NCBI GenBank assembly: GCA_037431425.1
Contig: GCA_037431425.1_4129.1
DNA: 64,000 bases
Strand: one strand, 5' to 3'
DNA from: a phage
Shown here: positions 1-64,000 of the stretch, piece by piece
How the letters are laid out: every line of letters starts with the position of its first letter
Numbering within the stretch: the first letter of the stretch is position 1
The notes under the pieces: generated by a model
Told to the model about the DNA's origin: nothing
The model's input: only the letters and a program-made list of their open reading frames with translations
Databases searched by the model: none
Program-made: the position numbers and the translations under genes

Positions 1-954
1 TATGATGATTACATTATGTGTGGATTAGATGCTGGTATGTTCTATGGTGCACAGAAAGATTTTGGTCATCAACATACTATTACTACTTGGCAATCATTTA
101 ACTCTCTATGGAAGAAAACCAAAAAAGGTGAAATTGAATTAACAGAACAAGACGTAAATGATTTTATTGATGGGGTAGTTTGTGTTATAGTTGATGAGTG
201 TCAAGGTGCTGGTGGTGATGCATTAGTTCAAGTACTATCTAAAGTTATGAACAACGTACCATTGCGTTGGGGTCTTACTGGTACAATTCCGAAAGATCCG
301 GTTGTTGCAGCGAAAATCAAATGTAATGTTGGTGATGTTATATATAAAATCACTGCAAAGGAATTACAAGATAAAAAGATACTAAGTACATGTAATGTGA
401 ATTGCATTAAACTAAAAAGTAGTATGAAGTTTGCATCATATGCTGAAGAGTTGAAATACTTAGTAACTGACAGAGATAGAATGGCATATGTAGCGTCATT
501 GATATCTGCGTTATCTGAATCAGGAAACACTTTAGTTTTAGTAGATAGACTTGAAGCAGGTGAGTTGCTATGTGAATTTTTAGGTATTCCCAAATCAGAA
601 TTCGTTCGTGGAGAAACTAAAAAGAAAGATCGAGAATCATCTTATGGTGAAATTCGTTGGGCTGATAATAAAATACTTATTGCGACATACGGCGTTGCCA
701 GTACTGGTATCAGTATTTCAAGGTTATACAATGTAGTATTGATTGAACCTGGAAAAAGTTTCGTAAGAACTATACAATCAATCGGACGTGGTTTACGCCG
801 TGCTGAAGATAAAGACCATGTTGAAATATATGACATTAGTGGTTCTAATAAGTATAGTGCAAAGCATTTACGTGAGCGTCTCGCTTACTATAAGGAAGCA
901 CAATATCCTCATACAGTAATAGACGTTAAAGATTGGGAAAACACAGCGGGATAA
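1..954 (+). CDS. SF2 DNA helicase, C-terminal portion (5' end outside window)
   Basis: Reading frame is open to position 1; DECQ (motif II), TGT (motif III) and QSIGRGLRR (motif VI) present; stop at 952-954. Confidence 0.7.
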   Translation, partial: YDDYIMCGLDAGMFYGAQKDFGHQHTITTWQSFNSLWKKTKKGEIELTEQDVNDFIDGVVCVIVDECQGAGGDALVQVLSKVMNNVPLRWGLTGTIPKDPVVAAKIKCNVGDVIYKITAKELQDKKILSTCNVNCIKLKSSMKFASYAEELKYLVTDRDRMAYVASLISALSESGNTLVLVDRLEAGELLCEFLGIPKSEFVRGETKKKDRESSYGEIRWADNKILIATYGVASTGISISRLYNVVLIEPGKSFVRTIQSIGRGLRRAEDKDHVEIYDISGSNKYSAKHLRERLAYYKEAQYPHTVIDVKDWENTAG

Positions 955-963
955 TCCCGCTGT
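943..963 (+). terminator. Hairpin overlapping helicase stop codon
   Basis: acagcggga / tcccgctgt 9-bp inverted repeat with the TAA stop in the loop; weak T tract after. Confidence 0.4.
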
Positions 964-982
964 TTATGATATAATATGACAT

Positions 983-1435
983 ATGACAACAACAAGGATG
1001 TATAATAAAATGGAATTAAGATCTAGTATTGCTTTTATCTGTGACCAAGAAACGTTAGATGTTATTGATGTATTGTTGAATGATGATGGTATCATGGATG
1101 ATATGGTGTCTTCTCTTGACTATATCCCTGAACTAGAAACTGATGATACTAATGTATGGAGGTGTAACATTGATAGTGATTCTTGGATTAATATCTATGA
1201 ATTGCAATCACGAATTGATTCTAAAGTCGAATCATTAAAATATGATATAATCTATGCCAGTACTGACACGAAAACTTTCATCGATGTTGTAAGTCTAAGT
1301 GGTAATTTTGATTCATATCTGGATACTGATGTTGATAAAATTCAAGAGATGTGTGAAACTTATGGACTTGAATTTTATGGACAAGAAGAACTGGATGATG
1401 AAGATTATTATGATGATGAAGATTCACAGTATTAA
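983..1435 (+). CDS. Highly acidic small protein (hypothetical)
   Basis: 150-aa ORF, D/E-rich throughout with DDEDYYDDEDSQY tail; follows terminator-like hairpin. Confidence 0.55.
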   Translation: MTTTRMYNKMELRSSIAFICDQETLDVIDVLLNDDGIMDDMVSSLDYIPELETDDTNVWRCNIDSDSWINIYELQSRIDSKVESLKYDIIYASTDTKTFIDVVSLSGNFDSYLDTDVDKIQEMCETYGLEFYGQEELDDEDYYDDEDSQY

Positions 1436-1444
1436 GGAGATAAC

Positions 1445-1942
1445 ATGAACGTACTAACACCCGAAAATATTTCGTTTGATATGGATTTAGTGACAGAACA
1501 TATCCCCGAAGAAATGTATTGTGTTTTGGACCTAAGTCCTAATGGTGAATCTGATTTTTATTTTAGACATATTTTAAACACGGTGTCATTTAATAGTATC
1601 AGTGCTGATCTCCAGATTGGTGAAAAAGTTATTCAAGTCCCGTTAGGTTGGCAAATTATGTTAGGCGATGAAGATACTGGTATGGTTGAGATGTGTACAA
1701 TTGAAAACATTCTTAACATGAAAGAACCAAAAGCTTTTGTTTACAATCCTATCCGTTCAATGTATCCTAAGTTTGAACCAGTAAAAGTTCTACGTGTATT
1801 TGCATTAACTACAAAGTGGCAAATTCCGATGTTACCTAAGAAGAATTTACTATGTGTACCATTGAATGGTGGTGAAAATCCACCATGTGTGTACTTTGCT
1901 GATGAAAATGAAAAAATTCAAGATTTATATCTAGGAGTATAA
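1445..1942 (+). CDS. Hypothetical protein
   Basis: 165-aa ORF, AAGGAGA RBS just upstream, tightly packed with neighbours. Confidence 0.55.
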   Translation: MNVLTPENISFDMDLVTEHIPEEMYCVLDLSPNGESDFYFRHILNTVSFNSISADLQIGEKVIQVPLGWQIMLGDEDTGMVEMCTIENILNMKEPKAFVYNPIRSMYPKFEPVKVLRVFALTTKWQIPMLPKKNLLCVPLNGGENPPCVYFADENEKIQDLYLGV

Positions 1943-1946
1943 AATA

Positions 1947-2792
1947 GTGTTTGATTTCAGTGATATTAAAAATAAGTCAGTCGATGATGATAATAAACCA
2001 ACCCAGCATTCTTTTTCTATTGCTGAATTTCTAAAACACATTGACCGTGCAGATTATAAGTTCTATAATGAACTGACGGAAAAAGAACAAAAAGAGTTTA
2101 CACCATATACTGTATTACGATGGGTAAGCTCTTTGGATGATTCACTACAAGTCACATATCCCAGTAGTAAAGTTGAAAGTGTATTTGGTAAATGGAAAGC
2201 TGGTGGTAAAGAAGCACTAACTGAACTAGTAACTGAATTAAAGGCTTCTGGAACTAAGGTTTCATCAGTGACGAAGTACTGTCATGGTGATTATGATTGG
2301 CGTATTAAATTTGCAGTCCAATCAAAAGATGATGCACATAAATTAATATCATCAATGATGGAATTTGGTGTCTCCGGTTCTGAAATTATTTCATTAGTAG
2401 ATACTGAAGTAGTGAAATACCAACTTATTATGCTAAATGATATGGTTAATGATGGTTTCTGGGATATGAAAGAACATCCAGAATTAGTATATCAACTTAT
2501 GTGTTCTGTACATGATATGATTGGTGCACAAGAAATGCCACGTAATTGGCTGAATTTTTCTAAAAATTTCAAAAAGGCAAATAATGAATTATTTGATTTG
2601 ATTAAAAATTCACAGCCTGATACTATCGCTACTCAAATGAATGAAGATGAGTACAAAATTGTTTTATTACAGTATGATAAAAAAACATTTGAAACATTTC
2701 TTGACAATAATGGTTTTCAAGATAATGAAAAGAAATCTATGATGAAATTATTTAAAGAAGAATGCAAAAAATATGGCAAAGAAATCAAATAA
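1947..2792 (+). CDS. Hypothetical protein
   Basis: 281-aa ORF with GTG start preceded by GGAG; same strand operon. Confidence 0.55.
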   Translation: MFDFSDIKNKSVDDDNKPTQHSFSIAEFLKHIDRADYKFYNELTEKEQKEFTPYTVLRWVSSLDDSLQVTYPSSKVESVFGKWKAGGKEALTELVTELKASGTKVSSVTKYCHGDYDWRIKFAVQSKDDAHKLISSMMEFGVSGSEIISLVDTEVVKYQLIMLNDMVNDGFWDMKEHPELVYQLMCSVHDMIGAQEMPRNWLNFSKNFKKANNELFDLIKNSQPDTIATQMNEDEYKIVLLQYDKKTFETFLDNNGFQDNEKKSMMKLFKEECKKYGKEIK

Positions 2793-3483
2793 ACAAGTAT
2801 ATACGTGTAAATTTTGTGATCGTGAATTTAAGCGAGAAGAAACAGTACAGACACATAAATGCATAAAACGTGACAGATACGAAAATAGACAAAGCCGCCA
2901 GATGATGGAGGCGTTTCGTATCTATATGCAATTTATGGAATTGAACAAATTTACATTTAAAAAAGGCGTAGAGCCTTTTATTGCTTTTATAAAGTCAAAG
3001 TACTTTAACGATTTTTATAGTTTTGCTGAATACTATTTGAATAATAGAGATATTATTAATGTTGACGAGTTTGTAAAGTACTTAATTATTAATAATAGAC
3101 CAATTACAGAATGGAGTACTTACAAAGCAAAAGATGAATGGATATTAAAAACGATTCGTTCTGAGCACCCAAAAGAAGCGATTGCAAGAAGTGTGATATC
3201 GTTGGTTGAATGGGCTGAAAAATTGAATGTACAATGGAATACTTTCTTTAAAAATGTGAGTTCTGCCCGTGCAATTGCATGGATTGAGAGTGGGAAAATA
3301 TCACCATGGATCATTTGGTTATCTCCAAAACAAAGTACTAATACATTTTTTAAAAAGCTATCAAACTCAGAAATTGAATACATACTTAAATACATTGATC
3401 CAAGTTATTTTGAAATTAAAACGATCAAATATAAAACGGATTGCGATGAAATTAAGAGTATGCTACGTGAGGCAGGATTATGA
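2773..3483 (+). CDS. Hypothetical protein with N-terminal C-x2-C...H-x-C zinc-finger-like segment
   Basis: 236-aa ORF; CKFCDREFKREETVQTHKC near N-terminus. Confidence 0.5.
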   Translation: MAKKSNKQVYTCKFCDREFKREETVQTHKCIKRDRYENRQSRQMMEAFRIYMQFMELNKFTFKKGVEPFIAFIKSKYFNDFYSFAEYYLNNRDIINVDEFVKYLIINNRPITEWSTYKAKDEWILKTIRSEHPKEAIARSVISLVEWAEKLNVQWNTFFKNVSSARAIAWIESGKISPWIIWLSPKQSTNTFFKKLSNSEIEYILKYIDPSYFEIKTIKYKTDCDEIKSMLREAGL

Positions 3484-3809
3484 ATGGAAAAAGTATATAT
3501 AATAAAATACCAGAAGGGTATGTACCTGTACCAAAAGAACAAAAAACAAAACAAATATCTCTTCTTAGACAAGGATCTATTACTGAAATAACTTTGGATG
3601 GTAAAACATTTCAAGTTCATGATCCCGCTCGTGTTGAAAAAATAATTTCTTTAGTAGAACGACATGAAGAACGTTTTTTTAGTTTAAGTCAAGAGTTAGC
3701 AAAGACGAAACAAAATTATAAAATATTAGAGAATCAAATAACCACCTTGACTAATACCGTTAAACAGTTACAGGAGCAAGTAAAAAATGCAGGATTTGAC
3801 CGATTCTAA
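3480..3809 (+). CDS. Hypothetical coiled-coil protein
   Basis: 109-aa ORF, start overlaps upstream stop (ATGA). Confidence 0.5.
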   Translation: MNGKSIYNKIPEGYVPVPKEQKTKQISLLRQGSITEITLDGKTFQVHDPARVEKIISLVERHEERFFSLSQELAKTKQNYKILENQITTLTNTVKQLQEQVKNAGFDRF

Positions 3810-4425
3810 ACATTACAGAAAAGCCAGAACTGATATTGATATTGACTTCAAGGATAGTAAAAGCGTCATCGCTAAACTTCCATGCGTGCGAAGTACTGAG
3901 AAAATTACTGAGGATGGTTTAATACCACATAATAGTGGTGTTCATTTTGATAATATACCAATTGACCCAATCACTGGTTTGGCAAGTATACAATATAAAG
4001 AAGCTGAAAGGTTAGGGTATCAAAAAGTTGATATTCTTTCACAGTCAGCTTACATGTATGTTCGCGATAGAGAGCATTTAAAAGAACTAATGAATCAGGA
4101 ACCGAATTGGGATCTTTTACTAGAACCCGAAATTGTAGAGCATCTTTCACAAATTAAAAAACACGTAACTTTATTAAATGTATGGAAGCCTAAATCAATT
4201 GACGAACTTGCAATGTTTATTGCTATGATTCGACCAGGAAAAAGGCAGTGCCAAAGTATGAACACATGGGACGAAGTAAAAGCCACCATATGGGATTATA
4301 GCACTATCGGCACTGACCAATCAGGAAATAAATTACGATATTTCAAAAAGCCACATGCTTATGCATATAGCTTAATGATTGTAGTCCAACTAAATGCTTT
4401 AGTTGAACACCTTACTTCTTCTTAA
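3787..4425 (+). CDS. Hypothetical protein
   Basis: 212-aa ORF. Confidence 0.5.
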   Translation: MQDLTDSKHYRKARTDIDIDFKDSKSVIAKLPCVRSTEKITEDGLIPHNSGVHFDNIPIDPITGLASIQYKEAERLGYQKVDILSQSAYMYVRDREHLKELMNQEPNWDLLLEPEIVEHLSQIKKHVTLLNVWKPKSIDELAMFIAMIRPGKRQCQSMNTWDEVKATIWDYSTIGTDQSGNKLRYFKKPHAYAYSLMIVVQLNALVEHLTSS

Positions 4426-4765
4426 GTGCCACATTACGACGCTTGATTCGTTTCTGTGGTAAATTGCTTAAAGAAACTACAGGACCACATACGAAATTCA
4501 CCGATGGTGTATCAAATCTATGTGTATACGGTTCAAATTTCTCCATCTCTTCTTGAAAGAATAGACACACTGGAATGGTTCTATTACTTTGCCACCACCA
4601 ATCGTGTGCTATACCTAACAATTCGTCTTGCATTGACTCATTCATGTCATCGAAACAGTACATAGTAGTATACTGTTTACTTTTGATTTTGATGATACCA
4701 ATGAACGTTTTACCATCATACTGGATTACAGTAATAAATGGTGGAATAGTGTTATATTGATTCAT
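4412..4765 (-). CDS. Hypothetical protein, opposite strand
   Basis: 117-aa ORF exactly filling the gap between + strand genes ending 4425 and starting 4823; basic C-terminus. Confidence 0.45.
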   Translation of the reverse strand: MNQYNTIPPFITVIQYDGKTFIGIIKIKSKQYTTMYCFDDMNESMQDELLGIAHDWWWQSNRTIPVCLFFQEEMEKFEPYTHRFDTPSVNFVCGPVVSLSNLPQKRIKRRNVALKKK

Positions 4766-4822
4766 ATTAGTTCCATAAATATTAGTATAAATTTATACCT
4801 ATTATTTATGGAAGGAAAAACT

Positions 4823-5800
4823 ATGGCTCATCACGGCGTGTTTATGTACCCTTATAATCAGGAAGTATCATTGGGCAATTTTAATATGCCATATAGCAAT
4901 GAAAAACTAACTATATATAAAGGGGCAAATAATAATTTATCTTTTACTGTTCACAACGCTGATGGAAAGTATACTTTATTGAAAGAAAATGAATATCTTA
5001 CATTTATGATTTTTGATGTACGAAATAACACTAAACTATTCGATGTTGTTTTGGAAAAACAAGAACCAAGTTGGCTATCCGAAAGCGGTCAGGCCCGACA
5101 AACATTGGGAAATAAAAAGAAAGTATATTATGGATGTATTGTTCCAGCAGGTGTTATCCAAGATACCAGTCCTGGTTCCAAATATAGATGGAGTATCACT
5201 AAAGTAACAATGGATGGTTCACTTGTAGAACCAACACAATATCTATATACAGGTATGAACTATGAAGCATCAGCAGAGTTAATTATTTCAGACCGTGCTG
5301 TACCTGTATTTGTCCCTAGTACTGAAATATCTGTCAACCAAAATTCAGCATGGACAACTATTAAGCGTTTATATCCTGAGCCTATTGGTAATGGTATGAT
5401 TGGGGAATATGATATTCTTGCATCAACACCACTCCCTGCACAAATGCAGTTTGGGTTGGTTGATGGATTGAGCAGTATAGCAATCTATTTTGATAAATTT
5501 ATTGGTAGGATACAGCTTCAAGGGTGTTTGTGTAATGACGTACCAAATGATAATGAAAACTATAAATGGTTTATTATTAAATTAGATGGGAAGGATTATA
5601 TTGAAAATGGGATGGATGTAGAAGGATTTCCAGAAGAACTCAATGGAATTCAAGCATTTAATTTTAAAGGAAATTATATGTGGTTGAGAATTGTAGTAGC
5701 TATTCATCCTAAAACTGTCCCAGTGCCGTATGACTATGCTGCTGTGAGAAAACTGTATGACCCTTTCTTAACTGTACCTAAAATTTTGATTCGCAGGTGA
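4823..5800 (+). CDS. Hypothetical protein (possibly structural)
   Basis: ATG at 4823 preceded by GGAAGGA RBS; track ORF 4757 trimmed to this start. Confidence 0.5.
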   Translation: MAHHGVFMYPYNQEVSLGNFNMPYSNEKLTIYKGANNNLSFTVHNADGKYTLLKENEYLTFMIFDVRNNTKLFDVVLEKQEPSWLSESGQARQTLGNKKKVYYGCIVPAGVIQDTSPGSKYRWSITKVTMDGSLVEPTQYLYTGMNYEASAELIISDRAVPVFVPSTEISVNQNSAWTTIKRLYPEPIGNGMIGEYDILASTPLPAQMQFGLVDGLSSIAIYFDKFIGRIQLQGCLCNDVPNDNENYKWFIIKLDGKDYIENGMDVEGFPEELNGIQAFNFKGNYMWLRIVVAIHPKTVPVPYDYAAVRKLYDPFLTVPKILIRR

Positions 5801-5826
5801 GACAAAACCCGAAGTTGTGCTATAAT
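5798..5826 (+). promoter_or_regulatory. Sigma70-type promoter with extended -10 (TGcTATAAT)
   Basis: TATAAT at 5821-5826 preceded by TG at 5818-5819; -35-like tgagac 17 nt upstream; about 30 nt before primase start. Confidence 0.55.
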
Positions 5827-5855
5827 CATTTGTAAGAAAAGACAAGGATTAACTT

Positions 5856-6911
5856 ATGAACGCTGTACAAAACATAATGGCACAAATAATGAATGACCCA
5901 GTACCTGCAATTGGCACATGGACACATCACAACTGTCCCGCATGTGTGTTCAGAGGACATTCGAGGCCGGACATAAAGAACCGTGGTAATCATATGTTCA
6001 ATGCCGATGGTTCTGTTTCATATAACTGCTTTAACTGTAGTTTGAAAACTGGCTGGCAACCAGGAAAATATATGAGCAAAGATATGGAGTCTTTGCTCAT
6101 TTCTTTTGGTGCACAAGATAAAGAAATAGAATTAGTTAAGTTTTATATTAAAGAAATGGTTGATAGTGGTGAATATGCTACACAAGAAACCGTTGTAACA
6201 AAATTATATGACCGAATAACGGTACGTGATTTACCATCAAATGCTAAAACATTTTGGGATTGGGCTTCACTACCAGAAGATAAAATTCCGCAAGAATTTT
6301 TGAGTGTTTTACATCATGTAAATGAAAGAAATCCATATTTGTTGGATTTGGAATTATATTGGTCACCTAATAAAGAACATAAAATGTATGATAGATTTAT
6401 GATTCCTTATTACATGAATGGTAAAATAATTGGTTATACAGCGAGACATAAATTAAAAGATCCCGGAAGCACATACAGATTTATAAATCAGGTAAGTACT
6501 AATATATTGTATAATTATGATTTATTAAAAGATGACAGAATAAAAACGATTTTGGTATGTGAAGGACCGTTGGATGCAGCATTGATGGGTGGTGTATCTG
6601 CTAATAACTTTAAATTATCAAACTTGCAAATTGACGTATTAAAAGATGCCCAGAAAAAAGGGAAAAGGATAGTTATTGTTCCAGATAGAGACAAAGATGG
6701 ATTAATAACAATAGACCAAGCACTTGAAAATGGATTCAGTGTGTCTTTCCCTGATTTTGGAACAGTAAGAGAAGGTAGTACGATACGTCATATCAAAGAT
6801 TTTGAAGAGGCGTGTTCGCGATTTGGTAGGTTATTTTGCTTACAATTGATACATGATAGTATAGTAGATGAGCCATTTTATATTAAAGCTCAAACTGATA
6901 AATGGATGTAA
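5856..6911 (+). CDS. DNA primase, DnaG/T4 gp61-like (zinc-binding plus TOPRIM)
   Basis: CPAC...CFNC zinc motif near N-terminus; TOPRIM glutamate in ILVCEGPLDA and DxD in IVIVPDRDKDG. Confidence 0.8.
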   Translation: MNAVQNIMAQIMNDPVPAIGTWTHHNCPACVFRGHSRPDIKNRGNHMFNADGSVSYNCFNCSLKTGWQPGKYMSKDMESLLISFGAQDKEIELVKFYIKEMVDSGEYATQETVVTKLYDRITVRDLPSNAKTFWDWASLPEDKIPQEFLSVLHHVNERNPYLLDLELYWSPNKEHKMYDRFMIPYYMNGKIIGYTARHKLKDPGSTYRFINQVSTNILYNYDLLKDDRIKTILVCEGPLDAALMGGVSANNFKLSNLQIDVLKDAQKKGKRIVIVPDRDKDGLITIDQALENGFSVSFPDFGTVREGSTIRHIKDFEEACSRFGRLFCLQLIHDSIVDEPFYIKAQTDKWM

Positions 6912-6933
6912 TACATATAATGAGGGAACATAG

Positions 6934-8454
6934 ATGATTCAAAGCACAGTGGATGTGAAACAATATGGGATTAATGCACAACAATACTTATTATCTCAGA
7001 TTTTCAGTAATCCTGATTTGTATGTACGTTGTAAAAATATCCTTAAACCTGAATATTTTGATAAAACGTTTCATGAAAGTATTCAATTCGTACATGATTA
7101 CGCCGCAAAATATAGTTCTTCACCAACGTTGAAAGATATTGAAGTTAAAGGTGGTTATCAATACGATCATTATGAAGTACAAGAATTACATAAACAATCA
7201 GTGCTTGATACATGTGGTGAGTTTTGTCGCCATAAAGCATTGGCATTGGCAGTTGAAAAAGGAATGGAACTTGTTCATCAGAAAAAATATGGTGGAATCG
7301 AAGAGTTAATCCGAGAAGCGATGTTGGTAACTGTACAGAATGAGTTAGGTTTGGATATTTTTGAAAATCCAGAAGATACCATTCGCTCACTAAGTTCAAT
7401 GCAAGGGTCATTTAAAAGCGGATGGGAAACTCTTGATTATAAACTTTTCGGTGGTTTTGGGCGTAGAGAGTTAGAGATCTTTGCTGCTGCATCAGGTGGT
7501 GGTAAATCAGTAGTGCTACAAAATTTAGCAGTAAACTTTGCTAAAGCTGGTATGAATGGTGCATACATCTCACTAGAACTAGCTGAAGAGTTGGTTGCAG
7601 TTCGTATCTATGGTATGATGACAGAATCGAAACTCAGTAATGTAAAAAATGAAGCTGAAAAGATTGGATTTGCCGTTAAGGTAGAAGGTAAAAACAGTGG
7701 CATCTTGCGTATTAAACGTTTACCTGAATCTGTAACAACAACAGATGATATCGAAAGTTATTTGCGTGAATTACAAATTAAGTTGGAAATAAAACTTGAT
7801 TATGTATGCGTGGACTATTTGGATCTATTAACTTCTAACCGTCTTGGCCCAAATGATAAATCCAACACATTTACAAAAGACAAATTTGTATCAGAAGAAT
7901 TACGTGCTCTTGCGTCCAAAATGGATCTAACAGTTTTCACTGCATCACAGTTTAACCGTAGTGGGATGGATGAAGATAAGAAAAGTCAAAGTCAGATTGC
8001 TGGTGGTATTTCTAAAATTTATACTGCGGATAACGTAATTTATATTGAAGCAAAAAAAGACACTGGTGAATTATGGTTTGATTTCCAAAAAACACGTAAC
8101 AGTAGTGCTGTTGGTTCACGTTTGCGTATGTCATATGATATTGATTCATTGCGTGTTCTTGATCATGCAACTACAGTACAACAAATGGAAACTGAAGGTA
8201 ATGGTTTTCGACACAGTGGACTCTCTAAGATTGGTGGGGGTAATATGGTGTTACCACCTAGTACAATGCAAACATTGCGTCATACGCTCTCTGGTGCTGT
8301 CAAAACACCATCTACACAACCAAACAATCAGATAACACTAAATACTGATAGTGCTCCTAACACCGCAACACAAAATGATTCACTGTCACCGCCACAACAC
8401 GCGGCTTCTGACCGTGTTCATGCGATGAAGCAATGGTTAAATCAAAGGAAATGA
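6934..8454 (+). CDS. Replicative DNA helicase, DnaB/T4 gp41-like
   Basis: Walker A AAASGGGKSV, DnaB-type SQFNRS motif; low-complexity C-terminal extension. Confidence 0.8.
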   Translation: MIQSTVDVKQYGINAQQYLLSQIFSNPDLYVRCKNILKPEYFDKTFHESIQFVHDYAAKYSSSPTLKDIEVKGGYQYDHYEVQELHKQSVLDTCGEFCRHKALALAVEKGMELVHQKKYGGIEELIREAMLVTVQNELGLDIFENPEDTIRSLSSMQGSFKSGWETLDYKLFGGFGRRELEIFAAASGGGKSVVLQNLAVNFAKAGMNGAYISLELAEELVAVRIYGMMTESKLSNVKNEAEKIGFAVKVEGKNSGILRIKRLPESVTTTDDIESYLRELQIKLEIKLDYVCVDYLDLLTSNRLGPNDKSNTFTKDKFVSEELRALASKMDLTVFTASQFNRSGMDEDKKSQSQIAGGISKIYTADNVIYIEAKKDTGELWFDFQKTRNSSAVGSRLRMSYDIDSLRVLDHATTVQQMETEGNGFRHSGLSKIGGGNMVLPPSTMQTLRHTLSGAVKTPSTQPNNQITLNTDSAPNTATQNDSLSPPQHAASDRVHAMKQWLNQRK

Positions 8455-8457
8455 TAA

Positions 8458-8730
8458 ATGTCTAGTAAATCCAATAAAAAGAATCTACTTGATAGTATAG
8501 TTGACTATACACCAGAGAAAGACACACTACAAAGTTTTAGTAATCGTGCAGACCACGCGATAAACTCTGTGATTCATTTATTGGAGAGCATTGAAGATGA
8601 GTTTAACCAAACTGATGCCGAAGATTTAAAAAAACGTTTATTTCTAAGTATAAAAAACCGAGATTATAAAAAGTTTCAAAAAGGGTTAGAGAACATAGCA
8701 CTTGATGAAAAACGTAATAAGGGAAATTGA
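8458..8730 (+). CDS. Hypothetical protein
   Basis: 90-aa ORF immediately after helicase stop. Confidence 0.45.
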   Translation: MSSKSNKKNLLDSIVDYTPEKDTLQSFSNRADHAINSVIHLLESIEDEFNQTDAEDLKKRLFLSIKNRDYKKFQKGLENIALDEKRNKGN

Positions 8731-8731
8731 T

Positions 8732-8896
8732 ATGAAGAAAAAGAATATTAAAGAGAATGCATCATCCGGTGCTACTTCAGCAGGTGCTATTGCATCAGTC
8801 AGTACTGGTTTGCATTATCCATTACATCGTCGATTGCCTCCAACAGACTTCTTTGGGTATAAAGTAGTAGAGACAAAAGATAAGGACACAGAATGA
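8732..8896 (+). CDS. Small hypothetical protein
   Basis: ATG at 8732 with AAGGGA RBS; Ser/Ala/Gly-rich segment. Confidence 0.4.
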   Translation: MKKKNIKENASSGATSAGAIASVSTGLHYPLHRRLPPTDFFGYKVVETKDKDTE

Positions 8897-9285
8897 AACC
8901 ATATACTTTCTACACTATACATACTGTAGTAGATATCGGTGATGGTAAAACTCCAACAATAATAGATTCTAAGTTTACTGGTGCAATGAATTTATCTAGA
9001 TTGTTGGAGGCAATTATGGTATATGACTATCCTATGATGGTAAGTGTTGTTAAAAATGAAGTTGATTTATATAAAGATAATAATTCATCTTTTTATAATA
9101 TACCAATTTCATGGGGTAAATGTACAATAAGCACATTTAAATTTGCACTTCCAATGGATGTTGAACTTAGATTGAATGGTATTCCATTAGTTCTTCCAAC
9201 TGAATTAAATGGTAAACGAATAACTAAATTTATCACATCTGGTGATGATATCAACATTAGCATCAGTAAACAGACCTTTTCTTAA
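8893..9285 (+). CDS. Hypothetical protein
   Basis: 130-aa ORF, ATGA start overlap. Confidence 0.5.
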   Translation: MKPYTFYTIHTVVDIGDGKTPTIIDSKFTGAMNLSRLLEAIMVYDYPMMVSVVKNEVDLYKDNNSSFYNIPISWGKCTISTFKFALPMDVELRLNGIPLVLPTELNGKRITKFITSGDDINISISKQTFS

Positions 9286-9341
9286 TTGTGATAAATATCA
9301 TAAAGTGAGACAGAGGTCTTTTTTATTTTTATGGAGAAAAT

Positions 9342-10286
9342 ATGGATATAAACCAAACAGCAACCGAGCTTCAAAAGTTCGCCGATGCACATAATTTAAA
9401 TGTTGATGTTTCTGTAATTCTTGATAATATGGATGCAGGTGATTTCATCACCTTAAATTCTGCGATTGATAATTCTGACAATCGTGAAATATTCCAAATT
9501 TTACAAAAATACAAAGCACAGATGAGTGAATGTTATGAATACTTCAGTACTAAAAATGTTAGTAAGCATATAAACGAAAGTTCTGAACTTTATAGTATTA
9601 TTGATGCAATGTCACTAAAGCAATTAGAAGAAATGTATAATAAAAAATATACTTATTCTGATACAACAAAATTAACCACACAGGAATTAAAAGCGATTGT
9701 ATTTGAGGATTTTCAAAATCAAACAACACAAATGCAAGCTAAACAAATTGCTAAAATGAATGTTTCTCAAGACCAACAGCAAGTTAATCCACAAACACAA
9801 GCTAAAATGAAACAAGCTGAGCTACAAAGAAATGCTAATAATATAAAGGTTAGTGTTCCTGGTACACAAGACGGTACTGATGCAGTTGAGCCAGTTGTGG
9901 GTATTGATCCTGGACAAACACCCGAACAATCACTAGTAGTAACAAAGAGTGGCACTAAACCGAATGAATTGAATGTTTTTCCATTAAATGATGTCAATCC
10001 TATTGACAATCAAAACACGCCAATCCGTGAGGAAAAATCCCCACAAGAAATCAATAGTGAGCTAATGGGTAATTCAAGTTTAGAGCCTGATAGTAACCCT
10101 GATACACAATCACCACTATCACATCACGCCCCTGGTATGGGTGAAATGATTCATGCTATTTCTGATATCGAAAAAGAAGATGATATTTATGGTGATGAAA
10201 GTGTAATGGCAAACCAGTCCCAATCTGAGAATGATGATATGGTAGATCAAATTATTGATTTTTGTCATCGTATGCGAGGTCGTTAA
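9342..10286 (+). CDS. Hypothetical protein with Q/N-rich central region
   Basis: 314-aa ORF. Confidence 0.5.
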   Translation: MDINQTATELQKFADAHNLNVDVSVILDNMDAGDFITLNSAIDNSDNREIFQILQKYKAQMSECYEYFSTKNVSKHINESSELYSIIDAMSLKQLEEMYNKKYTYSDTTKLTTQELKAIVFEDFQNQTTQMQAKQIAKMNVSQDQQQVNPQTQAKMKQAELQRNANNIKVSVPGTQDGTDAVEPVVGIDPGQTPEQSLVVTKSGTKPNELNVFPLNDVNPIDNQNTPIREEKSPQEINSELMGNSSLEPDSNPDTQSPLSHHAPGMGEMIHAISDIEKEDDIYGDESVMANQSQSENDDMVDQIIDFCHRMRGR

Positions 10287-10504
10287 TGAGAACAGTACTG
10301 AATGTGCATGGTCACAATACGATAGTTTCCAATGAAGAATATAAACTGTTACAAAAGATAAAAGCACGCGGTACTGTTCCAGTTGAAAAAGTAAATGAAT
10401 ATTATCAGGAACTAGCTAATAAAATGGTATCGCGTGGTGTTCTACATAAAATAGAAAATGATGATGGTACTGAATCATACCAAACTGTTAGGAGTAGTAA
10501 ATGA
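10286..10504 (+). CDS. Small hypothetical protein
   Basis: ATG at 10286 overlaps upstream stop (TAATG); track ORF 10262 uses upstream TTG. Confidence 0.45.
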   Translation: MRTVLNVHGHNTIVSNEEYKLLQKIKARGTVPVEKVNEYYQELANKMVSRGVLHKIENDDGTESYQTVRSSK

Positions 10505-11175
10505 ATTACGAATATGATCAACAATCCGTTAATCAGATGGCAGATTTATTAAGTGGTCTTAATGATATTGAAGCTGGTGAAACACATAATGCAGCAGGTG
10601 TTCCCTATAAAGCAAGTGGTGATATTGGTGCAATGACTGCAATTTTAACTTCATTAAATGAAGCTGGAATGGATTACGGTACTGATCCAGAGAAGATTCA
10701 TCCGAACGTTGTACCATACAATGCACCATTCAATGAACACATGAATGGACAACAATCTACCATTCAGCCATATAGTCAACCATCTAAGCCGAAAACTAAT
10801 TGGAGCTTAGTAGAAGAAAAAGTTCAAGGAACTAAATCTACCAAAGTGTATAGTATCAAGTGTAATCATAGTTCACAGATTATTATGAATAATATTATGA
10901 TGTATGAAGCTGCACTTACATTAGTTAATCTTTTGAATGAAGGGCGAATGTTGACAGATGCAAAACTCCTTGGTATAATTAGTTCTGGATTACAATACAC
11001 AAATGTAATTAGTGAGGCATTAAAAGCTGCTCAAAGGCGACAACGTGTTCTTAATGAATCAAAGTATGACGAAGCAAAAGAATTAGATATAATCATTGCA
11101 GAAAAGAAAGCAGAAGCTTATAAATTGAAAGAGCGTGTACTGAACTTTCTTAAAAATGAAGGGTATATTACCTGA
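10501..11175 (+). CDS. Hypothetical protein
   Basis: 224-aa ORF, ATGA overlap with upstream gene. Confidence 0.5.
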   Translation: MNYEYDQQSVNQMADLLSGLNDIEAGETHNAAGVPYKASGDIGAMTAILTSLNEAGMDYGTDPEKIHPNVVPYNAPFNEHMNGQQSTIQPYSQPSKPKTNWSLVEEKVQGTKSTKVYSIKCNHSSQIIMNNIMMYEAALTLVNLLNEGRMLTDAKLLGIISSGLQYTNVISEALKAAQRRQRVLNESKYDEAKELDIIIAEKKAEAYKLKERVLNFLKNEGYIT

Positions 11176-12923
11176 TGTTAGATGAATTGAAGAAATTCTT
11201 AAAAAGCAAAAACAAAAAAACATGGGTTAAGTTGGTAAACAATAATGAATTATATTTTAAATATGTTCGTGATTTGTTCCCAACTAAACCAATGAATGAA
11301 GCATTGTATCTTATTATGAATGACATGGCGTGTGCACCATCTGCTCCATGTGGTTCTGAATGTAAATTTATTAATGGTTCATATGATAAGTATTGTTCTA
11401 AGCCTACAAAACCAAACAAAAATCGTGATAATGGGTTTTGTGTAGTATGTAATGAGCATTGGAAGCAAAACAAACTCAAAAATACTAAACAAAAATGTCT
11501 TGATGTTTATGGTGTCGAACATCATTGGCAAAGAAATGATGTAAAAGATAAAATAAAAAGAACTAATATGAAACGATATGGTGTTGAACACAATTCACAT
11601 GTCGAACATGTTCTTGAAAAAAGAAAGGAAACCTTCATTGAAAGATATGGAGTTGAATCACCGTTATCATCTGTTGAAATTCGTGATAAGATAAAAGCAA
11701 CAAACATTGCAAAATATGGTGTTGAAAATTATGGAAGCACATGTGAATGTATCGAAAAACGAAATAAAACAATGCAAGAATTATATGGTTTTAGTAATGC
11801 ACAACATGTAAAGAAGTTTTCAAATGAATCAAAGATTACTAAATCTAAAATAAGATATGATAAAATTTTATCTATTATTAACCCTTCATATAAAGAACTG
11901 TTTGAATATGATGACTTGATAGATTCAACCAATGAAAGTAAACTTCCGTACTATTGTGAAATACACAAAGGGCTATTTTATAGTAATTATAAATATGGTA
12001 TAGTTTGTGATGTTTGCAACCCGCCTGTATATAGTTCAATACAAAATGAAATAAAAAACTTTGTATCAACATTGACTGAATGTAACATTATCATGAATGA
12101 TAGAAGTAATGGGTATGAGTATGATATATACATCCCTGAACTTCAGATAGCAATAGAAGTCAATGGAATGTATTGGCATAAAAGTGATATGGTTGATAAG
12201 TATTACCATAGAACAAAAACAATAAATTCAATAGAACGTGGGATTAGATTGATACATATCTTTGAAGACGAATGGTACTGTAAACAGGAAATTATTAAAA
12301 ATAGATTAATGAACGTTTTGCAATGTTCTAGAAAGATTTATGCCAGAAAATGTATTGTTAAAAAAATTAACACTAATATTTGTTATGATTTCTTAAACAC
12401 TAATCATATACAAGGATATACTAAATCTGGAATAAACTACGGTTTGTTTTATAATCAAGAATTGATTGCAGTAATGACGTTCGGGAAAAGTCGATATGAT
12501 AAAAAATTTGAATATGAGCTAATACGATACTGCTCACGTGGAACTGTTGTTGGTGGTGCTGGTAAATTATTGTCTGCATTTGAGCGTGAATACAAACCAT
12601 TGTCGTTGATGAGTTACGCTGACTTGAATTGGGGGTCAGGACAGTTATACATATCTCTTAACTTTGAAAATTTAGGATACACAGAACCCAAATATTTTTA
12701 TTATGATCCAAAAACAAAACAGCGTTTTTCTAGACATAAATTGAGAAAACATAAATTGATTGAAATGGGCTACGACTCATCTAAAACTGAAGAAGATATA
12801 TGCTTAGGTGAAATTGGATTGTATAAAATATACGATTCTGGTAATTGCAAATTTGCTAAATATTATTACAACACAAACATTACAGGAGATATTGAAAAAT
12901 GTCCAAATCGTACAAAAAACTAA
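11175..12923 (+). CDS. Large endonuclease-like protein: Cys-rich N-terminus, tandem YGVE repeats, Vsr-like nuclease motif
   Basis: Four to five ~27-aa repeats (YGVEHHWQRNDVKDKIKRT / YGVEHNSHVEHVLEKRKET / YGVESPLSSVEIRDKIKAT / YGVENYG...) then IAIEVNGMYWHKSD resembling the Vsr FxDGxFWH core. Confidence 0.5.
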   Translation: MLDELKKFLKSKNKKTWVKLVNNNELYFKYVRDLFPTKPMNEALYLIMNDMACAPSAPCGSECKFINGSYDKYCSKPTKPNKNRDNGFCVVCNEHWKQNKLKNTKQKCLDVYGVEHHWQRNDVKDKIKRTNMKRYGVEHNSHVEHVLEKRKETFIERYGVESPLSSVEIRDKIKATNIAKYGVENYGSTCECIEKRNKTMQELYGFSNAQHVKKFSNESKITKSKIRYDKILSIINPSYKELFEYDDLIDSTNESKLPYYCEIHKGLFYSNYKYGIVCDVCNPPVYSSIQNEIKNFVSTLTECNIIMNDRSNGYEYDIYIPELQIAIEVNGMYWHKSDMVDKYYHRTKTINSIERGIRLIHIFEDEWYCKQEIIKNRLMNVLQCSRKIYARKCIVKKINTNICYDFLNTNHIQGYTKSGINYGLFYNQELIAVMTFGKSRYDKKFEYELIRYCSRGTVVGGAGKLLSAFEREYKPLSLMSYADLNWGSGQLYISLNFENLGYTEPKYFYYDPKTKQRFSRHKLRKHKLIEMGYDSSKTEEDICLGEIGLYKIYDSGNCKFAKYYYNTNITGDIEKCPNRTKN

Positions 12924-13534
12924 TGGAAACTGCTTCTCGTGCTGAAGCAATGAAATTTATTAAATTGAATGAATCTAATATTGAAAAGGCAGAAATCGTC
13001 CTTTCAGTTAAAGGTGAAATTGTTGATAAATTACAACGTCAATCAGAGGTTATTAATAACATGGGCGTTGACGTACTAGGCCCACTACTGGATCGTATTA
13101 AAGCTGAACAGGGTTTGGATGCTGCACAAAATTTTAGTGATAATGTTCGTCATCTTCTACAACATGCTGTAGCTACTTTAATGGACGTGAAAGACAAAAT
13201 CAGTACTGAAACACTAAAACTAACTGGTGATATTACTGATGGTCCTGATGTTTCTGATATTGGTAGTGAAGATGTTGATATTGACATTGCCACAGACACC
13301 CCAACTTTCGATATGGATGCTGATGCAGATTTTGAAGATGATATTATTTCTGAACCTGTCCCAACTGAGCGTGAGATGAAAGAATCGGTTAAACCACGTA
13401 AAGTTGGTGTAAAAATGGAAAGTATTCGCGGTACTGTAGGAACTAAATACTTTAGTTCAAAAGACGAAATGAAAACATGGCTATCTGAGAATGAAAAGAA
13501 AGTTAAACGTGTTCTAGGGTATGTTAAAAAATAA
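12899..13534 (+). CDS. Acidic hypothetical protein
   Basis: 211-aa ORF, CAGGAGA RBS before ATG 12899. Confidence 0.5.
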   Translation: MSKSYKKLMETASRAEAMKFIKLNESNIEKAEIVLSVKGEIVDKLQRQSEVINNMGVDVLGPLLDRIKAEQGLDAAQNFSDNVRHLLQHAVATLMDVKDKISTETLKLTGDITDGPDVSDIGSEDVDIDIATDTPTFDMDADADFEDDIISEPVPTEREMKESVKPRKVGVKMESIRGTVGTKYFSSKDEMKTWLSENEKKVKRVLGYVKK

Positions 13535-13550
13535 TAAAGGGTGAATCTAC

Positions 13551-13886
13551 ATGAGGTTTAGTGATCTTACTGAAGAGGCTCCTGGAAAAGATATACGCAA
13601 TATGATTACGACTATTGCGTTGTCTTTAATGTCCACTGGTAGAGAAGATGTGAATGTTCAATCTTTAATTTCTGAAATTAAAAAGAGAACCAATATAGAT
13701 GTTCCATACAATGTGATGATGGATATTTTGAATTCCCTACCTTTTGTACAGGATGCTAATTCAGATATTGTAACTTTTGTTGGAAATTCAGCAGAAGGTT
13801 CAGGTGAATCTGAACAAAATTCGGAAGAGCAAGTTGAAGATTGGGCAACAAAAGCTGCTGTGACAGCAAATAAACAAAAAAACTGA
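13551..13886 (+). CDS. Hypothetical protein
   Basis: 111-aa ORF. Confidence 0.5.
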   Translation: MRFSDLTEEAPGKDIRNMITTIALSLMSTGREDVNVQSLISEIKKRTNIDVPYNVMMDILNSLPFVQDANSDIVTFVGNSAEGSGESEQNSEEQVEDWATKAAVTANKQKN

Positions 13887-13925
13887 AACAAATAAAAATA
13901 TAATGCTATAATTAGGAGTACACGG

Positions 13926-14645
13926 ATGTACACACCACCAATTGTTAGCAGATATACATACGTTGGTTATAATAGAATTGAAGGCGGCCCAGAAGGTCGC
14001 CTTTATTCAACTCCAACAGGTAATCTGCCATCAGTAACAACAATTCTTAGTGCGACCTCGAATGATGAGGGTTTAAAGAAGTGGAGAGAATTCGTTGGTG
14101 AAGAAAAAGCTAATGAAATCACATTAGAAGCATGTACAATTGGTACTTTTATGCATGAGAACTTAGAATTTAGATTAGAAGGTAAACCAGACCATGAAGG
14201 TGGTATGCCAGTTAGAGTTCTAGCACGAAAGATGGCTGATAAGATTCAGGAAGAAGCATGGCCTAGAATCAATGAAGTGTGGGGACAGGAAGTTCCCTTG
14301 TATTATGAAGGTTTGTGGGCAGGTACAACCGACTTAGTAGGTGTTCATGATGGAATTCCAACCATTATGGATTATAAAAATTCTCGTAAGGTTAAGAAGT
14401 GGTCACAAATTGAAAATTATCGTATGCAAATCGCTGCGTATGCATTAGCTCACAATCAAATGTTTGGCACTAATATAGAACGTGGTGTTATTTTCATCTG
14501 TGTAAGAAAAGACCCTAATAATCTACAATATCAAGAGTTTATTATTGAAGGTCAAGACTTCAAAGATGCTGTTAATATGTGGATTGAACGTGTAGAACAA
14601 TACTATATTTTACGTGGAGAAATTGAATCAAATGGAGCAGCATAA
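13926..14645 (+). CDS. PD-(D/E)XK-type nuclease (RecB/Cas4/YqaJ-like fold), putative
   Basis: GTTDLV...IMDYKNSRK consistent with D...(D/E)xK; AGGAG RBS. Confidence 0.5.
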   Translation: MYTPPIVSRYTYVGYNRIEGGPEGRLYSTPTGNLPSVTTILSATSNDEGLKKWREFVGEEKANEITLEACTIGTFMHENLEFRLEGKPDHEGGMPVRVLARKMADKIQEEAWPRINEVWGQEVPLYYEGLWAGTTDLVGVHDGIPTIMDYKNSRKVKKWSQIENYRMQIAAYALAHNQMFGTNIERGVIFICVRKDPNNLQYQEFIIEGQDFKDAVNMWIERVEQYYILRGEIESNGAA

Positions 14646-14649
14646 AAAA

Positions 14650-15186
14650 ATGAAACAAGATCTATATACAATTCGTGCTTTAGAAAGTAAAGGGTATGAT
14701 TTAGAAGAAGTTATTAAACTAAGTGATGAACAAATTGACAATCTTGAATTATCACATAAACTGATTCTAAATATTAAAGATTATAAACAGCGTGGTGCTA
14801 AACCAGTGGAAGTAATTAAAGAACAAATTGCACAAGATATTAGTATCGATGAGGTATCACGTAATGTACCACCAGAAGTAATCCAAGAGTATGCTGTCAA
14901 TAGTGAAGAACAGGTAAAAGTTTCTAAAGAAGTCGAAAGTATGGCAGACGAACTAGTTCCTGAAGTCAAAGAAGATGAAATTGTTATCGAGCGAGTGGTT
15001 TCTTCTAAAGAAGATTTGGATATTATTAAAGAAGCACTACAAACTAAAGAGCTTAAAAGTGTATCTAGTTATGTAAAACATTTAAAATCTATCGTCCCAG
15101 AACAGATTCTATCTTCTGTTGATAGTTCAGTAGTATCTCAGTTGATCAATGAGCGTATTACTGAAGTTAAAGAAAAAGCTAAATAA
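14650..15186 (+). CDS. Acidic hypothetical protein
   Basis: ATG at 14650 directly after upstream stop with GGAG upstream; track ORF starts at an upstream GTG. Confidence 0.45.
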   Translation: MKQDLYTIRALESKGYDLEEVIKLSDEQIDNLELSHKLILNIKDYKQRGAKPVEVIKEQIAQDISIDEVSRNVPPEVIQEYAVNSEEQVKVSKEVESMADELVPEVKEDEIVIERVVSSKEDLDIIKEALQTKELKSVSSYVKHLKSIVPEQILSSVDSSVVSQLINERITEVKEKAK

Positions 15187-15213
15187 TCCTATGATACTAT
15201 AGGAGATAGTTTT

Positions 15214-15795
15214 ATGGCACAACAACAAATTGCATTACAACAAGTAAGAACTGGTAAACAACGAGATTTACCAGATGCATTAGAAAAAGGTCAGATAGGA
15301 TTTAGTACTGATGTGGGTCGTGTATTCATTGGTCTACCATCATCATCTGACCCAGCTAGTCTAGTTGCAGGAAGAACATGGACAACTGATCCAAATTCAG
15401 GAAAAGAAAACGTAGAAATAATTACAGAATTTTCACCGTGGAGAACGGTTTCCAAAATAGTCAATAGGCCATTTAAAGTGGATCTCCCACAAAATCAAGA
15501 TAAAATTGAAGTTATTCTTGATAGTGAGAGTCGAGTCTTTATTGATTATATTGCATATGATGATACTGAAGAGGTTTTAGAATCTGGAACAGTCCAAATT
15601 GTGGCGATTGGCTCAAAGGCGATGTTTGCACAGTCTAATAACACAAATCGAAATGATGCGATTATATCTATTACATTTGAAGATCCTGCATATGATCCAA
15701 CAACTGGAAATATGCAATTCAATATAGTTAACTCGGATTATTTAAATGCAGGATATCATATAGAATTTGTATATCGTGGGTGGGACAAACCTTAA
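15214..15795 (+). CDS. Hypothetical protein
   Basis: 193-aa ORF followed by terminator. Confidence 0.5.
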   Translation: MAQQQIALQQVRTGKQRDLPDALEKGQIGFSTDVGRVFIGLPSSSDPASLVAGRTWTTDPNSGKENVEIITEFSPWRTVSKIVNRPFKVDLPQNQDKIEVILDSESRVFIDYIAYDDTEEVLESGTVQIVAIGSKAMFAQSNNTNRNDAIISITFEDPAYDPTTGNMQFNIVNSDYLNAGYHIEFVYRGWDKP

Positions 15796-15813
15796 AAGGC
15801 GTCCCGCCTTTTT
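15796..15813 (+). terminator. Rho-independent terminator
   Basis: aaggcg / cgcctt stem, tcc loop, then T tract. Confidence 0.55.
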
Positions 15814-15859
15814 CTTCCACTAAAAAAGTAATTTACATCAAAAAAAACAAGGATGACAT

Positions 15860-18178
15860 ATGATTAACGTAACCAAGCGTAATGGAATGAAAGAACCGTT
15901 ATCATTGGATAAGATCCATCAGATTTTATTTTTCGCTGCTGAAGGTCTAAGTGGTATTTCAGTTTCTGAAATTGAACTTCGTGCACAACTTCAGTTTTAT
16001 GAAGGTATTGAAACCAGTACTATTCATGATATTCTGATTAAAGCAGCCGCAGAACTTATTTCAGAAGATACACCAAATTACCAATATGTTGCTGGTAGAT
16101 TATTAAACTATAGTATTCGTAAGCAAGTATATGGGCAGTATGACCCGATTAAATATGCTGCTCATCTTCAAGAAATGGTTGATATCAAAATATATGATCC
16201 TGAAATTCTTGAAAAATATACTCTTCAAGAAATAGAAGAGCTTGGGCGTTATATCAAACATAAACGTGACGATAAATTTACTTATGTTGCAATGCGACAA
16301 TGGGAAGGAAAATACCTTTACAAAAACCGCGTTACTAAGAAAATTTATGAAACTCCACAAATGGCATATATGACTATTGCCGCAATCATTTTTATGGAGT
16401 ATGATCGTTCCGTTCGTATGTCATATGTTAAAAAGTTTTATGATGCAGTAAGTAACTTTGACATTAGTCTTCCTACACCTATTATGGCTGGTCTACGTAC
16501 AAACACACGTCAGTTTAGCTCTTGTGTAGTTCTAAATGTTGGTGACAGCTTGGATAGTATTGGTTCATCTAACCACGCCATTCTACGTTATATTTCACGT
16601 AAAGCTGGTCTTGGTATTAATATGGGCCGCATTCGTGCCCTAGACTCCGAGATTCGTTCAGGTGATGCAGTACATACTGGATTGATTCCGTTCATTGCAG
16701 CTACTGCTAAAACTGTTAAAAGCTGTTCACAAGGTGGTGTTCGTGGTGGAGCAGCAACTGTTCACTTCCCATTGTGGCATTTGGAATTTGATAACTTGGT
16801 AGTTCTTAAAAACAACAAAGGAACTGAGTTTAACCGTGTACGTCAACTGGACTATTGTTTCCAAGTAAACAAAACTTTGTATCAACGTTTGGTTGATGGA
16901 AAGAATATCACGTTCTTTAGTCCTAATGAAGTTCCTGGGTTATATGATGCATTTTGCTCTGATCAAAAAGAATTTGAAAAGCTATATAAAAAATACGAAT
17001 CTGACCAAAGCATCCGTAAAAAATCCGTACCTGCTGTTGAAGTATTCAGTACTCTAATGACTGAGCGTGCAGAAACTGGTCGCATTTATATTCAAAATAT
17101 TGACCATGCAAACACACACTCAACCTTTATTGAATCAATTGCACCAATTGAACAATCCAACTTGTGCCAAGAAATTGCACTACCATCTGTACCATTTGAT
17201 GATATTAATACTGGTGAAGGTTTGATTAGTCTATGTACTTTGAGTGCAATCAACTGGGGTAACTTTGATCGCCCAGAAGATATGGAAACTGCATGTGATC
17301 TTTCTGTACGTGCACTTGATTCTCTATTGGACTATCAAGACTATCCAGTGGTTCATGCGGAACGTGCAACAAAAATGTACCGCCCGTTGGGTGTTGGTAT
17401 CATTAACTTTGCATACTTCCTAGCCAAACGTGGGTTACGTTATAATGAGGAAGCATTAGAAACAGTTAACGAGTGGGCTGAAGCATGGTCTTATTATCTA
17501 ATTAAATCTTCTGTACAGCTTGCCAAAGAAAAAGGTAAGTGTGAAGGTTTTGACACATTAAAATATGCTAAAGGTATCCTTCCAATTGATACTTATAAAT
17601 CTGATATGGATGAATTAGTAACTAAAGAGCTAAAACAAGATTGGAAATCTTTGCGTGAAGATATCAAACAATATGGTATTCGTAATGCTACAACTATGGC
17701 TCTAATGCCAGCAGAAACAAGTGCACAAATCAGTAACAGTACTAACGGTATTGAAAAACCTCGTTCTCTTGTAACAAAGAAACTATCAAAAGATGGTATT
17801 CTGAAACAAGTAGTTCCTGAAATCAATAAGTTGAAAAACAAATATGATTTACTATGGGAACAAAAAGATAACATTGGCTATCTACAAATTTGTGGTGTTC
17901 TACAAAAATACATTGATCAAAGTATCAGCGTTAATACCAGTTACAATCCAGTACATTTCCCTGATGGAAAGTTACCAATGTCAACTCTCCTAACTGAGCT
18001 TATGTATGCATATAAAGTAGGGCTTAAGAACCTGTACTATCATAATACCAATGACGGTTCGGATGAAGTAGATGTTGAAAAAGTACTCAAAGAAGCATCT
18101 AAACCAGAATCAGGGCAGTTTGTGTTACCTACATTACCTGACTTGGATGAAGGTGATTGTGATAGTTGTAAAATCTAA
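15860..18178 (+). CDS. nrdA: Ribonucleotide reductase class Ia large subunit
   Basis: 772 aa; N-terminal ATP-cone-like segment; C-terminal CDSCKI tail typical of class Ia NrdA. Confidence 0.9.
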   Translation: MINVTKRNGMKEPLSLDKIHQILFFAAEGLSGISVSEIELRAQLQFYEGIETSTIHDILIKAAAELISEDTPNYQYVAGRLLNYSIRKQVYGQYDPIKYAAHLQEMVDIKIYDPEILEKYTLQEIEELGRYIKHKRDDKFTYVAMRQWEGKYLYKNRVTKKIYETPQMAYMTIAAIIFMEYDRSVRMSYVKKFYDAVSNFDISLPTPIMAGLRTNTRQFSSCVVLNVGDSLDSIGSSNHAILRYISRKAGLGINMGRIRALDSEIRSGDAVHTGLIPFIAATAKTVKSCSQGGVRGGAATVHFPLWHLEFDNLVVLKNNKGTEFNRVRQLDYCFQVNKTLYQRLVDGKNITFFSPNEVPGLYDAFCSDQKEFEKLYKKYESDQSIRKKSVPAVEVFSTLMTERAETGRIYIQNIDHANTHSTFIESIAPIEQSNLCQEIALPSVPFDDINTGEGLISLCTLSAINWGNFDRPEDMETACDLSVRALDSLLDYQDYPVVHAERATKMYRPLGVGIINFAYFLAKRGLRYNEEALETVNEWAEAWSYYLIKSSVQLAKEKGKCEGFDTLKYAKGILPIDTYKSDMDELVTKELKQDWKSLREDIKQYGIRNATTMALMPAETSAQISNSTNGIEKPRSLVTKKLSKDGILKQVVPEINKLKNKYDLLWEQKDNIGYLQICGVLQKYIDQSISVNTSYNPVHFPDGKLPMSTLLTELMYAYKVGLKNLYYHNTNDGSDEVDVEKVLKEASKPESGQFVLPTLPDLDEGDCDSCKI

Positions 18179-18183
18179 ATAAA

Positions 18184-18210
18184 AATCCCGCTTCGGCGGG
18201 ATTAATCTTT
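18184..18210 (+). terminator. Rho-independent terminator after nrdA
   Basis: aatcccgc / gcgggatt stem with ttcg tetraloop, then T-rich tract. Confidence 0.7.
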
Positions 18211-18232
18211 CCAAATATTTAAAGGAATATAT

Positions 18233-20159
18233 ATGTCAGTTTTTAAAATTAATGAGAAATCTCACCTAGAAAAAAATATGTTTTTTGATGAAAGTGTTGA
18301 CATTCAACGATTTGAAAGTGTGAAATATTCAGCACTAGAGAAACTAACTGAACAACAGAAAAGTTTCTTCTGGACCCCTGGTGAAGTTGATGTATCCAAG
18401 GATAAAATTGATTTTGCCAACCTTAATGATTCAGAGAAGCACATTTTTACCTCTAACTTGAAACGTCAAATTCTTCTTGATTCTGTACAAGGTCGTGGTC
18501 CAAACCTAATGCTACTACCATATGCATCACTACCTGAATTAGAGAACTTTATTGAGACATGGGCATTCTTTGAAGGTGCTATTCATAGTAAATCATATAC
18601 TCATATTATTCGTAACATTTACCCTAATCCATCTGAAGTGTTTGATACTATGTTGGACATTCCAGAAATCACAGATTGTGCGGCTGATGTGTCTAAGTAT
18701 TACGATGAACTGGATGAGCTAGGTACATGGTATAAAGTACTGGGTGAAGGAACTCACAATGTCAATGGTAAAACTATTGTTGTTGATATGTACGAACTTA
18801 AAAAGAAAATGTGGTTGTGTCTGAATAGTATTAACATCCTTGAGGGTGTGCGTTTTTACGCTAGTTTTGCCTGTTCGTGGGCCTACGCCGAAAACAAGCT
18901 TATGGAAGGTAATGCCAAAATTATTCGTCTAATTTGCCGTTAACTCCATGGCGGCTTTGTACAGTAATGTACATTGAAAAACCTTATATATCGGTGAACA
19001 TCTTAACATGTAATGATGAAGACAATACCGAGATTTAGATAAATAACCCCCATAAATGAGATGAAAATATACATTTGGGGATAGTTATGTGTGATAATAT
19101 TTTTTACGTCTATGTTTGGTATAACCCAATTGACCAGATGCCATTTTATGTTGGTAAAGGTAAGGGGAATCGAGCGTATGATGTACCTGAACATTCTAGA
19201 AATACATATTTTATTCTAAAGTATAATAAAATATTAGAACTTGGAATGGAGCCATATGTTATAATTGAAAAAATTCACTTAGTTAAGACAACGCACTATC
19301 ATATGAATTAGAACTGATTTGAAGTATGGAAAGAACTATATGAAAAATATAAAGATTCCATTCCTAATATCAAAAATTCAGGTTTGAACAAGTATAAGTT
19401 GTCATTTGAAGATAAATTGGATATCATTGATGCTATTCATAATCGTGGTGAAACACAACTAAAGGAAATTGCACTACGATATGGATTGAAGGAGACTATG
19501 ATAGTGTCTATAAATCTTAAACGACAATGGAAAACTATATGGGAATATTATCTATCTAAATCCTAACGACTATCGAAACCACGTAGAAATGCGGAAGGGA
19601 GTAGAGTACTCTCAAGTGAGAGGAAACGTAAGGAATCCAGAAACTGGATTATGATATAGTCTGAACTACTATAGAAATATAGTGCAGTACTTCTAGCTGC
19701 CGAAGTACGGGGGAAGCTTAACGAACTTCCTTGAACATAATGGATGAAAATTTACACTTAGCAGCAACACAAATGATTCTCCGACTACTCAAGAAAGAAG
19801 ATCTAGACTTTGCAAAAATCGCAGAAGAGTGCTATGATGAAGTACTGGAAATGTTTATGTCTGCTATTCGCCAAGAAGAAGCTTGGGCAGATTTCCTCTT
19901 TAAAGATGGTTCTATTATTGGATTGAACTCTGAAATTCTTAAACAGTATGTTCGCTGGATTGGATCTAAGCGTATGACGGCACTTGGTATCAAATGTCCA
20001 TATACTGTATCCAAGAGTAACCCACTACCGTGGACTGAACACTGGGTAAGTGGTAGTTCTGTACAGGTAGCACCACAAGAAACTGAAATCAGTTCTTATA
20101 TCATTGGTGGTATTGTGAATGATATTCAAGAAGATACATTCACACCATTCAAACTATAA
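18233..20159 (+). CDS. nrdB: Ribonucleotide reductase small subunit, interrupted by a group I intron (exons 18233-18940 and 19743-20159)
   Basis: Exon 1 ends ...NAKIIRLICR then TAA; the ORF at 19731 continues DENLHLAATQ...EISSYIIG...FTPFKL, a typical NrdB C-terminus; joined product about 375 aa. Confidence 0.85.
18941..19742 (+). mobile_element. Group I self-splicing intron in nrdB
   Basis: Exon 1 ends in U (18940); gcggc at 18951-18955 can pair with exon gccgu as P1; GACUA (19568-19572) and gauauaguc (19653-19661) resemble P7 strands; intron ends in G (19742); carries a GIY-YIG ORF. Confidence 0.75.
19087..19311 (+). CDS. GIY-YIG homing endonuclease catalytic domain, intron-encoded (possibly truncated)
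   Basis: IFYVYVWYNPIDQMPFYVGKGKGNRAYD matches GIY...YIG...R; ORF stops after about 75 aa; ORF 19384-19566 in another frame may be its displaced C-terminal part. Confidence 0.6.
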   Translation: MCDNIFYVYVWYNPIDQMPFYVGKGKGNRAYDVPEHSRNTYFILKYNKILELGMEPYVIIEKIHLVKTTHYHMN

Positions 20160-20171
20160 AATAAAACTAAC

Positions 20172-20193
20172 AGGGATTCATAGAATCCCTTTT
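20172..20193 (+). terminator. Rho-independent terminator after nrdB exon 2
   Basis: agggattc / gaatccct stem, ata loop, T tract. Confidence 0.65.
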
Positions 20194-20206
20194 CTTATGG
20201 AATTTT

Positions 20207-21810
<1,604 letters not shown>

Positions 21811-21817
21811 TAAAAAA

Positions 21818-21840
21818 AGGAGCAACATAATGTTGCTCCT
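21818..21840. terminator. Bidirectional terminator between convergent genes
   Basis: aggagcaaca / tgttgctcct 10-bp stem, A tract upstream and T-rich downstream. Confidence 0.7.
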
Positions 21841-21845
21841 TAAAC

Positions 21846-23248
<1,403 letters not shown>

Positions 23249-23316
23249 TGTTAATCTCCAATTGTATTGTTATTTTTATAAAGTATTTACCCGATTTTAC
23301 GTTTTATATAGTTTAT

Positions 23317-26009
<2,693 letters not shown>

Positions 26010-26095
26010 AAAAAACTAAATGCTATACATAAATATTTTTTGATTTTTAATAATAAATAATCAAGAGTGTTTTGTATTATGGAGAAGAATATACA

Positions 26096-26668
26096 ATGAA
26101 CAATTTACTACAAGTATTTAAAATTGAAGTTGCAGGGACAAATCTAGATAATATTCCATATTATATGTATGGTGATTATGATTCGTCTTCCACAACGACT
26201 GCACCGACAGATAAACAGACAATTGATAAGTCAATTGCACTTTTGCGTTACCTACAACTTTCTCGTCTGCTATCTACTTATACTGTACCAGTATACAGTA
26301 CTGTTGAATTTGAGACTCCAGGAACTGCAAAAACAATCCCAACTGGTGCGACAATTACTGTTGGTTACATTAGTTACGAGCCATTTCTTAGTACACTAAG
26401 TGCCACCGAGCAAGCAGCATTAAGTACTGAAGAAATGAAAACAGCAAAAGCCGCTGAGATTATCCAAACACTAATCAATGATTCGTTGAAAGGTGATGGC
26501 ACTAATGCAATGGTAAATGAAGAGATCACCGTACAGAAAACTATCAATCGCAGTAAGGACGCACTTAGTACAAGTACAAGTACTGTTGATTTTATTGAAT
26601 ATGAAAACGTGTATCTAGATGTTCCATCTATTACTGACGCATCGGTAGTATCTTACGTTAAACTATAA
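26096..26668 (+). CDS. Hypothetical protein
   Basis: ATG 26096 with GGAG 12 nt upstream; Ser/Thr-rich. Confidence 0.5.
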   Translation: MNNLLQVFKIEVAGTNLDNIPYYMYGDYDSSSTTTAPTDKQTIDKSIALLRYLQLSRLLSTYTVPVYSTVEFETPGTAKTIPTGATITVGYISYEPFLSTLSATEQAALSTEEMKTAKAAEIIQTLINDSLKGDGTNAMVNEEITVQKTINRSKDALSTSTSTVDFIEYENVYLDVPSITDASVVSYVKL

Positions 26669-26691
26669 TTTTATAACATGGAGTTCTTGAC

Positions 26692-26886
26692 ATGACTAAC
26701 AAAACATTTTATGATCGTATTATTGAAGACAAGGGAGTTTTTGATAAGGTAGTTTATGACTTAGAACTTATGATCAAAGACGCACCGAATCCAAGAGTAC
26801 GAACCCAAGCAGAGTTTGCAAAAACTTATCTTGTTCAAGTTCAAGCAATTTGTGAAGCAATCAAAAAACATAATGATAGTGCTTGA
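26692..26886 (+). CDS. Small hypothetical protein
   Basis: 64-aa ORF. Confidence 0.45.
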   Translation: MTNKTFYDRIIEDKGVFDKVVYDLELMIKDAPNPRVRTQAEFAKTYLVQVQAICEAIKKHNDSA

Positions 26887-26911
26887 CAGAACAAAAGTTC
26901 TATCCTATAAT
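26883..26911 (+). promoter_or_regulatory. Consensus sigma70 promoter (TTGACA-17-TATAAT)
   Basis: TTGACA 26883-26888, 17-nt spacer, TATAAT 26906-26911; about 45 nt upstream of the IF3-like gene. Confidence 0.7.
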
Positions 26912-26955
26912 TACTATCGAACAACACATTAAAATCATATTGGAGTTTTTATTAC

Positions 26956-28018
<1,063 letters not shown>

Positions 28019-28036
28019 AATATAAACTTAAAAAAA

Positions 28037-28089
28037 CTCCAAGATTAGATATATGATAAATATCTAAAATAAATCTTGGAGTTTTTTTT
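28037..28089 (+). terminator. Long hairpin terminator
   Basis: ctccaagatt / aatcttggag outer stem with inner agatat/atatct pairing, then T8; A tract upstream suggests bidirectional capacity. Confidence 0.7.
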
Positions 28090-28102
28090 ATTATAAAGGG
28101 GT

Positions 28103-31128
<3,026 letters not shown>

Positions 31129-31129
<1 letters not shown>

Positions 31130-31920
31130 TGCCTAGTAAAAGCAAAAGTCAAGCCAAATTCTTTGCTATCGCAGCACATGATCCAGAATTTGCAAAGAAA
31201 GCGGGAATTTCACAAAGTACTGCTAAAGAATGGAATGCCGCAGATGAAAAGGAAGGAAATCTTAAAAAAAGTTCTAAACTTCCTAATAAGGTAAAAGAAT
31301 CAAGTATGCGTGGTTTGGTAGATATAGTAAAAGATGCAGAACTTGCTGATGATACAAAAGAAGAACCATGTGATATAATTGATGAATCTGATGATATTGA
31401 AAAGTTGGAAGAAATGCCACAACGATTTGATAGTTTTCAAGGTCAAGACCGAGATGAGTTTGTCGATAAAACTGCCAAACTAACTGGTAAACATAACATG
31501 GTTAAGTTCGCAGAACATAAAGACTATGATGTGTATATTAATAAAAACGGTTCTGGATTTATCGCTTATGATAAGTCTGGTAAACAGCTTGCAGTCGTTA
31601 GTGGTCATTTATCTAATGATGCAGTTCTTGGTGTACAAAATGTATTTGAGATTGCAGCCACTGCATCTAAAACTGGCACTAAAGGTATCATCTATAACAT
31701 CTTTATGGATATGGTTGCCCATGGCATTAAAGTGCTAAGCGATAGTTTACACACAGATGATGCAATTAAATTCTGGACGCGATTGATTGGCTCACATCAA
31801 GTTTATGTTGTTGGTGGTGGAGAAGTTCTTTCAAAGGCGAGTCCAGATAAGATTCATAAGTACTGGAGTGATGATGAGTCAAGTCCAAGTGCTGAACTTC
31901 AACTTATGTTAGTGAAATAA
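31129..31920 (+). CDS. Hypothetical protein
   Basis: 263-aa ORF, TAATG overlap with upstream gene, terminator downstream. Confidence 0.5.
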
Positions 31921-31923
31921 TAC

Positions 31924-31951
31924 ATCGGGGCATATTGTCCCGATATTTTTT
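31924..31951 (+). terminator. Rho-independent terminator
   Basis: atcggggc / gtcccgat stem (one G-U pair), then T6. Confidence 0.6.
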
Positions 31952-32013
31952 GAGACAAAAATCACATTGGTGATACAATGTTTTGTGACAAAGAGACATG
32001 ATAAGGAATTCAA

Positions 32014-33978
32014 ATGGCTAAGAAAGAAAGTGCTGTCCTACAGGAACATGATGTTCAACGACTAAACGATTATCAACATGCTCGTTTACGTACTGAGATG
32101 TATCTCGGTTCTCGTTCAGTACATGAAAGTCAAGTACTGATTTTTGGTGAATCAGGATATGAAGTTAAGAATGTAGAATGGGTTCCTGCAATTCTTACTG
32201 CTACGCGTGAAATTATTGATAATAGCTTGGATGAATTTAAAAAAGCTGGAACTAAAGAACCTGTTTTGAAAGTTGATTTCAATGAAGAAGAACTATCATT
32301 TGAGATTAGTGATAATGGTCGTGGTATTCCAATTGATTATGTTCCAGAGTATCAAAAAAACCTATGTACAATGGTAATGACTGAAACAAAAACTGGTCGT
32401 AACTTTGACGATTCCAAACGTGATGAAACTATTGGTCAGAATGGTTTGGGTGGTTCAGTTGCGATGATTGTTAGTTCTAAGGCAGAATTGGAAATTCATC
32501 GTCAAGGTCGTCCATATAAAACACAAAGCAGTAATGATGGTTATGATGGGTTTTATAAGTTCAATCAGAAGTTCGAAGAAGGAACTATTATGTTCCCTGA
32601 ACTTCATGTACATGAACCTACAATTAGAAAGGTACAAACCGATAAAACTGGTACAACAATTCGTTTTACATTGAGTAAAGAAGTTTTTCCAAATAGAAAA
32701 TTACCTACTGAATTACTTTACAGTATTCTTAAAGAAATGGCAGCCGCTAATCCGACTTATAAAATATTTTTGAATGGTAAACGTATTGTCATTAAAGGTA
32801 ATACAGAGAAAGCATTGTTCAATGCATCGAAATTAATGCAGTTGCATGTTAAAGATGATTCATTCAATTTTAACAGTACTTTTTATATTGTTCCTAATGC
32901 AGTATCTAACATGAACACTAACTTTCATATGCATGGGTTGGTTAACAATGCACCTGCGTTTGATGGTGGTACACATCTTGACACATTTAAAAAATTCTTT
33001 TCTTTGGGTGTAGGAGCAGCTCTAGAGAAAGAATCCAAGAAACGTAGAATGAAACCAAACCGTTCTGACATTGAAGAAGGATTGTTGATTTATAACGTCA
33101 CGACGATGAAAGCACCTTCGTTCAATTCACAGATTAAATCTAAACTAACAAATGAAAATGTAATTCGTCCTATTCAACAAGCAATGAGTTCTGAGTGGTT
33201 TGATGAATTGGTTAAGAAGAATAAAGAGTGGGTTGATGAAATTTTTGAACGCTGTGCAGCCCGTACTAATAAGAAAGATGCTGAAGAAGATCGCCGATTA
33301 GCTAAAAAGCTTCTAAAAGGAAAGGTTGCAAAATTACTTGATAGTACTGGTACTGATCGTTCACAGTGTATTTTATTGATTGCAGAAGGTGACTCTGCTA
33401 TTTCCAACATGGCAAGTGCTCGTATACCAAGTATTCATGGGATTCTACCATTGCGTGGAAAGATTATGAACGTCAGTGGTTCTGAAAAGACTAAAGAATT
33501 AATGGATTCTATGGCATTGCATGACATAATGGCTAGTATCAATTTAGTTCCAGGAGTTAAAGCTGACCGAGCAGACCTGAACTACGGTAAGCTTTATATT
33601 TGTGCAGATGAAGATGAAGATGGTAAGAATATCGGAGCATTAGTATGTAACTTCCTGTTCAAATTCTGGCCTGAATTGTTCCAAGATCCAGAAAATCCAT
33701 TTGTGTACATATTCAAAACTCCATTTATCATTCTAGAGAAAGGTAAGGAAACAAAATACTACTATGGTCATGACGTACATGAATACAATCCTGACGATTG
33801 GAAAGGTTGGAAAGCAACTCGTGCAAAAGGGCTTGGTACGTTAGAAAAATCAAACTTCCGCGACGCATTCACACATAGTGTTGCAGTAGCAATCACTGAT
33901 GATGGACGTCTTGGTGAAACTCTTGATTTGATTTTCAACAAGAAACGTGCAGATGACCGCAAGAACTGGATGGAATAA
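32014..33978 (+). CDS. DNA topoisomerase II large subunit (GyrB-like ATPase plus TOPRIM; T4 gp39/gp60-like)
   Basis: EIIDNSLDE N-box, DNGRGIP, GLGGSVAM, TOPRIM LIAEGDSA and DEDEDG. Confidence 0.85.
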   Translation: MAKKESAVLQEHDVQRLNDYQHARLRTEMYLGSRSVHESQVLIFGESGYEVKNVEWVPAILTATREIIDNSLDEFKKAGTKEPVLKVDFNEEELSFEISDNGRGIPIDYVPEYQKNLCTMVMTETKTGRNFDDSKRDETIGQNGLGGSVAMIVSSKAELEIHRQGRPYKTQSSNDGYDGFYKFNQKFEEGTIMFPELHVHEPTIRKVQTDKTGTTIRFTLSKEVFPNRKLPTELLYSILKEMAAANPTYKIFLNGKRIVIKGNTEKALFNASKLMQLHVKDDSFNFNSTFYIVPNAVSNMNTNFHMHGLVNNAPAFDGGTHLDTFKKFFSLGVGAALEKESKKRRMKPNRSDIEEGLLIYNVTTMKAPSFNSQIKSKLTNENVIRPIQQAMSSEWFDELVKKNKEWVDEIFERCAARTNKKDAEEDRRLAKKLLKGKVAKLLDSTGTDRSQCILLIAEGDSAISNMASARIPSIHGILPLRGKIMNVSGSEKTKELMDSMALHDIMASINLVPGVKADRADLNYGKLYICADEDEDGKNIGALVCNFLFKFWPELFQDPENPFVYIFKTPFIILEKGKETKYYYGHDVHEYNPDDWKGWKATRAKGLGTLEKSNFRDAFTHSVAVAITDDGRLGETLDLIFNKKRADDRKNWME

Positions 33979-34028
33979 TATAGGCTAATGGGGGACATGG
34001 TGTTCCCCTTTTATAAAGAGACAATGGA

Positions 34029-35441
34029 ATGGCTAAAAGTAAAAAAACAGAAAATCATAATATCGATAACCAAACGCTAACTCTACTAGATTATAACAGT
34101 TCTGATTATGTGAATACCACATCATTAGAGTATTCAATGTACACACTAGATCGTGCAATTCCTGGCATTGACGGTCTAAAGAGTTCACAACGAAAAGCAA
34201 TTTTCACATTATCTAAAATCAGTGGTGAAATTAAAACAGTATCATGTGCTGGTAAAATGATCAGCGATGGCATCTATCTTCATGGTGACACATCTGCATC
34301 AGGAACACTTCAGAACTTAGCATCACCAGTAGCCAATAATTATCCACTAATAGGTAAACGTGGTGGATTTGGTACACAAGTAAACAGCACACCAGCATCT
34401 GCACGTTACACATATGTGAGGAAGAATAAGAGTACTGAGATGCTTGTTTTGCGTGATGTGGATATTATTCCAATGAAAGAGAACTATGACGGGACAACAT
34501 ACGAACCAGTTCATTTCTTGCCTATCATTCCATTATCATTGTTTGGTAATGATAGTATGTCAGTTGGTTATAAGAGCACAATTCTACCACATAAAATTGA
34601 AGATATTATTGATAATTGTATTCGTGCTATTGATAAAAAACCACTAAAAGAAATGACACCATACTATGTGTCATGTGGTGCAAGCGATGTAGTAACCAAG
34701 CTGGATGAAAACAAGTACGAGTTTTATGGTAAAGCACAAGTCATTGATGCAAGTACTGTTAAAGTTACAGGATTACCACCTAATTATGGTATTGAGAAGT
34801 TCATTGAAAAACTCATCAAGATGAGTGATGATGGGGAAATTCGTGATTATGACAATAACAGTACTGATGTAATTGATATTACAATTAAACTTCCACGTGG
34901 AACGTCAGCTAAATGGACAGAGATGGATGTTATTGAGTATTTTGGTATTAACAAAAAAATAACTCAGCATTTAACTGTTCTTGGGGAAAATGGTAAAGTA
35001 AAAGTTTACGATACTACTATGGACTTGATTAAAGACTTTGTGGATTTTCGTTTCAAATATTATATCAAGCGTTATGAAAAGAAACTTGATGATTGTGCCG
35101 CAGAGGTTCGTTATAAAATTCTAATTAAAGAATGTTTCGATAATGATATGATTGCTAAGGTAAAAGGATTTGCCAACCGTGCGGAGATGGTTGAATTCGT
35201 TAAATCATTAAATGTCGAAATTCAAGCAACTGAAGATAATATTCAAAGCATTGTAAACTTCCCTTCATATCGCTGGACACAAGATAATTATCAATCAGTT
35301 CTACAAGATATCCAGGACAATCTAGATTTGATGGATAAGTACAATGAATTACTATCTAACCATGATCTGATTTGGGATATTTATAAATACGAACTTAAAG
35401 AACTGAAAAAGATTGATTTCACACCTAAATCTGATAATTGA
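34029..35441 (+). CDS. DNA topoisomerase II medium subunit (GyrA-like cleavage core; T4 gp52-like)
   Basis: AIPGIDGLKSSQRK and SARYTYVRK (candidate catalytic Tyr region). Confidence 0.8.
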   Translation: MAKSKKTENHNIDNQTLTLLDYNSSDYVNTTSLEYSMYTLDRAIPGIDGLKSSQRKAIFTLSKISGEIKTVSCAGKMISDGIYLHGDTSASGTLQNLASPVANNYPLIGKRGGFGTQVNSTPASARYTYVRKNKSTEMLVLRDVDIIPMKENYDGTTYEPVHFLPIIPLSLFGNDSMSVGYKSTILPHKIEDIIDNCIRAIDKKPLKEMTPYYVSCGASDVVTKLDENKYEFYGKAQVIDASTVKVTGLPPNYGIEKFIEKLIKMSDDGEIRDYDNNSTDVIDITIKLPRGTSAKWTEMDVIEYFGINKKITQHLTVLGENGKVKVYDTTMDLIKDFVDFRFKYYIKRYEKKLDDCAAEVRYKILIKECFDNDMIAKVKGFANRAEMVEFVKSLNVEIQATEDNIQSIVNFPSYRWTQDNYQSVLQDIQDNLDLMDKYNELLSNHDLIWDIYKYELKELKKIDFTPKSDN

Positions 35442-35451
35442 TATATTAAAT

Positions 35452-35480
35452 GGAAGACCCATTGGGTCTTCCTTGTCCTT
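35452..35480 (+). terminator. Rho-independent terminator after topoisomerase genes
   Basis: ggaagaccc / gggtcttcc stem, att loop, T-rich tail. Confidence 0.65.
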
Positions 35481-35482
35481 TA

Positions 35483-35490
35483 TATAAATA
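35483..35490 (+). promoter_or_regulatory. T4-type late promoter motif (TATAAATA)
   Basis: Exact TATAAATA about 40 nt upstream of ATG 35529. Confidence 0.4.
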
Positions 35491-35528
35491 ATCAATAGAT
35501 AATGGTAGCTTGGCTATGGAGAATTACA

Positions 35529-37922
35529 ATGAGAACTTTTACCCCACGTTGGGATATAAAAGCCGATGCTCGATATATACAAGAAGGACAAGACATTCTT
35601 TTGCGTTTGAGTATCAACAAAAATAGCACAACGGATGCTAGTTATGTATTAAATGAAGATGAATACTTAGAGATGATTCTTACAATACAATGCTTGGATA
35701 GTTCAGGTACAGTATTTGAACCAGAATCGCATTATACTTTTTTTGTGGGTAATGATGAAAACAGTTTTATACCCATTTCTGAAGGAACTACTGGAAATAA
35801 ATTTGTAAATGGAAAACATAAATGTAAAATTAGTAAAACACAATTTAACTTATCAGGCAGTTCTAATAGTGAAGATGTATATTTTATAAAAATTCATTGT
35901 AAAAATGACGGGACATACAACAATACCGAAATTATCAATTTTTATTTACAGGCAGTAAATGTGATGTATTTTGGTAATATTTCACCGAGTGGTGAGTTGG
36001 GAACAACTGACGCATCAATAACATATGATAGTCAGGAAGTTTGGGTTACACCTGGTGTAGAGATTGGTGATGATAAAAAACCATACTGTATTGGAGATGT
36101 TGATTATGGTTCTAACAGTACATTATTTGTACAAGGATTTGGTAGAAGACGACCTTTTATATTAGGTACTGACATTACGGATGATATTACACCCCGCGTA
36201 TTTTTCCCAGCTTATAGATTGGTTGATATGGATATATCGGAAGTTCCGCAGAATCACATCACAAATGATTATGCCGTTTTTAAACCAGCCCAAACCGTAT
36301 GGCCTATTTCGGGTATAAACAAAGAAGTTAAAGTTAACATTCAAAACAAAAACGGAAGCACAATTGATACTGGAATGATTTTCAACCCAAATGGTCAATT
36401 ACTTCAAACATTTTTGTACGAATCTGAAGCATGTGACACATATTTTAAGGTTGAGATTGTAGACATTTTAAGTACTTATGTAGATGATAGTGAGAGATTT
36501 GCAATAAATCAACGTTACAAAGCATATCAAATGTGGGTATGCCCAGAAGACATAGACACTATATATTCAATCTCTGATAAACCATTACCAAATCATTTGT
36601 ACCAATTAAAAGATAATGTAGTTTATCCATATGTAATTACTGGTGAGTATGACGATGGTACACTTAAGCCGGTATATGATAGTAGTGATTGGCTAGATTT
36701 AGGTTATTACGATCCAACTCTTGGTGAAAATATCATTGGAATGCAAAAAATATTCAGGGTATTAGTTAATGCAGAAGAAGGGAATAACATAAACTTCATA
36801 ACTGAGAGTGACTTAGGAACCATTCATGTAGGGGAATACTTTGGGAATAGCGTCTATCCTAAGATAGAAACTGATAGTAAAAGTCAGGTTTCTTATATAT
36901 TAGATGGTGGTGATGATATTAGAAAATATGGAATGGACTTAACACCAGATGGTTATCTAGTAGGAACTGCATTTGCTAAAAGTATGGATTTTAGTGCTAA
37001 TGATGATATTAAACTTTCATTTTACGTTAAAGCATTCAGTTCTGACGGTGGTGAGGCAAAAAAATTATTTAATCTTAAAATCGTAAGAGGTTTTGGACAA
37101 AATTATTTAAGTGCACATGTTCTACCATCTGTTTCTTTTGAAAGAGATTGGTTTAAATGTATTAGTACTTCATCATTTACTAACCAATTATTTTTTCGTC
37201 AATCCGATGATAGATATGGTCTTCAAAAAGTACCAAAAATGCTATTGAAAGAAAATTTTCTAAGTCAAACGTACCCATACACTAATCTTTCTGATATTAA
37301 GAAAGTATTACGAAAGAGTATTGTTGATACAAATGGAACCACTATTCCGAATGGTAAATTTAAAATGGTAATGGGTAATTATAAATTGTTATCAGCACTT
37401 GACAATCAAGGAAATTTGCAATATGATTTATTGTACCGTGAAGTTTTACCTGAAGGTTCGTTGGTGTCAGTGTCCAAAAATCCACGTCAGTACACACAAA
37501 TTGACAACGGTCTACTGGGTGAACTGTTCGGCTTACGACAAAACATATTCAAAGCAATTGGTGAAGATACAACCAACTTGATCAAAGATCCTACAGATTT
37601 ACAAAACCGTGGTATGTATGTTGATGCTATACCTAGTGTTAGTGAAGAGATGCTTGATACTGTTCCTAGGTTTATGAATCACCCCTATATTGAAAATAAC
37701 CTACAGAAAAAATTCATGCCTATAATTCCAGTTGCATATTGTCTGCCAGGCAAAGGTGAAGCATTTTTCAACACTTTACTACAGAATAATGAACATGGTA
37801 CAATGGTCGGTCTAGAATTTGAAATTACATCGGTGGAGTTTGGGTATTTTTCACATGAATCAGATAATTATGTACCTGATACATTTGTAATTACATTACC
37901 AAACAATAACATAGGAGTTTAA
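35529..37922 (+). CDS. Large hypothetical protein (about 797 aa), possibly virion-associated
   Basis: ATG 35529 with TGGAG RBS; late-promoter-like motif upstream. Confidence 0.55.
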   Translation: MRTFTPRWDIKADARYIQEGQDILLRLSINKNSTTDASYVLNEDEYLEMILTIQCLDSSGTVFEPESHYTFFVGNDENSFIPISEGTTGNKFVNGKHKCKISKTQFNLSGSSNSEDVYFIKIHCKNDGTYNNTEIINFYLQAVNVMYFGNISPSGELGTTDASITYDSQEVWVTPGVEIGDDKKPYCIGDVDYGSNSTLFVQGFGRRRPFILGTDITDDITPRVFFPAYRLVDMDISEVPQNHITNDYAVFKPAQTVWPISGINKEVKVNIQNKNGSTIDTGMIFNPNGQLLQTFLYESEACDTYFKVEIVDILSTYVDDSERFAINQRYKAYQMWVCPEDIDTIYSISDKPLPNHLYQLKDNVVYPYVITGEYDDGTLKPVYDSSDWLDLGYYDPTLGENIIGMQKIFRVLVNAEEGNNINFITESDLGTIHVGEYFGNSVYPKIETDSKSQVSYILDGGDDIRKYGMDLTPDGYLVGTAFAKSMDFSANDDIKLSFYVKAFSSDGGEAKKLFNLKIVRGFGQNYLSAHVLPSVSFERDWFKCISTSSFTNQLFFRQSDDRYGLQKVPKMLLKENFLSQTYPYTNLSDIKKVLRKSIVDTNGTTIPNGKFKMVMGNYKLLSALDNQGNLQYDLLYREVLPEGSLVSVSKNPRQYTQIDNGLLGELFGLRQNIFKAIGEDTTNLIKDPTDLQNRGMYVDAIPSVSEEMLDTVPRFMNHPYIENNLQKKFMPIIPVAYCLPGKGEAFFNTLLQNNEHGTMVGLEFEITSVEFGYFSHESDNYVPDTFVITLPNNNIGV

Positions 37923-37923
37923 T

Positions 37924-38235
37924 ATGTTTAATCCATTTTTTGACCCGTCTGGGATGACGGATAAAGAATTACAGTTAAAAATCAACGAGCAATCATTACG
38001 TTTGACATCTGCACGTGCGGCTGGTATGAGTGATATGATTATTGGTAATATGCAAATGGTGTTAAATCAATGTTATGCTGAACTAGAACTTCGTCAGGGA
38101 CATAAAGAGAAAAATGTTTATGATGAAGAAGACCCGTGTATCTTCGACATGGACTCGTATCTAACTGACAACGAAGAGGCTCAGAAGAAGAAAAATGAAA
38201 GTACAAGGAAACAGATTTATAAGTCCCAATGGTGA
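37924..38235 (+). CDS. Hypothetical protein
   Basis: 103-aa ORF. Confidence 0.5.
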   Translation: MFNPFFDPSGMTDKELQLKINEQSLRLTSARAAGMSDMIIGNMQMVLNQCYAELELRQGHKEKNVYDEEDPCIFDMDSYLTDNEEAQKKKNESTRKQIYKSQW

Positions 38236-38713
38236 TGTGAAATGTAATCTTAATGCAGTTGTTTATGCAATCAACTGTGGTGCAGATATCCAGTACTTAC
38301 AATTACAGGAAATCGATGAACCTGAAAGGTTAAAATTCAATGATAACTGTAAAAAATTTGGTTTAGAGCAACGTATGCTGGATTATACCATTGAACATGA
38401 TAAAAATCATGAACTTTGGCGTTATGATCCAGTATATGATAATATAAATCTACGTGACTTTTTTTTACAAAAGTGTACCTCAGATGAAGCACGAACACGT
38501 GTTGAGTATGAGCTTGAATTATATGAATATTATAATATGACAAAACTATTAAGATGTATGATCTGGCTCGTTGATTACATGGAAGAACATGAAATCTTTT
38601 GGGGTCTAGGGCGTGGAAGCTCTGTTGCATCATATTGTTTATACTTGATTGGATTACATATGGTAGATTCATTGAAGTATGACCTTGATGTGAACGAATT
38701 TTTGAAATGGTAG
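38195..38713 (+). CDS. Hypothetical protein
   Basis: 172-aa ORF; start uncertain (overlaps upstream gene by 41 nt). Confidence 0.45.
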   Translation: MKVQGNRFISPNGDVKCNLNAVVYAINCGADIQYLQLQEIDEPERLKFNDNCKKFGLEQRMLDYTIEHDKNHELWRYDPVYDNINLRDFFLQKCTSDEARTRVEYELELYEYYNMTKLLRCMIWLVDYMEEHEIFWGLGRGSSVASYCLYLIGLHMVDSLKYDLDVNEFLKW

Positions 38714-38755
38714 ATAAACATGTGATATAATGTCTATTGTAGTTATTATATCACA
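38702..38755 (+). promoter_or_regulatory. Sigma70-like promoter inside an 11-bp perfect inverted repeat
   Basis: tgtgatataat (38721-38731) and attatatcaca (38745-38755) separated by 13 nt; the left arm contains TGaTATAAT. Confidence 0.5.
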
Positions 38756-38777
38756 CATAAAATAAAAGGATTTTGAT

Positions 38778-39122
38778 ATGTCTAAACATACAACTTATCG
38801 TGGTACAACAATTGACATGGATATGCTCAAGTACCAAAATCAGCACCAAGTAGCATTGGGTAATGCAAATCTAAATGCACGTGGTGATAAAATTGGCTCA
38901 GGTGGAACAATTATCAAAACTCGTGAAGAGTTACTTCAAGAAAAAGAACGTGAAATGCAAATCCCTGATTATATTCCTGAACATCAACTTCATAGTACTG
39001 AACATAGTTCTGAAGAAGTATGGGATGATGAAAGCTTTGAAGTTATGCCCGAAGTAAAAGAAGTTGAGGTTTCTGAAGAAAAGAAAGCTCCACGTCGAGC
39101 AAGAACTAAAGAACAGGAGTGA
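38778..39122 (+). CDS. Hypothetical protein
   Basis: 114-aa ORF with AAAGGA RBS. Confidence 0.5.
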   Translation: MSKHTTYRGTTIDMDMLKYQNQHQVALGNANLNARGDKIGSGGTIIKTREELLQEKEREMQIPDYIPEHQLHSTEHSSEEVWDDESFEVMPEVKEVEVSEEKKAPRRARTKEQE

Positions 39123-39130
39123 TGTGTCAA

Positions 39131-39457
39131 ATGACTAATAAAGTAATGACTGCATGTAAAGGTAAAGTTCTAGTAACTGATCTGGAACATGGTGAACGTA
39201 AAACGGCAGGTGGAATCGTTTTAACGAACGATGACGGCAAAATCAGGGGTATTCGTTCTCGCTGGGCAAAAGTCTATTCGGTCGGTGAAGACATTACTGA
39301 TATTAAAGAAGGACAATGGATTTTAATCGACCACGGTCGATGGTCAAGAACTATTGAAGTTGATGGTATTGAATTGAACTTAGTTGATTACCCTGCTGCT
39401 GTTAGTTTAGTATCAGATGAAGATCCAAGAACAAAAATGCTAACCTTTGGACGTTAA
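39131..39457 (+). CDS. GroES-like co-chaperonin (T4 gp31 analogue)
   Basis: KGKVLVTDLEHGERKTAGGIVL...KVYSVGEDI parallels the GroES pattern; start chosen at ATG 39131 (AGGAG 11 nt upstream). Confidence 0.6.
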   Translation: MTNKVMTACKGKVLVTDLEHGERKTAGGIVLTNDDGKIRGIRSRWAKVYSVGEDITDIKEGQWILIDHGRWSRTIEVDGIELNLVDYPAAVSLVSDEDPRTKMLTFGR

Positions 39458-39515
39458 CAAAAAAATCAATTGAAGCTCGGATAGAAATCTGGGCTTTTTA
39501 TTTGGACAAAAAATA

Positions 39516-39785
39516 ATGATAACTGATGATGGTAAATTTAGTTTCAAAGATGTAACATTAGTGTCAAAGAATGGAAGATTCATGTTTGAGGATAGAAAAA
39601 ATACCAAATATGTATATGAAGTTTCACATGATATGTTTAAAGTTTTATTAGTTGCTTCAGCACAAGCTGAAAGAACTGGAATTAAAAATAAGGCAAATTC
39701 TTTTAATTTTTTATTAAATCAACTTGAGATGACAGAAGAACTTTTCACGGCTTTATTATATGATTCAGCCGATTGGATTCTATAA
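39516..39785 (+). CDS. Hypothetical protein
   Basis: 89-aa ORF. Confidence 0.45.
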   Translation: MITDDGKFSFKDVTLVSKNGRFMFEDRKNTKYVYEVSHDMFKVLLVASAQAERTGIKNKANSFNFLLNQLEMTEELFTALLYDSADWIL

Positions 39786-39808
39786 CACGTACACAGAAGG
39801 AAATACAC

Positions 39809-40762
39809 ATGACCACACTATGGACTGAAAAATATCGCCCACAAACAATGGAAGATTATGTATCAAAAAATGATGCTCTACGTCAGAAAATGGAAGAATG
39901 GATTAAAACTGGCGACATTCCACATATTGGTTTTTTTGGCCCAGCAGGAACTGGTAAAACATCTGCAATTAAAGTACTTATTAATGGTTTGGTTCAGAAC
40001 GGACACCTCGATCCAAGTGACGTAACCACACTTAATATGTCAGATGAAGGTATTGATGCTGTGCGTGATAAAATCGATGCCGCAGCAAAACTATCATGCT
40101 TTGGTCGATATCGTATTTTTGTTCTTGAAGAAATGGAACAAATGAACCATAAAGCACAAGGTAGCTTGAAGCGTGTTATGGAAGACTATCATGAAAATGC
40201 TCGCTTTATTTTAACAAGTAATGAACCACATAAAATTCAAAAACCTATTATCTCTCGCGTTCAAGTCATTACAATTGAAAAACATGACATGGAACAGTTC
40301 ATGACAAGAATTTATAATATCCTTCTCGCTGAAGGTGTTGATCTGAGTAGTGATGATAGTGTTGAACAAGTTCAAAAGTACATCAATGCTTCATATCCAG
40401 ATTTTCGTAAAACGCTAAACGTATTGCAAAGTTCAGTTGTTGATGGTAAACTAGTCAAACTTGAGGATAGTATTGAAAATTCTGCCGGATATCGCACTGC
40501 AATCATTGATGCGTTGAAGGCAGGAAATATCCGTCAAATGCGAGAGCAAATTGTTCAATCTATTCCTGATGATGAAATGGATGCATTTTTCTCGTACTTG
40601 TACCGAAATGCGGAAATGTTCAGTACTGACGAAATCACACTGATGAAGATTAAAGTTAAAATTCGTGATGCTGTTGTTAAGCAAGCAACTGTATCCGACC
40701 GTGAAATGAATCTTAGTGCATTGTTGTGTGAGATTGATCTAATTTGTTCGGGGAACATGTAA
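39809..40762 (+). CDS. Clamp-loader ATPase (RFC small subunit/T4 gp44-like)
   Basis: Begins MTTLWTEKYRP; Walker A GPAGTGKTS, Walker B VLEEME, sensor-1 LTSNE, SRV(Q) motif. Confidence 0.8.
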   Translation: MTTLWTEKYRPQTMEDYVSKNDALRQKMEEWIKTGDIPHIGFFGPAGTGKTSAIKVLINGLVQNGHLDPSDVTTLNMSDEGIDAVRDKIDAAAKLSCFGRYRIFVLEEMEQMNHKAQGSLKRVMEDYHENARFILTSNEPHKIQKPIISRVQVITIEKHDMEQFMTRIYNILLAEGVDLSSDDSVEQVQKYINASYPDFRKTLNVLQSSVVDGKLVKLEDSIENSAGYRTAIIDALKAGNIRQMREQIVQSIPDDEMDAFFSYLYRNAEMFSTDEITLMKIKVKIRDAVVKQATVSDREMNLSALLCEIDLICSGNM

Positions 40763-41388
40763 TGAAGCCACGTTGTATTGTTTTTGATTGTGACGAAGTT
40801 CTATTGGACCACATCGGTATGCTTTCAGAGTATGTTAAACAAACTTATAACATAACCCCATCAACACCATATCCAACAGAATATGACCTATCAGATTGGT
40901 TGGGTGTTCCTCAAACTGAAGTTAAAAAAATTCTTGAACGTTTCAATCAACAATCGTATTTGTTTGGATTGTTAAAACCTGTTGAACCAAATACTGTTGA
41001 TATTGTTCAAGAATTACGTGACCGTTTTTATAAAGAAAAGTTTGTGGTTCTGACAAAATGTGGTAAGAAAGGATATGGTGAAGTTTTGCGTAATGTGAAT
41101 CTCATGCGAGAATTTGGTGAAAATTGTTTTGATGAGATCATCATCATTGAAATGGATGAATCAAAGAAAAAGGCATTGGAGGATTTACAAGATAAGTACG
41201 ATGTGAAATTGATGATTGATGATTATATCAACAACATTGAAACAGCATTGGAGCTTGGTATTCCTTCAGTTATGATGGGATGCTCACATAATACTGCATA
41301 CAGGAACAGTAGTGATTTTGAATATATCGAGAACTGGACCGAGCTTAGACTGAAAATTTATTCAGTTCTGGGTAAATATTATAAATAA
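40762..41388 (+). CDS. HAD-superfamily phosphatase, likely 5'-deoxynucleotidase
   Basis: N-terminal FDCDEVL (DxDx[TV] motif); ATG overlaps clamp-loader stop (TAATG). Confidence 0.55.
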   Translation: MKPRCIVFDCDEVLLDHIGMLSEYVKQTYNITPSTPYPTEYDLSDWLGVPQTEVKKILERFNQQSYLFGLLKPVEPNTVDIVQELRDRFYKEKFVVLTKCGKKGYGEVLRNVNLMREFGENCFDEIIIIEMDESKKKALEDLQDKYDVKLMIDDYINNIETALELGIPSVMMGCSHNTAYRNSSDFEYIENWTELRLKIYSVLGKYYK

Positions 41389-41401
41389 TACTTTTTAAAT
41401 T

Positions 41402-41426
41402 AAGGGGTTTGTTTCAAACCCCTTTT
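41402..41426 (+). terminator. Rho-independent terminator
   Basis: ggggtttg / caaacccc stem, then T tract. Confidence 0.7.
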
Positions 41427-41487
41427 GTTGTATTTTAAAAGTAGTAAATAGTATTATATGTGCTAGTTTTTGAGGATAATATAAAAT

Positions 41488-42054
41488 ATGGAAGATTTAG
41501 ATTATACAGATAATGCTATTCAGCAGTTGTATGATAATAGTGGTATGTTAGATATACTTCTTGCTGTTGAGAAATACTTCGATGATAACGATTTATATGC
41601 TTATAAAGGTATTATCGAGGGTGAATTGGTTGAGGGACCAATTGTAAGTAAATATTGGTGTACAGTTACATTTAAATATTATCGTGAAAACTTTCCCGAT
41701 CCTACAGCGTTCTCAATATTGGAGAAACATGGCACTAAAGTATACGTCAAAGCTGATTATGAAATAACACCAATTGAAGAACCAAATCGACAAGCAGATA
41801 TGAAAAGTATTGCAACACAGACTGGTTCTGTGCGTATACCAAAAAATGAACGAATTCCGGTTCTATTGGTTAGAGTTCAAATCCCACGAAATTTAATTAA
41901 TCCAGAAAGTTTTGATGAATATAAACTTATGGCATCTGAATTTAATAGTAACCCAATGAATTCTCCTGAAAATATCGAAGAACCAGTTACTGGGGATGAT
42001 GTTGACTTAGATGTTGATGTAACTGACAATACACAAGAAGGTGGAATGCAATGA
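41488..42054 (+). CDS. Hypothetical protein
   Basis: 188-aa ORF. Confidence 0.5.
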   Translation: MEDLDYTDNAIQQLYDNSGMLDILLAVEKYFDDNDLYAYKGIIEGELVEGPIVSKYWCTVTFKYYRENFPDPTAFSILEKHGTKVYVKADYEITPIEEPNRQADMKSIATQTGSVRIPKNERIPVLLVRVQIPRNLINPESFDEYKLMASEFNSNPMNSPENIEEPVTGDDVDLDVDVTDNTQEGGMQ

Positions 42055-42731
42055 AAACGAAATTAAATGAGCAAGGATTACGTCCACAGGTTCTTAAAGA
42101 TTTGATTCATCCTATTATTAGTGTTGATGAATATACTCCTAAAATTGAAGATAGTAATATTGTAATTATGTTTCAGGTTCTGAATAATTTCGATGCTGCA
42201 TATGATTTATCTTCTTTCATCGAAAAATCACCGATTGATGCGATTGACACTGAGGCGGCAGAAACTCCTAATTTGGATGGTCGCTATCAAGTTTATGTGG
42301 AAATGGAACGAAATGCGGAGTTTCCTGAAAAACTTTTACGTTTAATTAAAACTATCGAAAATATTTGTCCTGATCCTGGTTGGAAAATCCAACTATATGG
42401 TGTCAATGATCCAATTGATGTTGATTTCGATGAAATACAACAAAGAATTGACTTAGGTATCCCAAGTTCAATTAGTGAGTTTCTTGACTATGCTGGGGTT
42501 TCTGTGATTAAAGAAGGTAATATGTTGACACTGAAAACTGCATATGGTAAATTGCATTATAGTTCAGGGAGTGGTTTTGTTTCTGAATCATATGTTAAGA
42601 AACTATTAAAAAATGATACACAGTTGGATACATCACGTCTTAGTTCTATATTGGGTGAAAGCTATACAGTACTACGCAGTGGTGATCAATACGTGATTGG
42701 AAGAAATGGGAAATATTTGGTGTTACGATGA
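42051..42731 (+). CDS. Hypothetical protein
   Basis: 226-aa ORF, ATGA overlap. Confidence 0.5.
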   Translation: MKTKLNEQGLRPQVLKDLIHPIISVDEYTPKIEDSNIVIMFQVLNNFDAAYDLSSFIEKSPIDAIDTEAAETPNLDGRYQVYVEMERNAEFPEKLLRLIKTIENICPDPGWKIQLYGVNDPIDVDFDEIQQRIDLGIPSSISEFLDYAGVSVIKEGNMLTLKTAYGKLHYSSGSGFVSESYVKKLLKNDTQLDTSRLSSILGESYTVLRSGDQYVIGRNGKYLVLR

Positions 42732-43546
42732 GAATTTTAAATATGCTTAAATCTCTTCACGAAACGACGAAATTGGTTCAGGATGAAAAATATCGTCGAA
42801 GTATTACAAAAGATTTAGCATGTCGAATGTATATGCGTAGATTCGAAATTTCTCGAATTGGTAAAAAATGGGATAATATAAATCGTGAAGACATTGACCC
42901 AGATGCTATTTTTAAAGCATACATGGCAAGAAAAGTTTTCATAAATGAAAAAACTTTTTATATAGATAGTGATAGGGTTCTAGAAGATAAATTCACTAAA
43001 GGTTTATGGAATATATGGTGTATTGAAATATTTGGAGAAGTTCTCCCTGAACCACCTGTACCTAAAACGTATAAAGAATTAAAAAATATTTTTGATAATG
43101 AACACATACATTCAAACTTCTCATTATATGACACTGTATCAGAAGCTGTATTTTATGGTGAGTTACATGGTCATAACAAATATTTTGATAGTATGGTTAG
43201 TTTTGATTTGTTTTGTCACTTACCAGGTGTGTCTAGCTGGACCAGTGATCAACACCGAGCTAGTAAGGTTGATAAACGTAAATTCTCTGCTCAAAGATTT
43301 ATGCAAGTTGCAATGAGTATGTATAAACTTGATTATCTTGGTTGTCCAGAACCATATACTCATTTCTGGAAAGAAAAAGCACAAAAATGCTTAAACTATT
43401 GTATAGTTCGTTTGATGGACACATACATTCTTAAGTTTAGGAATGCAACTGTATATGACATGCCAGAACCACCAGAGAATGAAAAGTATCCACCAGTAAA
43501 AACATTTGTATGGTACAGGGATAAAAGTAACAAAAGGATGCACTAA
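42728..43546 (+). CDS. Hypothetical protein
   Basis: 272-aa ORF, ATGA overlap. Confidence 0.5.
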   Translation: MRILNMLKSLHETTKLVQDEKYRRSITKDLACRMYMRRFEISRIGKKWDNINREDIDPDAIFKAYMARKVFINEKTFYIDSDRVLEDKFTKGLWNIWCIEIFGEVLPEPPVPKTYKELKNIFDNEHIHSNFSLYDTVSEAVFYGELHGHNKYFDSMVSFDLFCHLPGVSSWTSDQHRASKVDKRKFSAQRFMQVAMSMYKLDYLGCPEPYTHFWKEKAQKCLNYCIVRLMDTYILKFRNATVYDMPEPPENEKYPPVKTFVWYRDKSNKRMH

Positions 43547-43561
43547 TGTGTATCCTTTTTT
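43535..43561 (+). terminator. Rho-independent terminator overlapping stop codon
   Basis: aggatgcac / gtgtatcct stem (one G-U pair), taat loop containing the TAA stop, then T5. Confidence 0.6.
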
Positions 43562-43572
43562 CGTTTCATGTA

Positions 43573-43601
43573 TTGACATATGGTGTACCAGTATGTATAA
43601 T
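43573..43601 (+). promoter_or_regulatory. Consensus sigma70 promoter (TTGACA-17-TATAAT)
   Basis: TTGACA 43573-43578, 17-nt spacer, TATAAT 43596-43601. Confidence 0.7.
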
Positions 43602-43642
43602 ACCCACGTTATTTAAATTTTAATTGATTACGAGGTTTTATA

Positions 43643-44770
43643 ATGAAAGGTAAATATTTTTTTGTTGAAAATGGGAAAGAAGTCGAAATTCAAGAATTCA
43701 ACTATAATTATGTACTGAACTCTTTATTAAAACAATATGACCGTTCATCAAACAAAAAATACATTTACAATGTGATTGTACGCCGTACTTATGATTCGTT
43801 GGGTAATCCATCATTTGATGTGAAATCATTGTCATTGGATGAAATCTATTTTGATAATAGACGCTTAAATGTATTTGATTTAATGAAAGATAAAATTCAT
43901 TTTAGTAATGTTAGAATTGACCCAAACATGCCAGTACCGCCATTGGAGCGTGAGTATCGTGAATGGAAAGAAGGTCGTGCAAAACCGCGTCTGGATTTGG
44001 TAAAAACATCACCCGACGTTCCTGCACCTATTGTTCTTAAGAAAAAACCAATCAACCCAGACGATACCCGAATTAAGGATATTGAATGTGTTGTTGAATT
44101 CCCAGACACTATTGAAAAGAACCCAGTCAAAGTGTTAGATTGGTTTATCAACTTACCAGTTTGTGCACAAGAAATTGGAACTAAGATTCAACAAGTTTCA
44201 GAACGACAACTGGAACTCAGTTCTGCATTACAACAGCATAGTGATTATATCAGAATGCTCATGGATAACTTAACAGTAGCTTTGGAAACCTTGTTCCCAC
44301 TGAAACCGACATTCACCCAGAAATTATTTGGTAAAACAGATATCAAAGTACAACCATCTGATTTACCAAAAGTGATGAAAAAACTCAATGAAGCAGTAAA
44401 GTATGATACCAACAAGTTTAGTGGTTTAAATTCTATGTTTTCTGAAATCAGAAAAGAAGTTAATGAAATCAAAAATGAACTTGAATATGGTAAGTTAGGC
44501 TGTGAATACGCACTATGCAGTGTGGATGATGCATTTGAATATGAATTAACATTAGAACGTATTATGAAAATGAGCATTACCACGTCTATGACAGAAACAA
44601 GTATTATTGCTACAAACAAACAATATCAAGTTGATATGAATCGTATGATTGACATTCAAACTATCACTATTCCTTTGATTATCAATCGTTTACAGTCACA
44701 GGCAGGTAAGGCGGTAGATACAAGTACTGTTGAGATTATTCGCAACCTTGCATATGGCAACAAAGAATAA
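43643..44770 (+). CDS. Hypothetical protein
   Basis: 375-aa ORF downstream of consensus promoter. Confidence 0.55.
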   Translation: MKGKYFFVENGKEVEIQEFNYNYVLNSLLKQYDRSSNKKYIYNVIVRRTYDSLGNPSFDVKSLSLDEIYFDNRRLNVFDLMKDKIHFSNVRIDPNMPVPPLEREYREWKEGRAKPRLDLVKTSPDVPAPIVLKKKPINPDDTRIKDIECVVEFPDTIEKNPVKVLDWFINLPVCAQEIGTKIQQVSERQLELSSALQQHSDYIRMLMDNLTVALETLFPLKPTFTQKLFGKTDIKVQPSDLPKVMKKLNEAVKYDTNKFSGLNSMFSEIRKEVNEIKNELEYGKLGCEYALCSVDDAFEYELTLERIMKMSITTSMTETSIIATNKQYQVDMNRMIDIQTITIPLIINRLQSQAGKAVDTSTVEIIRNLAYGNKE

Positions 44771-44777
44771 AAAACAC

Positions 44778-44806
44778 TTGACTTGGATATGTGTTGAACG
44801 TATAAT
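44778..44806 (+). promoter_or_regulatory. Consensus sigma70 promoter (TTGACT-17-TATAAT)
   Basis: TTGACT 44778-44783, 17-nt spacer, TATAAT 44801-44806. Confidence 0.7.
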
Positions 44807-44854
44807 GTTTATAACTGAGCAGCACATCATATTAACTTAAACGAGGAAATCTCA

Positions 44855-45991
44855 ATGGCAGAGAAAGAAATCAATCCAAAAAAATCGTCAACAGTTACTA
44901 AAAACACAAAACGTTCTTCCAAAACTGCGGCGAAGGGTCACACAATTGATGCAAGTGATATTTTCAACCAAACAACAAAGTCACTCCCAGTACTAAAAGA
45001 TGTAAAGGGTAATACCATGTCACTAACAGTTCAAAACATCAACACTGTTGGTACAACTGCTGGTGCGGCGGTTGGTCGTTTGGCTGATGAAATTATGTCT
45101 AAGGTTAACGTAACCGATGACAATACCGAGTTTGGTAAATCAATCACTACAATTCTCACATTGACCCGTGCGGTTGATATTGATAGTCTTCAGGAAGATA
45201 AATCAATTGTTGGTCGCATTAAGAAATTCTTTGTTAATGCCCAACAGAAAGTCGGCGATCAATACAAAAATAGTAAAGAACAAATTGATGAAATTATGAA
45301 AACTCTACAAACTGGCATCAATCGTCAACATGGAGAGTGTGAGTGGCTTGATAAAGCATATAATGAAAACAAAGAATATTTGTTCGAATTACGTGATACA
45401 TTAGTTGGTTTAGAAGAAGTAACTAAAGCACAAGATGCAGTACTGGCAGAAATGCAAGCAAACAAAGACGTGGACTCTTTTGCTATTCAAGAGCAAAAGA
45501 TGATTTGTGAAGCACTTTCTAAGCAAGAAGACAAGATTCGCCGACTTATCATGATGTGTGAACTGAGTGGTCCACGATTGATGAGTATGAAAAAAGTAAA
45601 CTTAAACACTGTTTCTAAGTTTGAAGATTTGAAATCAGTAGTAATTCCTGCATGGAAATCGCAATTGGCTGAACAGCTAATCTCTGAGCGTCAACGTAAG
45701 GATAATGAATTGGGAAATCTAATTGACAATGAAACAAATCGTTTATTAGAGACTAACTCTAAGATGGTTGCAGCTAATATGCTGGATGCTGCAAAGGCAA
45801 ACAATCGTGGTATTGTGGATATTAAAACCTTGCGTAATGTACATAAAACAATGATTGACAGCATCGAAGCTGTTATTGAAGAAGAGAAAAAAGGTAAAAT
45901 GGAACGTGAACGTGCGAAACAAGAAATTGCACAACTTTCACACGAACTCGAAGACACACTTCGTGAAATTGCAGAAAAAGCTAACAAGTAA
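44855..45991 (+). CDS. Coiled-coil protein, hypothetical (a TelA-like resemblance is unverified)
   Basis: 378-aa ORF, largely helical/charged; functional assignment not supportable by eye. Confidence 0.5.
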   Translation: MAEKEINPKKSSTVTKNTKRSSKTAAKGHTIDASDIFNQTTKSLPVLKDVKGNTMSLTVQNINTVGTTAGAAVGRLADEIMSKVNVTDDNTEFGKSITTILTLTRAVDIDSLQEDKSIVGRIKKFFVNAQQKVGDQYKNSKEQIDEIMKTLQTGINRQHGECEWLDKAYNENKEYLFELRDTLVGLEEVTKAQDAVLAEMQANKDVDSFAIQEQKMICEALSKQEDKIRRLIMMCELSGPRLMSMKKVNLNTVSKFEDLKSVVIPAWKSQLAEQLISERQRKDNELGNLIDNETNRLLETNSKMVAANMLDAAKANNRGIVDIKTLRNVHKTMIDSIEAVIEEEKKGKMERERAKQEIAQLSHELEDTLREIAEKANK

Positions 45992-45994
45992 TAG

Positions 45995-46023
45995 TTGACA
46001 CATGGGTGCGTTTTCGATATAAT
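45995..46023 (+). promoter_or_regulatory. Consensus sigma70 promoter (TTGACA-17-TATAAT)
   Basis: TTGACA 45995-46000, 17-nt spacer, TATAAT 46018-46023. Confidence 0.7.
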
Positions 46024-46049
46024 ATTATTATTGAAAACGCACTCTTTTT
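46006..46049 (+). terminator. Hairpin terminator interleaved with the promoter
   Basis: gtgcgttttc (46006-46015) / gaaaacgcac (46033-46042) 10-bp stem with 17-nt loop containing the -10, then tcttttt. Confidence 0.5.
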
Positions 46050-46073
46050 AATATACAGATAAGGAACCAATAC

Positions 46074-46763
46074 ATGAAGCGTAGACATATTAGTGTTGAT
46101 ATTGAGTCTCTTGGCACTCCTGAAAATTCAGGATATGATATTATTATTCCAAATTACGCAGCAGTTGTTGTTCCAAATAAACCTGAAAATGATATCAGGA
46201 ATTTTATATATGTTAAGTTGCCATACCAAGCACAAGTTAACGCTGGCCTGAAATCAGATTCAGGTGCAATGGATTTCTGGATGAATACTTGTCAGAAAGA
46301 ATATCCTAATGCATATGCAGAAGTTGCCAGTACTATGACTCTTCGTGCACCAGAATTGTACGGACCTAATGGTAAATCCAAACAAATCTTTACATCTAAT
46401 AGTATTGTCGATTTCTGGAAAGATATCCGTTATGATATCTATGGTAAAGAAGTTGAACATTCAATTTGGGGAAATGGTTGCAATTTCGACTGTAGTATTT
46501 TACAAGCTAATCACTTAAAACTATTGAATGTTGGTGATTTGTGGAAATATGATGCACCAGAAAATGCACGAACATTAAAACGTTTATTGAATGAAGATGC
46601 TCGTGCTGAAATGGATGAGATTGTGTCAGTGCAGTTAGCTAAATTCGTGAAGTATGCAGAACAATGTGGTATTAATGGTTTGGAATTACATCACCCTCTG
46701 TATGATGCAGCACGTGAAGCTATCCAAATCTCCTACTGTCTCAATAAACTTAAACTGGACTAA
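46074..46763 (+). CDS. DEDDh-type 3'-5' exonuclease (T4 DexA-like), putative
   Basis: ISVDIESLG (Exo I D-x-E), GNGCNFDCSIL (Exo II), HHPLYDAAR (Exo III H-x4-D). Confidence 0.6.
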   Translation: MKRRHISVDIESLGTPENSGYDIIIPNYAAVVVPNKPENDIRNFIYVKLPYQAQVNAGLKSDSGAMDFWMNTCQKEYPNAYAEVASTMTLRAPELYGPNGKSKQIFTSNSIVDFWKDIRYDIYGKEVEHSIWGNGCNFDCSILQANHLKLLNVGDLWKYDAPENARTLKRLLNEDARAEMDEIVSVQLAKFVKYAEQCGINGLELHHPLYDAAREAIQISYCLNKLKLD

Positions 46764-46766
46764 TAC

Positions 46767-47861
46767 ATGAATTTTATTATTCTGTTGATTCCTTCACTTA
46801 TCGTTGTATTTGTTATGAAATACATGTATGATAAGCATATCAGTACTAAAGAACTGTTGATTCATATTGGTTGTTGTATAGTTGGGGCTGCTCTTGTGCT
46901 TGGTATCTCATATGCAATCAACTACAGCCAATTGTACGATGTAGAGATTCTAAATGGGCAGGTAACATCCAAATATAATCACAAGGAGTTTTGTACACAA
47001 TCAAGCTCATGTAAGCATTACACGTGGCACGAGAAATGCAGAACTCGTTATGATAGTAAGGGGAAATCCCATCGTGAATGTGAGTCCTATAAGGTATTTG
47101 ATTATTCATACGAAGTTGACTGGTATGTAAAAAGTACTGTAGGGAAGTTTGAGATTGAGCGAGTAAACCGTCAGGGTACAATGACCCCTCCACGCTGGCA
47201 ACAGGTTAACATTGGGGATTATGTTGCCGCAGAAAGTTCTTATATTAACTATCTGTTCGCTGATAAAAACTCATTGTTTAGTCCTGATGAATTACATGAA
47301 ATGTATGATGAGAAATATCTTAGTTCTTTACCAGAATATCCAAGTATTAATGATTATTACATAACACATCATGTTATTAACAAAACAAATTATAATGTAT
47401 ATGGATATGAAGAATATTTACGTAACGTTTTGAAAACTATGGGTTCACGTAAAGAAGTCAATATCTTAGTTATTGTATACAATTATAAAGATAGTGATTT
47501 TGTTGATGCTACCTTAGCAAAGTGGCGTGGTGGTAAGAAGAATGATGTTATTATGTTCTTTGGTATTGATGGTGATGGTAATATTATTAAATTTAACAGT
47601 ACATCATTTGCCCAGGGAATGAAAAATGAAGGATTACATGCAAAGATGCGTATGGACGCATTAAATGAAAAATTAACGATTGACTTACTAGCAATAGAAG
47701 TGCATAATATTGATACACAGTTCGTGAGACTCTCTAATAAAGAGTTTGAGTACTTGTCTATTAAAATGGAACCACGAAAAGATGTTCTCATCGGTGCTTC
47801 TATTTTATTACTAATTATTTCTATTTTTATTGGCCTTTATATGAGGGATAACGAATTATGA
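46767..47861 (+). CDS. Membrane protein with N- and C-terminal hydrophobic segments
   Basis: 364 aa; IILLIPSLIVVFV and GCCIVGAALVLGI near N-terminus, ILLLIISIFIGLY at C-terminus. Confidence 0.5.
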   Translation: MNFIILLIPSLIVVFVMKYMYDKHISTKELLIHIGCCIVGAALVLGISYAINYSQLYDVEILNGQVTSKYNHKEFCTQSSSCKHYTWHEKCRTRYDSKGKSHRECESYKVFDYSYEVDWYVKSTVGKFEIERVNRQGTMTPPRWQQVNIGDYVAAESSYINYLFADKNSLFSPDELHEMYDEKYLSSLPEYPSINDYYITHHVINKTNYNVYGYEEYLRNVLKTMGSRKEVNILVIVYNYKDSDFVDATLAKWRGGKKNDVIMFFGIDGDGNIIKFNSTSFAQGMKNEGLHAKMRMDALNEKLTIDLLAIEVHNIDTQFVRLSNKEFEYLSIKMEPRKDVLIGASILLLIISIFIGLYMRDNEL

Positions 47862-48412
47862 ATGGTAAAGTTTTTGCATTAATTGGTGTTATTGTTGTAT
47901 TTGGTCTTATGGTAATTGGTTCCATTAGCATGTATGTAGGAACATATGATCGTGCGGTGGAATTTGAAGGTAATATTCAAAAGTATTATGATGCTTCAGA
48001 AAGTCAATTAAGTACTTATACCCTTACAATCCAAGAAAAGGTTCAAGTATCAGATAAGTATAAAGATGCATTGAAAGAAACAATTGAATCGTATTTCAAA
48101 GGACGTGAAGGTGTTGACCAGAAATTTGTAATGTCACAGATTCAACAGCAGGTTCCAAATCTTGATCCTAAAATTTACCAGGAGCTTATGGTAACAATTG
48201 AATCAGGACGTACAAAGTTCAACAATCTTCAAAAAATGAAAATCGACCAATGTACCGAATATTCCAAATTCCGCAAAGGATTCTGGAATTCCAAAATTCT
48301 TGATGTTAACACGTTTCCAAGTGAAAATATTGCACATCTTTGCACGGTAGTATCAGATACCCGCACAAAGAAAGCAATGGATACTGGTATTCAAGAAGTA
48401 ATTAAACTATAA
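47858..48412 (+). CDS. Membrane-anchored protein (possibly LemA-like, unverified)
   Basis: N-terminal TM VFALIGVIVVFGLMVIG; ATGA overlap with upstream membrane protein. Confidence 0.45.
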   Translation: MNGKVFALIGVIVVFGLMVIGSISMYVGTYDRAVEFEGNIQKYYDASESQLSTYTLTIQEKVQVSDKYKDALKETIESYFKGREGVDQKFVMSQIQQQVPNLDPKIYQELMVTIESGRTKFNNLQKMKIDQCTEYSKFRKGFWNSKILDVNTFPSENIAHLCTVVSDTRTKKAMDTGIQEVIKL

Positions 48413-48421
48413 TCTAAATCT

Positions 48422-48449
48422 GGGAGTACAAAATGTACTCCCATTTTCT
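48422..48449 (+). terminator. Rho-independent terminator
   Basis: gggagtaca / tgtactccc stem, aaa loop, T-rich tail. Confidence 0.65.
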
Positions 48450-48461
48450 ATAGGGTTTATT

Positions 48462-49034
48462 ATGTTTTTAAAAAATACTTATGAATTAATTAAAATGCTT
48501 CAAAATATGAATTCTGGTGGTCTATTTCCTTATCATTCCGAGGATAAAACACATCGTTTAGTTTTGAAATTGGATGAAACTGGACGTATTGCATCACTAA
48601 GAACGGTTATTCCCAATATGGAGCAAGTAATCACACAATCAACTCCGAAGTCAGGCACTGCTGTTAATACACCACAAACATATAATCCACAGATATATAC
48701 TATTAGTTCTCCACCTATTACACGAGTTGCCTGTATTGTGAATATAAAAGTATCTAAGGACTATCGTGACTTAATATCAGTTGAATGGTCAGAAATAACA
48801 TCATCATTGGGAGCAAATGGGTTTGTAGTAACAAATACAGGTCTAGTACAAAATGTGAAAGAAGGACAGCAGATCATGAGTGCATTGTATATTAGTAATG
48901 GTTGTGTTATCATCAATGGCAAGTTGTATAGAGATACTGAACCTGATGCATTCACTGAAGATTTGGTTGGTGAAAAAGAATACAGCATTCTGGAAATTAT
49001 GAATTTGAAAAAGGTATATGAAAACGGTGTTTAG
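48462..49034 (+). CDS. Hypothetical protein
   Basis: 190-aa ORF. Confidence 0.5.
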   Translation: MFLKNTYELIKMLQNMNSGGLFPYHSEDKTHRLVLKLDETGRIASLRTVIPNMEQVITQSTPKSGTAVNTPQTYNPQIYTISSPPITRVACIVNIKVSKDYRDLISVEWSEITSSLGANGFVVTNTGLVQNVKEGQQIMSALYISNGCVIINGKLYRDTEPDAFTEDLVGEKEYSILEIMNLKKVYENGV

Positions 49035-49599
49035 ATTTCATCAAGATGATTTACCATTTATCCAAGAGCTTGAGGAACTGGTAATAAGTACTATGGATGA
49101 AATTAGTACTTGGGATATAACCGTTTTTCGAAATGTATATGATAAAGTGGTGAATTTTAAAAATGTTAATATTGAAGTAAAGCATAATAATTTTTACTTA
49201 ACAAAACAATTCATTCTAACTCGTCCAGGACACAAACCTGTTAAGCGTAATTTGTCATTCGGACACATCATTGGTACTGAAAAGGTATATGATGAATGGG
49301 TTGATTCAATCTATTCGTATACAAAAGAACTTATTCCAGATATTGAGAAAAGATATTATCTAAGTATCACATTAGATGAAAACGGAAATCTTAATGCGTA
49401 TTCAATAAATTCTTCATCAAATGTTCCATTACATTCGGTGACGATTGGTGATAAAAAATTGCTAATAAATTCTGAAACATGGTATAATAGAGAAAATTTC
49501 GCAGCAGAAACATTTCAGTACTCTGTATCAGAACCAAAGACACCTTTTGACTTGGTTTTTGTTAACAATATTATTATACGTTATGGTGTAGGAGTGTAA
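49018..49599 (+). CDS. Hypothetical protein; possible divergent member of the FQxS paralogue family
   Basis: C-terminal ENFAAETFQYSVSE weakly matches the family motif. Confidence 0.45.
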   Translation: MKTVFRFHQDDLPFIQELEELVISTMDEISTWDITVFRNVYDKVVNFKNVNIEVKHNNFYLTKQFILTRPGHKPVKRNLSFGHIIGTEKVYDEWVDSIYSYTKELIPDIEKRYYLSITLDENGNLNAYSINSSSNVPLHSVTIGDKKLLINSETWYNRENFAAETFQYSVSEPKTPFDLVFVNNIIIRYGVGV

Positions 49600-49601
49600 T
49601 T

Positions 49602-49952
49602 ATGCTAATATATTTAAGTGTACTTGTTGTTTCGTTACTGTTATCACTGGTTATTTTAAAAATTATTGCTATTGTTCGAAGTAAGATTGATTGTTCTGAA
49701 ACTGGTTCAGTTATTGACTTGGTTCTTGATTATCCAAAGCGTTGTGGTGTTATTGTATTAATTGTTCTCCTTATGAATACATACATCGTCAGAGAACATT
49801 TATATAATATGTATGATTGTAGTGTTCGTTCATTTTCACAAGGTGTGGACACTGACTATAGTTGGTATTATAAGAAATGTCGATTTAAAAACCAACACGG
49901 TATTTGGGTTGATTTTGATAAATTACGTGGAACCCCTACTGGAGAAGAATAA
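49602..49952 (+). CDS. Small membrane protein
   Basis: Two hydrophobic segments near N-terminus. Confidence 0.45.
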   Translation: MLIYLSVLVVSLLLSLVILKIIAIVRSKIDCSETGSVIDLVLDYPKRCGVIVLIVLLMNTYIVREHLYNMYDCSVRSFSQGVDTDYSWYYKKCRFKNQHGIWVDFDKLRGTPTGEE

Positions 49953-49954
49953 TT

Positions 49955-50446
49955 ATGTTTGTCTTCCCTGAAGAGCCATTTAATTTCATTGATCCTACGG
50001 ATGATGGGTATAGACATATTAACATTTATAGTAAAGCCAGAACTAAGCTAGGTAGAGATCTATCTAATTTTTCGTCATATAGCTTCACACTGGAACCATA
50101 TGGGTGGTTTCCATCAGTTGAAACGTTTTACTTTTGGTTTTTAACTGGTCAAAAACACGACGACCTTAGAAAAGTATCTGGTGCAACAGCAAAGGCTGCT
50201 GCTAACAAATATATGCATGATAGAATTATAATGACTGATGATTGTATCTCTATTATTCAAGATGCAATATGTGCTAAGATAATTCAAAACCCAGAGTTAT
50301 CTGAAAGATTAAGAAAAAGCAAATTACCATTCTACCATTACTATGTTTATGGTGGGAAGGTTGTTGATGTATCTGATGAGCATGACTGGTTTGTTAAAAC
50401 ATTCGAAGATATAAGAATTGTTTTAAAGGAGAATCACAATGACTAA
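49955..50446 (+). CDS. NADAR/YbiA-like domain protein
   Basis: INIYSK...LSNFSSYSF...FPSVETFYFW and AICAKIIQNPELSERL parallel YbiA-family blocks. Confidence 0.55.
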   Translation: MFVFPEEPFNFIDPTDDGYRHINIYSKARTKLGRDLSNFSSYSFTLEPYGWFPSVETFYFWFLTGQKHDDLRKVSGATAKAAANKYMHDRIIMTDDCISIIQDAICAKIIQNPELSERLRKSKLPFYHYYVYGGKVVDVSDEHDWFVKTFEDIRIVLKENHND

Positions 50447-50717
50447 ATGTTGGGTATGTTGTAAGCATTTCGATGAAGAATATGATATTTCTTTGGATGT
50501 ATTCCATCAGCAATACATGATATCTTCGGGAAAATATAAACTAGATACCTTCCCAACTCCTAAGTATATGGGGATTTGTCCATTGTGTAATGGGAATGGT
50601 GTATTAGATATTGTTATTGAATTCACAAACACACAAACTACTGATTGTGTTGCTGCGTATATAAGAGATAATCTTGATTTTTTCACTAGGAGATTATATG
50701 AACGAGAAAATATTTAA
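50439..50717 (+). CDS. Small zinc-ribbon protein
   Basis: CWVCC...CPLCNGNG paired cysteine motifs. Confidence 0.45.
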   Translation: MTKCWVCCKHFDEEYDISLDVFHQQYMISSGKYKLDTFPTPKYMGICPLCNGNGVLDIVIEFTNTQTTDCVAAYIRDNLDFFTRRLYERENI

Positions 50718-50934
50718 TTCATATAATATGGAAGATTTACTAATACCATCCGAGAACAGTACTGTTAAGATGCAAATGTATTGGTTAGTAAAAGATGGTA
50801 AAGTATTTCAACACAAAGTTACAAAAGTATGGCAATGTAACAAAAACAAGTCAATAGTTGATGCACTAGCAACTGCATTTCCTGGTGTGGAGGTTGTATT
50901 TTTACCAGTTGCTTATATTAAGGAAATAAAATGA
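50698..50934 (+). CDS. Small hypothetical protein
   Basis: ATG 50698 with AGGAGA RBS. Confidence 0.45.
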   Translation: MNEKIFNSYNMEDLLIPSENSTVKMQMYWLVKDGKVFQHKVTKVWQCNKNKSIVDALATAFPGVEVVFLPVAYIKEIK

Positions 50935-51098
50935 GAAAAGCATGGACAATATTCGTAATACCTATTATAATGTTGTTATTGGTAATCACGGTTCCACAAG
51001 TATACGTTGTTGCTTTGAATGTGGTGGAAATTATTCTTCTTGCAATTCACTGCCTTGTGTGTTATTACTACGTAAAATGGGATGATAAAAAAATATGA
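50931..51098 (+). CDS. Small hydrophobic protein (55 aa)
   Basis: Untracked ORF, ATGA overlaps at both ends; strongly hydrophobic. Confidence 0.35.
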   Translation: MRKAWTIFVIPIIMLLLVITVPQVYVVALNVVEIILLAIHCLVCYYYVKWDDKKI

Positions 51099-51517
51099 AG
51101 TACTATCGAATTCGAGTTGGAGTAAGCTCTGGTTTTAGTAATTGGGTATATTATGATTTACCTGATAGCTATACCGTAGAAGATGTAATTAACTTATATT
51201 ATGAAGAAGAGACATGGGTACTCAGTACTGAAACACATAGTGTAGTGTGTGAAGAACTATGTGCAGAAGATTACAAGCACTCTGTCCAAGCAATGAAGTA
51301 TTACAGTAACGATGTGAAGATGTTATCTGAAAACATTTTTCCGGTAAAAGAATGGGCAATTTTACTTGCAAATCCTAACAAACCTGTTAGAATTGGTTAT
51401 CCAAACAATCATATGGTTTATCGAATGAATAATAAACGTGAGCTAAGTTATCAGTATGAATACAGTGCTTCTAAGTTTGGAGTTCTACCACAATTTAAAA
51501 AGGCTTATCCAGTATGA
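51095..51517 (+). CDS. Hypothetical protein
   Basis: 140-aa ORF. Confidence 0.5.
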   Translation: MKYYRIRVGVSSGFSNWVYYDLPDSYTVEDVINLYYEEETWVLSTETHSVVCEELCAEDYKHSVQAMKYYSNDVKMLSENIFPVKEWAILLANPNKPVRIGYPNNHMVYRMNNKRELSYQYEYSASKFGVLPQFKKAYPV

Positions 51518-51849
51518 ACAATGACAACAAAGAATTTATAGTACGTTGTAGTTGTGGCGATAATACTGAACATTGTGTTCACATTGCACAATTTGACTTG
51601 ACTCAAGAAGATGGAGATGGTAAACTTGGTCAATGTTTGGTGAGTATGCGTTTGAATCCTTTCTTAAAATGGCACAAACGTGTATTGGTTGGATTGAAGT
51701 ATATTTTTGGTGTAAACGATTTTCAATATAAAGAAGCAATGATTGATGTTGACATTCTGAAAGAAGTTGTGTTACAATTAGAAGACACCCGACCCGATGA
51801 GGTAAAGAAAGAAGAAAGAGATAAACGTAGTGATGTGAAGGTTTTATGA
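51514..51849 (+). CDS. Hypothetical protein
   Basis: 111-aa ORF, ATGA overlap. Confidence 0.5.
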   Translation: MNNDNKEFIVRCSCGDNTEHCVHIAQFDLTQEDGDGKLGQCLVSMRLNPFLKWHKRVLVGLKYIFGVNDFQYKEAMIDVDILKEVVLQLEDTRPDEVKKEERDKRSDVKVL

Positions 51850-52040
51850 GTACTGAACTTTATGAAAAAAAGTACTGTACAAATTGCTCAACTGAGTATA
51901 CAATACAAGGTATGTTAATTTGCACAGTATGTAAGTCAAAAGAATCAGCTACATTCATAGTTGATGATAGATTTAGTGATTTAAAACAGTTAAAAGCAAA
52001 CCGCAATCTTCGTATTTTTAGCAATCTAAATAAGGAATAA
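51846..52040 (+). CDS. Small zinc-ribbon protein
   Basis: CTNCS...CTVCK motifs. Confidence 0.45.
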   Translation: MSTELYEKKYCTNCSTEYTIQGMLICTVCKSKESATFIVDDRFSDLKQLKANRNLRIFSNLNKE

Positions 52041-52046
52041 CATTTT

Positions 52047-52475
52047 ATGAATATCGAACAAATCATCAGTAATCATTCTTTCTTCGCTCCAGAAACTGGT
52101 CGTGTAATTGAGAATGTCAAAATCGAAGAACTTATGGTGAATGTTAAATATAAAGAGCCAAATGATGAGATTAGCAGCACTTTTTGTGCACTTCGTGCAC
52201 CATTCCGCAATGAAAAAGCAAAAAAACCAGCATATGTTCTTGCAATTGCTTTAGGGTGTGTTGTTAAACTTGCAGTTGATGAAAATATTATTAATATCAA
52301 AGTCGCCCCTACCAATGACGAAGAAAACATTGATTTGAACTTTGATGGTAATCTCGACGAAGATGTATTTTTTCAACAGTCACTTGTTTATGACTTCCGT
52401 ACCGTGACATATTCACATATTAACTTCGTCAATGAAATGGTTGATATTGTAGCCAAATATGAAGAATCTCTATAA
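52047..52475 (+). CDS. FQxS-motif paralogue family member
   Basis: C-terminal DEDVFFQQSLVYDF. Confidence 0.55.
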   Translation: MNIEQIISNHSFFAPETGRVIENVKIEELMVNVKYKEPNDEISSTFCALRAPFRNEKAKKPAYVLAIALGCVVKLAVDENIINIKVAPTNDEENIDLNFDGNLDEDVFFQQSLVYDFRTVTYSHINFVNEMVDIVAKYEESL

Positions 52476-52486
52476 TTAAATCATAA

Positions 52487-52509
52487 AAGCCTCCATGTTG
52501 GAGGCTTTT
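52487..52509 (+). terminator. Rho-independent terminator
   Basis: aagcctcca / tggaggctt stem, tgt loop, T tract. Confidence 0.7.
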
Positions 52510-52532
52510 CTCACATAAGGAAATGAAGAAAT

Positions 52533-53084
52533 ATGATTGAACAAATTAATATTCTCACACAACAAATTACCGACTTTCTTTCAGATAAAGAAGGTTTCAA
52601 AACTGAAGTGAAAATGCACGGAGTTAGTCTTGATGTAATTTCACCAGATGGAAATGTTACAAATTATGATATGTACGAATTGTTTCTTTACACTTTAGCA
52701 GTACGTAAACTAGGAAGTGACATTGAACTAAACATTAACACTGATAGTGATGGAAATAAAATTTTTGCAATCAATACAAGTGCTAAGTATGATGTTAGTG
52801 CAGAAATTAAAAAAATTAACGATAGCTTTGTTGGTTTCACCCATGATTCAATTCAAGGTGTTTTTGTAGGTAAACAAACTTCATCAAGTCAATGCCCATT
52901 TTGTATTATGACTTTATATAAAAATGGTGATTGGATGCGACAAGACTTGGTATATGCTGAAATGTTGTATGCATTTACACATGGTCTAGAAATTGAATTA
53001 GATGATAGTGCTTTTTGCTTTAAGAAAATCCGAAAACTCACAAATGATATTCAAAAGCAACTTAAAGAATTAAATGATAAATAA
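52533..53084 (+). CDS. Hypothetical protein
   Basis: 183-aa ORF; N-terminus (MIEQINILTQQI) resembles family N-termini but the C-terminal motif is not evident. Confidence 0.5.
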   Translation: MIEQINILTQQITDFLSDKEGFKTEVKMHGVSLDVISPDGNVTNYDMYELFLYTLAVRKLGSDIELNINTDSDGNKIFAINTSAKYDVSAEIKKINDSFVGFTHDSIQGVFVGKQTSSSQCPFCIMTLYKNGDWMRQDLVYAEMLYAFTHGLEIELDDSAFCFKKIRKLTNDIQKQLKELNDK

Positions 53085-53195
53085 ATGTACCAGAAGTGGT
53101 TAACATATCATGTTATTTTCCTCCCTTACATAATAATGATGCGTTATTAGATTTTCATTTTATTATTTCTTTTTTGTACAAAATCATATTAGTAC

Positions 53196-53218
53196 TGCCC
53201 CGTATATCGGGGCATTTT
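53196..53218 (+). terminator. Rho-independent terminator
   Basis: tgccccg / cggggca stem, then T4. Confidence 0.6.
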
Positions 53219-53241
53219 ATTATCTAAAATATGGTGATTTT

Positions 53242-53634
53242 ATGAAAAACATTGGCTCTTCTATACAAAAAGACCTTTCATTTTACCTTAATAAATTCAG
53301 AAGTATAAATGGTAATAAATTTAATAGTATCTATCAGTTCACACATAAAGAATATATTACTATTGATCCCTTTTCAAAAAAACTGATGTATGTTAATGAT
53401 AATAATTATAGTGTTAAATTATCATTCGATATTGTGTTAGATAAATTAACATTTACGGAATACACTACCAATAAAACTTCATTTTTACACAAGTATAATA
53501 GAAAGGTATATAATCATATTTCTAGTTATTTAAATGAAGATTATCACTTTCAACAATCTACAATAGAAAAAGTATTATTCAGTACTGAAGAATTAAAAGA
53601 ATTATATTATTGGTATGAGAAATTTACATCTTGA
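53242..53634 (+). CDS. FQxS-motif paralogue family member
   Basis: C-terminal NEDYHFQQSTIEKV. Confidence 0.55.
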   Translation: MKNIGSSIQKDLSFYLNKFRSINGNKFNSIYQFTHKEYITIDPFSKKLMYVNDNNYSVKLSFDIVLDKLTFTEYTTNKTSFLHKYNRKVYNHISSYLNEDYHFQQSTIEKVLFSTEELKELYYWYEKFTS

Positions 53635-53689
53635 CATTATGGTGGTTTCATCTTACAATACAAGATAATGATGCGTTGAGGACAAATTC

Positions 53690-54100
53690 ATGAGTATAGA
53701 TTTACACAATGAACTACAATATTTTTTTGATTTGGATATATCACGTTTGAACAGACATGTCAATCATATATCCAGAACTATATGGTGGTCTGATGAGGCT
53801 GATGAACCAAGGATTCAGATTTGTGATAATTTGTCAGTTTTAAGATTGTATGTTCTTGATACCGAAATGAATATTATGATAACATACGTACCACCCACAA
53901 ACAAACTTCTAATCAACACACTAAACCCAGATACAGTACTGAAAATTTTTGATTTGGATACGATACAGTCAAGCGAAACACTATTCCAACGTTCATTGGT
54001 TGATGATCTAGGGGGTATTTCTTTTGACGATATATTAAAATTGAAGAAGATGTATAATGAATTATTAGAGATTAAAAATACCGTTCTAATGGGGATTTAA
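53690..54100 (+). CDS. FQxS-motif paralogue family member
   Basis: C-terminal SSETLFQRSLVDDL. Confidence 0.55.
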   Translation: MSIDLHNELQYFFDLDISRLNRHVNHISRTIWWSDEADEPRIQICDNLSVLRLYVLDTEMNIMITYVPPTNKLLINTLNPDTVLKIFDLDTIQSSETLFQRSLVDDLGGISFDDILKLKKMYNELLEIKNTVLMGI

Positions 54101-54101
54101 T

Positions 54102-54506
54102 ATGGTAAGTTTATTAGATATTGATAATACTAGTCTGGTTCTGGTGAAAAAAGGATTAATTCCAAATTCTAACAAGATTGATTATGCTGTTATTGAAACA
54201 AATATTGGGAATATCTGGTACGACTCTGAAAGAGACATTGTGTTTAGCTGTGTAGATAGTGATCGTTCTGAGTGCTGTAGGGTTGGGCATGACGGACAAT
54301 TTATTTTCGAATTTCGTTTCTGGAAAGATTCCAGATTTCACCAGGAGCATGTTTCAATTACAAATGTAAATTGTAATGAAGAATCATTCTTCATGGAAAG
54401 TACTATTAATGATTTTGGCTCAGTTACTTTTGAGTACTATAAAAAAGTATATAACTTGTACAGAGAAGTAATTCGAATCATAAGAACCTCTGAGGGTCAA
54501 GATTAA
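54102..54506 (+). CDS. FQxS-motif paralogue family member (variant FFMES)
   Basis: C-terminal NEESFFMESTINDF. Confidence 0.5.
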   Translation: MVSLLDIDNTSLVLVKKGLIPNSNKIDYAVIETNIGNIWYDSERDIVFSCVDSDRSECCRVGHDGQFIFEFRFWKDSRFHQEHVSITNVNCNEESFFMESTINDFGSVTFEYYKKVYNLYREVIRIIRTSEGQD

Positions 54507-54507
54507 T

Positions 54508-54885
54508 ATGACTACTACCATATATAATATTTTAGGTAACTTGAATAAAAACATAGATAATGATTTTGTTATAGTTGAAAACACTAAAAATATAATTCAT
54601 CTACCATTGGGTACACCAGATAGGTTAATTTTTAACATATACGCTAACACACTGACATACATACACGATGGTATGGTTATCGTTGTGCTTGATATTAAAG
54701 AAAATACAATACGATATGCATATGACTTTAACGTTTATTGGTCAAGAACTCATTGTATTGATATTGAGGAAGATGAACTTTTTCAATTATCGTTAATTGA
54801 GAAAAATGTAATAGGAGTTACCGAGATTGGTATTGTTAAAAAAGCTTTGGAATATGCAAATAAAAAAATAAATGGCGAACTATGA
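54508..54885 (+). CDS. FQxS-motif paralogue family member
   Basis: C-terminal EEDELFQLSLIEKN. Confidence 0.55.
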   Translation: MTTTIYNILGNLNKNIDNDFVIVENTKNIIHLPLGTPDRLIFNIYANTLTYIHDGMVIVVLDIKENTIRYAYDFNVYWSRTHCIDIEEDELFQLSLIEKNVIGVTEIGIVKKALEYANKKINGEL

Positions 54886-55346
54886 TGAACATTGAGGAAA
54901 TAAAAAATCATTTTGAAATTGCATTGTCTTGTGATTTTGATAGTTGTTATGTTACTGAACCAGAAGATATAATTAGAATTTCCACATCGTTTTCAGAAGA
55001 ATACAATATACTCATTGAGAAATCATATGACAGAACCGAACTCTCATTTTACAATAAGGATTTACGAACAACATCATTTATATTATTATATAACACAACA
55101 TCGGATATAATAGAGATTATAACAAGTAAAACAGGTAAAACAAGTAAAGATGTACATTATGAGACTATACCAAATGTAAGTTATTGTTCAACAGAAGAAG
55201 GATACTTCCAGGAATCACTTATTAAAAATTTATCAGTTAGCTATTCTGATTTAAGCATTATAGTCAATTATGTGGAAAAGTTAAATGATTTCGTTCTATC
55301 GATGTTTGATATCACTGAGCAAAAACCAAAGGAAATCAAATGTTAA
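54882..55346 (+). CDS. FQxS-motif paralogue family member
   Basis: C-terminal TEEGYFQESLIKNL; ATGA overlap. Confidence 0.55.
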   Translation: MMNIEEIKNHFEIALSCDFDSCYVTEPEDIIRISTSFSEEYNILIEKSYDRTELSFYNKDLRTTSFILLYNTTSDIIEIITSKTGKTSKDVHYETIPNVSYCSTEEGYFQESLIKNLSVSYSDLSIIVNYVEKLNDFVLSMFDITEQKPKEIKC

Positions 55347-55795
55347 ATCCTGGACATTTTTTTCATTTACTGGACATTACACCTATACCCGATTTAATCA
55401 GCGAGACTAATCATTATCGTGATATTGGAATTGTATCAATGGAATATGATTCACCTGACTTTAAATGTTACGTAACATACGATCAGGTGGCTTATGAGTC
55501 AGAGCCTGCGATTAAAAAACCATCATATATTTTTGTGTTCATATATAATGATTATAGTGGTGATGTACTGAATGATGTTCATATTGACACATTTGAAATA
55601 TGTGGTAATATTATATCAGATGATTCAGCATCCACATTTGATTTGGAATTAAACAGTACTGAAGAGTCACTTTTTCAGTTGAGTACTATATGTGATACTA
55701 TATTAACTCTAGATGACATTGAGAAATTTAAAGAACAGCTTGACGCAGTTCGTGAGATGTTCTATAATCATTATCCAGAAGTAGAGTTCAATTAA
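55340..55795 (+). CDS. FQxS-motif paralogue family member
   Basis: C-terminal TEESLFQLSTICDT. Confidence 0.55.
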   Translation: MLNPGHFFHLLDITPIPDLISETNHYRDIGIVSMEYDSPDFKCYVTYDQVAYESEPAIKKPSYIFVFIYNDYSGDVLNDVHIDTFEICGNIISDDSASTFDLELNSTEESLFQLSTICDTILTLDDIEKFKEQLDAVREMFYNHYPEVEFN

Positions 55796-55809
55796 CTAAA
55801 GGTAATAAG

Positions 55810-56070
55810 ATGACTAAAGTAGTTCGTAAACGCCACATGATGAATATGGATGAATTTCGTACATTTGACAAATATCGTACTATGTTTCGTATGCTGTCAC
55901 AGGGTCGCCCAATCGTCATTGTAACAGAGAATTACATGTCACCTGAGATTATGTTTGGTAATTACGAAAAGGTCTTCATGTTGTACGTGAAGCGTGGATT
56001 GCTTACAATCAAGACATTAGCTGAAGCAACTGATGATGATATGGATGGAGATAATACCTTTACCATGTGA
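55810..56070 (+). CDS. Hypothetical protein
   Basis: 86-aa ORF. Confidence 0.45.
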   Translation: MTKVVRKRHMMNMDEFRTFDKYRTMFRMLSQGRPIVIVTENYMSPEIMFGNYEKVFMLYVKRGLLTIKTLAEATDDDMDGDNTFTM

Positions 56071-56148
56071 GGAAATATATGTCTGAAAAACCAAAAGAAC
56101 CTTTAGATCGTGATGATGATTTTTATGACGAACGATATGGAGATGATA

Positions 56149-56400
56149 ATGAGTGAACATAGTGCGGTGCTTAAAAAGATTTTAAAGGAAATTGATGGTG
56201 AGTTTAATGTCACAGAAGAAGAATATCAGCATTGGAAGAAAGATTTCGAACAACTAACCGAGTATGATAAAGTGTTCAATATGATTGGCGTAATTAGCCA
56301 GTACTTACTTGGTGGAGGACGTGCAAGTGCTTCAATTCTGGCATCTGCAATCATCTGTACATCACGATGGTGTGATGAAAAAAGTTTGGAAGATTTCTAA
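56149..56400 (+). CDS. Hypothetical protein
   Basis: ATG 56149 with GGAG upstream. Confidence 0.45.
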   Translation: MSEHSAVLKKILKEIDGEFNVTEEEYQHWKKDFEQLTEYDKVFNMIGVISQYLLGGGRASASILASAIICTSRWCDEKSLEDF

Positions 56401-56415
56401 ATAAGATGCTATAAT
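56386..56415 (+). promoter_or_regulatory. Sigma70-type promoter with extended -10 (TGcTATAAT)
   Basis: TATAAT 56410-56415 with TG 56407-56408; TTGGAA about 18 nt upstream. Confidence 0.5.
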
Positions 56416-56452
56416 ATATCAGAGTTCCTTAACAATATAAAAAGGATTTTAT

Positions 56453-58333
56453 ATGAAACCTATCCGAGTACTATCTCTTTTTAATGGGATGAGTGTAGGA
56501 TACATGGCATTAAAAGATGCTGGTATCCCTGTTGAAAAATATTATTCATCCGAAATTGACAAATTTGCTATAGCTGAATCCCAAGCTAACTTCCCCGATA
56601 TCATCCAATTGGGTGATGTAACTAGATGGAGAGAATGGGATATTGAATGGGATAAGATAGATCTACTGATGGGTGGTTTTCCATGCTTCCCAGCAGGAAC
56701 TATGATAATGACAAATAAAGGTCATAAAGATATAAAAGATATAAAAATTGGTGATATGGTTCTTACACACACTGGACAGTACCAAAAAGTATTGAGTACT
56801 GGTGTTAAAAAGGCTCCCACTCGTATTATTACAGGTCAAGGTCACCTTCCAATTGAATGTACCGATAATCATCCATTTTGGAGTAGGGAACGTCTAGCCA
56901 ATAAATGGAATAATCAACACCGAAGATATGATTCTGTGTTTTCTGAACCGCAATGGGTAAATGCTATAGATCTTACTAAACAAAGTTATATTTGTAATGT
57001 TAAAAATATTACACATAATACAGTAAGTGATAAAGATGAAAAATATTGGTATTTTGTTGGTCGTTTTATGGGTGATGGATGTGCTAGTGTATCTAATAAC
57101 AAATACAGTATTACTATTGTAGATTCATTAGATAAAGTTGATGAATTGAAAAAATGTTTTGATGATTTTGGATACAAATACACATTAGCTATTAAAGATA
57201 ATCATGTAAGATGTGATATATATAGCAAAAAGCTTTATGATGAATTAATATGTATTGGGCATAAATCACAAAACAAATGTTTACCACCTGAAATATTCAA
57301 TGAAACTATCAATAACAAAGAAGCATTTATTAAAGGATACATGGATGCAGATGGTTGTGAGGATAAACACAATAAAAAATACAAATTTACCACCACAAGT
57401 TATAAAATAGTTCTTGGTATGCAACAGTTAATCTTAGATACTTATCAACGTCATTGTACTATTAGTCAAACTGTTCCAAAAACAAAAAAATATATAAAAA
57501 ATAAGTTGGTTAATCAGCTTCCGTATTGGAATGTTCATTTTAGCTATAATAAAATTAAAAGAGATGATGTAATATATGATGAAATTTATATATGGAATCG
57601 TGGTGTAAAAAGTAATGTACCAACCGGAGAATGGAAAACCGTTTACAATATTGAAGTTGCAGTAGATAACACATATACAGCGAACAATATTGTAGTTCAT
57701 AACTGCCAAGCGTGGTCAGTTGCAGGTAAACAGGGTGGAATAAATGATCCTCGTGGTATGTTATTCCATACAATGGTTGATATTTACCAGCACATAAAAA
57801 GTCTCAATCCAGACTTGAAAGTACTGTTCGAGAATGTTAAAATGAAAGAAGATTTCAAGCAATACATTAATAGTGTTCTTGAGATGACACCAGTACTGAT
57901 AAATTCCCAGCATTATACGCCTCACTTCAGGCAGAGATATTACTGGTACAGTACTGATAAACTTTTTATACCACCTGCATTATCAAATGCACCTAAACTT
58001 CAAGATATTATTGAAGATGGTTGGTACACTGACAGAACCGCTTCGTACTGTATAGATGCTAACTATTTTAAGGGTGGGGATTGTAACCAGTACTTTAATA
58101 AATCAAGAAGACAAATTGTTTTCAAAGAACCTGATATCGATAGGGATTTCCTTCTTGAACATGGTAAGCGAAATGTGGACTATCGTCATTTAACAGTGCA
58201 AGAGTGTTGCATGTTGCAAGGAATTGATGTAAACTACTTCAAAGTTAGTAGTTCAACACAAGCATACAAAATGCTTGGGAATGGATGGACTATGCCAGTT
58301 ATATCACACTTACTACGAGATATATTCTTTTGA
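56453..58333 (+). CDS. DNA (cytosine-5)-methyltransferase interrupted by an intein
   Basis: Motif I LSLFNGMSVG; motif IV split as GGFP | intein | CQAWSVAGK; motif VI FENV; GNGWTMPV near C-terminus; host protein about 286 aa without the intein. Confidence 0.8.
   Translation: MKPIRVLSLFNGMSVGYMALKDAGIPVEKYYSSEIDKFAIAESQANFPDIIQLGDVTRWREWDIEWDKIDLLMGGFPCFPAGTMIMTNKGHKDIKDIKIGDMVLTHTGQYQKVLSTGVKKAPTRIITGQGHLPIECTDNHPFWSRERLANKWNNQHRRYDSVFSEPQWVNAIDLTKQSYICNVKNITHNTVSDKDEKYWYFVGRFMGDGCASVSNNKYSITIVDSLDKVDELKKCFDDFGYKYTLAIKDNHVRCDIYSKKLYDELICIGHKSQNKCLPPEIFNETINNKEAFIKGYMDADGCEDKHNKKYKFTTTSYKIVLGMQQLILDTYQRHCTISQTVPKTKKYIKNKLVNQLPYWNVHFSYNKIKRDDVIYDEIYIWNRGVKSNVPTGEWKTVYNIEVAVDNTYTANNIVVHNCQAWSVAGKQGGINDPRGMLFHTMVDIYQHIKSLNPDLKVLFENVKMKEDFKQYINSVLEMTPVLINSQHYTPHFRQRYYWYSTDKLFIPPALSNAPKLQDIIEDGWYTDRTASYCIDANYFKGGDCNQYFNKSRRQIVFKEPDIDRDFLLEHGKRNVDYRHLTVQECCMLQGIDVNYFKVSSSTQAYKMLGNGWTMPVISHLLRDIFF
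56684..57703 (+). mobile_element. Intein with LAGLIDADG homing endonuclease domain (340 aa)
   Basis: Starts CFPAGTMIMT (block A), ends VVHN followed by extein Cys; two LAGLIDADG-like motifs FVGRFMGDGC and IKGYMDADGC. Confidence 0.8.
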
Positions 58334-58815
58334 ACATAAACAAACACCAAACTTATATAAAACGTGCAGAAAGTTTCAAACGGCTGGCTGTAAAATCTGA
58401 ATTAGAATTTAATTTGTATTATCCTAATATTGGTGATGAGGTATTTTATTGCTCACATTCAAAGAATGGAACTTTACTTAAATCGGGTAAAGGAACTATT
58501 GTTGATATGACCGCAAATTTCAGAGGTAAACTTAATGTAATGTACAAAGTGCAAGATTCAAGTACTGAGTGTATTCATGAAGTGATGCATAACATACCTG
58601 CATATCCAAAAGATTTTGTTCAGCTAATATCTCGAAGGGAGAAACCTATGTTCTATTGTGGTTACGACAAATTAACCAAACAAATTATTCCTAATACTAT
58701 GGGAAAATTTAAAAGTGATGTAAAATCTGAATTAGAAAAGAAATTTGGTACATCATGGGAAACTGAAAACGAGTTTATCGAAATTCGTTTAATTGAAGTT
58801 ACTATTATTGATTAA
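58285..58815 (+). CDS. Hypothetical protein
   Basis: 176-aa ORF overlapping the methyltransferase 3' end; start uncertain. Confidence 0.4.
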   Translation: MDYASYITLTTRYILLNINKHQTYIKRAESFKRLAVKSELEFNLYYPNIGDEVFYCSHSKNGTLLKSGKGTIVDMTANFRGKLNVMYKVQDSSTECIHEVMHNIPAYPKDFVQLISRREKPMFYCGYDKLTKQIIPNTMGKFKSDVKSELEKKFGTSWETENEFIEIRLIEVTIID

Positions 58816-58821
58816 TTATAA

Positions 58822-58845
58822 ATCCACGCAATGCGTGGATTTTTT
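58822..58845 (+). terminator. Rho-independent terminator
   Basis: atccacgc / gcgtggat palindrome, then T5-6. Confidence 0.7.
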
Positions 58846-58858
58846 CATAGGTGTATAT

Positions 58859-59374
58859 ATGTCAATTCATTATGTTAAAATTATTAACAATATTCTTGAT
58901 TCTTGGGAAGATGTCATTATTGGCAAAAAGAAGCCTTTTCCAGTTCATGCACTAACTGGAAGACTACAATTCAGAATGTCAAACAAAACTGAAACGTTTA
59001 ATAATCATGATATTTGTATTACATTAAAAACACCTGTTAGTATTGTAATTAAAAAAAATAAAGATGATGAATTGTCATTATCTATTGGTCGTGATAAAAT
59101 TATTTTAAGTAATTTGTCTGAAGAAGAATTCTTTCAAAGAAGTACTATCATCGACATGAAAGATTTCACATATGAATCATTAGTAGAACTCAATACACGC
59201 TTTGATGATATTCAGGAACGATTGCGACCAATCCTTCGTAGAGAAGAAGAAGCCTGGATTGAAAGTATGAATAAGATGCAAGAAATGTTAAAAGAAAATA
59301 TTAACAATCTGGGTAAAGCCACAATGGAAATTGGTAAAACTTTAAAACTCAACTTTTCAAAGGATCGTAAATGA
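58859..59374 (+). CDS. FQxS-motif paralogue family member
   Basis: ATG 58859 with AGGTG upstream; SEEEFFQRSTIIDM. Confidence 0.55.
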   Translation: MSIHYVKIINNILDSWEDVIIGKKKPFPVHALTGRLQFRMSNKTETFNNHDICITLKTPVSIVIKKNKDDELSLSIGRDKIILSNLSEEEFFQRSTIIDMKDFTYESLVELNTRFDDIQERLRPILRREEEAWIESMNKMQEMLKENINNLGKATMEIGKTLKLNFSKDRK

Positions 59375-59823
59375 AAATCGATGAACTGATTTATATTTTA
59401 GGTAACTTGCACAAAATATTGTTACATCGTAACGAGATGAATAAACTAGGATATAATATAACTAATATAAATGAAACATCATTTAAATATAATTCAATCA
59501 CTGGTGTAAATTATAATATTGTGTATTGTCATGAAACTGACCCAGACTGCTATCAACTTACGTTATACTTTTATCCAACAAACCCTGCCATTGTTCAAGA
59601 CATATCATCAATATCACTTGACCCAGATGGTGAAATGAGTATAGAATATAGCTATGATTCTAAAAAAGAATGTTACGTTGAAGATATGAAAAATATGTTT
59701 AACGATGCATATGTGTTCCAGCTAAGTACTGTACATGATGTTGGAAGTACTAATGGGCAATTTTGGAATACATGCTATTATCATATGATTGGAATTTGTA
59801 AATTACTAAAAGGCGATGATTAA
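59371..59823 (+). CDS. FQxS-motif paralogue family member
   Basis: C-terminal DAYVFQLSTVHDV. Confidence 0.5.
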   Translation: MKIDELIYILGNLHKILLHRNEMNKLGYNITNINETSFKYNSITGVNYNIVYCHETDPDCYQLTLYFYPTNPAIVQDISSISLDPDGEMSIEYSYDSKKECYVEDMKNMFNDAYVFQLSTVHDVGSTNGQFWNTCYYHMIGICKLLKGDD

Positions 59824-60206
59824 TGAAATACAGCATTGAAGTACATTACACTACTGGTGATACTGAAAATCAATATAACATAGTTAAGACCGTTGATATT
59901 CAATGGGATACTAAAGAGGAAGCAGTTGCTGCTTTACAGTGCTTAAAAGAGCATTGGGTGTTTTATATGAAGCAAGATAATTGCTATACAAAAGAACACG
60001 AAACTATCGTTAAAAATGCTAAACAAAAAGAGTGGTTTGACCCAATTTCACCAGAATATTCATTTTTGGTTAAAGTTGGAGGCGTGACAGTTCCCTTACG
60101 AACACCGTGGAACGGCTACTTTGAAACTCTTCATAATGCACGAGTTGTCGCAGTTGACAATCCTGAACAAATCGATTTTGATTCATTGGACTGGAAAAAA
60201 TTATGA
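59823..60206 (+). CDS. Hypothetical protein
   Basis: 127-aa ORF, translationally coupled, no family motif. Confidence 0.5.
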   Translation: MKYSIEVHYTTGDTENQYNIVKTVDIQWDTKEEAVAALQCLKEHWVFYMKQDNCYTKEHETIVKNAKQKEWFDPISPEYSFLVKVGGVTVPLRTPWNGYFETLHNARVVAVDNPEQIDFDSLDWKKL

Positions 60207-60646
60207 CAGTACTGCACAGATTGAAGAAGGTTAAGCATCCAGTTGTATATGAGGACTGGAAACGACAAAAGTTACTGGGTGATTTTTATTACCCAAAATC
60301 TAAAGTTCTTGCGAATTCAAGATGTACATATATCAAACATAACGATAAAGATACAGTATTTGTTGAAATGGGGTTCAATCCATCAAATACAATGTTCAGT
60401 ACTAACCAAACATTTTACAAATTTCATATCAAAAAAGATGTATTTTCTATTAAAATTATAAAACATTTAGTTGAAGATCTGGTATACAGTGAAGAAAGAG
60501 TTCCTTTATCATTAGTGGATATTCCTTATAATAATTTAGAGGAAATGTACTTCCAACAGTTGACAGTACAAGAAAACTTTGGTATGATAGGACTTCAAGA
60601 GTTAGAGATGATTAAGCAAATTCGTGATATCTACTTTAAGGAGTAA
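60203..60646 (+). CDS. FQxS-motif paralogue family member (variant FQQLT)
   Basis: C-terminal LEEMYFQQLTVQEN. Confidence 0.5.
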   Translation: MTVLHRLKKVKHPVVYEDWKRQKLLGDFYYPKSKVLANSRCTYIKHNDKDTVFVEMGFNPSNTMFSTNQTFYKFHIKKDVFSIKIIKHLVEDLVYSEERVPLSLVDIPYNNLEEMYFQQLTVQENFGMIGLQELEMIKQIRDIYFKE

Positions 60647-61176
60647 CTATGCCAGTACGTAACAGTACTTCACGCTTTACGCTTCAACAGAAAGCAGATC
60701 TTTTGAATATGGCAAATAAAGATTCTAATTATTACTATCTAGTACTCGGTGGTTCAGTTGAAAAGATTGACCTACGTGAGTGTGTGAAATAACAAAGGGG
60801 ATAAAATGAGCCTACGTGAATCATGGGAACAATTTAAAGAAGAGATTGGTTATCGTGGTGTTAAGATTGAACAAATCAATCGAACCGAAAGTATCAAAGC
60901 AAGTTCTAATGGTACTACATATGATCGTTATGATGAAAAGTATGGTTTACATTCTAAATCAAAGGATACTGAGTAATGGTGTATATTAATATTTTTACTG
61001 GTATTATGCGTAAGTTTGTTAATGGTATTGGATATGTATCCAATGATAATGGTAGTACATGGGTAAAAAATAATACGCCCGAATCTTTAGTGAAAAATCT
61101 TCCGTATTATAAAGCTTGACCCCTGAAAATGGAGTATGTATAATACTCCTATATTAATTAAATGAGGATATACGAA

Positions 61177-61749
61177 ATGGCTGGTGTTGATAAAATTTGT
61201 GAATTCAGTGGTGATTATGAAGGTTACGAAATGTACAAGTCCAAGCGTAATCACATTCAAGTACTATCAAAATATCGAAAACATTTTCGTGGACATAAAG
61301 CAACATTGTATGTTTTTGAGAATGGATATTCTGAAGTTTTCACAAGTGGTGGGTACAGTACAGCTAACATGGCACATATCAACCCAAACCCAACTGAAGA
61401 TGATTGGAATAGTGGTAATGCTTTTCGTATTTCAATTTTGAATAAAATGAATCGATACGACCGTTATTGTACATTCTTTGAAAATATTTCAGAATACAAG
61501 CAAGCATTAAAGAAATATAATCAACGCTTACTAATGAATTATGATTACATTCTTCATGTACCTACTGTTCCAGGTCAGGTTAATGGTCTGTACACGAACA
61601 GTACACACGATTTAACTGCGGTGAAGCGTCGTCTTAAACGTATGTTGGGTCATGGAAAACTAACTATCAAGATTATGCGTAATGAATCTATGTATAACTT
61701 TTTAAATGTTCTTCATTACACATTAAAGGATAAAAATGGAAGCGATTAA
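61177..61749 (+). CDS. Hypothetical protein
   Basis: ATG 61177 with GAGGA RBS. Confidence 0.5.
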   Translation: MAGVDKICEFSGDYEGYEMYKSKRNHIQVLSKYRKHFRGHKATLYVFENGYSEVFTSGGYSTANMAHINPNPTEDDWNSGNAFRISILNKMNRYDRYCTFFENISEYKQALKKYNQRLLMNYDYILHVPTVPGQVNGLYTNSTHDLTAVKRRLKRMLGHGKLTIKIMRNESMYNFLNVLHYTLKDKNGSD

Positions 61750-61933
61750 GTTTATTTTTGAGGTACTTATTGCATTCATCGTATGTACGATATCTATTGC
61801 TATTTCTTTAATCCCAGTCATCATTTACCAAGTCTATGGTGGCACAGACCAAACAATTGATATGCTTCTTCGTTGTTTTGGTTTCTGTATATGGTTGATT
61901 ATGTTTATGTATTATATGCATATTGAGGACTGA
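61736..61933 (+). CDS. Small membrane protein
   Basis: 65 aa, two hydrophobic segments. Confidence 0.45.
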   Translation: MEAIKFIFEVLIAFIVCTISIAISLIPVIIYQVYGGTDQTIDMLLRCFGFCIWLIMFMYYMHIED

Positions 61934-61935
61934 TT

Positions 61936-62766
61936 ATGTCATTGGAAAAATTAATCATTTCCGAATTCCGAAAGTACATCATGGATTGTGATAGAGATAT
62001 CCAGCGTAAATTCAATGAGTATCTTGACAAATATCCATATTTGATGTTTAATCCATTTGAAACTCAAACCGATGTCAAACTTGGATTTTACATTGGGTTT
62101 ACTCAACGAATTCTACAACAATATGAGATGAAACAAGCAGAGGTTTGGGTAGAAACTGATTCGAATGAGACGAATGTTTTTTACCTGTACTCTTATTATG
62201 CGGAAATTGTTAGTTCAATGACACTAGAAGGGTATCTATTCGTCAAAACATCTGATATTGAAAAAATATACATAGAACCTGTATCTTTGGATATGGTTGC
62301 CCAGCTTCCAACTATCCAGCAAATGGATGCGAATGAATTAACATATTCAGTATTTGAGTACCTTAATAGAGATGATTTAACTCAAGAAATTGAGAATATG
62401 GTTGCATCATATACTTCAACTCTTATATCTAATGGTTCACTTAGAATAGAACTGATTTACGACGATACTAGTACTAATGCAGTACGAGGTACTCGAATTG
62501 GAAAAGTTACTATACGTGTTGTCCACAATGATGTAGTACTTGGTTATATTTCGAAACGTGGTCATGACTTGTGTATGATTAACGCATATGTTATTGACCG
62601 AAAAGAATGGAACGATTTAATGCAAAAAATCGTAGACGGAAGTGGAATTCGTGATATAATGAGTAATGAAACAGTGATAATTAATCCTGATATTGACTGT
62701 GATGTATATTTTCCAGTTCCTGGATTTACACTACGTAATTTTGGTAAATTAAAGGATACAAAATGA
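61936..62766 (+). CDS. Hypothetical protein
   Basis: 276-aa ORF. Confidence 0.5.
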   Translation: MSLEKLIISEFRKYIMDCDRDIQRKFNEYLDKYPYLMFNPFETQTDVKLGFYIGFTQRILQQYEMKQAEVWVETDSNETNVFYLYSYYAEIVSSMTLEGYLFVKTSDIEKIYIEPVSLDMVAQLPTIQQMDANELTYSVFEYLNRDDLTQEIENMVASYTSTLISNGSLRIELIYDDTSTNAVRGTRIGKVTIRVVHNDVVLGYISKRGHDLCMINAYVIDRKEWNDLMQKIVDGSGIRDIMSNETVIINPDIDCDVYFPVPGFTLRNFGKLKDTK

Positions 62767-63053
62767 AAATTTTAGAAGTTTTACTTGAAAAAGATGCATC
62801 TGGTACTCTTTATGTTGGTAATGATTTCAGTCCTGATCCAATTGATATGATGCAGCGTATTCAATCACTGACCCAATCAATTTCAGTTAAACAACCTTTC
62901 CTAAAAGAATTGGAAATTCATTGCGATAAAGACATGGAGCAGCATGATAATGTTATTTCTGATATCAAAAATCTGTTGACAAAGAACGGATATGTGGAGT
63001 ATAATCCTCCTATCGTAATCGTTATCCCTGGCTTCATGAGAGGAACATTGTAA
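62763..63053 (+). CDS. Hypothetical protein
   Basis: 96-aa ORF, ATGA overlap. Confidence 0.5.
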   Translation: MKILEVLLEKDASGTLYVGNDFSPDPIDMMQRIQSLTQSISVKQPFLKELEIHCDKDMEQHDNVISDIKNLLTKNGYVEYNPPIVIVIPGFMRGTL

Positions 63054-63322
63054 TGACGAAAGAAGAAATGAAATCTCGCTTAAGCGAACTGAAGAAAGAA
63101 CGCAAACTAGTCCGTTTGGACTGGGACATTCTTAACAAAAAAGATGAGCAATCATATGCTAATTGGAGTTCTGATAAAGTTCGCAATGAACGTAGTAAAG
63201 AAGACAACAAACAGTTTATGGCACTGTCCAAGCGTTTATCTGCATTAAATAGTGAAATTACAGGTCTACAGAAAGAAATTATTTCGATTTTACGAGATGA
63301 GATTAAATCACTATATGAATAA
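63053..63322 (+). CDS. Coiled-coil hypothetical protein
   Basis: 89-aa ORF. Confidence 0.45.
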   Translation: MTKEEMKSRLSELKKERKLVRLDWDILNKKDEQSYANWSSDKVRNERSKEDNKQFMALSKRLSALNSEITGLQKEIISILRDEIKSLYE

Positions 63323-63611
63323 ACATGAAGTATTAGTATTAGATAATAAATTCTATGTACCAAATAATGATAGTACTGAAACATATTATCTAATTAATAA
63401 AATTATGACTGAAACTAATACTTGTTGTCGTCAAATCCCAGGAAAATATGAGTTCAGTCAGTCTATTGGCTATTATCGTTATAATCCATTGGAATCATTT
63501 ACAATTGACGTGTTGAAAGTTATTGACATTCTTGTACAGAATGGGTATAATGAAAAACATGTAAATAACTCAGAATTACCAGTTTCAAAAATCGTTATTT
63601 CTAATAATTAG
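63315..63611 (+). CDS. Hypothetical protein
   Basis: ATG 63315 just before upstream stop; track ORF 63252 trimmed. Confidence 0.45.
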   Translation: MNKHEVLVLDNKFYVPNNDSTETYYLINKIMTETNTCCRQIPGKYEFSQSIGYYRYNPLESFTIDVLKVIDILVQNGYNEKHVNNSELPVSKIVISNN

Positions 63612-63613
63612 AG

Positions 63614-63642
63614 TTGGATAATAACAGATGATGTGATATAAT
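63614..63642 (+). promoter_or_regulatory. Sigma70-type promoter (TTGGAT-17-TATAAT) with gatgtgatataatgt core
   Basis: TTGGAT 63614-63619, TATAAT 63637-63642; core shared with the promoter at 38721. Confidence 0.55.
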
Positions 63643-63724
63643 GTTTTTATCGGCAGATGTTAAAATGCAAACCATTCCTCAATGATGAGGGTTTTTCATT
63701 AAAAAGAAATAAAAGGGTATTAAA

Positions 63725-63934
63725 ATGGCTAAAGAAATTCACGCACAAGTACTAGATATCACCGACTTCGACCGCACTGTGAACTACATTCAATTCCAGA
63801 TTCATCAAGCTGAAGAAGCTCTTGCTGCATTCCATGGTACTGGTGCAAGGCCAATCCGTTTTGCTCACCTAGTTGCATGGAAGAAAAGTCTACAAGAAGA
63901 ACTGTCTGAAATGCGTAAAGCAAATCGTAAGTAA
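63725..63934 (+). CDS. Small hypothetical protein
   Basis: 69-aa ORF followed by terminator. Confidence 0.45.
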   Translation: MAKEIHAQVLDITDFDRTVNYIQFQIHQAEEALAAFHGTGARPIRFAHLVAWKKSLQEELSEMRKANRK

Positions 63935-63943
63935 TCTGTTTTC

Positions 63944-63970
63944 GCCCCATCAATTCTGGTGGGGCATTTT
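63944..63970 (+). terminator. Rho-independent terminator
   Basis: gccccatca / tggtggggc stem (one G-U pair), attc loop, then T4. Confidence 0.6.
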
Positions 63971-64000
63971 AATCACATAAATCAAGAGGATTAACACATG

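What the first reader, a model, noticed from the sequence alone, without database searches (positions are those of the whole stretch)
983..1435. Strongly acidic 150-aa protein as a candidate DNA-mimic or anti-restriction factor
The protein is D/E-rich along its length and ends in DEDYYDDEDSQY. It sits at the head of an early operon straight after a terminator-like hairpin. Small, highly acidic early proteins are the usual form of DNA-mimic inhibitors of restriction or nucleoid proteins. This is inference from composition only.
Basis: inference. Interest (0 to 1): 0.35.

Follow-up and report, generated by a model that had tools for sequence, protein, structure and literature searches.

The report
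Acidic tailed protein beside phage UvsW helicase
This is a real, extremely acidic small protein of a Rak2-like jumbo phage. It is a fixed part of the DNA replication and recombination gene block, sitting right after the UvsW helicase gene, so it is more likely a replication or recombination accessory factor than an early anti-restriction weapon.

Summary
The ORF is real and is the most acidic in the window. It follows a genuine hairpin and its own extended -10 promoter. The true start is almost certainly ATG 1010, giving 141 aa rather than 150.

The window is an Asteriusvirus jumbo phage, 99% identical to Escherichia phage ph0011. The protein belongs to an orphan family (phrog_16541) with no Pfam, NCBIfam or PDB sequence match.

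A confident AlphaFold model (pLDDT 87) shows a ferredoxin-like alpha/beta domain and a disordered acidic tail. It has no significant structural neighbour, and no known DNA mimic appears among the listed matches.

Homologues down to about 20% identity keep three things:
- an acidic domain (net -14 to -24);
- an acidic tail with an aromatic residue at or near the C-terminus;
- the same position, directly 3' of uvsW, in a conserved SSB–UvsX–UvsY–exonuclease–UvsW–[this gene]–…–primase–DnaB block.

In phage CBB its promoter belongs to the class found at DNA-synthesis genes, not to the predicted early region. T4 UvsW.1 has the same position, acidity and acidic tail ending in Phe, but it is not homologous.

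Best reading: a non-homologous UvsW.1-like accessory factor with an SSB-style acidic tail. An anti-restriction role is unsupported. Generic DNA mimicry is not excluded.

The parts
16..954 (+). C-terminal part of the UvsW-like SF2 helicase, the upstream neighbour. The gene runs off the window start.
   Evidence: PHROG DNA helicase families and Pfam Helicase_C. Annotated as helicase or UvsW-like in ph0011, 121Q and RaK2.
943..963 (+). Terminator-like hairpin (ACAGCGGGA-TAA-TCCCGCTGT) overlapping the helicase stop codon, followed by TTTAT.
   Evidence: Energy -15.4 kcal/mol, z = -4.8. Called an ARNOLD terminator in the G17 record. Not picked up by the consensus scan because the T-run is short. 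Unrelated hairpins sit at the same junction in L005, L008 and L010.
967..975 (+). Extended -10 promoter element TGATATAAT.
   Evidence: Conserved upstream of the orthologue in PBECO4, CBB, GAP32 and RaK2. The CBB copy is published as promoter Porf_282. TGNTATAAT occurs 24 times in the window against 9.3 expected.
993..997 (+). AAGGA ribosome-binding site for the ATG at 1010.
   Evidence: Read directly from the sequence. AAGGA is conserved at the same place in the other genera.
1010..1435 (+). Coding sequence of the 141-aa acidic protein (phrog_16541), including the stop codon. The 983 start is a non-conserved mechanical extension.
1010..1381 (+). Globular acidic alpha/beta domain (residues 1-124; net charge -22). 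Secondary-structure order is beta-alpha-beta-beta-alpha-beta-beta-beta-alpha, a ferredoxin-like core.
   Evidence: AlphaFold2 model with pLDDT 87.4 overall and above 90 in the core. Charge by region. Conserved acidic columns.
1382..1432 (+). Disordered acidic C-terminal tail QEELDDEDYYDDEDSQY (net -10, 3 Tyr, terminal Tyr).
   Evidence: pLDDT is below 50 for residues 128-141. The tail is conserved in charge and aromatic content across the family. In 48 of 50 members the last aromatic residue lies within 3 residues of the C-terminus.
1445..4425 (+). Five co-oriented, tightly packed or overlapping downstream genes of unknown function (165, 281, 236, 109 and 212 aa). With the acidic gene they form the transcription unit.
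   Evidence: ORF list. PHROG families of unknown function. The same order is kept in all related loci.

Best explanation
The gene encodes a conserved accessory protein of the phage's own DNA replication and recombination machinery. It is a non-homologous functional counterpart of T4 UvsW.1. A compact, very acidic alpha/beta domain carries a flexible acidic tail that ends in an aromatic residue. This is the same kind of tail that SSBs and T7 gp4 use to dock onto basic DNA-binding surfaces of polymerases and helicases.

Proposed mechanism (inferred). The tail, and perhaps the acidic domain, binds a DNA-binding surface of UvsW or a neighbouring replisome or recombination protein. Candidates are the gp32-like SSB, UvsX, primase-helicase and polymerase. 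Binding would act as a single-stranded-DNA-like competitor or adaptor that regulates loading, hand-off or activity at forks and recombination intermediates.

What is shown: the composition, the predicted fold and disorder, the family-wide conservation of charge and tail, the strict synteny, and the promoter class. What is inferred: the binding partner and the regulatory effect.
For: 1. Strict synteny. The gene lies immediately 3' of uvsW, inside an SSB-UvsX-UvsY-exonuclease-UvsW-[gene]-...-primase-DnaB block. This holds in Asteriusvirus, Mimasvirus, Alcyoneusvirus, a Vibrio jumbo phage and four uncultured lineages, at only 20-40% protein identity.

2. Conserved charge and tail. The acidic domain (net -14 to -24) and the acidic tail with a near-terminal aromatic residue are kept throughout the family. 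The tail is predicted to be disordered.

3. The T4 UvsW.1 parallel. T4 UvsW.1 occupies the same position after uvsW. It has 29% D+E and net charge -12, and it ends ...DSDDEVEESF. Of 69 homologues, 68 end in Phe after an acidic run.

4. Precedent for acidic tails. Disordered acidic C-terminal tails mediate the T7 SSB-polymerase contact (PMC12339929). T4 UvsW is reported to bind gp32 through gp32's acidic tail (title of Perumal et al. 2013, seen).

5. The clade's SSB lacks such a tail. The gp32-like SSB has a neutral-to-basic amphipathic tip (net 0 to +2 over the last 45 residues in five of six lineages, -3 in the sixth), unlike T4 gp32. An acidic tail supplied in trans would therefore make sense.

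6. Promoter class. The orthologous CBB promoter belongs to the class enriched at DNA-synthesis genes.
Against: - No partner was identified, because co-folding was not available.
- There is no homology to UvsW.1: hhalign probability is 0.2% and there is no PF11637 hit. UvsW.1's own function is also experimentally unknown (PMC1524935), so the analogy transfers little mechanism.
- The protein evolves faster than its neighbours: 26-65% identity, against 57-83% for the next gene. That pattern would also suit a host-directed, arms-race protein.
- Small acidic DNA mimics that target host RecBCD are likewise encoded next to recombination genes, so context does not separate the two ideas cleanly.
Confidence: 0.45

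Rival explanations
1. It is a host-directed DNA mimic that protects replication and recombination intermediates. It would occupy the DNA-binding site of a host nuclease or DNA-binding protein, most plausibly RecBCD, as lambda Gam, T7 gp5.9 and perhaps P22 Arf do. Alternatives are a nucleoid protein or host SSB partners.
For: It is small and exceptionally acidic, with 22 conserved acidic positions. Known RecBCD-inhibiting mimics are small, highly acidic, structurally unrelated to each other, and encoded with phage recombination genes (PMC9836394). Here the gene follows uvsX-uvsY-exo-uvsW. It diverges faster than its neighbours.
Against: It has no sequence or structural relation to any known mimic. 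It is present at a fixed position in every lineage of the clade that was examined, whereas anti-host genes are usually patchy. A conserved tail with a terminal aromatic residue points to a specific peptide-docking interaction rather than bulk duplex mimicry. The hosts of the uncultured members are unknown.
Confidence: 0.25
2. This is the first reader's specific proposal: an Ocr/ArdA-like anti-restriction protein that blocks type I (or other) restriction-modification enzymes early in infection.
For: Composition only: very acidic, small, and first gene of a transcription unit.
Against: There are no Ocr or ArdA Pfam hits in any of 24 members, even at E up to 10. The predicted fold is an alpha/beta ferredoxin-like domain plus a disordered tail, with no significant PDB neighbour. 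The gene lies in the replication module behind a replication-class promoter. The predicted early region of the related phage CBB is elsewhere, at CBB_390-546. It is a core, syntenic gene across distant phages.
Confidence: 0.06
3. It is a small ligand- or metal-binding regulatory domain of the ACT / PII-like / YubB-like ferredoxin fold. It would sense a nucleotide or divalent cation and modulate replication or nucleotide metabolism, and its acidity would be incidental to that role.
For: The best structural neighbours, though weak, are ACT, NikR C-terminal and PII-like SbtB domains. In the viral library they are 'YubB ferredoxin-like' proteins. Asp79, Asp92 and Asp101 are invariant, and Asp86 and Asp107 nearly so, in the beta4-beta6 region. 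This could form a cation site.
Against: All PDB matches have E of at least 0.01 and TM-scores of 0.3-0.5, so they show a generic fold only. No Pfam ACT, PII or DUF1281 hit was found. This idea does not explain the conserved acidic, aromatic tail.
Confidence: 0.1

Closest known systems
Bacteriophage T4 UvsW.1 (Pfam PF11637)
   Same: The gene lies immediately 3' of uvsW on the same strand. The protein is small and very acidic (T4: 29% D+E, net -12). The C-terminal acidic run ends in an aromatic residue: 68 of 69 UvsW.1 homologues end in Phe, and 37 of 50 members of this family end in an aromatic residue.
   Different: There is no detectable homology: hhalign probability is 0.2%, there is no PF11637 hit, and a UvsW.1 HMM finds nothing in the window or the related loci. 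UvsW.1 is a 76-aa helical protein, called 'trihelical' in PMC7824862. This protein is a 124-aa alpha/beta domain plus tail. In T4 the gene is co-transcribed at the end of uvsW, whereas here it has its own promoter and heads a six-gene unit.
Acidic C-terminal tails of replication SSBs and T7 gp4 (T7 gp2.5, T4 gp32, E. coli SSB-Ct)
   Same: It has a disordered, D/E-rich C-terminal tail with an aromatic residue at or near the end, and it is encoded among replisome genes. The T7 SSB tail docks onto a basic patch of the polymerase, and reference titles in that paper report that its terminal Phe is essential. T4 gp32 ends ...DDTDLDDLLNDL.
   Different: The body is not an OB fold and is itself strongly acidic, so it is unlikely to bind DNA. 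The clade has a separate gp32-like SSB, and in five of six lineages that SSB has no acidic tail.
Phage DNA-mimic inhibitors (T7 Ocr, ArdA, lambda Gam, T7 gp5.9)
   Same: It is small, has a very low pI and carries many surface Asp/Glu residues. Gam and gp5.9 are also encoded beside recombination or replication genes.
   Different: It belongs to none of these families by sequence. Gam and gp5.9 are described as small helical dimers. That Ocr is an elongated helical dimer is my own recollection. The predicted fold here is alpha/beta with a floppy tail. No target is known. It is a core syntenic gene rather than an accessory one.
Ferredoxin-like regulatory domains (ACT, NikR C-terminal, PII-like SbtB; 'YubB ferredoxin-like domain' proteins of viruses)
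   Same: It shares a beta-alpha-beta-beta-alpha-beta core topology and gives weak Foldseek matches.
   Different: The matches are not significant (PDB E of at least 0.01; TM-scores 0.3-0.5). There are extra strands and a helix, no family signature, and an extreme charge.

Membership tests
Ocr / ArdA-type anti-restriction DNA mimics | Sequence membership in the family (Pfam Ocr or ArdA models) | tested here: not met
   No Pfam family at E up to 0.1 for the protein. None of these families appears among hits at E up to 10 for 24 family members.
Ocr / ArdA-type anti-restriction DNA mimics | Structure that imitates the shape and charge of duplex DNA | tested here: inconclusive
   The model is an alpha/beta ferredoxin-like domain plus a disordered tail. 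No known mimic appears among the top 50 PDB matches, and none has E below 0.01.
Ocr / ArdA-type anti-restriction DNA mimics | Expressed first, from the early or leading region | tested here: not met
   The gene lies in the replication module. The orthologous CBB promoter Porf_282 is in the class enriched at DNA-synthesis genes, and the predicted early region is CBB_390-546. No transcriptome for this clade was found.
Ocr / ArdA-type anti-restriction DNA mimics | Inhibits type I restriction-modification enzymes | not testable with these tools
   Needs plating or binding assays.
RecBCD-inhibiting DNA mimics (lambda Gam, T7 gp5.9) | Small, highly acidic protein encoded with phage recombination or replication genes | tested here: met
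   141 aa, net charge -32. It follows uvsX-uvsY-exo-uvsW. The properties of Gam and gp5.9 are taken from PMC9836394.
RecBCD-inhibiting DNA mimics (lambda Gam, T7 gp5.9) | Homology to Gam or gp5.9, or a helical dimeric architecture | tested here: not met
   No Pfam hit. The predicted fold is alpha/beta. Oligomeric state was not tested.
RecBCD-inhibiting DNA mimics (lambda Gam, T7 gp5.9) | Binds RecBCD at its DNA site | not testable with these tools
   Needs biochemistry or complex prediction.
T4 UvsW.1 (PF11637) | Gene directly downstream of uvsW, on the same strand | tested here: met
   Window 16-954 (helicase) is followed by the gene at 1010-1435. The same order is seen in all related loci. 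T4 arrangement.
T4 UvsW.1 (PF11637) | Small acidic protein with an acidic tail ending in an aromatic residue | tested here: met
   UvsW.1 homologues: median 29% D+E, and 68 of 69 end in Phe. This family: tail net charge -4 to -16, and 48 of 50 have their last aromatic residue within 3 residues of the end.
T4 UvsW.1 (PF11637) | Sequence homology to PF11637 | tested here: not met
   hhalign probability 0.2%. No PF11637 among Pfam hits for 24 members. UvsW.1 HMM hits in the window and loci all have E of about 1 or more.
T4 UvsW.1 (PF11637) | Small all-helical fold | tested here: not met
   The model has eight strands and three helices. UvsW.1 is described as trihelical (PMC7824862).
SSB-type acidic C-terminal tail module | Disordered D/E-rich C-terminus with a terminal aromatic or hydrophobic residue | tested here: met
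   pLDDT is below 50 for residues 128-141. The tail is QEELDDEDYYDDEDSQY. Family statistics.
SSB-type acidic C-terminal tail module | OB-fold ssDNA-binding body | tested here: not met
   Ferredoxin-like alpha/beta model, with no OB-fold protein among the Foldseek hits listed. The domain has net charge -22.
SSB-type acidic C-terminal tail module | Tail docks on polymerase, helicase or other replisome proteins | not testable with these tools
   Needs co-folding or binding assays.
T4 gp33 late-transcription co-activator | Homology to gp33, which is a small acidic helical protein | tested here: not met
   hhalign probability 0.2% against T4 gp33. The fold is alpha/beta. I considered gp33 because the CBB paper reports gp55 but no gp33 or gp45.
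ACT / PII-like / YubB ferredoxin-like domains | Significant structural or sequence match | tested here: inconclusive
   PDB E of at least 0.01 and TM-scores of 0.3-0.5. BFVD 'YubB ferredoxin-like' hits have E about 1e-3 and TM-score about 0.4. No Pfam hit.

The most novel reading that the evidence does not exclude
In Rak2-like jumbo phages the acidic partner-recruiting tail that other systems carry on the SSB itself may have moved onto a separate, free-standing, new-fold acidic protein encoded next to uvsW. In five of six lineages examined, the clade's gp32-like SSB has a neutral-to-basic tip instead. The protein would then be a trans-acting 'SSB tail', or single-stranded-DNA mimic, that couples UvsW, the SSB and the replisome. 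That would also suggest what the long-uncharacterised T4 UvsW.1 does.
Probability: 0.2. Interest if true: 0.6.

Novelty: new variant of a known kind. Interest (0 to 1): 0.35.

Why it matters
Rak2-like jumbo phages lack recognisable homologues of several T4 replisome parts: the clamp gp45, gp62 and the helicase loader gp59 (PMC5259590). They also carry a conserved block of unknown genes between uvsW and the primase gene. Assigning this acidic tailed protein to the UvsW/replisome interaction network gives a testable entry point into that block.

It also offers a second, independent example of a 'small acidic protein with an aromatic-ended tail' after uvsW. That could help explain T4 UvsW.1, which is conserved but functionally uncharacterised. 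If the protein instead proves to be a host-directed mimic, it would be a new DNA-mimic fold. Either way the practical consequence is modest unless experiments follow.

Tried and rejected
- **Sequence-family searches.** Pfam, NCBIfam and PDB searches of the protein and of a 21-sequence profile gave nothing.
- **Structure searches.** Foldseek with two models against the PDB, and with one against BFVD, gave only generic ferredoxin-like matches plus family members.
- **gp33 analogue idea.** Rejected on hhalign and fold.
- **UvsW.1 homology.** Rejected.
- **Paralogues in the window.** None. The second acidic ORF at 55340-55795 is unrelated.
- **Expression timing.** I looked for a PA5oct homologue in order to borrow its RNA-seq timing. 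Four tblastn searches with the window protein and distant members returned only Rak2-like phages and one Vibrio phage; a fifth also gave two weak, unexamined Mycobacterium-phage records.
- **Transcriptome literature.** A search for transcriptome data on this clade found nothing usable.
- **YubB/DUF1281 literature.** The search was uninformative.
- **Alignment-based locus search.** It failed because no stretch of the alignment was conserved enough. I used exact-protein look-ups instead.
- **Full CBB-type promoter motif.** TGRAAY-N14-TGNTATAAT is not matched upstream of this gene in the window, where the hairpin occupies the -35 position. Only the extended -10 element is present.
- **Neighbouring genes.** The 165- and 212-aa neighbours gave no PDB matches, and all neighbours gave no NCBIfam matches.
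- **Perumal et al. 2013.** The paper could not be read. Only its title is used.

Full report
**What the window is.** The first 6 kb of the window is 99% identical to Escherichia phage ph0011 and about 92% identical to PBECO4, 121Q and other Asteriusvirus jumbo phages of about 350 kb. The window has 33% G+C.

**The observation.**
- ORF 983-1435 (+) exists, is 150 aa long and ends DEDYYDDEDSQY.
- It has 26% Asp+Glu, 6% Lys+Arg and net charge -30. It is the most acidic of 85 ATG-started ORFs of at least 100 aa in the window, where the median Asp+Glu is 13.6%. My own titration estimate puts the pI near 3.1.
- The start needs correcting. Annotators of four related genomes begin the gene at the ATG equivalent to 1010. 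The PHROG profile aligns from residue 10, and all homologues begin MEL....
- An AAGGA ribosome-binding site lies at 993-997. In PBECO4 the upstream frame contains a TAA stop, and the upstream stretch is not conserved in CBB, GAP32 or RaK2.
- The protein is therefore 141 aa with net charge -32.

**Hairpin and promoter.**
- The hairpin at 943-963 has a 9-bp stem and overlaps the stop codon of the upstream helicase. Its energy is -15.4 kcal/mol, z = -4.8, and 0 of 200 shuffles fold as well.
- The G17 annotators called it a terminator. Its T-run is short, and the consensus scan here did not list it.
- Non-homologous hairpins occupy the same junction in three distant relatives. There is none in CBB or RaK2.
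- Just downstream lies an extended -10 element, TGATATAAT (967-975). It is conserved in Asteriusvirus, Mimasvirus and Alcyoneusvirus.
- The gene is followed by five tightly packed or overlapping same-strand genes up to 4425. 'Head of an operon after a terminator-like hairpin' is therefore correct.

**'Early' is not supported.**
- The CBB paper lists the orthologous promoter, Porf_282 (TGGAATG-N13-TGATATAAT), in a divergent promoter class. Eleven of its 18 copies lie in CBB_258-329, where the DNA-synthesis genes are.
- The predicted early host-takeover region of CBB is CBB_390-546 (PMC5259590).
- In the window this full motif occurs before the primase gene and at three other places. Upstream of the acidic gene only the extended -10 part is present.

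**The protein family.**
- It belongs to phrog_16541, of unknown function. There are no Pfam, NCBIfam or PDB sequence matches. Scanning 24 diverse members against Pfam at E up to 10 gave no consistent family.
- Word-seeded homology search found 60 clusters. All those that carry a source name are called hypothetical proteins, from Rak2-like phages or enterobacterial assemblies.
- tblastn against phage genomes found 73 records, all Rak2-like jumbo phages and all annotated as hypothetical where annotated at all.
- A full HMM scan of 1.84 billion representative proteins added about 20 distant clusters. One matches a hypothetical protein of Vibrio phage 2.275.O at 33% identity.
- Members are 128-156 aa long. 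Both the globular part (net -14 to -24) and the tail (net -4 to -16) stay acidic at 20-30% identity.
- The tail nearly always carries an aromatic residue at or within three residues of the C-terminus, in 48 of 50 members.
- Twenty-two domain positions are at least 70% Asp/Glu. Asp79, Asp92 and Asp101 are invariant in the 50-sequence alignment, and Asp86 is nearly so.

**Structure.**
- With a 50-sequence alignment AlphaFold2 gives pLDDT 87.4 and pTM 0.79, with the core above 90.
- Secondary-structure order is beta-alpha-beta-beta-alpha-beta-beta-beta-alpha. Residues 128-141 are disordered.
- Foldseek against the PDB gives nothing below E = 0.01 with either model. The best neighbours are generic ferredoxin-like domains (ACT, NikR C-terminal, PII-like SbtB) with TM-scores of 0.3-0.5.
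- Against predicted viral structures, only family members match well. Weak matches follow to 'YubB ferredoxin-like domain' proteins.
- No known DNA mimic appears in the lists. Because DNA mimics are structurally diverse (PMC9836394), this does not exclude mimicry, but it removes any positive structural support for it.

**Genomic context.**
- The surrounding order in ph0011, PBECO4 and 121Q is RecA/UvsX, UvsY, DnaQ-like exonuclease, UvsW-like helicase, this gene, five unknown genes, one reverse-strand gene, a ~325-aa protein annotated as structural, primase and DnaB-like helicase. A gp32-like SSB lies just upstream of RecA.
- The same order, gene for gene, is found in CBB, GAP32 and RaK2. It is also found in Vibrio phage 2.275.O and in four uncultured lineages fetched through distant family members.
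- This is the behaviour of a core module gene, not of a variable anti-defence gene.
- Within the module the acidic protein diverges relatively fast: 57, 65, 40, 29 and 26% identity to five relatives. The next gene (165 aa) keeps 83-57%, and the 212-aa gene keeps 73-55% in the three relatives where it could be compared.

**The T4 UvsW.1 parallel.**
- In T4 the gene directly after uvsW is uvsW.1. It is conserved in T4-like phages and its function is unknown (PMC1524935). It has been proposed as a partner of UvsW (PMC7824862).
- Translating the end of the fused uvsW CDS in the T4 record gives the 76-aa UvsW.1. It has 29% Asp+Glu and net charge -12, and it ends ...AELEDSDDEVEESF.
- Of 69 full-length homologues, 68 end in Phe after an acidic run.
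- UvsW.1 and the window protein therefore share position, small size, strong acidity and an acidic tail ending in an aromatic residue.
- They are not homologous. hhalign gives probability 0.2%, there is no PF11637 hit, and a UvsW.1 HMM finds nothing in the window or the related loci. Their folds also differ, helical against alpha/beta.
- tblastn with UvsW.1 matched 1342 phage records. All those listed are 157-230 kb T4-like phages, and no Rak2-like phage was listed.

**The tail and the clade's SSB.**
- Disordered acidic tails are the device by which replication SSBs contact their partners, as in T7 gp2.5 with the polymerase (PMC12339929). Reference titles in that paper report that the terminal Phe of gp2.5 is essential.
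- T4 UvsW is reported to bind gp32 through gp32's acidic tail (title of Perumal et al. 2013; the paper itself could not be read).
- T4 gp32 ends ...SSSADDTDLDDLLNDL.
- The gp32-like SSBs of this clade instead end in a Pro/Ala/Thr-rich linker. A conserved amphipathic tip follows, such as SASALVARLKQQGK or SDLLAKLKAAKGE. Net charge over the last 45 residues is 0 to +2 in five of six lineages and -3 in the sixth.
- This is compatible with, but does not prove, an arrangement in which an acidic tail is supplied by a separate protein.

**Conclusion.**
- Best-supported reading (confidence about 0.45): a replication or recombination accessory factor, functionally analogous to UvsW.1. Its acidic, aromatic-ended tail, and perhaps its acidic body, would dock on a DNA-binding surface of UvsW or another replisome protein.
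- Main rival (about 0.25): a host-directed DNA mimic of the Gam or gp5.9 type that protects recombination intermediates. Context alone cannot separate these two, because such inhibitors are also encoded beside recombination genes.
- A ligand- or metal-binding ferredoxin-like regulator is a minor alternative (about 0.1).
- What is shown here: composition, predicted fold, disorder, family-wide conservation of charge and tail, synteny and promoter class. The partner and the mechanism are inferred.

Noticed in passing
outside the window: L017:4868-5926 (ph0011 SSB); also L005:2809-3801, L006:2741-3814, L008:1803-2963, L010:1152-2174, L012:2881-3906: The gp32-like SSB of this phage clade has no acidic C-terminal tail in five of six lineages. 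It ends in a Pro/Ala/Thr-rich linker and a conserved amphipathic, neutral-to-basic tip (for example SDLLAKLKA..K). In ph0011 the N-terminus (SLAEIRAHLKAEQ) resembles the C-terminal tip. T4 gp32 ends in an acidic ...DDTDLDDLLNDL.
   Followed up: partly
window 1445-1942 and 3787-4425: The 165-aa and 212-aa proteins of unknown function in the same operon are more conserved across the clade (83-57% and 73-55% identity) than the primase and the DnaB-like helicase. They have no Pfam, NCBIfam or PDB match. They are candidates for replisome parts reported as missing from CBB: gp45, gp62 and gp59.
   Followed up: partly
window 5798-5826, 13884-13912, 38703-38731, 56387-56415 (+): These are copies of the CBB-type 'divergent RpoD-like' promoter motif TGRAAY-N14-TGNTATAAT: 4 found against 0.45 expected. 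The first lies just before the primase gene. The extended -10 element TGNTATAAT alone occurs 24 times against 9.3 expected.
   Followed up: partly
window 2773-3483: The 236-aa operon protein begins with a C2H2-like zinc-finger motif (CKFCDREFKREETVQTHKC). The Pfam zf-C2H2 hits are weak and below the curated threshold.
   Followed up: no
window 55340-55795: This is a second markedly acidic ORF (151 aa, 19.9% D+E, 4.6% K+R). It is unrelated to the family studied here.
   Followed up: partly
window 6072-6100: A long inverted repeat (12-bp stem, ATGAGCAAAGAT...) followed by a T-run lies inside the primase coding sequence. The scan listed it as terminator-like on both strands.
   Followed up: no
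L001:1375-3954 (ph0011) versus L003:2470-3954 (121Q) and L008:5783-7933: The UvsW-like helicase is annotated as 860 aa in ph0011 but about 494 aa in 121Q, and it is 716 aa in one uncultured relative. The N-terminal extent of this gene varies or is annotated inconsistently.
   Followed up: no
L006:10582-11184: One uncultured relative carries an extra gene with weak I-TevI/NUMOD3 hits, like a homing endonuclease, inserted within the otherwise conserved operon downstream of the acidic gene.
   Followed up: no

Follow-up and report, generated by a model that had tools for sequence, protein, structure and literature searches.

Three conserved kinds of promoter motif in a 64,000-nt segment of an Asteriusvirus jumbo phage

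The 64,000-nt stretch of phage DNA analysed here (the window) contains three conserved kinds of promoter motif: a host-type consensus (class 1), a "middle-type" motif in front of DNA-replication genes (class 2) and a T4-type late motif (class 3). A three-tier, T4-like transcription programme running on the host RNA polymerase core is, in our judgement, the probable explanation for them. The window is part of the 348-kb genome of a jumbo phage of E. coli, an Asteriusvirus of the 121Q/PBECO4 group, and shares 97-99% identity with phage ph0011, among whose annotated genes there is no phage RNA polymerase. The clade is described as having no RNA polymerase of its own (Iyer et al., PMC7824862), and growth of a relative, PA5oct, is rifampicin-sensitive (PMC7318152). 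Together with the ph0011 annotation, these reports support the reliance of the clade on the host enzyme. The three-class layout was previously predicted in related phages, and our result is solid and largely expected. In the searchable literature we found neither a promoter analysis nor transcript data (start sites, time course) for Asteriusvirus. The existence of the motifs, their enrichment, strand bias, placement and conservation, and the functions of the linked genes are directly established; their assignment to early, middle and late periods would follow from likeness to T4 and from gene content.

Class 1 was defined as TTGACA-16..18-TATAAT, scored as matches out of 12 and compared with 200 dinucleotide shuffles. 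On the + strand of the window there were six perfect (12/12) sites against 0.105 expected, an approximately 57-fold enrichment, and 14 matches of 11/12 against 3.3 expected. The - strand contained no perfect site and one 11/12 match, and matches of 9-10/12 occurred at chance level. The same strand bias was seen in the whole ph0011 genome, with 31 perfect sites on + and none on -. Non-coding DNA, which makes up 4.5% of the window, holds 7 of the 20 strong + strand matches, and a further six lie at most 130 nt 5' of the next start codon. About six (2041, 16458, 22500, 26687, 37399 and 62024) are chance-like, and their number fits the expectation. An A-rich tract often lies just 5' of class 1 sites, several of which lie directly 3' of the previous gene's terminator or are interlaced with it. 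The genes downstream, from 43.5 kb onward, are mostly small and either of unknown function or of host-interaction type. Every motif quoted in an earlier note on this DNA was present where it had been placed, including five consensus or near-consensus sites with 17-nt spacers (26883, 43573, 44778, 45995 and 63614). Ten strong sites had been omitted, three of them perfect (10951, 62976, 63523) and seven with 11/12 matches (38702, 50943, 51749, 53631, 55740, 60560, 61116).

Comparison with 121Q showed that 176 of 180 class 1 hexamer positions (98%) are identical, against 83-85% in spacers and flanks (p=4.6e-8). With intergenic sites only, the corresponding figures were 93/96 for hexamers and 107/137 for the rest (p=3e-5). 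Hexamers were also better conserved than spacers in seven sites located in coding DNA (p=0.005), where constraint on the protein confounds such comparisons. Since conservation is specific to the hexamers and the spacers have diverged, the sites are not simple repeats. The motifs are strand-specific, gene-proximal and accompanied by a phylogenetic footprint, indicating that they behave as real promoters.

For the late class, at least six relaxed TAAATA motifs were found in intergenic DNA of the window, ending 37-45 nt 5' of an ATG, and five of the six precede orthologs of 121Q virion proteins. The motif TATAAATA, previously thought to occur as a single copy at 35483, is present in four exact copies on + and one on -, and is intergenic only at that position. 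In ph0011, 9 of 20 copies of it fall within non-coding DNA (7.5% of the genome), all nine at most 48 nt from a same-strand start codon, that of the major capsid gene included.

The common element of class 2 is a TGRRACA box at -35..-29, in its fuller form TGRRACAaa spanning -35..-27, combined with tgTGnTATAAT. This pattern has six matches in the window against 0.26 expected; by our tally, four sites are strong and two to four weaker. In ph0011 there are 22 sites on + and none on -, with approximately one per strand estimated from base composition. Relative to 121Q, 48/48 positions of the extended -10 and 39/42 of the box are conserved, compared to 81% of the intervening stretch, and in six Asteriusviruses the box and the -10 are invariant on either side of 12 variable nucleotides. 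Of the sigma70 -35, the box retains GACA, with a spacing of 16 nt; the leading TT is systematically replaced by purines, and a T-G two bases further 5' and an AA tail are kept. An extended -10 class had been recognised before, and its tgctataat sites were confirmed, with TGCTATAAT at 5818, 13904, 20401 and 56407, but the member at 31951-31979 had been overlooked and the defining 'ccngaa' was wrong. In the proposed common element 'ccngaa-n2-tgctataat', GAA stands 4 nt before TGC at 5810 and 3 nt before it at 20395, and the 'ccngaa' stretch varies freely across the six Asteriusviruses.

The ph0011 genes behind class 2 promoters comprise primase, topoisomerase II, a DNA polymerase operon, a RecA/SSB operon, exonucleases, a tRNA cluster, ClpP/ClpX and a gp55-like late sigma, which matches phrog_12791 (E=5e-154). 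This regulon of replication and late sigma genes has no overlap with the class 1 genes. In the window, class 2 sites stand before genes of DNA replication, recombination and nucleotide metabolism. Since class 2 precedes replication, recombination, tRNA and late sigma genes over the genome, it is probably a middle-type regulon and not 'early', as the earlier note had proposed when it ascribed early expression to the host RNA polymerase. Dependence on the host enzyme stands, as do the distinct sequence classes, and a difference in their timing is plausible. With a conserved non-sigma70 box at -35 and an RpoD-like sigma factor encoded by the phage, class 2 may not depend on host sigma70 alone.

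Table 1. Promoter motifs of the window (N13, any 13 nt).
Position	Strand	Motif	Placement	Remarks
10951..10979	+	class 1, TTGACA-17-(TG)TATAAT, 12/12	in 3' part of gene 10501-11175; 196 nt 5' of ORF 11175-12923	hexamers same in 121Q, less informative because coding
26883..26911	+	class 1, TTGACA-17-TATAAT, 12/12	intergenic, 45 nt 5' of IF-3-like gene 26956	hexamers 12/12 kept in 121Q
38702..38731	+	TTGAAA-18-TGaTATAAT, 11/12 with extended -10	47 nt 5' of gene 38778 and GroES-like gene	class ambiguous, as it also fits class 2 register (TGAAATG box); -10 within 12-bp inverted repeat
43573..43601	+	class 1, TTGACA-17-TATAAT, 12/12	intergenic, 42 nt 5' of gene 43643, just past terminator 43532-43559	121Q: hexamers 11/12 kept, 7/17 spacer bases changed
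44778..44806	+	class 1, TTGACT-17-TATAAT, 11/12	49 nt 5' of TelA-like gene 44855	121Q: hexamers 12/12 kept, 8/17 spacer bases changed
45995..46023	+	class 1, TTGACA-17-TATAAT, 12/12	51 nt 5' of gene 46074	-10 enclosed in upstream gene's strong terminator hairpin 46004-46044 (-22.1 kcal/mol, z-score -9.2, then UCUUUUU)
50943..50971	+	class 1 candidate, TGGACA-17-TATAAT, 11/12	in small ORF, 124 nt 5' of gene 51095	-35 is TGGAAA in 121Q; weakest of class 1 set
51749..51778	+	class 1, TTGACA-18-TGtTACAAT, 11/12	68 nt 5' of gene 51846	
53631..53659	+	class 1, TTGACA-17-TACAAT, 11/12	31 nt 5' of gene 53690	121Q: hexamers kept, spacer and flanks diverged
55740..55768	+	class 1, TTGACG-17-TATAAT, 11/12	42 nt 5' of gene 55810	
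60560..60588	+	class 1, TTGACA-17-TGgTATGAT, 11/12	61 nt 5' of gene 60649	
61116..61144	+	class 1, TTGACC-17-TATAAT, 11/12	33 nt 5' of gene 61177	-35 is TTGACA in 121Q and ph0011; -10 within small hairpin
62976..63005	+	class 1, TTGACA-18-TATAAT, 12/12	48 nt 5' of gene 63053	
63523..63551	+	class 1, TTGACA-17-TATAAT, 12/12	close to end of gene 63315-63611	tandem with 63614 site
63614..63642	+	promoter, TTGGAT-17-TGaTATAAT, 10/12	intergenic, 83 nt 5' of gene 63725	weak -35, extended -10; hairpin and T-run 63676-63696 between promoter and gene
5798..5826	+	class 2, TGAGACA-N13-TGCTATAAT	30 nt 5' of primase gene 5856	box overlaps stop codon of gene 4823-5800; six Asteriusviruses: box and GTGnTATAAT invariant, 12 nt between variable
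13884..13912	+	class 2, TGAAACA-N13-TGCTATAAT	just 14 nt 5' of exonuclease gene 13926	box is TGAGACA in 121Q; atypical
20381..20409	+	class 2, TAGGACA-N13-TGCTATAAT	31 nt 5' of gene 20440	box is TGGAACA in 121Q; operon contains MazG-like pyrophosphohydrolase
31951..31979	+	class 2, TGAGACA-N13-TGATACAAT	35 nt 5' of topoisomerase II large subunit gene 32014	3' of terminator 31924-31944
56387..56415	+	class 2, moderate box, TGGAAGA-N13-TGCTATAAT	38 nt 5' of cytosine methyltransferase gene 56453	
24299..24327	+	weak/uncertain class 2-like, CAGGACA-N13-TGATATAAT	in RNase H gene, 342 nt 5' of helicase 24669	conservation uninformative because coding
947..975	+	uncertain extended -10 site, TGATATAAT	35 nt 5' of gene 1010	'box' CGGGATA belongs to terminator-like hairpin
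35483..35490	+	late promoter TATAAATA	ends 39 nt 5' of gene 35529, ortholog of 121Q gp54 (virion structural protein)	3' of terminator 35452-35472
4775..4781	+	late-type cATAAATA	ends 42 nt 5' of gene 4823, ortholog of 121Q gp18 (virion structural protein)	same in 121Q; inverted pair with 4803
4803..4809	-	late-type cATAAATA	38 nt 5' of - strand gene 4412-4765	inverted pair with 4775
9291..9297	+	late-type gATAAATA	ends 45 nt 5' of gene 9342, ortholog of 121Q gp24 (virion structural protein)	
26053..26059	+	late-type aATAAATA	ends 37 nt 5' of gene 26096, ortholog of 121Q gp45 (structural protein)	
41444..41450	+	late-type GTAAATA	ends 38 nt 5' of gene 41488, ortholog of 121Q gp62 (virion structural protein)	3' of terminator 41402-41424

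If three classes of promoters depend on one polymerase core, how might each of them be read? In the T4-like programme, class 1, with some 14-15 sites in the window, would be read by unmodified host E-sigma70, probably early, and those of its sites located at or within terminators may set up short independent transcription units. The extended -10 of class 2 is most likely read by regions 2 and 3 of host sigma70, with a putative phage-specified factor acting at the box. Class 2 would be the middle class, staying or becoming active once the -35-dependent early promoters shut off. Class 3, (n)TAAATA/TATAAATA, would be read by the gp55-like late sigma, the gene of which would itself be expressed from a class 2 promoter. 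The choice of host sigma70 as the -10 reader is favoured by two findings taken together: the phage RpoD-like sigma is without W433, W434 and E458 in all clades, and although Asteriusvirus and CBB/GAP32 differ at the positions of this sigma that read -12, they share one and the same class 2 -10. Some observations count against the T4-like programme. It gives the phage RpoD-like sigma no promoter class, and at the atypical 13884 site the predicted start falls at or after the Shine-Dalgarno sequence. Moreover, a tblastn search of ph0011 for AsiA gave no homolog (best E=0.08), and the factor proposed for the box has no candidate gene.

The AsiA result also speaks for the notion that both classes are ordinary host sigma70 promoters that work from the onset of infection and need no phage factor, the one dependent on its -35 and the other using an extended -10 beside a degenerate -35. 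We consider this unlikely, and equally so the corollary that TGRRACA is merely a sub-optimal -35 (RGGACA, 16-nt spacer) tuned for lower strength. The GACA kept at a legal spacing leaves room for plain sigma70 with a weakened -35, but the two most informative -35 positions, the TT, are systematically purines, with the upstream T-G and the AA tail conserved instead. Similarly, the -10 of class 2 matches the E. coli optimum, TRTGnTATAAT, exactly, TRTGn being the motif that Mitchell and colleagues reportedly described in 2003 for E. coli extended -10 promoters; however, the box is conserved as well as this -10 over six phages while the neighbouring bases drift. The orthologous topoisomerase II site is more sigma70-like in distant relatives (TTGAACA..TATAAT in RaK2, TTGACT-18-TGgCACAAT in Atu_ph07), and against this stands the tie of class 2 to a coherent replication and late-sigma regulon apart from the class 1 genes.

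Class 2 could also be read wholly by the phage RpoD-like sigma (ph0011 313766-314731), expressed from an early class 1 operon, in a cascade leading from host sigma70 to the phage sigma and then to the gp55-like sigma. We find this reading, cascade included, quite doubtful. Asteriusvirus, RaK2, GAP32 and CBB, the clade having class 2, all carry the sigma gene, which lies in an early-type region; the promoter closest upstream of it is of class 1 (312197 in ph0011). Sigma region 4 would make its contact where the box lies, and its recognition helix has diverged, with different forms in Asteriusvirus and CBB, just as the two prefer different boxes (TGRGACA versus TGAAACG), although the Pfam region 4 match is below threshold. 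By contrast, the residues with which sigma70 melts and reads the -10 and recognises TG are missing (W433 and W434 changed to S/T, E458 to V), and Q437 and T440 differ between clades, while the class 2 -10 is invariant and fits the sigma70 optimum. Finally, that the motifs arose by chance in an AT-rich genome, or are non-functional remnants of duplicated sequence, has a negligible probability: the 9-10/12 matches are no commoner than in shuffled sequence and about six strong matches lie deep within genes, but the approximately 57-fold enrichment of perfect sites, their absolute strand bias, their placement relative to genes and terminators, and the conservation of hexamers beside diverged spacers effectively refute it statistically.

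In the T4 cascade, early promoters are read by sigma70, middle promoters through sigma appropriation by MotA and AsiA, and late promoters with gp55, gp33 and gp45. T4 and Asteriusvirus are alike in having no phage RNA polymerase, strong sigma70-type early promoters, a replication-gene class with an excellent -10 and a non-sigma70 element near -30/-35, and the late motif TATAAATA together with an encoded gp55-like sigma. They differ in that the T4 MotA box, (a/t)(a/t)(a/t)TGCTT(t/c)A, is unrelated to the class 2 box, in the AsiA homolog not detected in ph0011, and in the RpoD-like sigma encoded by Asteriusvirus and not by T4. Extended -10 promoters can function without -35 contacts. The sigma70 promoters of this type in E. 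coli (TGn/TRTGn) resemble class 2 in their optimal tgTGnTATAAT, whereas generic ones do not have the strongly conserved, fixed-distance upstream box of class 2. A gp33 ortholog has been reported in the phage group to which the window belongs (Iyer et al., PMC7824862). The Pseudomonas jumbo phage PA5oct, with 32 TTGAC/TATAATA promoters near transcript starts from RNA-seq, is similar in its host RNA polymerase dependence and sigma70-like consensus promoters; it has another host and belongs to another genus, and its promoters are not reported to include a boxed extended -10 class (PMC7318152).

A close likeness is with the Rak2-like phages CBB and GAP32, whose promoter classes are MEME predictions (Buttimer et al., 2017, PMC5259590). 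As in the window, there are three of these. The first is RpoD-like, TTGACA/TATAAT preceded by an A-rich tract, and clusters in front of small ORFs of early type. The second, 'divergent RpoD-like', joins a -35..-29 box to TGnTATAAT and stands before genes of DNA synthesis and that of the gp55-like sigma, and the third, (A/C)TAAATA, is placed upstream of structural genes (PMC5259590). CBB 'Promoter 1' has the same register and the same kinds of genes as class 2, and the 31951 site is the positional ortholog of CBB Porf_324, lying 35 nt before the topoisomerase II ATG versus 33 nt in CBB. The preferred box is TG(G/A)GACA in Asteriusvirus versus TGAAACG in CBB, and TGAAACA and TGGAACA bridge the two.

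We present a predicted transcription map of this 64-kb stretch of an Asteriusvirus, in which about 15 host-type promoters (class 1), five to eight extended -10 promoters with an upstream box (class 2) and six late promoters are tied to terminators and genes; apparently no comparable map has been published for the genus. No promoter analysis or transcriptome of any Asteriusvirus was found in the searchable literature. Papers on the Asteriusviruses Sharanji and fEgEco12 mention a sigma factor only, and the RaK2 genome paper contains no promoter or sigma analysis. The window is 97-99% identical to ph0011 (OP557969.1), an Asteriusvirus whose annotation we carried over by BLAST to call genes, and its position 1 corresponds to about 232,586 in ph0011. 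Identity to 121Q, PBECO4 and phAPEC6 is 87-88%, and a base-by-base map from the window to 121Q gave 87.8% identity overall and 88.5% in intergenic DNA. With the ph0011 gene calls transferred, the window (33% G+C) contains 98 genes, almost all on the + strand, and 2,890 non-coding bases (4.5%). Among the products are a primase, helicases, ribonucleotide reductase, DHFR, RNase H, an IF-3-like protein, both topoisomerase II subunits, a TelA-like protein and a clamp loader; beyond about 47 kb, small ORFs of unknown function follow one another in a long series.

Predicted promoters, terminator-like structures and inserted elements in the window, with related features of ph0011
Feature	Genome	Position	Associated gene or element
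Class 1 promoter	window	43573	terminator 43532 directly before
Class 2 promoter	window	5798	primase, 5856
Class 2 promoter	window	13884	exonuclease, 13926
Class 2 promoter	window	20381	operon, 20440, including MazG-like pyrophosphohydrolase
Class 2 promoter	window	31951	topoisomerase II large subunit, 32014; terminator 31924 directly before
Class 2 promoter	window	56387	cytosine methyltransferase, 56453
Class 2 promoter	ph0011		DNA polymerase operon
Class 2 promoter	ph0011		SSB/RecA/UvsY operon
Class 2 promoter	ph0011		5'-3' exonuclease
Class 2 promoter	ph0011		ClpP and Clp ATPase
Class 2 promoter	ph0011		NUDIX hydrolase
Class 2 promoter	ph0011		tRNA-Ser gene, beginning 11 nt past the -10
Class 2 promoter	ph0011		279-aa gp55-like late sigma gene, 193825-194664
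Late TAAATA	window	4776 (+)	
Late TAAATA	window	4808 (-)	
Late TAAATA	window	9292	
Late TAAATA	window	26054	
Late TAAATA	window	35485	terminator 35452 directly before promoter 35483
Late TAAATA	window	41445	terminator 41402 directly before promoter 41444
Terminator hairpin	window	46004-46050	TelA-like gene; promoter 45995
Smaller hairpin or inverted repeat	window	61131-61149	around the -10 at 61116
Smaller hairpin or inverted repeat	window	38721-38755	around the -10 at 38702
Terminator-like hairpin and T-run	window	63676-63696	promoter 63614; gene 63725
RpoD-like sigma gene	ph0011	313766-314731	
nrdB	window	18233-20159	insert 18941-19742; RF00028 match 19501-19684
C5 cytosine DNA methyltransferase	window	56453-58333	extra segment ~56687-57703
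Insertion of ~930 bp	window	28095-29022	262-aa ORF 28245-29033
582-aa ORF	window	11175-12923	perfect promoter 10951

The window was scanned for TTGACA-16..18-TATAAT, scored as matches out of 12, with 200 dinucleotide-preserving shuffles as the null. The + strand carries 6 perfect and 14 eleven-of-twelve sites, against 0.105 and 3.3 expected, and the - strand none and one, against 0.065 and 3.06. A looser scan of the window (at least 9 of 12) gave no excess above the shuffles, so only the top-tier matches are meaningful. Seven of the 20 strong + strand matches lie in non-coding DNA and six more lie within 130 nt 5' of the next start codon. About six are deep within genes, the number that chance predicts, and these (2041, 16458, 22500, 26687, 37399 and 62024), being far from start codons, were set aside as chance matches. 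We retain 15 class 1 candidates with sigma70 -35/-10 spacing and 10-12 matches out of 12, six of them perfect where 0.1 would be expected. All are on the coding strand. In eight of them the -10 is intergenic and a start codon follows after 31-83 nt. Among the other seven, the distance to the next start is 42-196 nt for six and 174 nt for 63523, which forms a tandem with 63614. An earlier note, made from the sequence alone, had claimed host sigma70 promoters in at least two classes. Every motif it named is present where it was placed, and its five class 1 sites hold, but it missed ten others, including the perfect sites 10951, 62976 and 63523. A genome-wide scan, as it had proposed, was run on ph0011 1-344,000: perfect sites number 31 on the + strand and 0 on the - strand, and eleven-of-twelve sites 74 and 8, respectively.

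Comparison with 121Q, a more diverged Asteriusvirus, indicated that the constraint at class 1 sites is on both hexamers and not on the spacer. Over the 15 sites, 176 of 180 hexamer bases are identical, compared with 214/258 in the spacers and 382/450 in the 15-nt flanks (Fisher p=4.6e-8). The same holds for the eight sites with an intergenic -10 (hexamers 93/96, spacers 107/137, p=3e-5) and for the seven in coding sequence (83/84 and 107/121, p=0.005). Textbook cases are 43573 and 44778, whose hexamers are kept although 7 or 8 of the 17 spacer bases have changed. In ph0011 the consensus sites reach their highest density at 4-23 kb and 299-336 kb, in stretches of small ORFs with one promoter each, and the window takes in the beginning of the right-hand cluster. 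Promoters of CBB, a Rak2-like jumbo phage (Mimasvirus), were predicted with MEME by Buttimer et al. (PMC5259590); they include 18 RpoD-like promoters with a UP-like element, clustered before small early-type ORFs, and an A-rich tract lies directly 5' of the class 1 -35 in ph0011 as it does in CBB (PMC5259590). The related phage PA5oct is rifampicin-sensitive, with TTGAC/TATAATA motifs near RNA-seq transcript starts (PMC7318152). Class 1 matches the E. coli sigma70 optimum; the host holoenzyme is the simplest candidate reader, and these promoters would be read by its unmodified form upon DNA entry. Early-promoter cassettes containing AGTACT are repeated in ph0011 at 5-24 kb and 300-330 kb, with about 19 copies of aaaaaGTACTTGCA-N17-GTATAAT and about a dozen of TTGACAaagtat..AGTACTGTATAATagtttACAT; none is in the window. 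An operator function is possible for this AGTACT, which is conserved beside the -35 or -10.

Class 2 emerged from a listing of all TGnTAnAAT sites in the window. Three intergenic sites (5818, 20401 and 31971) and the intragenic 24319 have RGRACAAAM-N10-TGnTAyAAT in common, in identical register, and with one mismatch this pattern has six matches in the window against 0.26 expected. In ph0011, TGnTAYAAT with at least six of the seven bases T-G-R-R-A-C-R at -35 to -29 occurs 22 times on the + strand and never on the - strand, the chance rate estimated from base composition being about one per strand; the consensus is aaaa..TGgGAcAaa....aaat.tgTGaTATAAT. The five class 2 promoters of the window listed in the table have 6-7 of the 7 box bases, a 13-nt gap and TGnTATAAT. 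This is the register of CBB Table S6 (TGAAACG-N13-TGnTATAAT), where the box occupies exactly the same position, -35 to -29 (PMC5259590). Eighteen such "divergent RpoD-like" promoters, with TGAAACG replacing the -35, were predicted in CBB, in most cases ahead of genes for DNA synthesis and ahead of the gp55-like sigma gene, and they were reported for GAP32 too (PMC5259590). At topoisomerase II the two are positional orthologs: CBB Porf_324 ends at 236780, 33 nt before the gene start at 236813, and the window promoter ends at 31979, 35 nt before the ATG. The exact box is missing at the topoisomerase II locus of RaK2 and Atu_ph07, so its conservation can be claimed for Asteriusvirus, CBB and GAP32 and no further.

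Substitutions between the window and 121Q spare the two elements of class 2. Over six sites the extended -10 is identical at 48/48 positions and the box at 39/42, compared with 68/84 in the stretch between them and 154/180 in the flanks, and the box changes remain within TGRRACA (TGAAACA to TGAGACA; TAGGACA to TGGAACA). When the region upstream of primase is aligned for six Asteriusviruses, neither TGAGACA nor GTGnTATAAT shows any change, and the 12 nt between them vary freely. These 12 nt include "ccngaa", which had been proposed as the shared element of the class; it is out of register, its GAA being shifted by one base between two sites, and it varies among the six Asteriusviruses, so we rejected it. 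The earlier grouping of four extended -10 sites was right, as the two flagged as weaker, 13904 (box TGAAACA) and 56407 (TGGAAGA), fit the box register. In both the window and ph0011, class 2 sites stand before genes of replication and nucleotide metabolism and, in ph0011, before the gp55-like sigma gene. The observation of the earlier note was thus essentially right and statistically very strong, but incomplete and mistaken in one detail of the second class. Of its interpretation, host-polymerase dependence and distinct classes stand; the second class, which it took for an early sigma70 kind, is better described as middle-type, and such a class had been predicted before in related genera. A specialist in phage transcription would find nothing surprising here. 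The analysis extends to an E. coli-infecting genus a class previously predicted only in CBB and GAP32, with MEME, and the phylogenetic footprinting places both the box and the extended -10 under selection. An unbiased 7-mer enrichment over all ph0011 upstream regions revealed no fourth class relevant to the window; apart from the three classes, it gave only Shine-Dalgarno sequences, terminator tails and words from the spacers of early-promoter cassettes at the left end, which the window does not contain. The class 2 promoter before the exonuclease ends just 14 nt 5' of the start codon, with its predicted transcription start at or past the Shine-Dalgarno sequence AGGAG; this would mean an almost leaderless mRNA, or else a misannotated start codon.

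Which protein reads class 2 was considered against T4 middle promoters. There, the MotA box (a/t)(a/t)(a/t)TGCTT(t/c)A is centred at -30, whereas class 2 has TGgGAcAaa at -35 to -27, with no TGCTT. T4 middle transcription also needs the phage protein AsiA. No homolog was detected in ph0011 1-344000 by tblastn (best E 0.08; a very remote homolog may have escaped), the genome records among the matches listed in a database search all belonged to T4-like phages of ~160-177 kb, and the ph0011 annotation lists no MotA. An appropriation-like system would thus be non-homologous. Group 2 jumbo phages have no RNA polymerase; they carry genes for sigma factors, both RpoD-like and minimal, and for a gp33 ortholog, with AsiA in a subset (Iyer et al., PMC7824862).

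The class 2 -10 (tgTGnTATAAT) does not differ between Asteriusvirus and CBB/GAP32 and coincides with the sigma70 optimum, which favours host sigma70 as its reader. The "TT" of the -35 is systematically replaced by purines, a T-G further upstream is conserved and the box is tightly linked to a regulon of replication and late sigma genes; all three observations speak against its being simply a weak -35. We would give close to an even chance to a mechanism in which sigma70 reads the extended -10 and a phage factor acts at the box, analogous to sigma appropriation in T4. Recognition by sigma70 alone would be consistent with the same -10; it leaves the box as a weak -35, and we find it rather doubtful.

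The phage RpoD-like sigma matches Pfam regions 2 and 3, with region 4 below threshold. It was aligned with its orthologs from Ecwhy_1, RaK2, CBB and GAP32 and with E. coli sigma70 (C-terminal half), to which its homology was confirmed at E=1e-18. In every clade W433/W434 are replaced by S, T or A and E458 by V, and the Q437/T440-equivalent positions differ between Asteriusvirus (IYMTVY) and CBB/GAP32 (IRQHMY). The protein is fast-evolving, its identity being 58% among Asteriusviruses and 35% in comparison with CBB, and none of the three promoter classes can clearly be attributed to it. A phage that lacks this gene and keeps class 2 promoters would speak against the sigma as their reader. Ecwhy_1, said to lack it, fails as such a case, as tblastn found the gene there (57.8% identity, annotated as misc_feature); it is present across the clade. 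That presence would accommodate the RpoD-like sigma as the reader of class 2, a reading that we consider unlikely with a -10 identical in both clades.

With a probability that we place somewhat short of even, the TGRRACA box (-35 to -27) may define a clade-wide Rak2-like "middle" regulon of replication, recombination, tRNA and late sigma genes. It would be switched on by a phage factor without similarity to MotA or AsiA, either a new sigma70-appropriation system or the RpoD-like sigma without the tryptophan dyad. If true, the box regulon would be an independent early-to-middle switch in host-RNA-polymerase-dependent phages.

T4-type late promoters are defined by TATAAATA, with the core TAAATA, at about -10 and no -35 element, and the predicted late class is of this type. 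Of the 20 TATAAATA copies in ph0011, nine fall in the 7.5% of DNA that is non-coding, and all nine lie at most 48 nt 5' of a start codon on the same strand, that of the major capsid gene among them. ATAAATA is the most enriched upstream 7-mer in ph0011 after terminator tails, and 35 ATAAATA motifs were predicted before structural genes of CBB (PMC5259590). The motif at 35483, previously described as the single late motif, is indeed the only exact intergenic TATAAATA in the window, but intergenic TAAATA occurs six times, in each case ending 37-45 nt before a start codon. Five of the six sites precede orthologs of 121Q gp18, gp24, gp45, gp54 and gp62, annotated as virion or structural proteins, and no gene of this type in the window is preceded by a class 1 or class 2 site. 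The gp55-like protein of ph0011 (279 aa, encoded outside the window) matches phrog_12791, "sigma factor for late transcription", at E=5e-154 and the gp55-type family phrog_234 at E=3e-17, and the late class is consistent with recognition by a gp55-type sigma. A class 2 promoter precedes the gp55-like gene, and the RpoD-like sigma gene is in a class 1 region; together these placements suggest a relay from host sigma70 through middle to late promoters. With E. coli as the host, standard methods would suffice to test this relay directly. The 57-bp divergent intergenic region 4766-4822 contains two inverted TTCCATAAATA motifs, at 4775 (+) and 4809 (-), which would be face-to-face late promoters with transcripts overlapping at their 5' ends.

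Many transcription units in the window are short, and at four loci a terminator stands directly before a promoter. At 45995 the -10 is enclosed by a 16-bp hairpin (-22.1 kcal/mol, z=-9.2) followed by UCUUUUU, which is the terminator of the TelA-like gene. Read-through from the upstream gene would terminate there, and transcripts starting at 45995 would not contain the left arm of the hairpin. Smaller structures surround two other -10 elements, and in ph0011 four promoters (322899, 331930, 335334 and 335905) have their -35 within a terminator stem (aaGGGTTGACttcgGTCAGCCCtttt-TGyTATAAT). About 27 nt past the predicted start of the extended -10 promoter 63614, and before the next gene, lies a terminator-like hairpin with a T-run. 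It could be a leader attenuator or yield a short RNA of ~45 nt, with a fold no more stable than shuffled sequence (z=0.05).

The window also differs from its relatives by several insertions. An 802-bp insert, missing in ph0011 and 121Q, interrupts nrdB, the gene for the ribonucleotide reductase beta subunit. Rfam at gathering threshold found zero RNA families in the whole window; the insert has a full-length, sub-threshold match to the group I intron model RF00028 (34.5 bits, gathering 50, E=6.5e-7) and is a probable group I intron like that of T4 nrdB. At 626 aa, against 286 aa in 121Q, the C5 cytosine DNA methyltransferase has an extra segment with Hint and LAGLIDADG domains, which is thus an intein with a homing endonuclease. 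The ~930-bp insertion, likewise missing in ph0011 and 121Q, has an ORF with weak DUF723/DUF2726 matches only, which may encode a free-standing homing endonuclease. The 582-aa ORF (DUF7487 and a weak REase_MTES_1575-like match), which is in ph0011 and not in 121Q, begins 196 nt 3' of a perfect class 1 promoter.

Follow-up and report, generated by a model that had tools for sequence, protein, structure and literature searches.

The open reading frame at 11175..12923 of the window (the whole 64,000-nucleotide stretch of phage DNA analysed here) is, in our judgement, likely to be a functional homing endonuclease gene (HEG) that is free-standing and belongs to the Hef-like branch within the EDxHD, or Vsr-like, family. 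The window phage is an Asteriusvirus jumbo coliphage; ph0011 is 98.6% identical, and there the near-identical gene carries the label "hypothetical protein". A sequence-only reading of this DNA had claimed a 582-aa open reading frame with a Cys-rich N-terminal region, tandem repeats, a Vsr-like nuclease motif, and an unassigned C-terminal domain. The frame, its strand, and its ATG start are borne out, and an AF2 model of the protein (mean pLDDT 93.4), taken together with a 121-member family alignment, resolves the coding sequence as follows:

11175..12923, plus strand: complete coding sequence, Hef-like homing endonuclease (582 aa and a stop codon, ATG start) (open reading frame list, PHROG 3339, tblastn relatives)
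11175..11324, plus strand: N-terminal four-helix region, aa 1-50 (AF2 models, pLDDT 95-98)
11331..11450, plus strand: first Cys cluster, aa 53-92 (C53, C59, C63, C74, C89, C92), a probable zinc ribbon (121-member alignment, AF2 model)
11484..11828, plus strand: five tandem 23-aa helix-loop repeats, aa 104-218, Pfam DUF7487 (Pfam, autocorrelation, model)
11943..12023, plus strand: second zinc module, aa 257-283 (C261, H264, C278, C281), of treble-clef / zinc-ribbon type (alignment, model)
12033..12320, plus strand: Vsr-like (EDxHD-type) nuclease domain, aa 287-382 (alignment to I-Bth0305I, family alignment)
12321..12869, plus strand: Mom-family GNAT-fold domain, aa 383-565 (fold match, family alignment)
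12870..12923, plus strand: C-terminal tail, 17 aa plus stop, disordered and non-conserved (pLDDT <50 at aa 567-582)

By sequence, the 582-aa protein joins a known family, the Hef-like / EDxHD (Vsr-like) free-standing phage homing endonucleases. It matches PHROG 3339, "homing endonuclease", over its full length (1.6e-135, aa 3-563), and its tblastn relatives bear the names hef, Hef-like, and 'homing endonuclease EDxHD'; the Hef-like proteins of RaK2 (hef), K64-1, CP220, and KARL-1 are 30-47% identical over 88-93% of the protein, and in a separate comparison RaK2 hef is 46-47% identical over 92-97% of it. Campylobacter phage CP220 Hef and LIMEstone F-LimIII/VII/VIII/X belong to the same Hef-like kin. 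Phage Hef-type enzymes were placed in the EDxHD family by Taylor et al. 2011 (PMC3239194), and the Hef (homing endonuclease-like function) of phage U5 has been reported as a homing endonuclease that cuts nrdB (reviewed in PMC2988022); it is through annotations and Taylor et al. that the Hef of this T4-related phage is linked to the 582-aa protein. A family search found 1134 places in 437 phage records, with up to 12 places per genome in a paralogue search, a copy number typical of HEGs; a second paralogue is equally sporadic in its presence, and within the window tblastn with the 582-aa protein matched solely its own gene.

Like Hef-like enzymes elsewhere, the protein is encoded free-standing between phage genes, is sporadic in close relatives, and has a family that is multi-copy in large phages; unlike its Hef relatives, in which the 23-aa unit is present in 1 to 14 copies, it combines five repeats with clade-specific N-terminal helices, a rearranged first zinc site, and G463/N485 in the Mom-like domain. 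The sequence-only reading had left the choice between a homing-type and a defence-related endonuclease. PHROG 3339, I-Bth0305I, the hef annotations, and the pattern of presence and absence described below all agree on the first; the second is without direct support, the defence-system models of PADLOC having given only a weak 'HEase' match (E = 6e-4). An NCBIfam scan of the protein gave no match.

The gene had also been described as sitting between unrelated early genes as if inserted. A presence/absence polymorphism with sharp junctions bears out the insertion; the "early" character of the neighbours is not borne out, their annotations being hypothetical or virion structural proteins, although a perfect sigma-70 promoter (below) lies upstream. 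The junctions are defined by these features:

11169..12896, unstranded: HEG segment, 1.73 kb (blastn homology to PBECO4 ends at 11168 and restarts at 12897)
11108..11168, unstranded: left flank, the 3′ end of the upstream gene 10501..11175 (5 fixed differences in 60 columns, against a mean of 1.4)
12897..12956, unstranded: right flank, the 5′ end of the downstream gene 12899..13534 (6 fixed differences in 60 columns, and a 3-bp insertion)

The window phage, ph0011, and UE-S1 have the 1.73-kb segment in common; HEG-less Asteriusviruses instead have a 37-bp intergenic spacer (PBECO4 locus L001, 3367-3403), and a check of synteny in about 40 relatives lacking the gene found this clean spacer at the identical point. 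The flanks match 45 phage records, and the gene is present in 2 of the 45, which alone span the whole query region. GC content is 0.27-0.31 inside the segment as against 0.33-0.38 in the flanks. Outside Asteriusvirus, RaK2 and two jumbo-phage contigs from metagenomes (L009 and L010) have orthologues, 46-53% identical, in the same slot; these identities do not scale with flank divergence and fall inside, or close to, the range seen for the neighbouring genes (for RaK2, 46% for the HEG and 43-85% for its neighbours). Ancient residence of the gene, followed by its loss in most Asteriusviruses, could account for the polymorphism equally well.

Substitutions in the flanks are allele-specific, being common to the three HEG-carrying genomes: 120 columns across the junction contain 11 HEG-specific substitutions against a mean of 2.8, which places them in the top 0.4% of windows. 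We regard the right flank (12897..12956) as a candidate recognition or co-conversion zone.

Within the upstream gene, 200 bp 5′ of the endonuclease gene, lies a promoter:

10951..10979, plus strand: sigma-70 promoter, TTGACA, 17-nt spacer, TG-extended TATAAT (12/12 consensus match)

This resident promoter is conserved whether or not a relative carries the endonuclease gene, and transcription of that gene and of those that follow probably starts from it. Promoter-like sites overall are no commoner than chance, and only the 12/12 site at 10951 stands out. A terminator scan around the gene found none. At its 5′ end the ATG of the gene overlaps the TGA stop of the upstream gene by one base (TGATG), and at its 3′ end the tail overlaps the downstream open reading frame by 25 nt, with the GGAG ribosome-binding site of the downstream gene lying inside the endonuclease tail according to the junction alignment.

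The proposed Vsr-like nuclease motif proved well founded: IAIEVNGMYWH at aa 325-335 is the core motif of a Vsr-like nuclease and aligns to LAIEVNGVYW of the EDxHD homing endonuclease I-Bth0305I (PDB 3R3P), the best solved relative. The fold of the domain is that of a Vsr-like nuclease and is homologous to the catalytic domain of I-Bth0305I. Specifically, i) D317, N330, and H335 match EDxHD residues D196, N208, and H213 of I-Bth0305I; ii) the fifth EDxHD position (D222 in I-Bth0305I) is His345, and is His in 120 of 121 relatives; iii) the EDxHD 'E' (E170 in I-Bth0305I) is ambiguous, the equivalent being either E292 (Glu in 84/121) or Q290 (Glu in 104/121); and iv) among the putative catalytic residues, E292 (or position 290), D317, E328, N330, H335, H345, K348, and E364, the set D317, E328, H335, H345, K348, and E364 is intact, and each is retained in 116-121 of 121 relatives. 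I-Bth0305I itself is intron-encoded, with 266 aa and two NUMOD/HTH motifs, and shares the AIEVNG.YWH core; the 582-aa protein differs from it in being free-standing, in having zinc modules and DUF7487 repeats, and in carrying an additional Mom-like domain. No NUMOD/HTH families were detected in the N-terminal half, which is occupied by the zinc modules and repeats; the NUMOD/HTH region is a feature of the prototype and does not define the EDxHD nuclease family. As for the Vsr repair endonuclease and DUF559 / MTES_1575, the Pfam score here is below threshold, there is no mismatch-repair context, and the zinc site and intercalating residues of Vsr fall outside the match to the 582-aa protein.

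The helices of aa 1-50 are conserved only in the closest jumbo-phage relatives, and the Cys-rich N-terminal region that follows them, also proposed from the bare sequence, is confirmed by C59, C74, and C92, each conserved in 90% or more of the 121 family members, and is joined by a second cluster at aa 261-281. In the first cluster the family consensus is C56, C59, C74, and C92 (present in 106-116 of 121 members); the 582-aa protein has S56 at the first of these positions, its C89 sits in a clade-specific insertion, and the model places a beta-hairpin at aa 62-74. The second cluster has the form C-x2-H...C-x2-C here and C-x2-C...C-x2-C in 84-105 of 121 members; the model has beta-strands at aa 257-270, and Pfam DUF4379 matches the equivalent region of one homologue (P0116).

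Between the two zinc modules lies the repeat array. The earlier description of four to five repeats of about 27 aa was correct as to five units and mistaken as to their period, which is exactly 23 aa: YG[VF] is found at aa 112, 135, 158, 181, and 204, and Gly is almost invariant at aa 113, 136, 159, and 182. The repeats are supported statistically, with a BLOSUM autocorrelation at lag 23 that scores 87 (z = 10.7 against shuffles); when the maximum over all lags was taken for each of 5000 shuffles the mean was -19.5, the standard deviation 10, and the highest value 29, so that 0/5000 reached the observed score. Pfam DUF7487 (PF24308) matches the array at 5.6e-23 and 82.4 bits, the gathering cut-off being 27. 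Conserved scaffold positions are interleaved with hypervariable ones within the unit, and the module by itself matches 15,461 protein clusters. It occurs with the nuclease and the Mom-like domain, with the nuclease alone, or with neither.

We presume that the array is a DNA-reading module. Like the NUMODs of I-TevI and I-HmuI and like TALE-type arrays, it consists of short tandem units that vary in copy number and are attached to differing catalytic modules. The likeness is one of analogy only, since neither NUMODs nor TALE-type arrays have any sequence or structural similarity to the 23-aa DUF7487 unit. A structure search with the array, or with the 23-aa unit of one helix plus loop, found no PDB relative, and a literature search on DUF7487 found nothing.

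A C-terminal domain does exist, as had been claimed, at aa ~383-565; it is no longer unassigned. Its best structural match is phage Mu Mom (PDB 8BV8), with which it shares a GNAT core and an additional helical insertion placed between the last strands. Mu Mom is a tRNA-dependent adenine N6-carbamoylmethylase of dsDNA; here a Mom-like domain is instead fused to a nuclease and a putative DNA-binding array. The Mom residues H58, R111, D149, and Y159 correspond to H411, R451, D483, and Y492 (H58 and H411, which lie beyond the hhalign range, were paired by motif), and H411, R451, and Y492 are present in 121 of 121 family members and D483 in 114. Mom S124 and R151 correspond to G463 and N485, and the six-residue momylation set is therefore incomplete in the 582-aa protein; the full set (H58, R111, S124, D149, R151, Y159) is kept by only 45 of 121 relatives. 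The Pfam Mom model (PF25680) gives 20.3 bits for the 582-aa protein, under the cut-off of 27.1, and is passed by 7 of the 10 homologues from the family that were scanned (27.6-34.9 bits). Our literature search found no link of Mom to EDxHD or Hef enzymes beyond a general statement on jumbo-phage Mom-REase fusions.

Such fusions bring to mind a single-chain modification-restriction weapon, in which adenines of the phage's own DNA would be acylated or aminoacylated by the Mom-like domain and any host or competitor DNA lacking the modification would be destroyed by the nuclease fused to it, making the protein a conflict or superinfection-exclusion factor instead of a selfish homing element. Iyer et al. 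predict this role for jumbo-phage Mom-REase fusions, and the structural match to Mu Mom, the homologues that pass the Pfam model, the conserved Mom-site equivalents, the purifying selection on the Mom-like domain (dN/dS 0.14), and the demonstration that Mom modifies dsDNA with Gly-tRNA(Gly) (PMC13219725) would all accord with it. We nonetheless consider it improbable: Mu Mom S124A and R151A are inactive (PMC13219725), and these are the residues replaced here, the full six-residue set being kept by a minority of relatives; genome-wide protection should be fixed in the lineage, whereas the gene is found in few of the records and clean empty sites are found elsewhere; many divergent paralogues per genome with variable arrays point to many sequence specificities; one intergenic slot is occupied across genera; and PADLOC found no defence-family match except 'HEase'.

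Given the replacement of two residues that Mu Mom cannot do without, we think that the Mom-like domain of this copy most likely serves as a dsDNA-binding or positioning module and not as an active adenine-modifying enzyme; it is in any event an integral, selected part of the protein. The invariance of H411, R451, and Y492 suggests an enzymatic role that plain homing leaves unexplained. One speculative and rather unlikely extension is that Hef-type enzymes are bifunctional, with a universally retained Mom-family domain that aminoacylates or acylates dsDNA adenines, perhaps at or near the enzyme's own recognition site and perhaps by means of a charged tRNA as in Mu Mom, and that the DUF7487 unit, found in >15,000 protein clusters, is a new modular DNA-reading repeat whose specificity is set by hypervariable positions 1, 3, 13-15, and 18.

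Relative to the UE-S1 orthologue, dN/dS is 0.13 overall and 0.04-0.24 per domain, and all domains are under purifying selection. A pseudogene or decaying HEG is ruled out by this value, the intact nuclease residues, and the confident model. Selection on every domain, together with same-slot orthologues in four deep lineages, would also fit a domesticated or cleavage-dead homing endonuclease kept for a function of the host phage, for example site-specific DNA binding that regulates the neighbours, marker exclusion, or the promotion of recombination or replication close to the end of the genome; in UE-S1 the gene does lie just inside the annotated terminal repeat, it supplies the ribosome-binding site of the downstream gene and is therefore wired into the operon, and it has Gln at position 290, where most relatives carry Glu. 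Against such domestication, which we hold to be quite improbable, the strongly conserved nuclease residues are all intact, most close relatives thrive without the gene, and an active HEG passing through its invasion-loss cycle would be expected to persist in one slot and yet be present only sporadically.

As an active HEG, the gene would be transcribed from the resident sigma-70 promoter and translated by coupling at the TGATG stop/start overlap; in a mixed infection the protein would recognise the HEG-less gp478/gp477 junction allele by means of its N-terminal zinc module and the five 23-aa helix-loop repeats; the Vsr-like domain (D317, E328, N330, H335, H345) would cut the DNA; and recombinational repair from the HEG-carrying genome would copy the gene along with its flanks, over a few dozen to a few hundred bp. 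The phage's own allele would escape cleavage, since its site is altered by the insertion and by the substitutions clustered in the flanks.

What has been called a "hypothetical protein" can now be annotated as an EDxHD homing endonuclease of the Hef-like type whose anatomy is defined in five parts, and its slot marks a hot spot of recombination in Asteriusvirus and in jumbo phages like RaK2. We wish to stress that the Mom-like domain and the repeat array are little-studied features of a phage protein family that is very abundant, and are not specific to the window. A confidently predicted DUF7487 array that is without structural precedent could be of interest as a DNA-targeting scaffold. Near-invariant equivalents of Mom-site residues inside supposed plain homing endonucleases have become testable since the tRNA-dependent chemistry of Mom was solved in 2026; were Hef-type enzymes indeed bifunctional, the Mom-like domain would provide chemical self-immunity for the carrier genome or mark the cut and repaired DNA, and homing in this family would be coupled to modification.

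The 582-aa ORF that the sequence-only reading placed at 11175-12923 (+) lies exactly there, and it is most probably an active, free-standing Hef-type EDxHD homing endonuclease gene (HEG) targeting the HEG-less gp478/gp477 junction of related jumbo phages. That reading's call of a homing-type endonuclease was correct, given a full-length match to PHROG 3339 "homing endonuclease" (aa 3-563, 1.6e-135) and presence/absence polymorphism. T4-related phages have a recognised class of free-standing "Hef-like" endonucleases (PMC3296691), and phage U5 Hef is described as a unique endonuclease whose cleavage target is nrdB (PMC2988022). A tblastn search found relatives at 1134 places in 437 phage records, annotated as "hef", "Hef-like homing endonuclease", or "homing endonuclease EDxHD", with RaK2, K64-1, Muenster, Campylobacter CP220, Acinetobacter KARL-1, and Salmonella SG1 among the annotated phages; a large protein database holds at least 1967 homologs, and there the phage UE-S1 ortholog is a "putative homing endonuclease".

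The immediate neighborhood is as follows:

10501-11175, upstream ORF (gp478 equivalent), whose TGA stop is overlapped by one base of the HEG ATG
10951-10979 (+), promoter within the upstream gene
11175-12923 (+), HEG, ATG start
12899-13534, downstream ORF (gp477 equivalent), its start overlapped by the last 25 nt of the HEG

Over window positions 9300-15200, identity is 98.6% to Escherichia phage ph0011 and 90.6% to UE-S1, both Asteriusvirus jumbo phages of ~350 kb. The flanks are matched by 45 phage records, but the whole query only by these two; about 40 others, including PBECO4, 121Q, phAPEC6, E9.1, and Turkey3, match 71% of it in two pieces. PBECO4 homology ends at 11168 and restarts at 12897, bearing out by comparison with relatives lacking the gene the impression that it sits as if inserted: a 37-bp spacer from the gp478 stop codon to the gp477 start codon corresponds to a 1.73-kb segment in HEG carriers. 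Within the segment, GC content falls to 0.27-0.31 (dip at 11250-12750), against 0.33-0.38 for the flanking genes. Across the 120 alignment columns that span the junction, the three genomes with the HEG have 11 substitutions in common, among them a 3-bp insertion in the fourth codon of the downstream gene; the mean is 2.8 per 120-column window, and the junction window falls in the top 0.4%. Such a cluster is expected of target-site immunity or co-conversion, but is only suggestive, since an equal score is reached by a hypervariable patch at 10.68-10.80 kb. Two such patches (10680-10800 and 8300-8400) occur among these ~90%-identical Asteriusvirus genomes, each with 53-55 variable columns per 100 bp versus a typical 15-30, the former with 12 substitutions per 120 columns specific to HEG carriers.

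Several other features of the region may be recorded: i) the PBECO4 spacer (3370-3385 of its HEG-less locus) contains TAAATGAGTGATA, which resembles TAAATGATTGAAC at 4995-5012 of the metagenomic jumbo-phage contig L009, the stop/start junction and first codons of the L009 endonuclease gene, and could be a deletion scar or a chance likeness in AT-rich DNA; ii) in UE-S1 (locus 3377-5283; record ON568341, 6419-8325), the HEG is a short way within the left terminal repeat, annotated at 8298 bp, whose boundary is 128 bp beyond the HEG stop, two overlapping CDS being annotated for the downstream gene at that boundary, and UE-S1 gives 4 tblastn matches versus 3 for ph0011, the extra one being what duplication of the gene in the right-hand repeat would predict; and iii) the + strand carries all 22 window ORFs of 250 aa or more, and ARAGORN found no tRNA or tmRNA genes in window 1-64000.

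The promoter is of the TG-extended sigma-70 type (TTGACA, 17-nt spacer, TATAAT; 12/12) and is kept in six related phages (one mismatch in Turkey3), whether or not the genome carries the HEG; the insert therefore probably exploits a resident promoter. The 3′ end of the insert gives the downstream gene a new GGAG ribosome-binding site, and a scan around the HEG found no terminator-like sites.

A confident AlphaFold2 model built from 121 family members (mean pLDDT 93.4) gives the anatomy below, and the Cys-rich N-terminal part noted earlier is present.

Domains of the HEG product in the AlphaFold2 model
short helical N-terminus
zinc-ribbon-like hairpin
five helix-loop repeats
second zinc module: C261, H264, C278, C281
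alpha/beta nuclease domain: aa ~287-382
C-terminal alpha/beta domain: aa ~383-565
disordered 17-aa tail: read-through into the next gene

The tandem repeats seen in the sequence are real, but their period is exactly 23 aa rather than ~27: five units span aa 104-218, with YG[VF] at aa 112, 135, 158, 181, and 204. Statistical support holds, since BLOSUM62 autocorrelation at lag 23 is 87 (z = 10.7) and none of 5000 region shuffles, scored by the maximum over all lags, reaches it (mean -19.5, sd 10.0, highest 29). Pfam DUF7487 matches the array (5.6e-23). The family consensus, from 845 units, is IKQTNLEKYGVENPLQSKEIKEK, in which T4, Y9, G10, and K23 are nearly fixed and positions 1, 3, 13-15, and 18 most variable; the number of consecutive units in relatives ranges from 1 to 14. 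A search with the array alone gives 15,461 matching clusters (50% identity, E <= 1e-3) among 1.84 billion representatives. Among the best 147 of these, 50 have both nuclease and Mom-like domain, 28 the nuclease only, and 69 neither; in 10 scanned members with neither, unassigned or zinc-finger regions precede the array, which mostly falls in the C-terminal half. The array, found in such differing domain company, is therefore a genuine and very widespread module, which fits the idea of a putative modular DNA-binding array.

The nuclease motif IAIEVNGMYWH is present as reported, at aa 325-335. The EDxHD homing endonuclease family has I-Bth0305I as its prototype, and the authors who described that enzyme explicitly counted "bacteriophage Hef type homing endonucleases" within the family (PMC3239194). 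Among the I-Bth0305I motif residues E170, D196, N208 (the "x"), H213, and D222, the equivalents of D196, N208, and H213 are D317, N330, and H335, whereas D222 aligns with His345 (His in 120/121 relatives); the "E" is either E292 or position 290, a Gln in this protein and a Glu in 104/121 relatives. Conservation is likewise complete or almost complete at E328, K348, and E364. The HEG has the EDxHD fold and core motif, and the literal five-residue signature in part. Domestication as a binder is improbable, being weakened by these intact nuclease residues. In an active homing endonuclease, the zinc modules and 23-aa repeats would recognise the target, and the Vsr-like domain would cut the HEG-less gp478/gp477 junction.

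A large C-terminal domain is indeed present, but it does not stay unassigned: the isolated domain matches only the Pfam Mom model PF25680, below threshold here (20.3 versus 27.1 bits) and above it in 7/10 homologs scanned, and hhalign aligns the family with Mu Mom (E = 8.5e-4).

Mom residues, HEG equivalents, family state (of 121), and source of pairing
H58: H411; 121/121; paired by motif, beyond hhalign range
R111: R451; 121/121; hhalign
S124: G463; Ser in 91, Gly in 24; hhalign
D149: D483; 114/121; hhalign
R151: N485; Arg in 70; hhalign
Y159: Y492; 121/121; hhalign

Mom, as shown in 2026, modifies adenine in dsDNA with Gly-tRNA(Gly), and either S124A or R151A inactivates it (PMC13219725). 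All six equivalents are retained in only 45/121 family members, and the H-R-G-D-N-Y set is confined to the HEG and its UE-S1 ortholog. The role of the domain in the HEG is probably DNA binding or positioning, because it has replacements at two residues that Mom requires; given that the other catalytic-site equivalents are invariant family-wide, an enzymatic role may nonetheless be retained. Mom-nuclease fusion as such is already known. A rival reading is a Mom-REase modification-restriction weapon; we consider it improbable given the sporadic distribution, multi-copy pattern, and site-fixed location.

A second Hef-like paralog, P0008, lies outside the window (ph0011 OP557969, 131402-133360; 664 aa, 43% identical, ~10 repeat units), equally sporadic and found among Asteriusvirus genomes only in ph0011, UE-S1, and TH47; its orthologs in RaK2-like Klebsiella phages are 55% identical. 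The HEG's closest relatives outside the genus, in RaK2, L009, and a second metagenomic contig, L010, sit in exactly the same slot (helicase ... gp478-like, HEG, gp477-like ... exonuclease ... nrdA). Their identities are 46% (RaK2 hef), 52% (L009), and 53% (L010), while neighboring proteins range over 43-85%, 60-92%, and 42-78%, respectively; the HEG is thus at 46-53% throughout, and is the most diverged gene versus L009. Because its divergence is partly decoupled from that of its neighbors, the comparison favors turnover at a putative fixed homing site, with ancient residence followed by loss in most Asteriusviruses a plausible alternative. Either history would be ordinary for a homing endonuclease gene, whose known life cycle includes both. 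Downstream of this gene block, L010 (SRR30962893, 9682-11698) carries a second, unrelated homing element, intein-splicing and LAGLIDADG domains within a ribonucleotide reductase large-subunit gene. Relative to the UE-S1 ortholog, dN/dS is 0.13 overall (N-terminus 0.16, repeats 0.24, linker and second zinc module 0.04, nuclease 0.05, Mom-like domain 0.14), and the HEG is therefore maintained, not decaying.

We found no paper in the literature searched that joins the earlier remark on Mom-REase fusions to the Hef/EDxHD homing literature. We wish to stress that the HEG belongs to a known class of phage genes and its specialist interest is modest; the leads reaching beyond it are two, the presence of a Mom-like domain in homing endonucleases and the DUF7487 array, which has no structural precedent.

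Follow-up and report, generated by a model that had tools for sequence, protein, structure and literature searches.

The stretch of DNA analysed here (64,000 nucleotides of phage sequence, hereafter the window) carries an intact nrdA gene and, adjoining it, an nrdB gene whose reading frame is interrupted. According to the list of open reading frames, nrdB runs from the ATG at 18233 to R236 (CGT 18938-18940), where it is stopped by TAA 18941-18943; the reading resumes at 19743 as DENLHLAATQ, with the stop by 20159. The parts of the locus are given below, with the evidence in brackets.

18233..18940, + strand: nrdB exon 1, 236 codons, C-terminal end ...IIRLICR, final base U (list of open reading frames; Pfam; phage ph0011)
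18941..19742, + strand: insert of 802 nt, very probably a group IA2 intron, with an in-frame UAA first and a terminal G at 19742 (absent from ph0011; RF00028; covariation)
19087..19566, + strand: decayed GIY-YIG homing-endonuclease gene within the P6 loop (translation; alignment to the gene of contig L163; family profile)
19743..20159, + strand: nrdB exon 2, 138 codons and the stop, N-terminal end DENLHL (Pfam; ph0011)

The host is an Asteriusvirus-type jumbo coliphage, not a T-even phage. Its closest relative, phage ph0011, is 99.7% identical to the window over nrdA-nrdB and has an uninterrupted nrdB of 1125 nt. A base-by-base comparison with this gene divides the window copy into an exon 1 of 708 nt, collinear with ph0011 bases 1-708, an exon 2 of 417 nt, collinear with bases 709-1125, and an insert of 802 nt, the junctions being free of sliding ambiguity. 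When joined, the two exons encode a protein that is amino-acid identical to the NrdB of ph0011. The insert splits the iron-ligand motif RDExxH between codons R236 and D237 (flanks CGT/GATGAA), and the iron ligands E and H of DENLHL are encoded by exon 2. Exon 1 covers positions 6-190 of the Pfam profile Ribonuc_red_sm and exon 2 covers positions 191-281; thus, the two pieces abut exactly within one domain. A sequence-only reading of this DNA had drawn the same boundaries (the stop straight after IIRLICR, the resumption at 19743 restoring the R2 region, and an 802-nt interval between them), and its interval is correct to the base, since the intron-less ph0011 allele lacks exactly 802 nt. The exon-final U (18940), the guide GCGGC (18951-18955), the P7 segments GACUA (19568-19572) and UAGUC (19657-19661) and the intron-final G (19742) were also found where that reading had placed them.

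At least nine other phage or metagenomic nrdB genes have this insert at the identical codon boundary and with conserved structure, and it is absent from all 57 phage records that match the nrdA-nrdB region of the window. The recurrence of the insert at one codon boundary with its structure kept is far beyond chance. A 348-kb metagenomic contig, L163, carries a 99%-identical intron, the ribozyme part of which differs from that of the window only at 18946, in the P1 loop, and at 19047, in a peripheral hairpin where a run of C is one C longer in the window. In the public records the window intron is unannotated, and in the deposit of phage fHe-Yen9-04 the two nrdB halves (g298 and g300) and the endonuclease are filed as three unrelated genes. 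In a Thiovulum metagenome-assembled genome, the R2 gene is also broken within a few codons of RDE; this case was left out, as the U and terminal-G junction could not be placed. A search of viral contigs for the junction pattern TGCCGTTAA-N-GCGGC was dropped as unspecific (more than 120 chance-like matches).

The RNA structure was evaluated with a P1-P9.2 model on 10 homologous introns, for which slid pairing partners and 500 shuffles served as controls. The helices of the window intron are the following.

18936..18955, + strand: P1, exon GCCGU 18936-18940 with the internal guide GCGGC 18951-18955 (98% of cells paired; RNAalifold)
18958..18973, + strand: P2 hairpin UGUACA-GUAA-UGUACA with a GNRA loop (compensatory changes in 5 of 6 pairs)
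18982..19031, + strand: P3 5' strand 18982-18987; P4 18991-18995/19027-19031; P5/P5a 19001-19009/19016-19022 (10-homologue model)
19032..19040, + strand: P6 5' strand GAUUUAGAU, partner 19554-19562, closing the ORF-bearing loop (perfect 9-bp helix)
19554..19562, + strand: P6 3' strand AUCUAAAUC, overlapping the final codons of the endonuclease frame (10-homologue model)
19568..19661, + strand: 3' half of the core, with P7 5' 19568-19572, P7.1 19582-19593, P7.2 19609-19622, P3 3' 19628-19633, P8 19634-19650 and P7 3' 19657-19661 (10-homologue model)
19669..19730, + strand: P9 19669-19682 (GAAA loop), P9.1 19687-19708 and P9.2 19712-19730 (10-homologue model)

Across the 10 homologues, 95.2% of the cells of the model were paired, versus 34-47% with slid partners, and compensatory changes on both sides were seen in 29 pairs. 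None of the 500 shuffles reached any measure of the real model; the significance of this figure is overstated by the kinship of the 10 sequences, a weakness from which the slid-partner control is free. P3, P4, P5, P7 and P8 were 98.6-100% paired and P6 86.5%. Compensatory changes occur in P3 (one pair is either U-A or C-G), P5 (one P5a pair takes four standard pair types), P6 (6 of 9 pairs) and P8, as well as in P7.1 (3 of 4 pairs, both sides), P7.2 (2 of 5, both sides), P9 (2 of 5) and P9.2 (4 of 5). P1, P4 and P7 are invariant and therefore speak neither for nor against the model; in P1 the splice-site pair is U18940.G18951 and GCCG pairs with CGGC. RNAalifold independently recovered P1, P2, P3, P4, P5, P7.1, P7.2, P8 and P9.2. 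The crossing of P3 and P7 forms a pseudoknot, and the extra elements of subgroup IA2 are present, namely P7.1 and P7.2 between P7 and the 3' strand of P3, together with P9.1 and P9.2. P10 is weak, with 3 bp read by eye (CAU 18947-18949 with AUG 19744-19746). All 10 homologues share an initial UAA and a final G in the intron, and a U as the last base of the 5' exon.

At the Rfam gathering thresholds, no match was obtained anywhere in the 64-kb window. Below threshold, RF00028 matched the intron with 34.5 bits (local E 7.5e-7; gathering threshold 50 bits), and we retained this match only after the authentic T4 nrdB intron, run through the same procedure as a control, had given an equivalent score of 35.7 bits, likewise under the threshold. 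A search of the same kind did not report the T4 td intron at all. For phage introns that bear ORFs, the gathering threshold therefore carries no information. The RF00028 consensus aligns with both core elements of the window intron, R (AACGACUA) and S (GAUAUAGUCU). Furthermore, the 3' core shows 70-93% identity to phage group I introns that are annotated or classical, among them that of the DNA polymerase gene 31 of SPO1 and the "Intron_gpI" features of Pseudomonas and Staphylococcus phages. Taken with the ph0011 allele, the covarying P1-P9.2 structure and the siblings with an intact endonuclease, these results support the group I assignment made from the letters.

The degenerate ORF within the intron had been passed over by the sequence-only reading. 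In L163 the corresponding gene is intact and encodes 244 aa. Pfam alone left the protein unclassified, and a family profile was required, which matched the GIY-YIG proteins of the PDB with an E value of 5.7e-15. In the alignment of intact homologues Y7, Y9, Y21, G23, R29, E74 and N92 are invariant, giving the GIY and YIG strands and the catalytic Arg, Glu and Asn, and the spacing of the family is YVY-X11-YVG. In the window copy, loss of a single nucleotide near 19273 is followed by in-frame stops at 19309 and 19315, and about 253-254 nt are absent near 19320-19326. Its frame is shifted beyond residue 62, and the part that would hold N92 is gone; with these lesions, the window copy is a pseudogene. 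Between P6 and the hairpin preceding the endonuclease start codon there is a conserved ATAAATA. Across the window, the T4 late-promoter motif TATAAATA shows no enrichment (5 matches versus 12.9 expected), so T4-style control of endonuclease expression cannot be assumed, and we make no claim of a T4-style late promoter at ATAAATA.

Based on these results, we consider it very probable that bases 18941-19742 form a group IA2 intron within nrdB of this jumbo phage, predicted to splice from its structure and the integrity of its exons, and once capable of homing. The last five exon bases, GCCGU, would pair with the guide GCGGC to form P1, and the conserved P3-P9 core would fold; an external guanosine would attack after U18940, and the freed exon end would then attack after G19742. 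Joining of ...UGCCGU to GAUGAA... would restore an NrdB of 374 codons, with the predicted ligated-exon junction ...ATTTGCCGT/GATGAAAAT... In the past, the GIY-YIG endonuclease encoded in the P6 loop probably cut intron-less nrdB alleles, and repair would have copied the intron in. With its frameshift, two stops and loss of about 85 codons, including the positions of the catalytic Glu and Asn, the window endonuclease gene is dead, which makes the intron a passive passenger that must keep splicing. Its further spread could depend only on ordinary recombination or on a co-infecting relative that provides the endonuclease.

Seven of the eight nrdB differences between the window and ph0011 fall from -4 to +90 of the junction, and five of the differences agree with UE-S1 and do not occur in the intron-bearing L163. 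The background divergence between the window and ph0011 is 1.3%, and some other 500-nt bins are equally dense. The cluster shows a local recombination patch and is not proof of homing. Two positions, -4 C and +21 A, looked intron-linked in the comparison with ph0011 and UE-S1 only; wider sampling revealed C or A in intron-less alleles and, at +21, G in intron-bearing ones, and the two were therefore rejected as unreliable markers of co-conversion.

Could nrdB be a gene in pieces, split by an endonuclease cassette, with an active protein assembled from separately translated halves and no splicing? Such an arrangement has a precedent among phage ribonucleotide reductase genes, the nrdA of phage Aeh1 being split by mobE, as outlined in PMC3653736 and PMC3045599; in addition, the fHe-Yen9-04 halves were called as separate genes with predicted ribosome-binding sites, and an in-frame ATG (19740-19742) stands right before exon 2 in the window. 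However, this start codon is not conserved (of the 10 homologues, 4 have ACG and 3 have TTG), and the break separates R from DE within the metal-binding helix. A simple cassette would also have no need of the covarying group I fold that is kept in about 320 nt of non-coding sequence around the endonuclease frame, and in the window the flanking RNA structure is still fully kept next to a dead endonuclease. We regard separately translated halves as extremely improbable. The decay of the endonuclease, which indicates relaxed selection on part of the element, and the additional C at 19047 would also fit a group I relic that no longer splices, with nrdB a pseudogene in this phage. Against this stand the intact core helices, a ribozyme that deviates from its L163 counterpart only at the two sites named above, two open exons encoding the ph0011 protein, and the intact neighbouring nrdA; we find a dead intron very unlikely.

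Transfer of the T4-type nrdB intron, with its endonuclease I-TevIII, into a jumbo phage has almost no probability left, since it is already refuted by mapping of the insertion sites. The gene, the structural subgroup and short core motifs are in common; yet the T4 junction was mapped to gcgt/AAAATG...ATACG/gtacc, one base into the Cys codon of YVSFAC. The T-even comparison suggested by the sequence-only reading thus holds for the gene and fails for the site, the T4 intron lying 65 nt (22 codons) upstream. Moreover, the T4 ORF is annotated as HNH, in contrast to the GIY-YIG gene of the window intron, and likeness between the two introns is limited to stretches of 22-35 nt with no extended similarity. 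In two metagenomic phages, L170 and L169, a single nrdB gene carries both a T4-like intron and an R/DE-site intron, with a mini-exon of 65 nt (21 complete codons and a portion of the next) between them. A broader proposal is that the R/DE boundary is a homing hot spot across enzyme classes, at which one intron lineage, re-armed with different endonucleases, has moved between the class Ib nrdF of Bacillales and the class Ia nrdB of enterobacterial jumbo phages. Such movement would be possible because the CGU/GAUGA target is conserved in both genes; under this proposal, the two introns of the twin-intron genes must fold and splice without interfering with each other. We consider this proposal rather unlikely, and a group IA2 intron that probably still splices in the window remains our preferred reading.

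This finding leaves the knowledge of group I introns and of homing unchanged. With it, nrdB has a second and independent intron site, adjoining the metal-ligand codons, and there is a natural series consisting of an empty site (ph0011), an intron with a live endonuclease (L163) and, in the window, a 99%-identical intron with a freshly deleted endonuclease. The practical value lies in annotation, as the three unrelated genes of the fHe-Yen9-04 deposit illustrate.

The intron belongs to a textbook kind of phage element, at a site that differs from that of the classic T4 nrdB intron. The T4 td intron with I-TevI likewise combines subgroup IA2 with a GIY-YIG endonuclease; it lies in a different gene and has no specific sequence relationship to the window intron. 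Its ORF sits in the P6 loop. The T4 nrdB intron occupies the same gene, that of the class Ia small subunit, is likewise of group IA according to the T4 record, and also carries an endonuclease gene. In T4 I-TevIII is defective, whereas the RB3 copy is intact (PMC2988022); T4 and the window are alike in having an endonuclease gene crippled by deletion and a ribozyme that was kept. The group I intron of SPbeta bnrdF (yosQ) also interrupts a small-subunit gene near the RDE iron-ligand codons; it is located 7 nt further upstream (AT/T ATT AGA GAC), encodes an HNH endonuclease and shares only the R and S core motifs, and was therefore rejected as a same-site relative.

The exact R/DE site is also used in Bacillales. 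ORF-less introns occur there in an Ectobacillus nrdF (junction ATCCGT/.../GATGAG) and in a Domibacillus R2 gene. Their cores are 52-56% identical to that of the window intron, with 3' halves alike and 5' halves unlike; at this level common descent is not shown, and comparable likeness of the 3' core is also seen with phage introns at unrelated sites. A published parallel in position is IVS6 of the Bacillus cereus-group nrdF, which is inserted after nt 579, between R193 and D194-E195 of LIIR/DESIH (Nord and Sjoberg, PMC2248736; we checked the residue numbering on PDB 4bmo). Compared with LICR/DENLH of the window, this is a homologous insertion point, between the R and DE of RDExxH. The host genes differ, IVS6 residing in class Ib nrdF of bacterial chromosomes and the window intron in class Ia nrdB of an enterobacterial jumbo phage, as does the spacing of the endonuclease motif, which is GIY-X8-YIG in I-BthII by its published description and X11 in the family of the window intron. 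Splicing of IVS6 was demonstrated in vivo (PMC2248736). The structure of IVS6 is of group IA with P7.1, P7.2, P9.1 and P9.2 (PMC2248736), and the window intron shares this structure. In introns of the IVS6 type, the GIY-YIG gene (I-BthII) begins within the P6a loop, and in many copies the endonuclease gene has been deleted (PMC2248736); the window intron likewise holds a GIY-YIG gene in its P6 loop, deleted in part as in those copies.

The window is part of a jumbo coliphage of the Asteriusvirus type. Over nrdA-nrdB it shares 99.7% identity with Escherichia phage ph0011 and 90–94% with PBECO4, 121Q, UE-S1 and others. The features of the locus are as follows.

to 18178: end of nrdA
from 18233: nrdB exon 1, 236 codons to ...NAKIIRLICR, then TAA at 18941
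19041–19553: P6 loop of the intron
from 19087: endonuclease ORF in the P6 loop (start ATG 19087, in-frame TAG 19309 and TGA 19315, same frame on to 19566)
19743–20159: nrdB exon 2 frame (DENLHLAATQ...)

The Pfam small-subunit profile matches the first nrdB piece at positions 6–190 and the second at 191–281; the pieces are therefore halves of one domain, with neither loss nor repeat. In ph0011, nrdB is an uninterrupted gene of 1125 nt, whose first 708 and last 417 bases match the window. Comparison of the two genes inward from either end gave 18941–19742 (802 nt) as exactly the extra bases in the window, with unambiguous limits. The sequence-only reading, which had the NrdB frame stopping at TAA 18941 and resuming at 19743, was exact in its coordinates, and the 802-nt interval that it took for a group I intron is just what ph0011 nrdB is without.

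Homologues were collected as introns at the same codon boundary of nrdB (R236/D237) from Yersinia phage fHe-Yen9-04, IMG/VR contig L143 and contigs encoding relatives of the intron protein (L163, L164, L167, L169, L170, L171/L172 and L173); in all of them the last codon of exon 1 corresponds to R236 and exon 2 starts with DE. Ten distinct intron sequences were aligned after ORF removal and scored against a hand-drawn structure (P1-P2-P3-P4-P5-P6-P6a-P7-P7.1-P7.2-P8-P9-P9.1-P9.2), in which P7 crosses P3 as a pseudoknot. Standard pairs made up 95.2% of cells, against 34–47% with the 3′ partners slid by 1–3 columns; changes on both sides occurred in 29 pairs, and none of 500 shuffles reached any of the five structure measures. 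P4 and P7, the catalytic centre, were invariant, and compensatory changes were present in P2, P3, P5a, P6, P7.1, P7.2, P8, P9 and P9.2. RNAalifold, which draws no pseudoknots, independently gave nine helices of the model (P1, P2, P3, P4, P5, P7.1, P7.2, P8 and P9.2). In P1, the final U of the 5′ exon is paired with G18951 of the guide GCGGC, and every homologue has U at the end of the 5′ exon, an in-frame UAA at the intron start and G at the intron end. The hallmarks proposed from the sequence alone (exon-final U, guide, P7 segments and terminal G) have held up. Known phage group I introns, among them that of the SPO1 DNA polymerase gene and features carrying the annotation “Intron_gpI,” share 70–93% identity with the 3′ core. 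The insert is a group I intron, and we assign it to subgroup IA2 because it has additional helices (P7.1/P7.2 and P9.1/P9.2) and an ORF in the P6 loop.

Rfam at curated thresholds gave no match anywhere in the window. In a permissive scan of 18800–19900, the group I intron model RF00028 was the sole clear match (34.5 bits, E 7.5e-7), its alignment covering the R element AACGACUA, P8, the S element GAUAUAGUCU and P9, so that the suggested covariance search does find a group I core, though below the curated threshold. In a like scan of phage T4, run as a control, the experimentally established nrdB intron scored 35.7 bits and no RF00028 match was reported for the td intron; the sub-threshold score therefore reflects the model's handling of ORF-bearing introns and is not evidence against the candidate.

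Translation of the P6-loop ORF from ATG 19087 begins MCDNIFYVYVWYNPIDQMPFYVGKGKGNRAYD... and belongs to a family with 14 close relatives, each of about 244 aa. The residues invariant in this family (Y7, Y9, F20-Y21-V22-G23, R29, E74 and N92) comprise the two motifs, GIY and YIG, and the Arg, Glu and Asn that characterize GIY-YIG nucleases. The family profile matched PDB chains named “GIY-YIG domain-containing protein” (E 5.7e-15), and members match Pfam LEM-3-like GIY-YIG, NUMOD1 and NUMOD3. The 348-kb metagenomic scaffold L163, with the same NrdB exon 1 protein as the window, carries a 1056-nt intron that is 99% identical to the window's and has the 244-aa frame intact. Relative to it, the window has two single-base deletions, near 19273 and near 19320, and a deletion of about 253 nt between imperfect direct repeats, CTGATT(A)TGAAGTA. 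With 255 nt lost in all, the ORF tail is in frame again and the intervening stretch is scrambled. As the frameshift precedes E74 and the N92 segment is missing, the endonuclease is dead. In the ribozyme part, the window and L163 are distinguished solely by position 18946 (P1 loop) and an extra C in the window at 19047 (peripheral hairpin). The stretch from P6 to the start codon of the endonuclease (19041–19089) contains a conserved ATAAATA and, after it, a hairpin; the likely ribosome-binding site GGGGA (19077–19081) is part of the hairpin's 3′ strand. This arrangement recalls the translational control of T4 I-TevI; the hairpin is just 73% paired among homologues. No TATAAATA enrichment was found in the window.

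The intron is absent from all 57 phage records matching the window's nrdA-nrdB region, and fHe-Yen9-04 (Eneladusvirus) is the only deposited phage with it. There (NC_042116.1 223358–225525; L001 2285–4452) the nrdB exons are annotated as separate proteins, g298 and g300, and g299, the GIY-YIG gene, as hypothetical; no intron is annotated. The intron is present in the window and L163 and absent from ph0011 despite flanks that are about 99% or more identical, which is the patchy distribution expected of a mobile intron. Of the eight differences between the nrdB genes of the window and ph0011, seven fall in the interval from −4 to +90 around the junction. Five of the seven, all synonymous and within 52 nt of exon 2 (19781–19832), agree with UE-S1 and do not occur in L163. 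Those at −4 and +21, the nearest to the junction, showed no consistent link to the intron when more alleles were sampled. We read the cluster as a patch of recombination next to the insertion site; past repair of a double-strand break could account for it but is not thereby proved.

Other mobile elements occur nearby and in relatives. Relative to ph0011, the window has a 928-nt insertion at 28095–29022, between ClpS-domain and KTSC-domain genes. Its ORF at 28245–29033 (+; 262 aa, CxxC repeats) matches PHROG phrog_559 (HNH endonuclease, E 5.5e-55) and phrog_9084 (homing endonuclease) and is probably a free-standing homing endonuclease gene. Some relatives carry a free-standing ORF of 254–258 aa between nrdA and nrdB (phrog_3532, no known function), the position that mobE has in T4:

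1502–2275 of L001: fHe-Yen9-04 g297
2865–3638 of L003: UE-S1_018
879–1643 of L167: phrog_3532 ORF
859–1635 of L171: phrog_3532 ORF

The window, ph0011, L163 and L164 lack this ORF, and its distribution does not follow that of the intron. In L164 (1–1582), precomputed Pfam matches place an intein with a LAGLIDADG domain in the 1098-aa NrdA, which adds a third type of mobile element to this operon.

Ordinary group I splicing would remove the intron and restore NrdB. We consider it very probable that it does so and that the intron arrived by GIY-YIG-mediated homing, the endonuclease having since been lost. The boundaries, the fold with its conservation and the decay of the endonuclease gene are shown by the sequence comparisons, whereas splicing and the homing history are inferred. 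That nrdB is instead a split gene, translated in two pieces, is a weak alternative: the start codon ahead of exon 2 varies among homologues, and a ribozyme fold would not be conserved in a cassette. A dead intron is also improbable, given that both core and exons are intact.

Identity with the T4 nrdB intron, the classic I-TevIII intron whose insertion site had been put forward for comparison, is refuted by site mapping. Among all 598-nt deletions that keep an open frame, with U ahead of the intron and G at its end, the T4 junctions are gcgt/AAAATGCG...ATACG/gtacc, after base 1 of the Cys codon of YVSFAC; this Cys is C214 in the window NrdB, 65 nt upstream of the window intron. The T4 intron contains an HNH gene, whereas the window's contains a GIY-YIG gene, and their common sequence is limited to core motifs of 22–35 nt. 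Most tellingly, L170 (563–3828, Logan SRR25011088_3538) has both introns, with nrdB in three pieces: a T4-like intron with an HNH_3 ORF lies at the Cys codon of SFAC, and a mini-exon of 65 nt, which encodes SWAFAENKQMEGNAKIIRFICR, separates it from a window-type intron, with two separate RF00028 matches in all. L169 (1–1302) has this twin arrangement too, at the contig's cut end.

Phage ribonucleotide reductase genes with group IA2 introns that encode homing endonucleases have been in textbooks since the 1980s, and as a further example of this element type the window intron is of modest interest. What deserves attention is the second nrdB intron site, adjoining iron-ligand codons, the twin-intron relatives, and the three-state natural series of empty site, live endonuclease and freshly deleted endonuclease, together with the match of this site to that of an nrdF intron across reductase classes. 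When bacterial genomes were scanned for the R-element motif, two had ORF-less introns (300–308 nt) at exactly the R/DE boundary: Ectobacillus panaciterrae nrdF (L240; SGEIINLIIR/DESIHGVFVG) and a Domibacillus enclensis R2 gene (L235, 10008–10307; MINYINR/DEQLH). Their cores are 52–56% identical to the window's, the 3′ halves being similar and the 5′ halves different. The site is common to these introns and the window's; common descent is not established. The R-element motif found in L240 is downstream of its R/DE intron (3545–3562), pointing to a second intron within nrdF or beyond it. The SPbeta bnrdF intron, considered as a same-site relative, was rejected, as it lies 7 nt upstream and is otherwise unrelated. 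Nord and Sjoberg mapped the nrdF intron IVS6 of the Bacillus cereus group to nucleotide 579 of nrdF and noted that in P10 it pairs with AUGA, the first bases of exon 2 (PMC2248736). In the B. cereus-type NrdF chain 4bmo (I191 I192 R193 D194 E195 S196 I197 H198), this nucleotide is the R193/D194 boundary, so IVS6 and the window intron have the R/DE insertion point in common.
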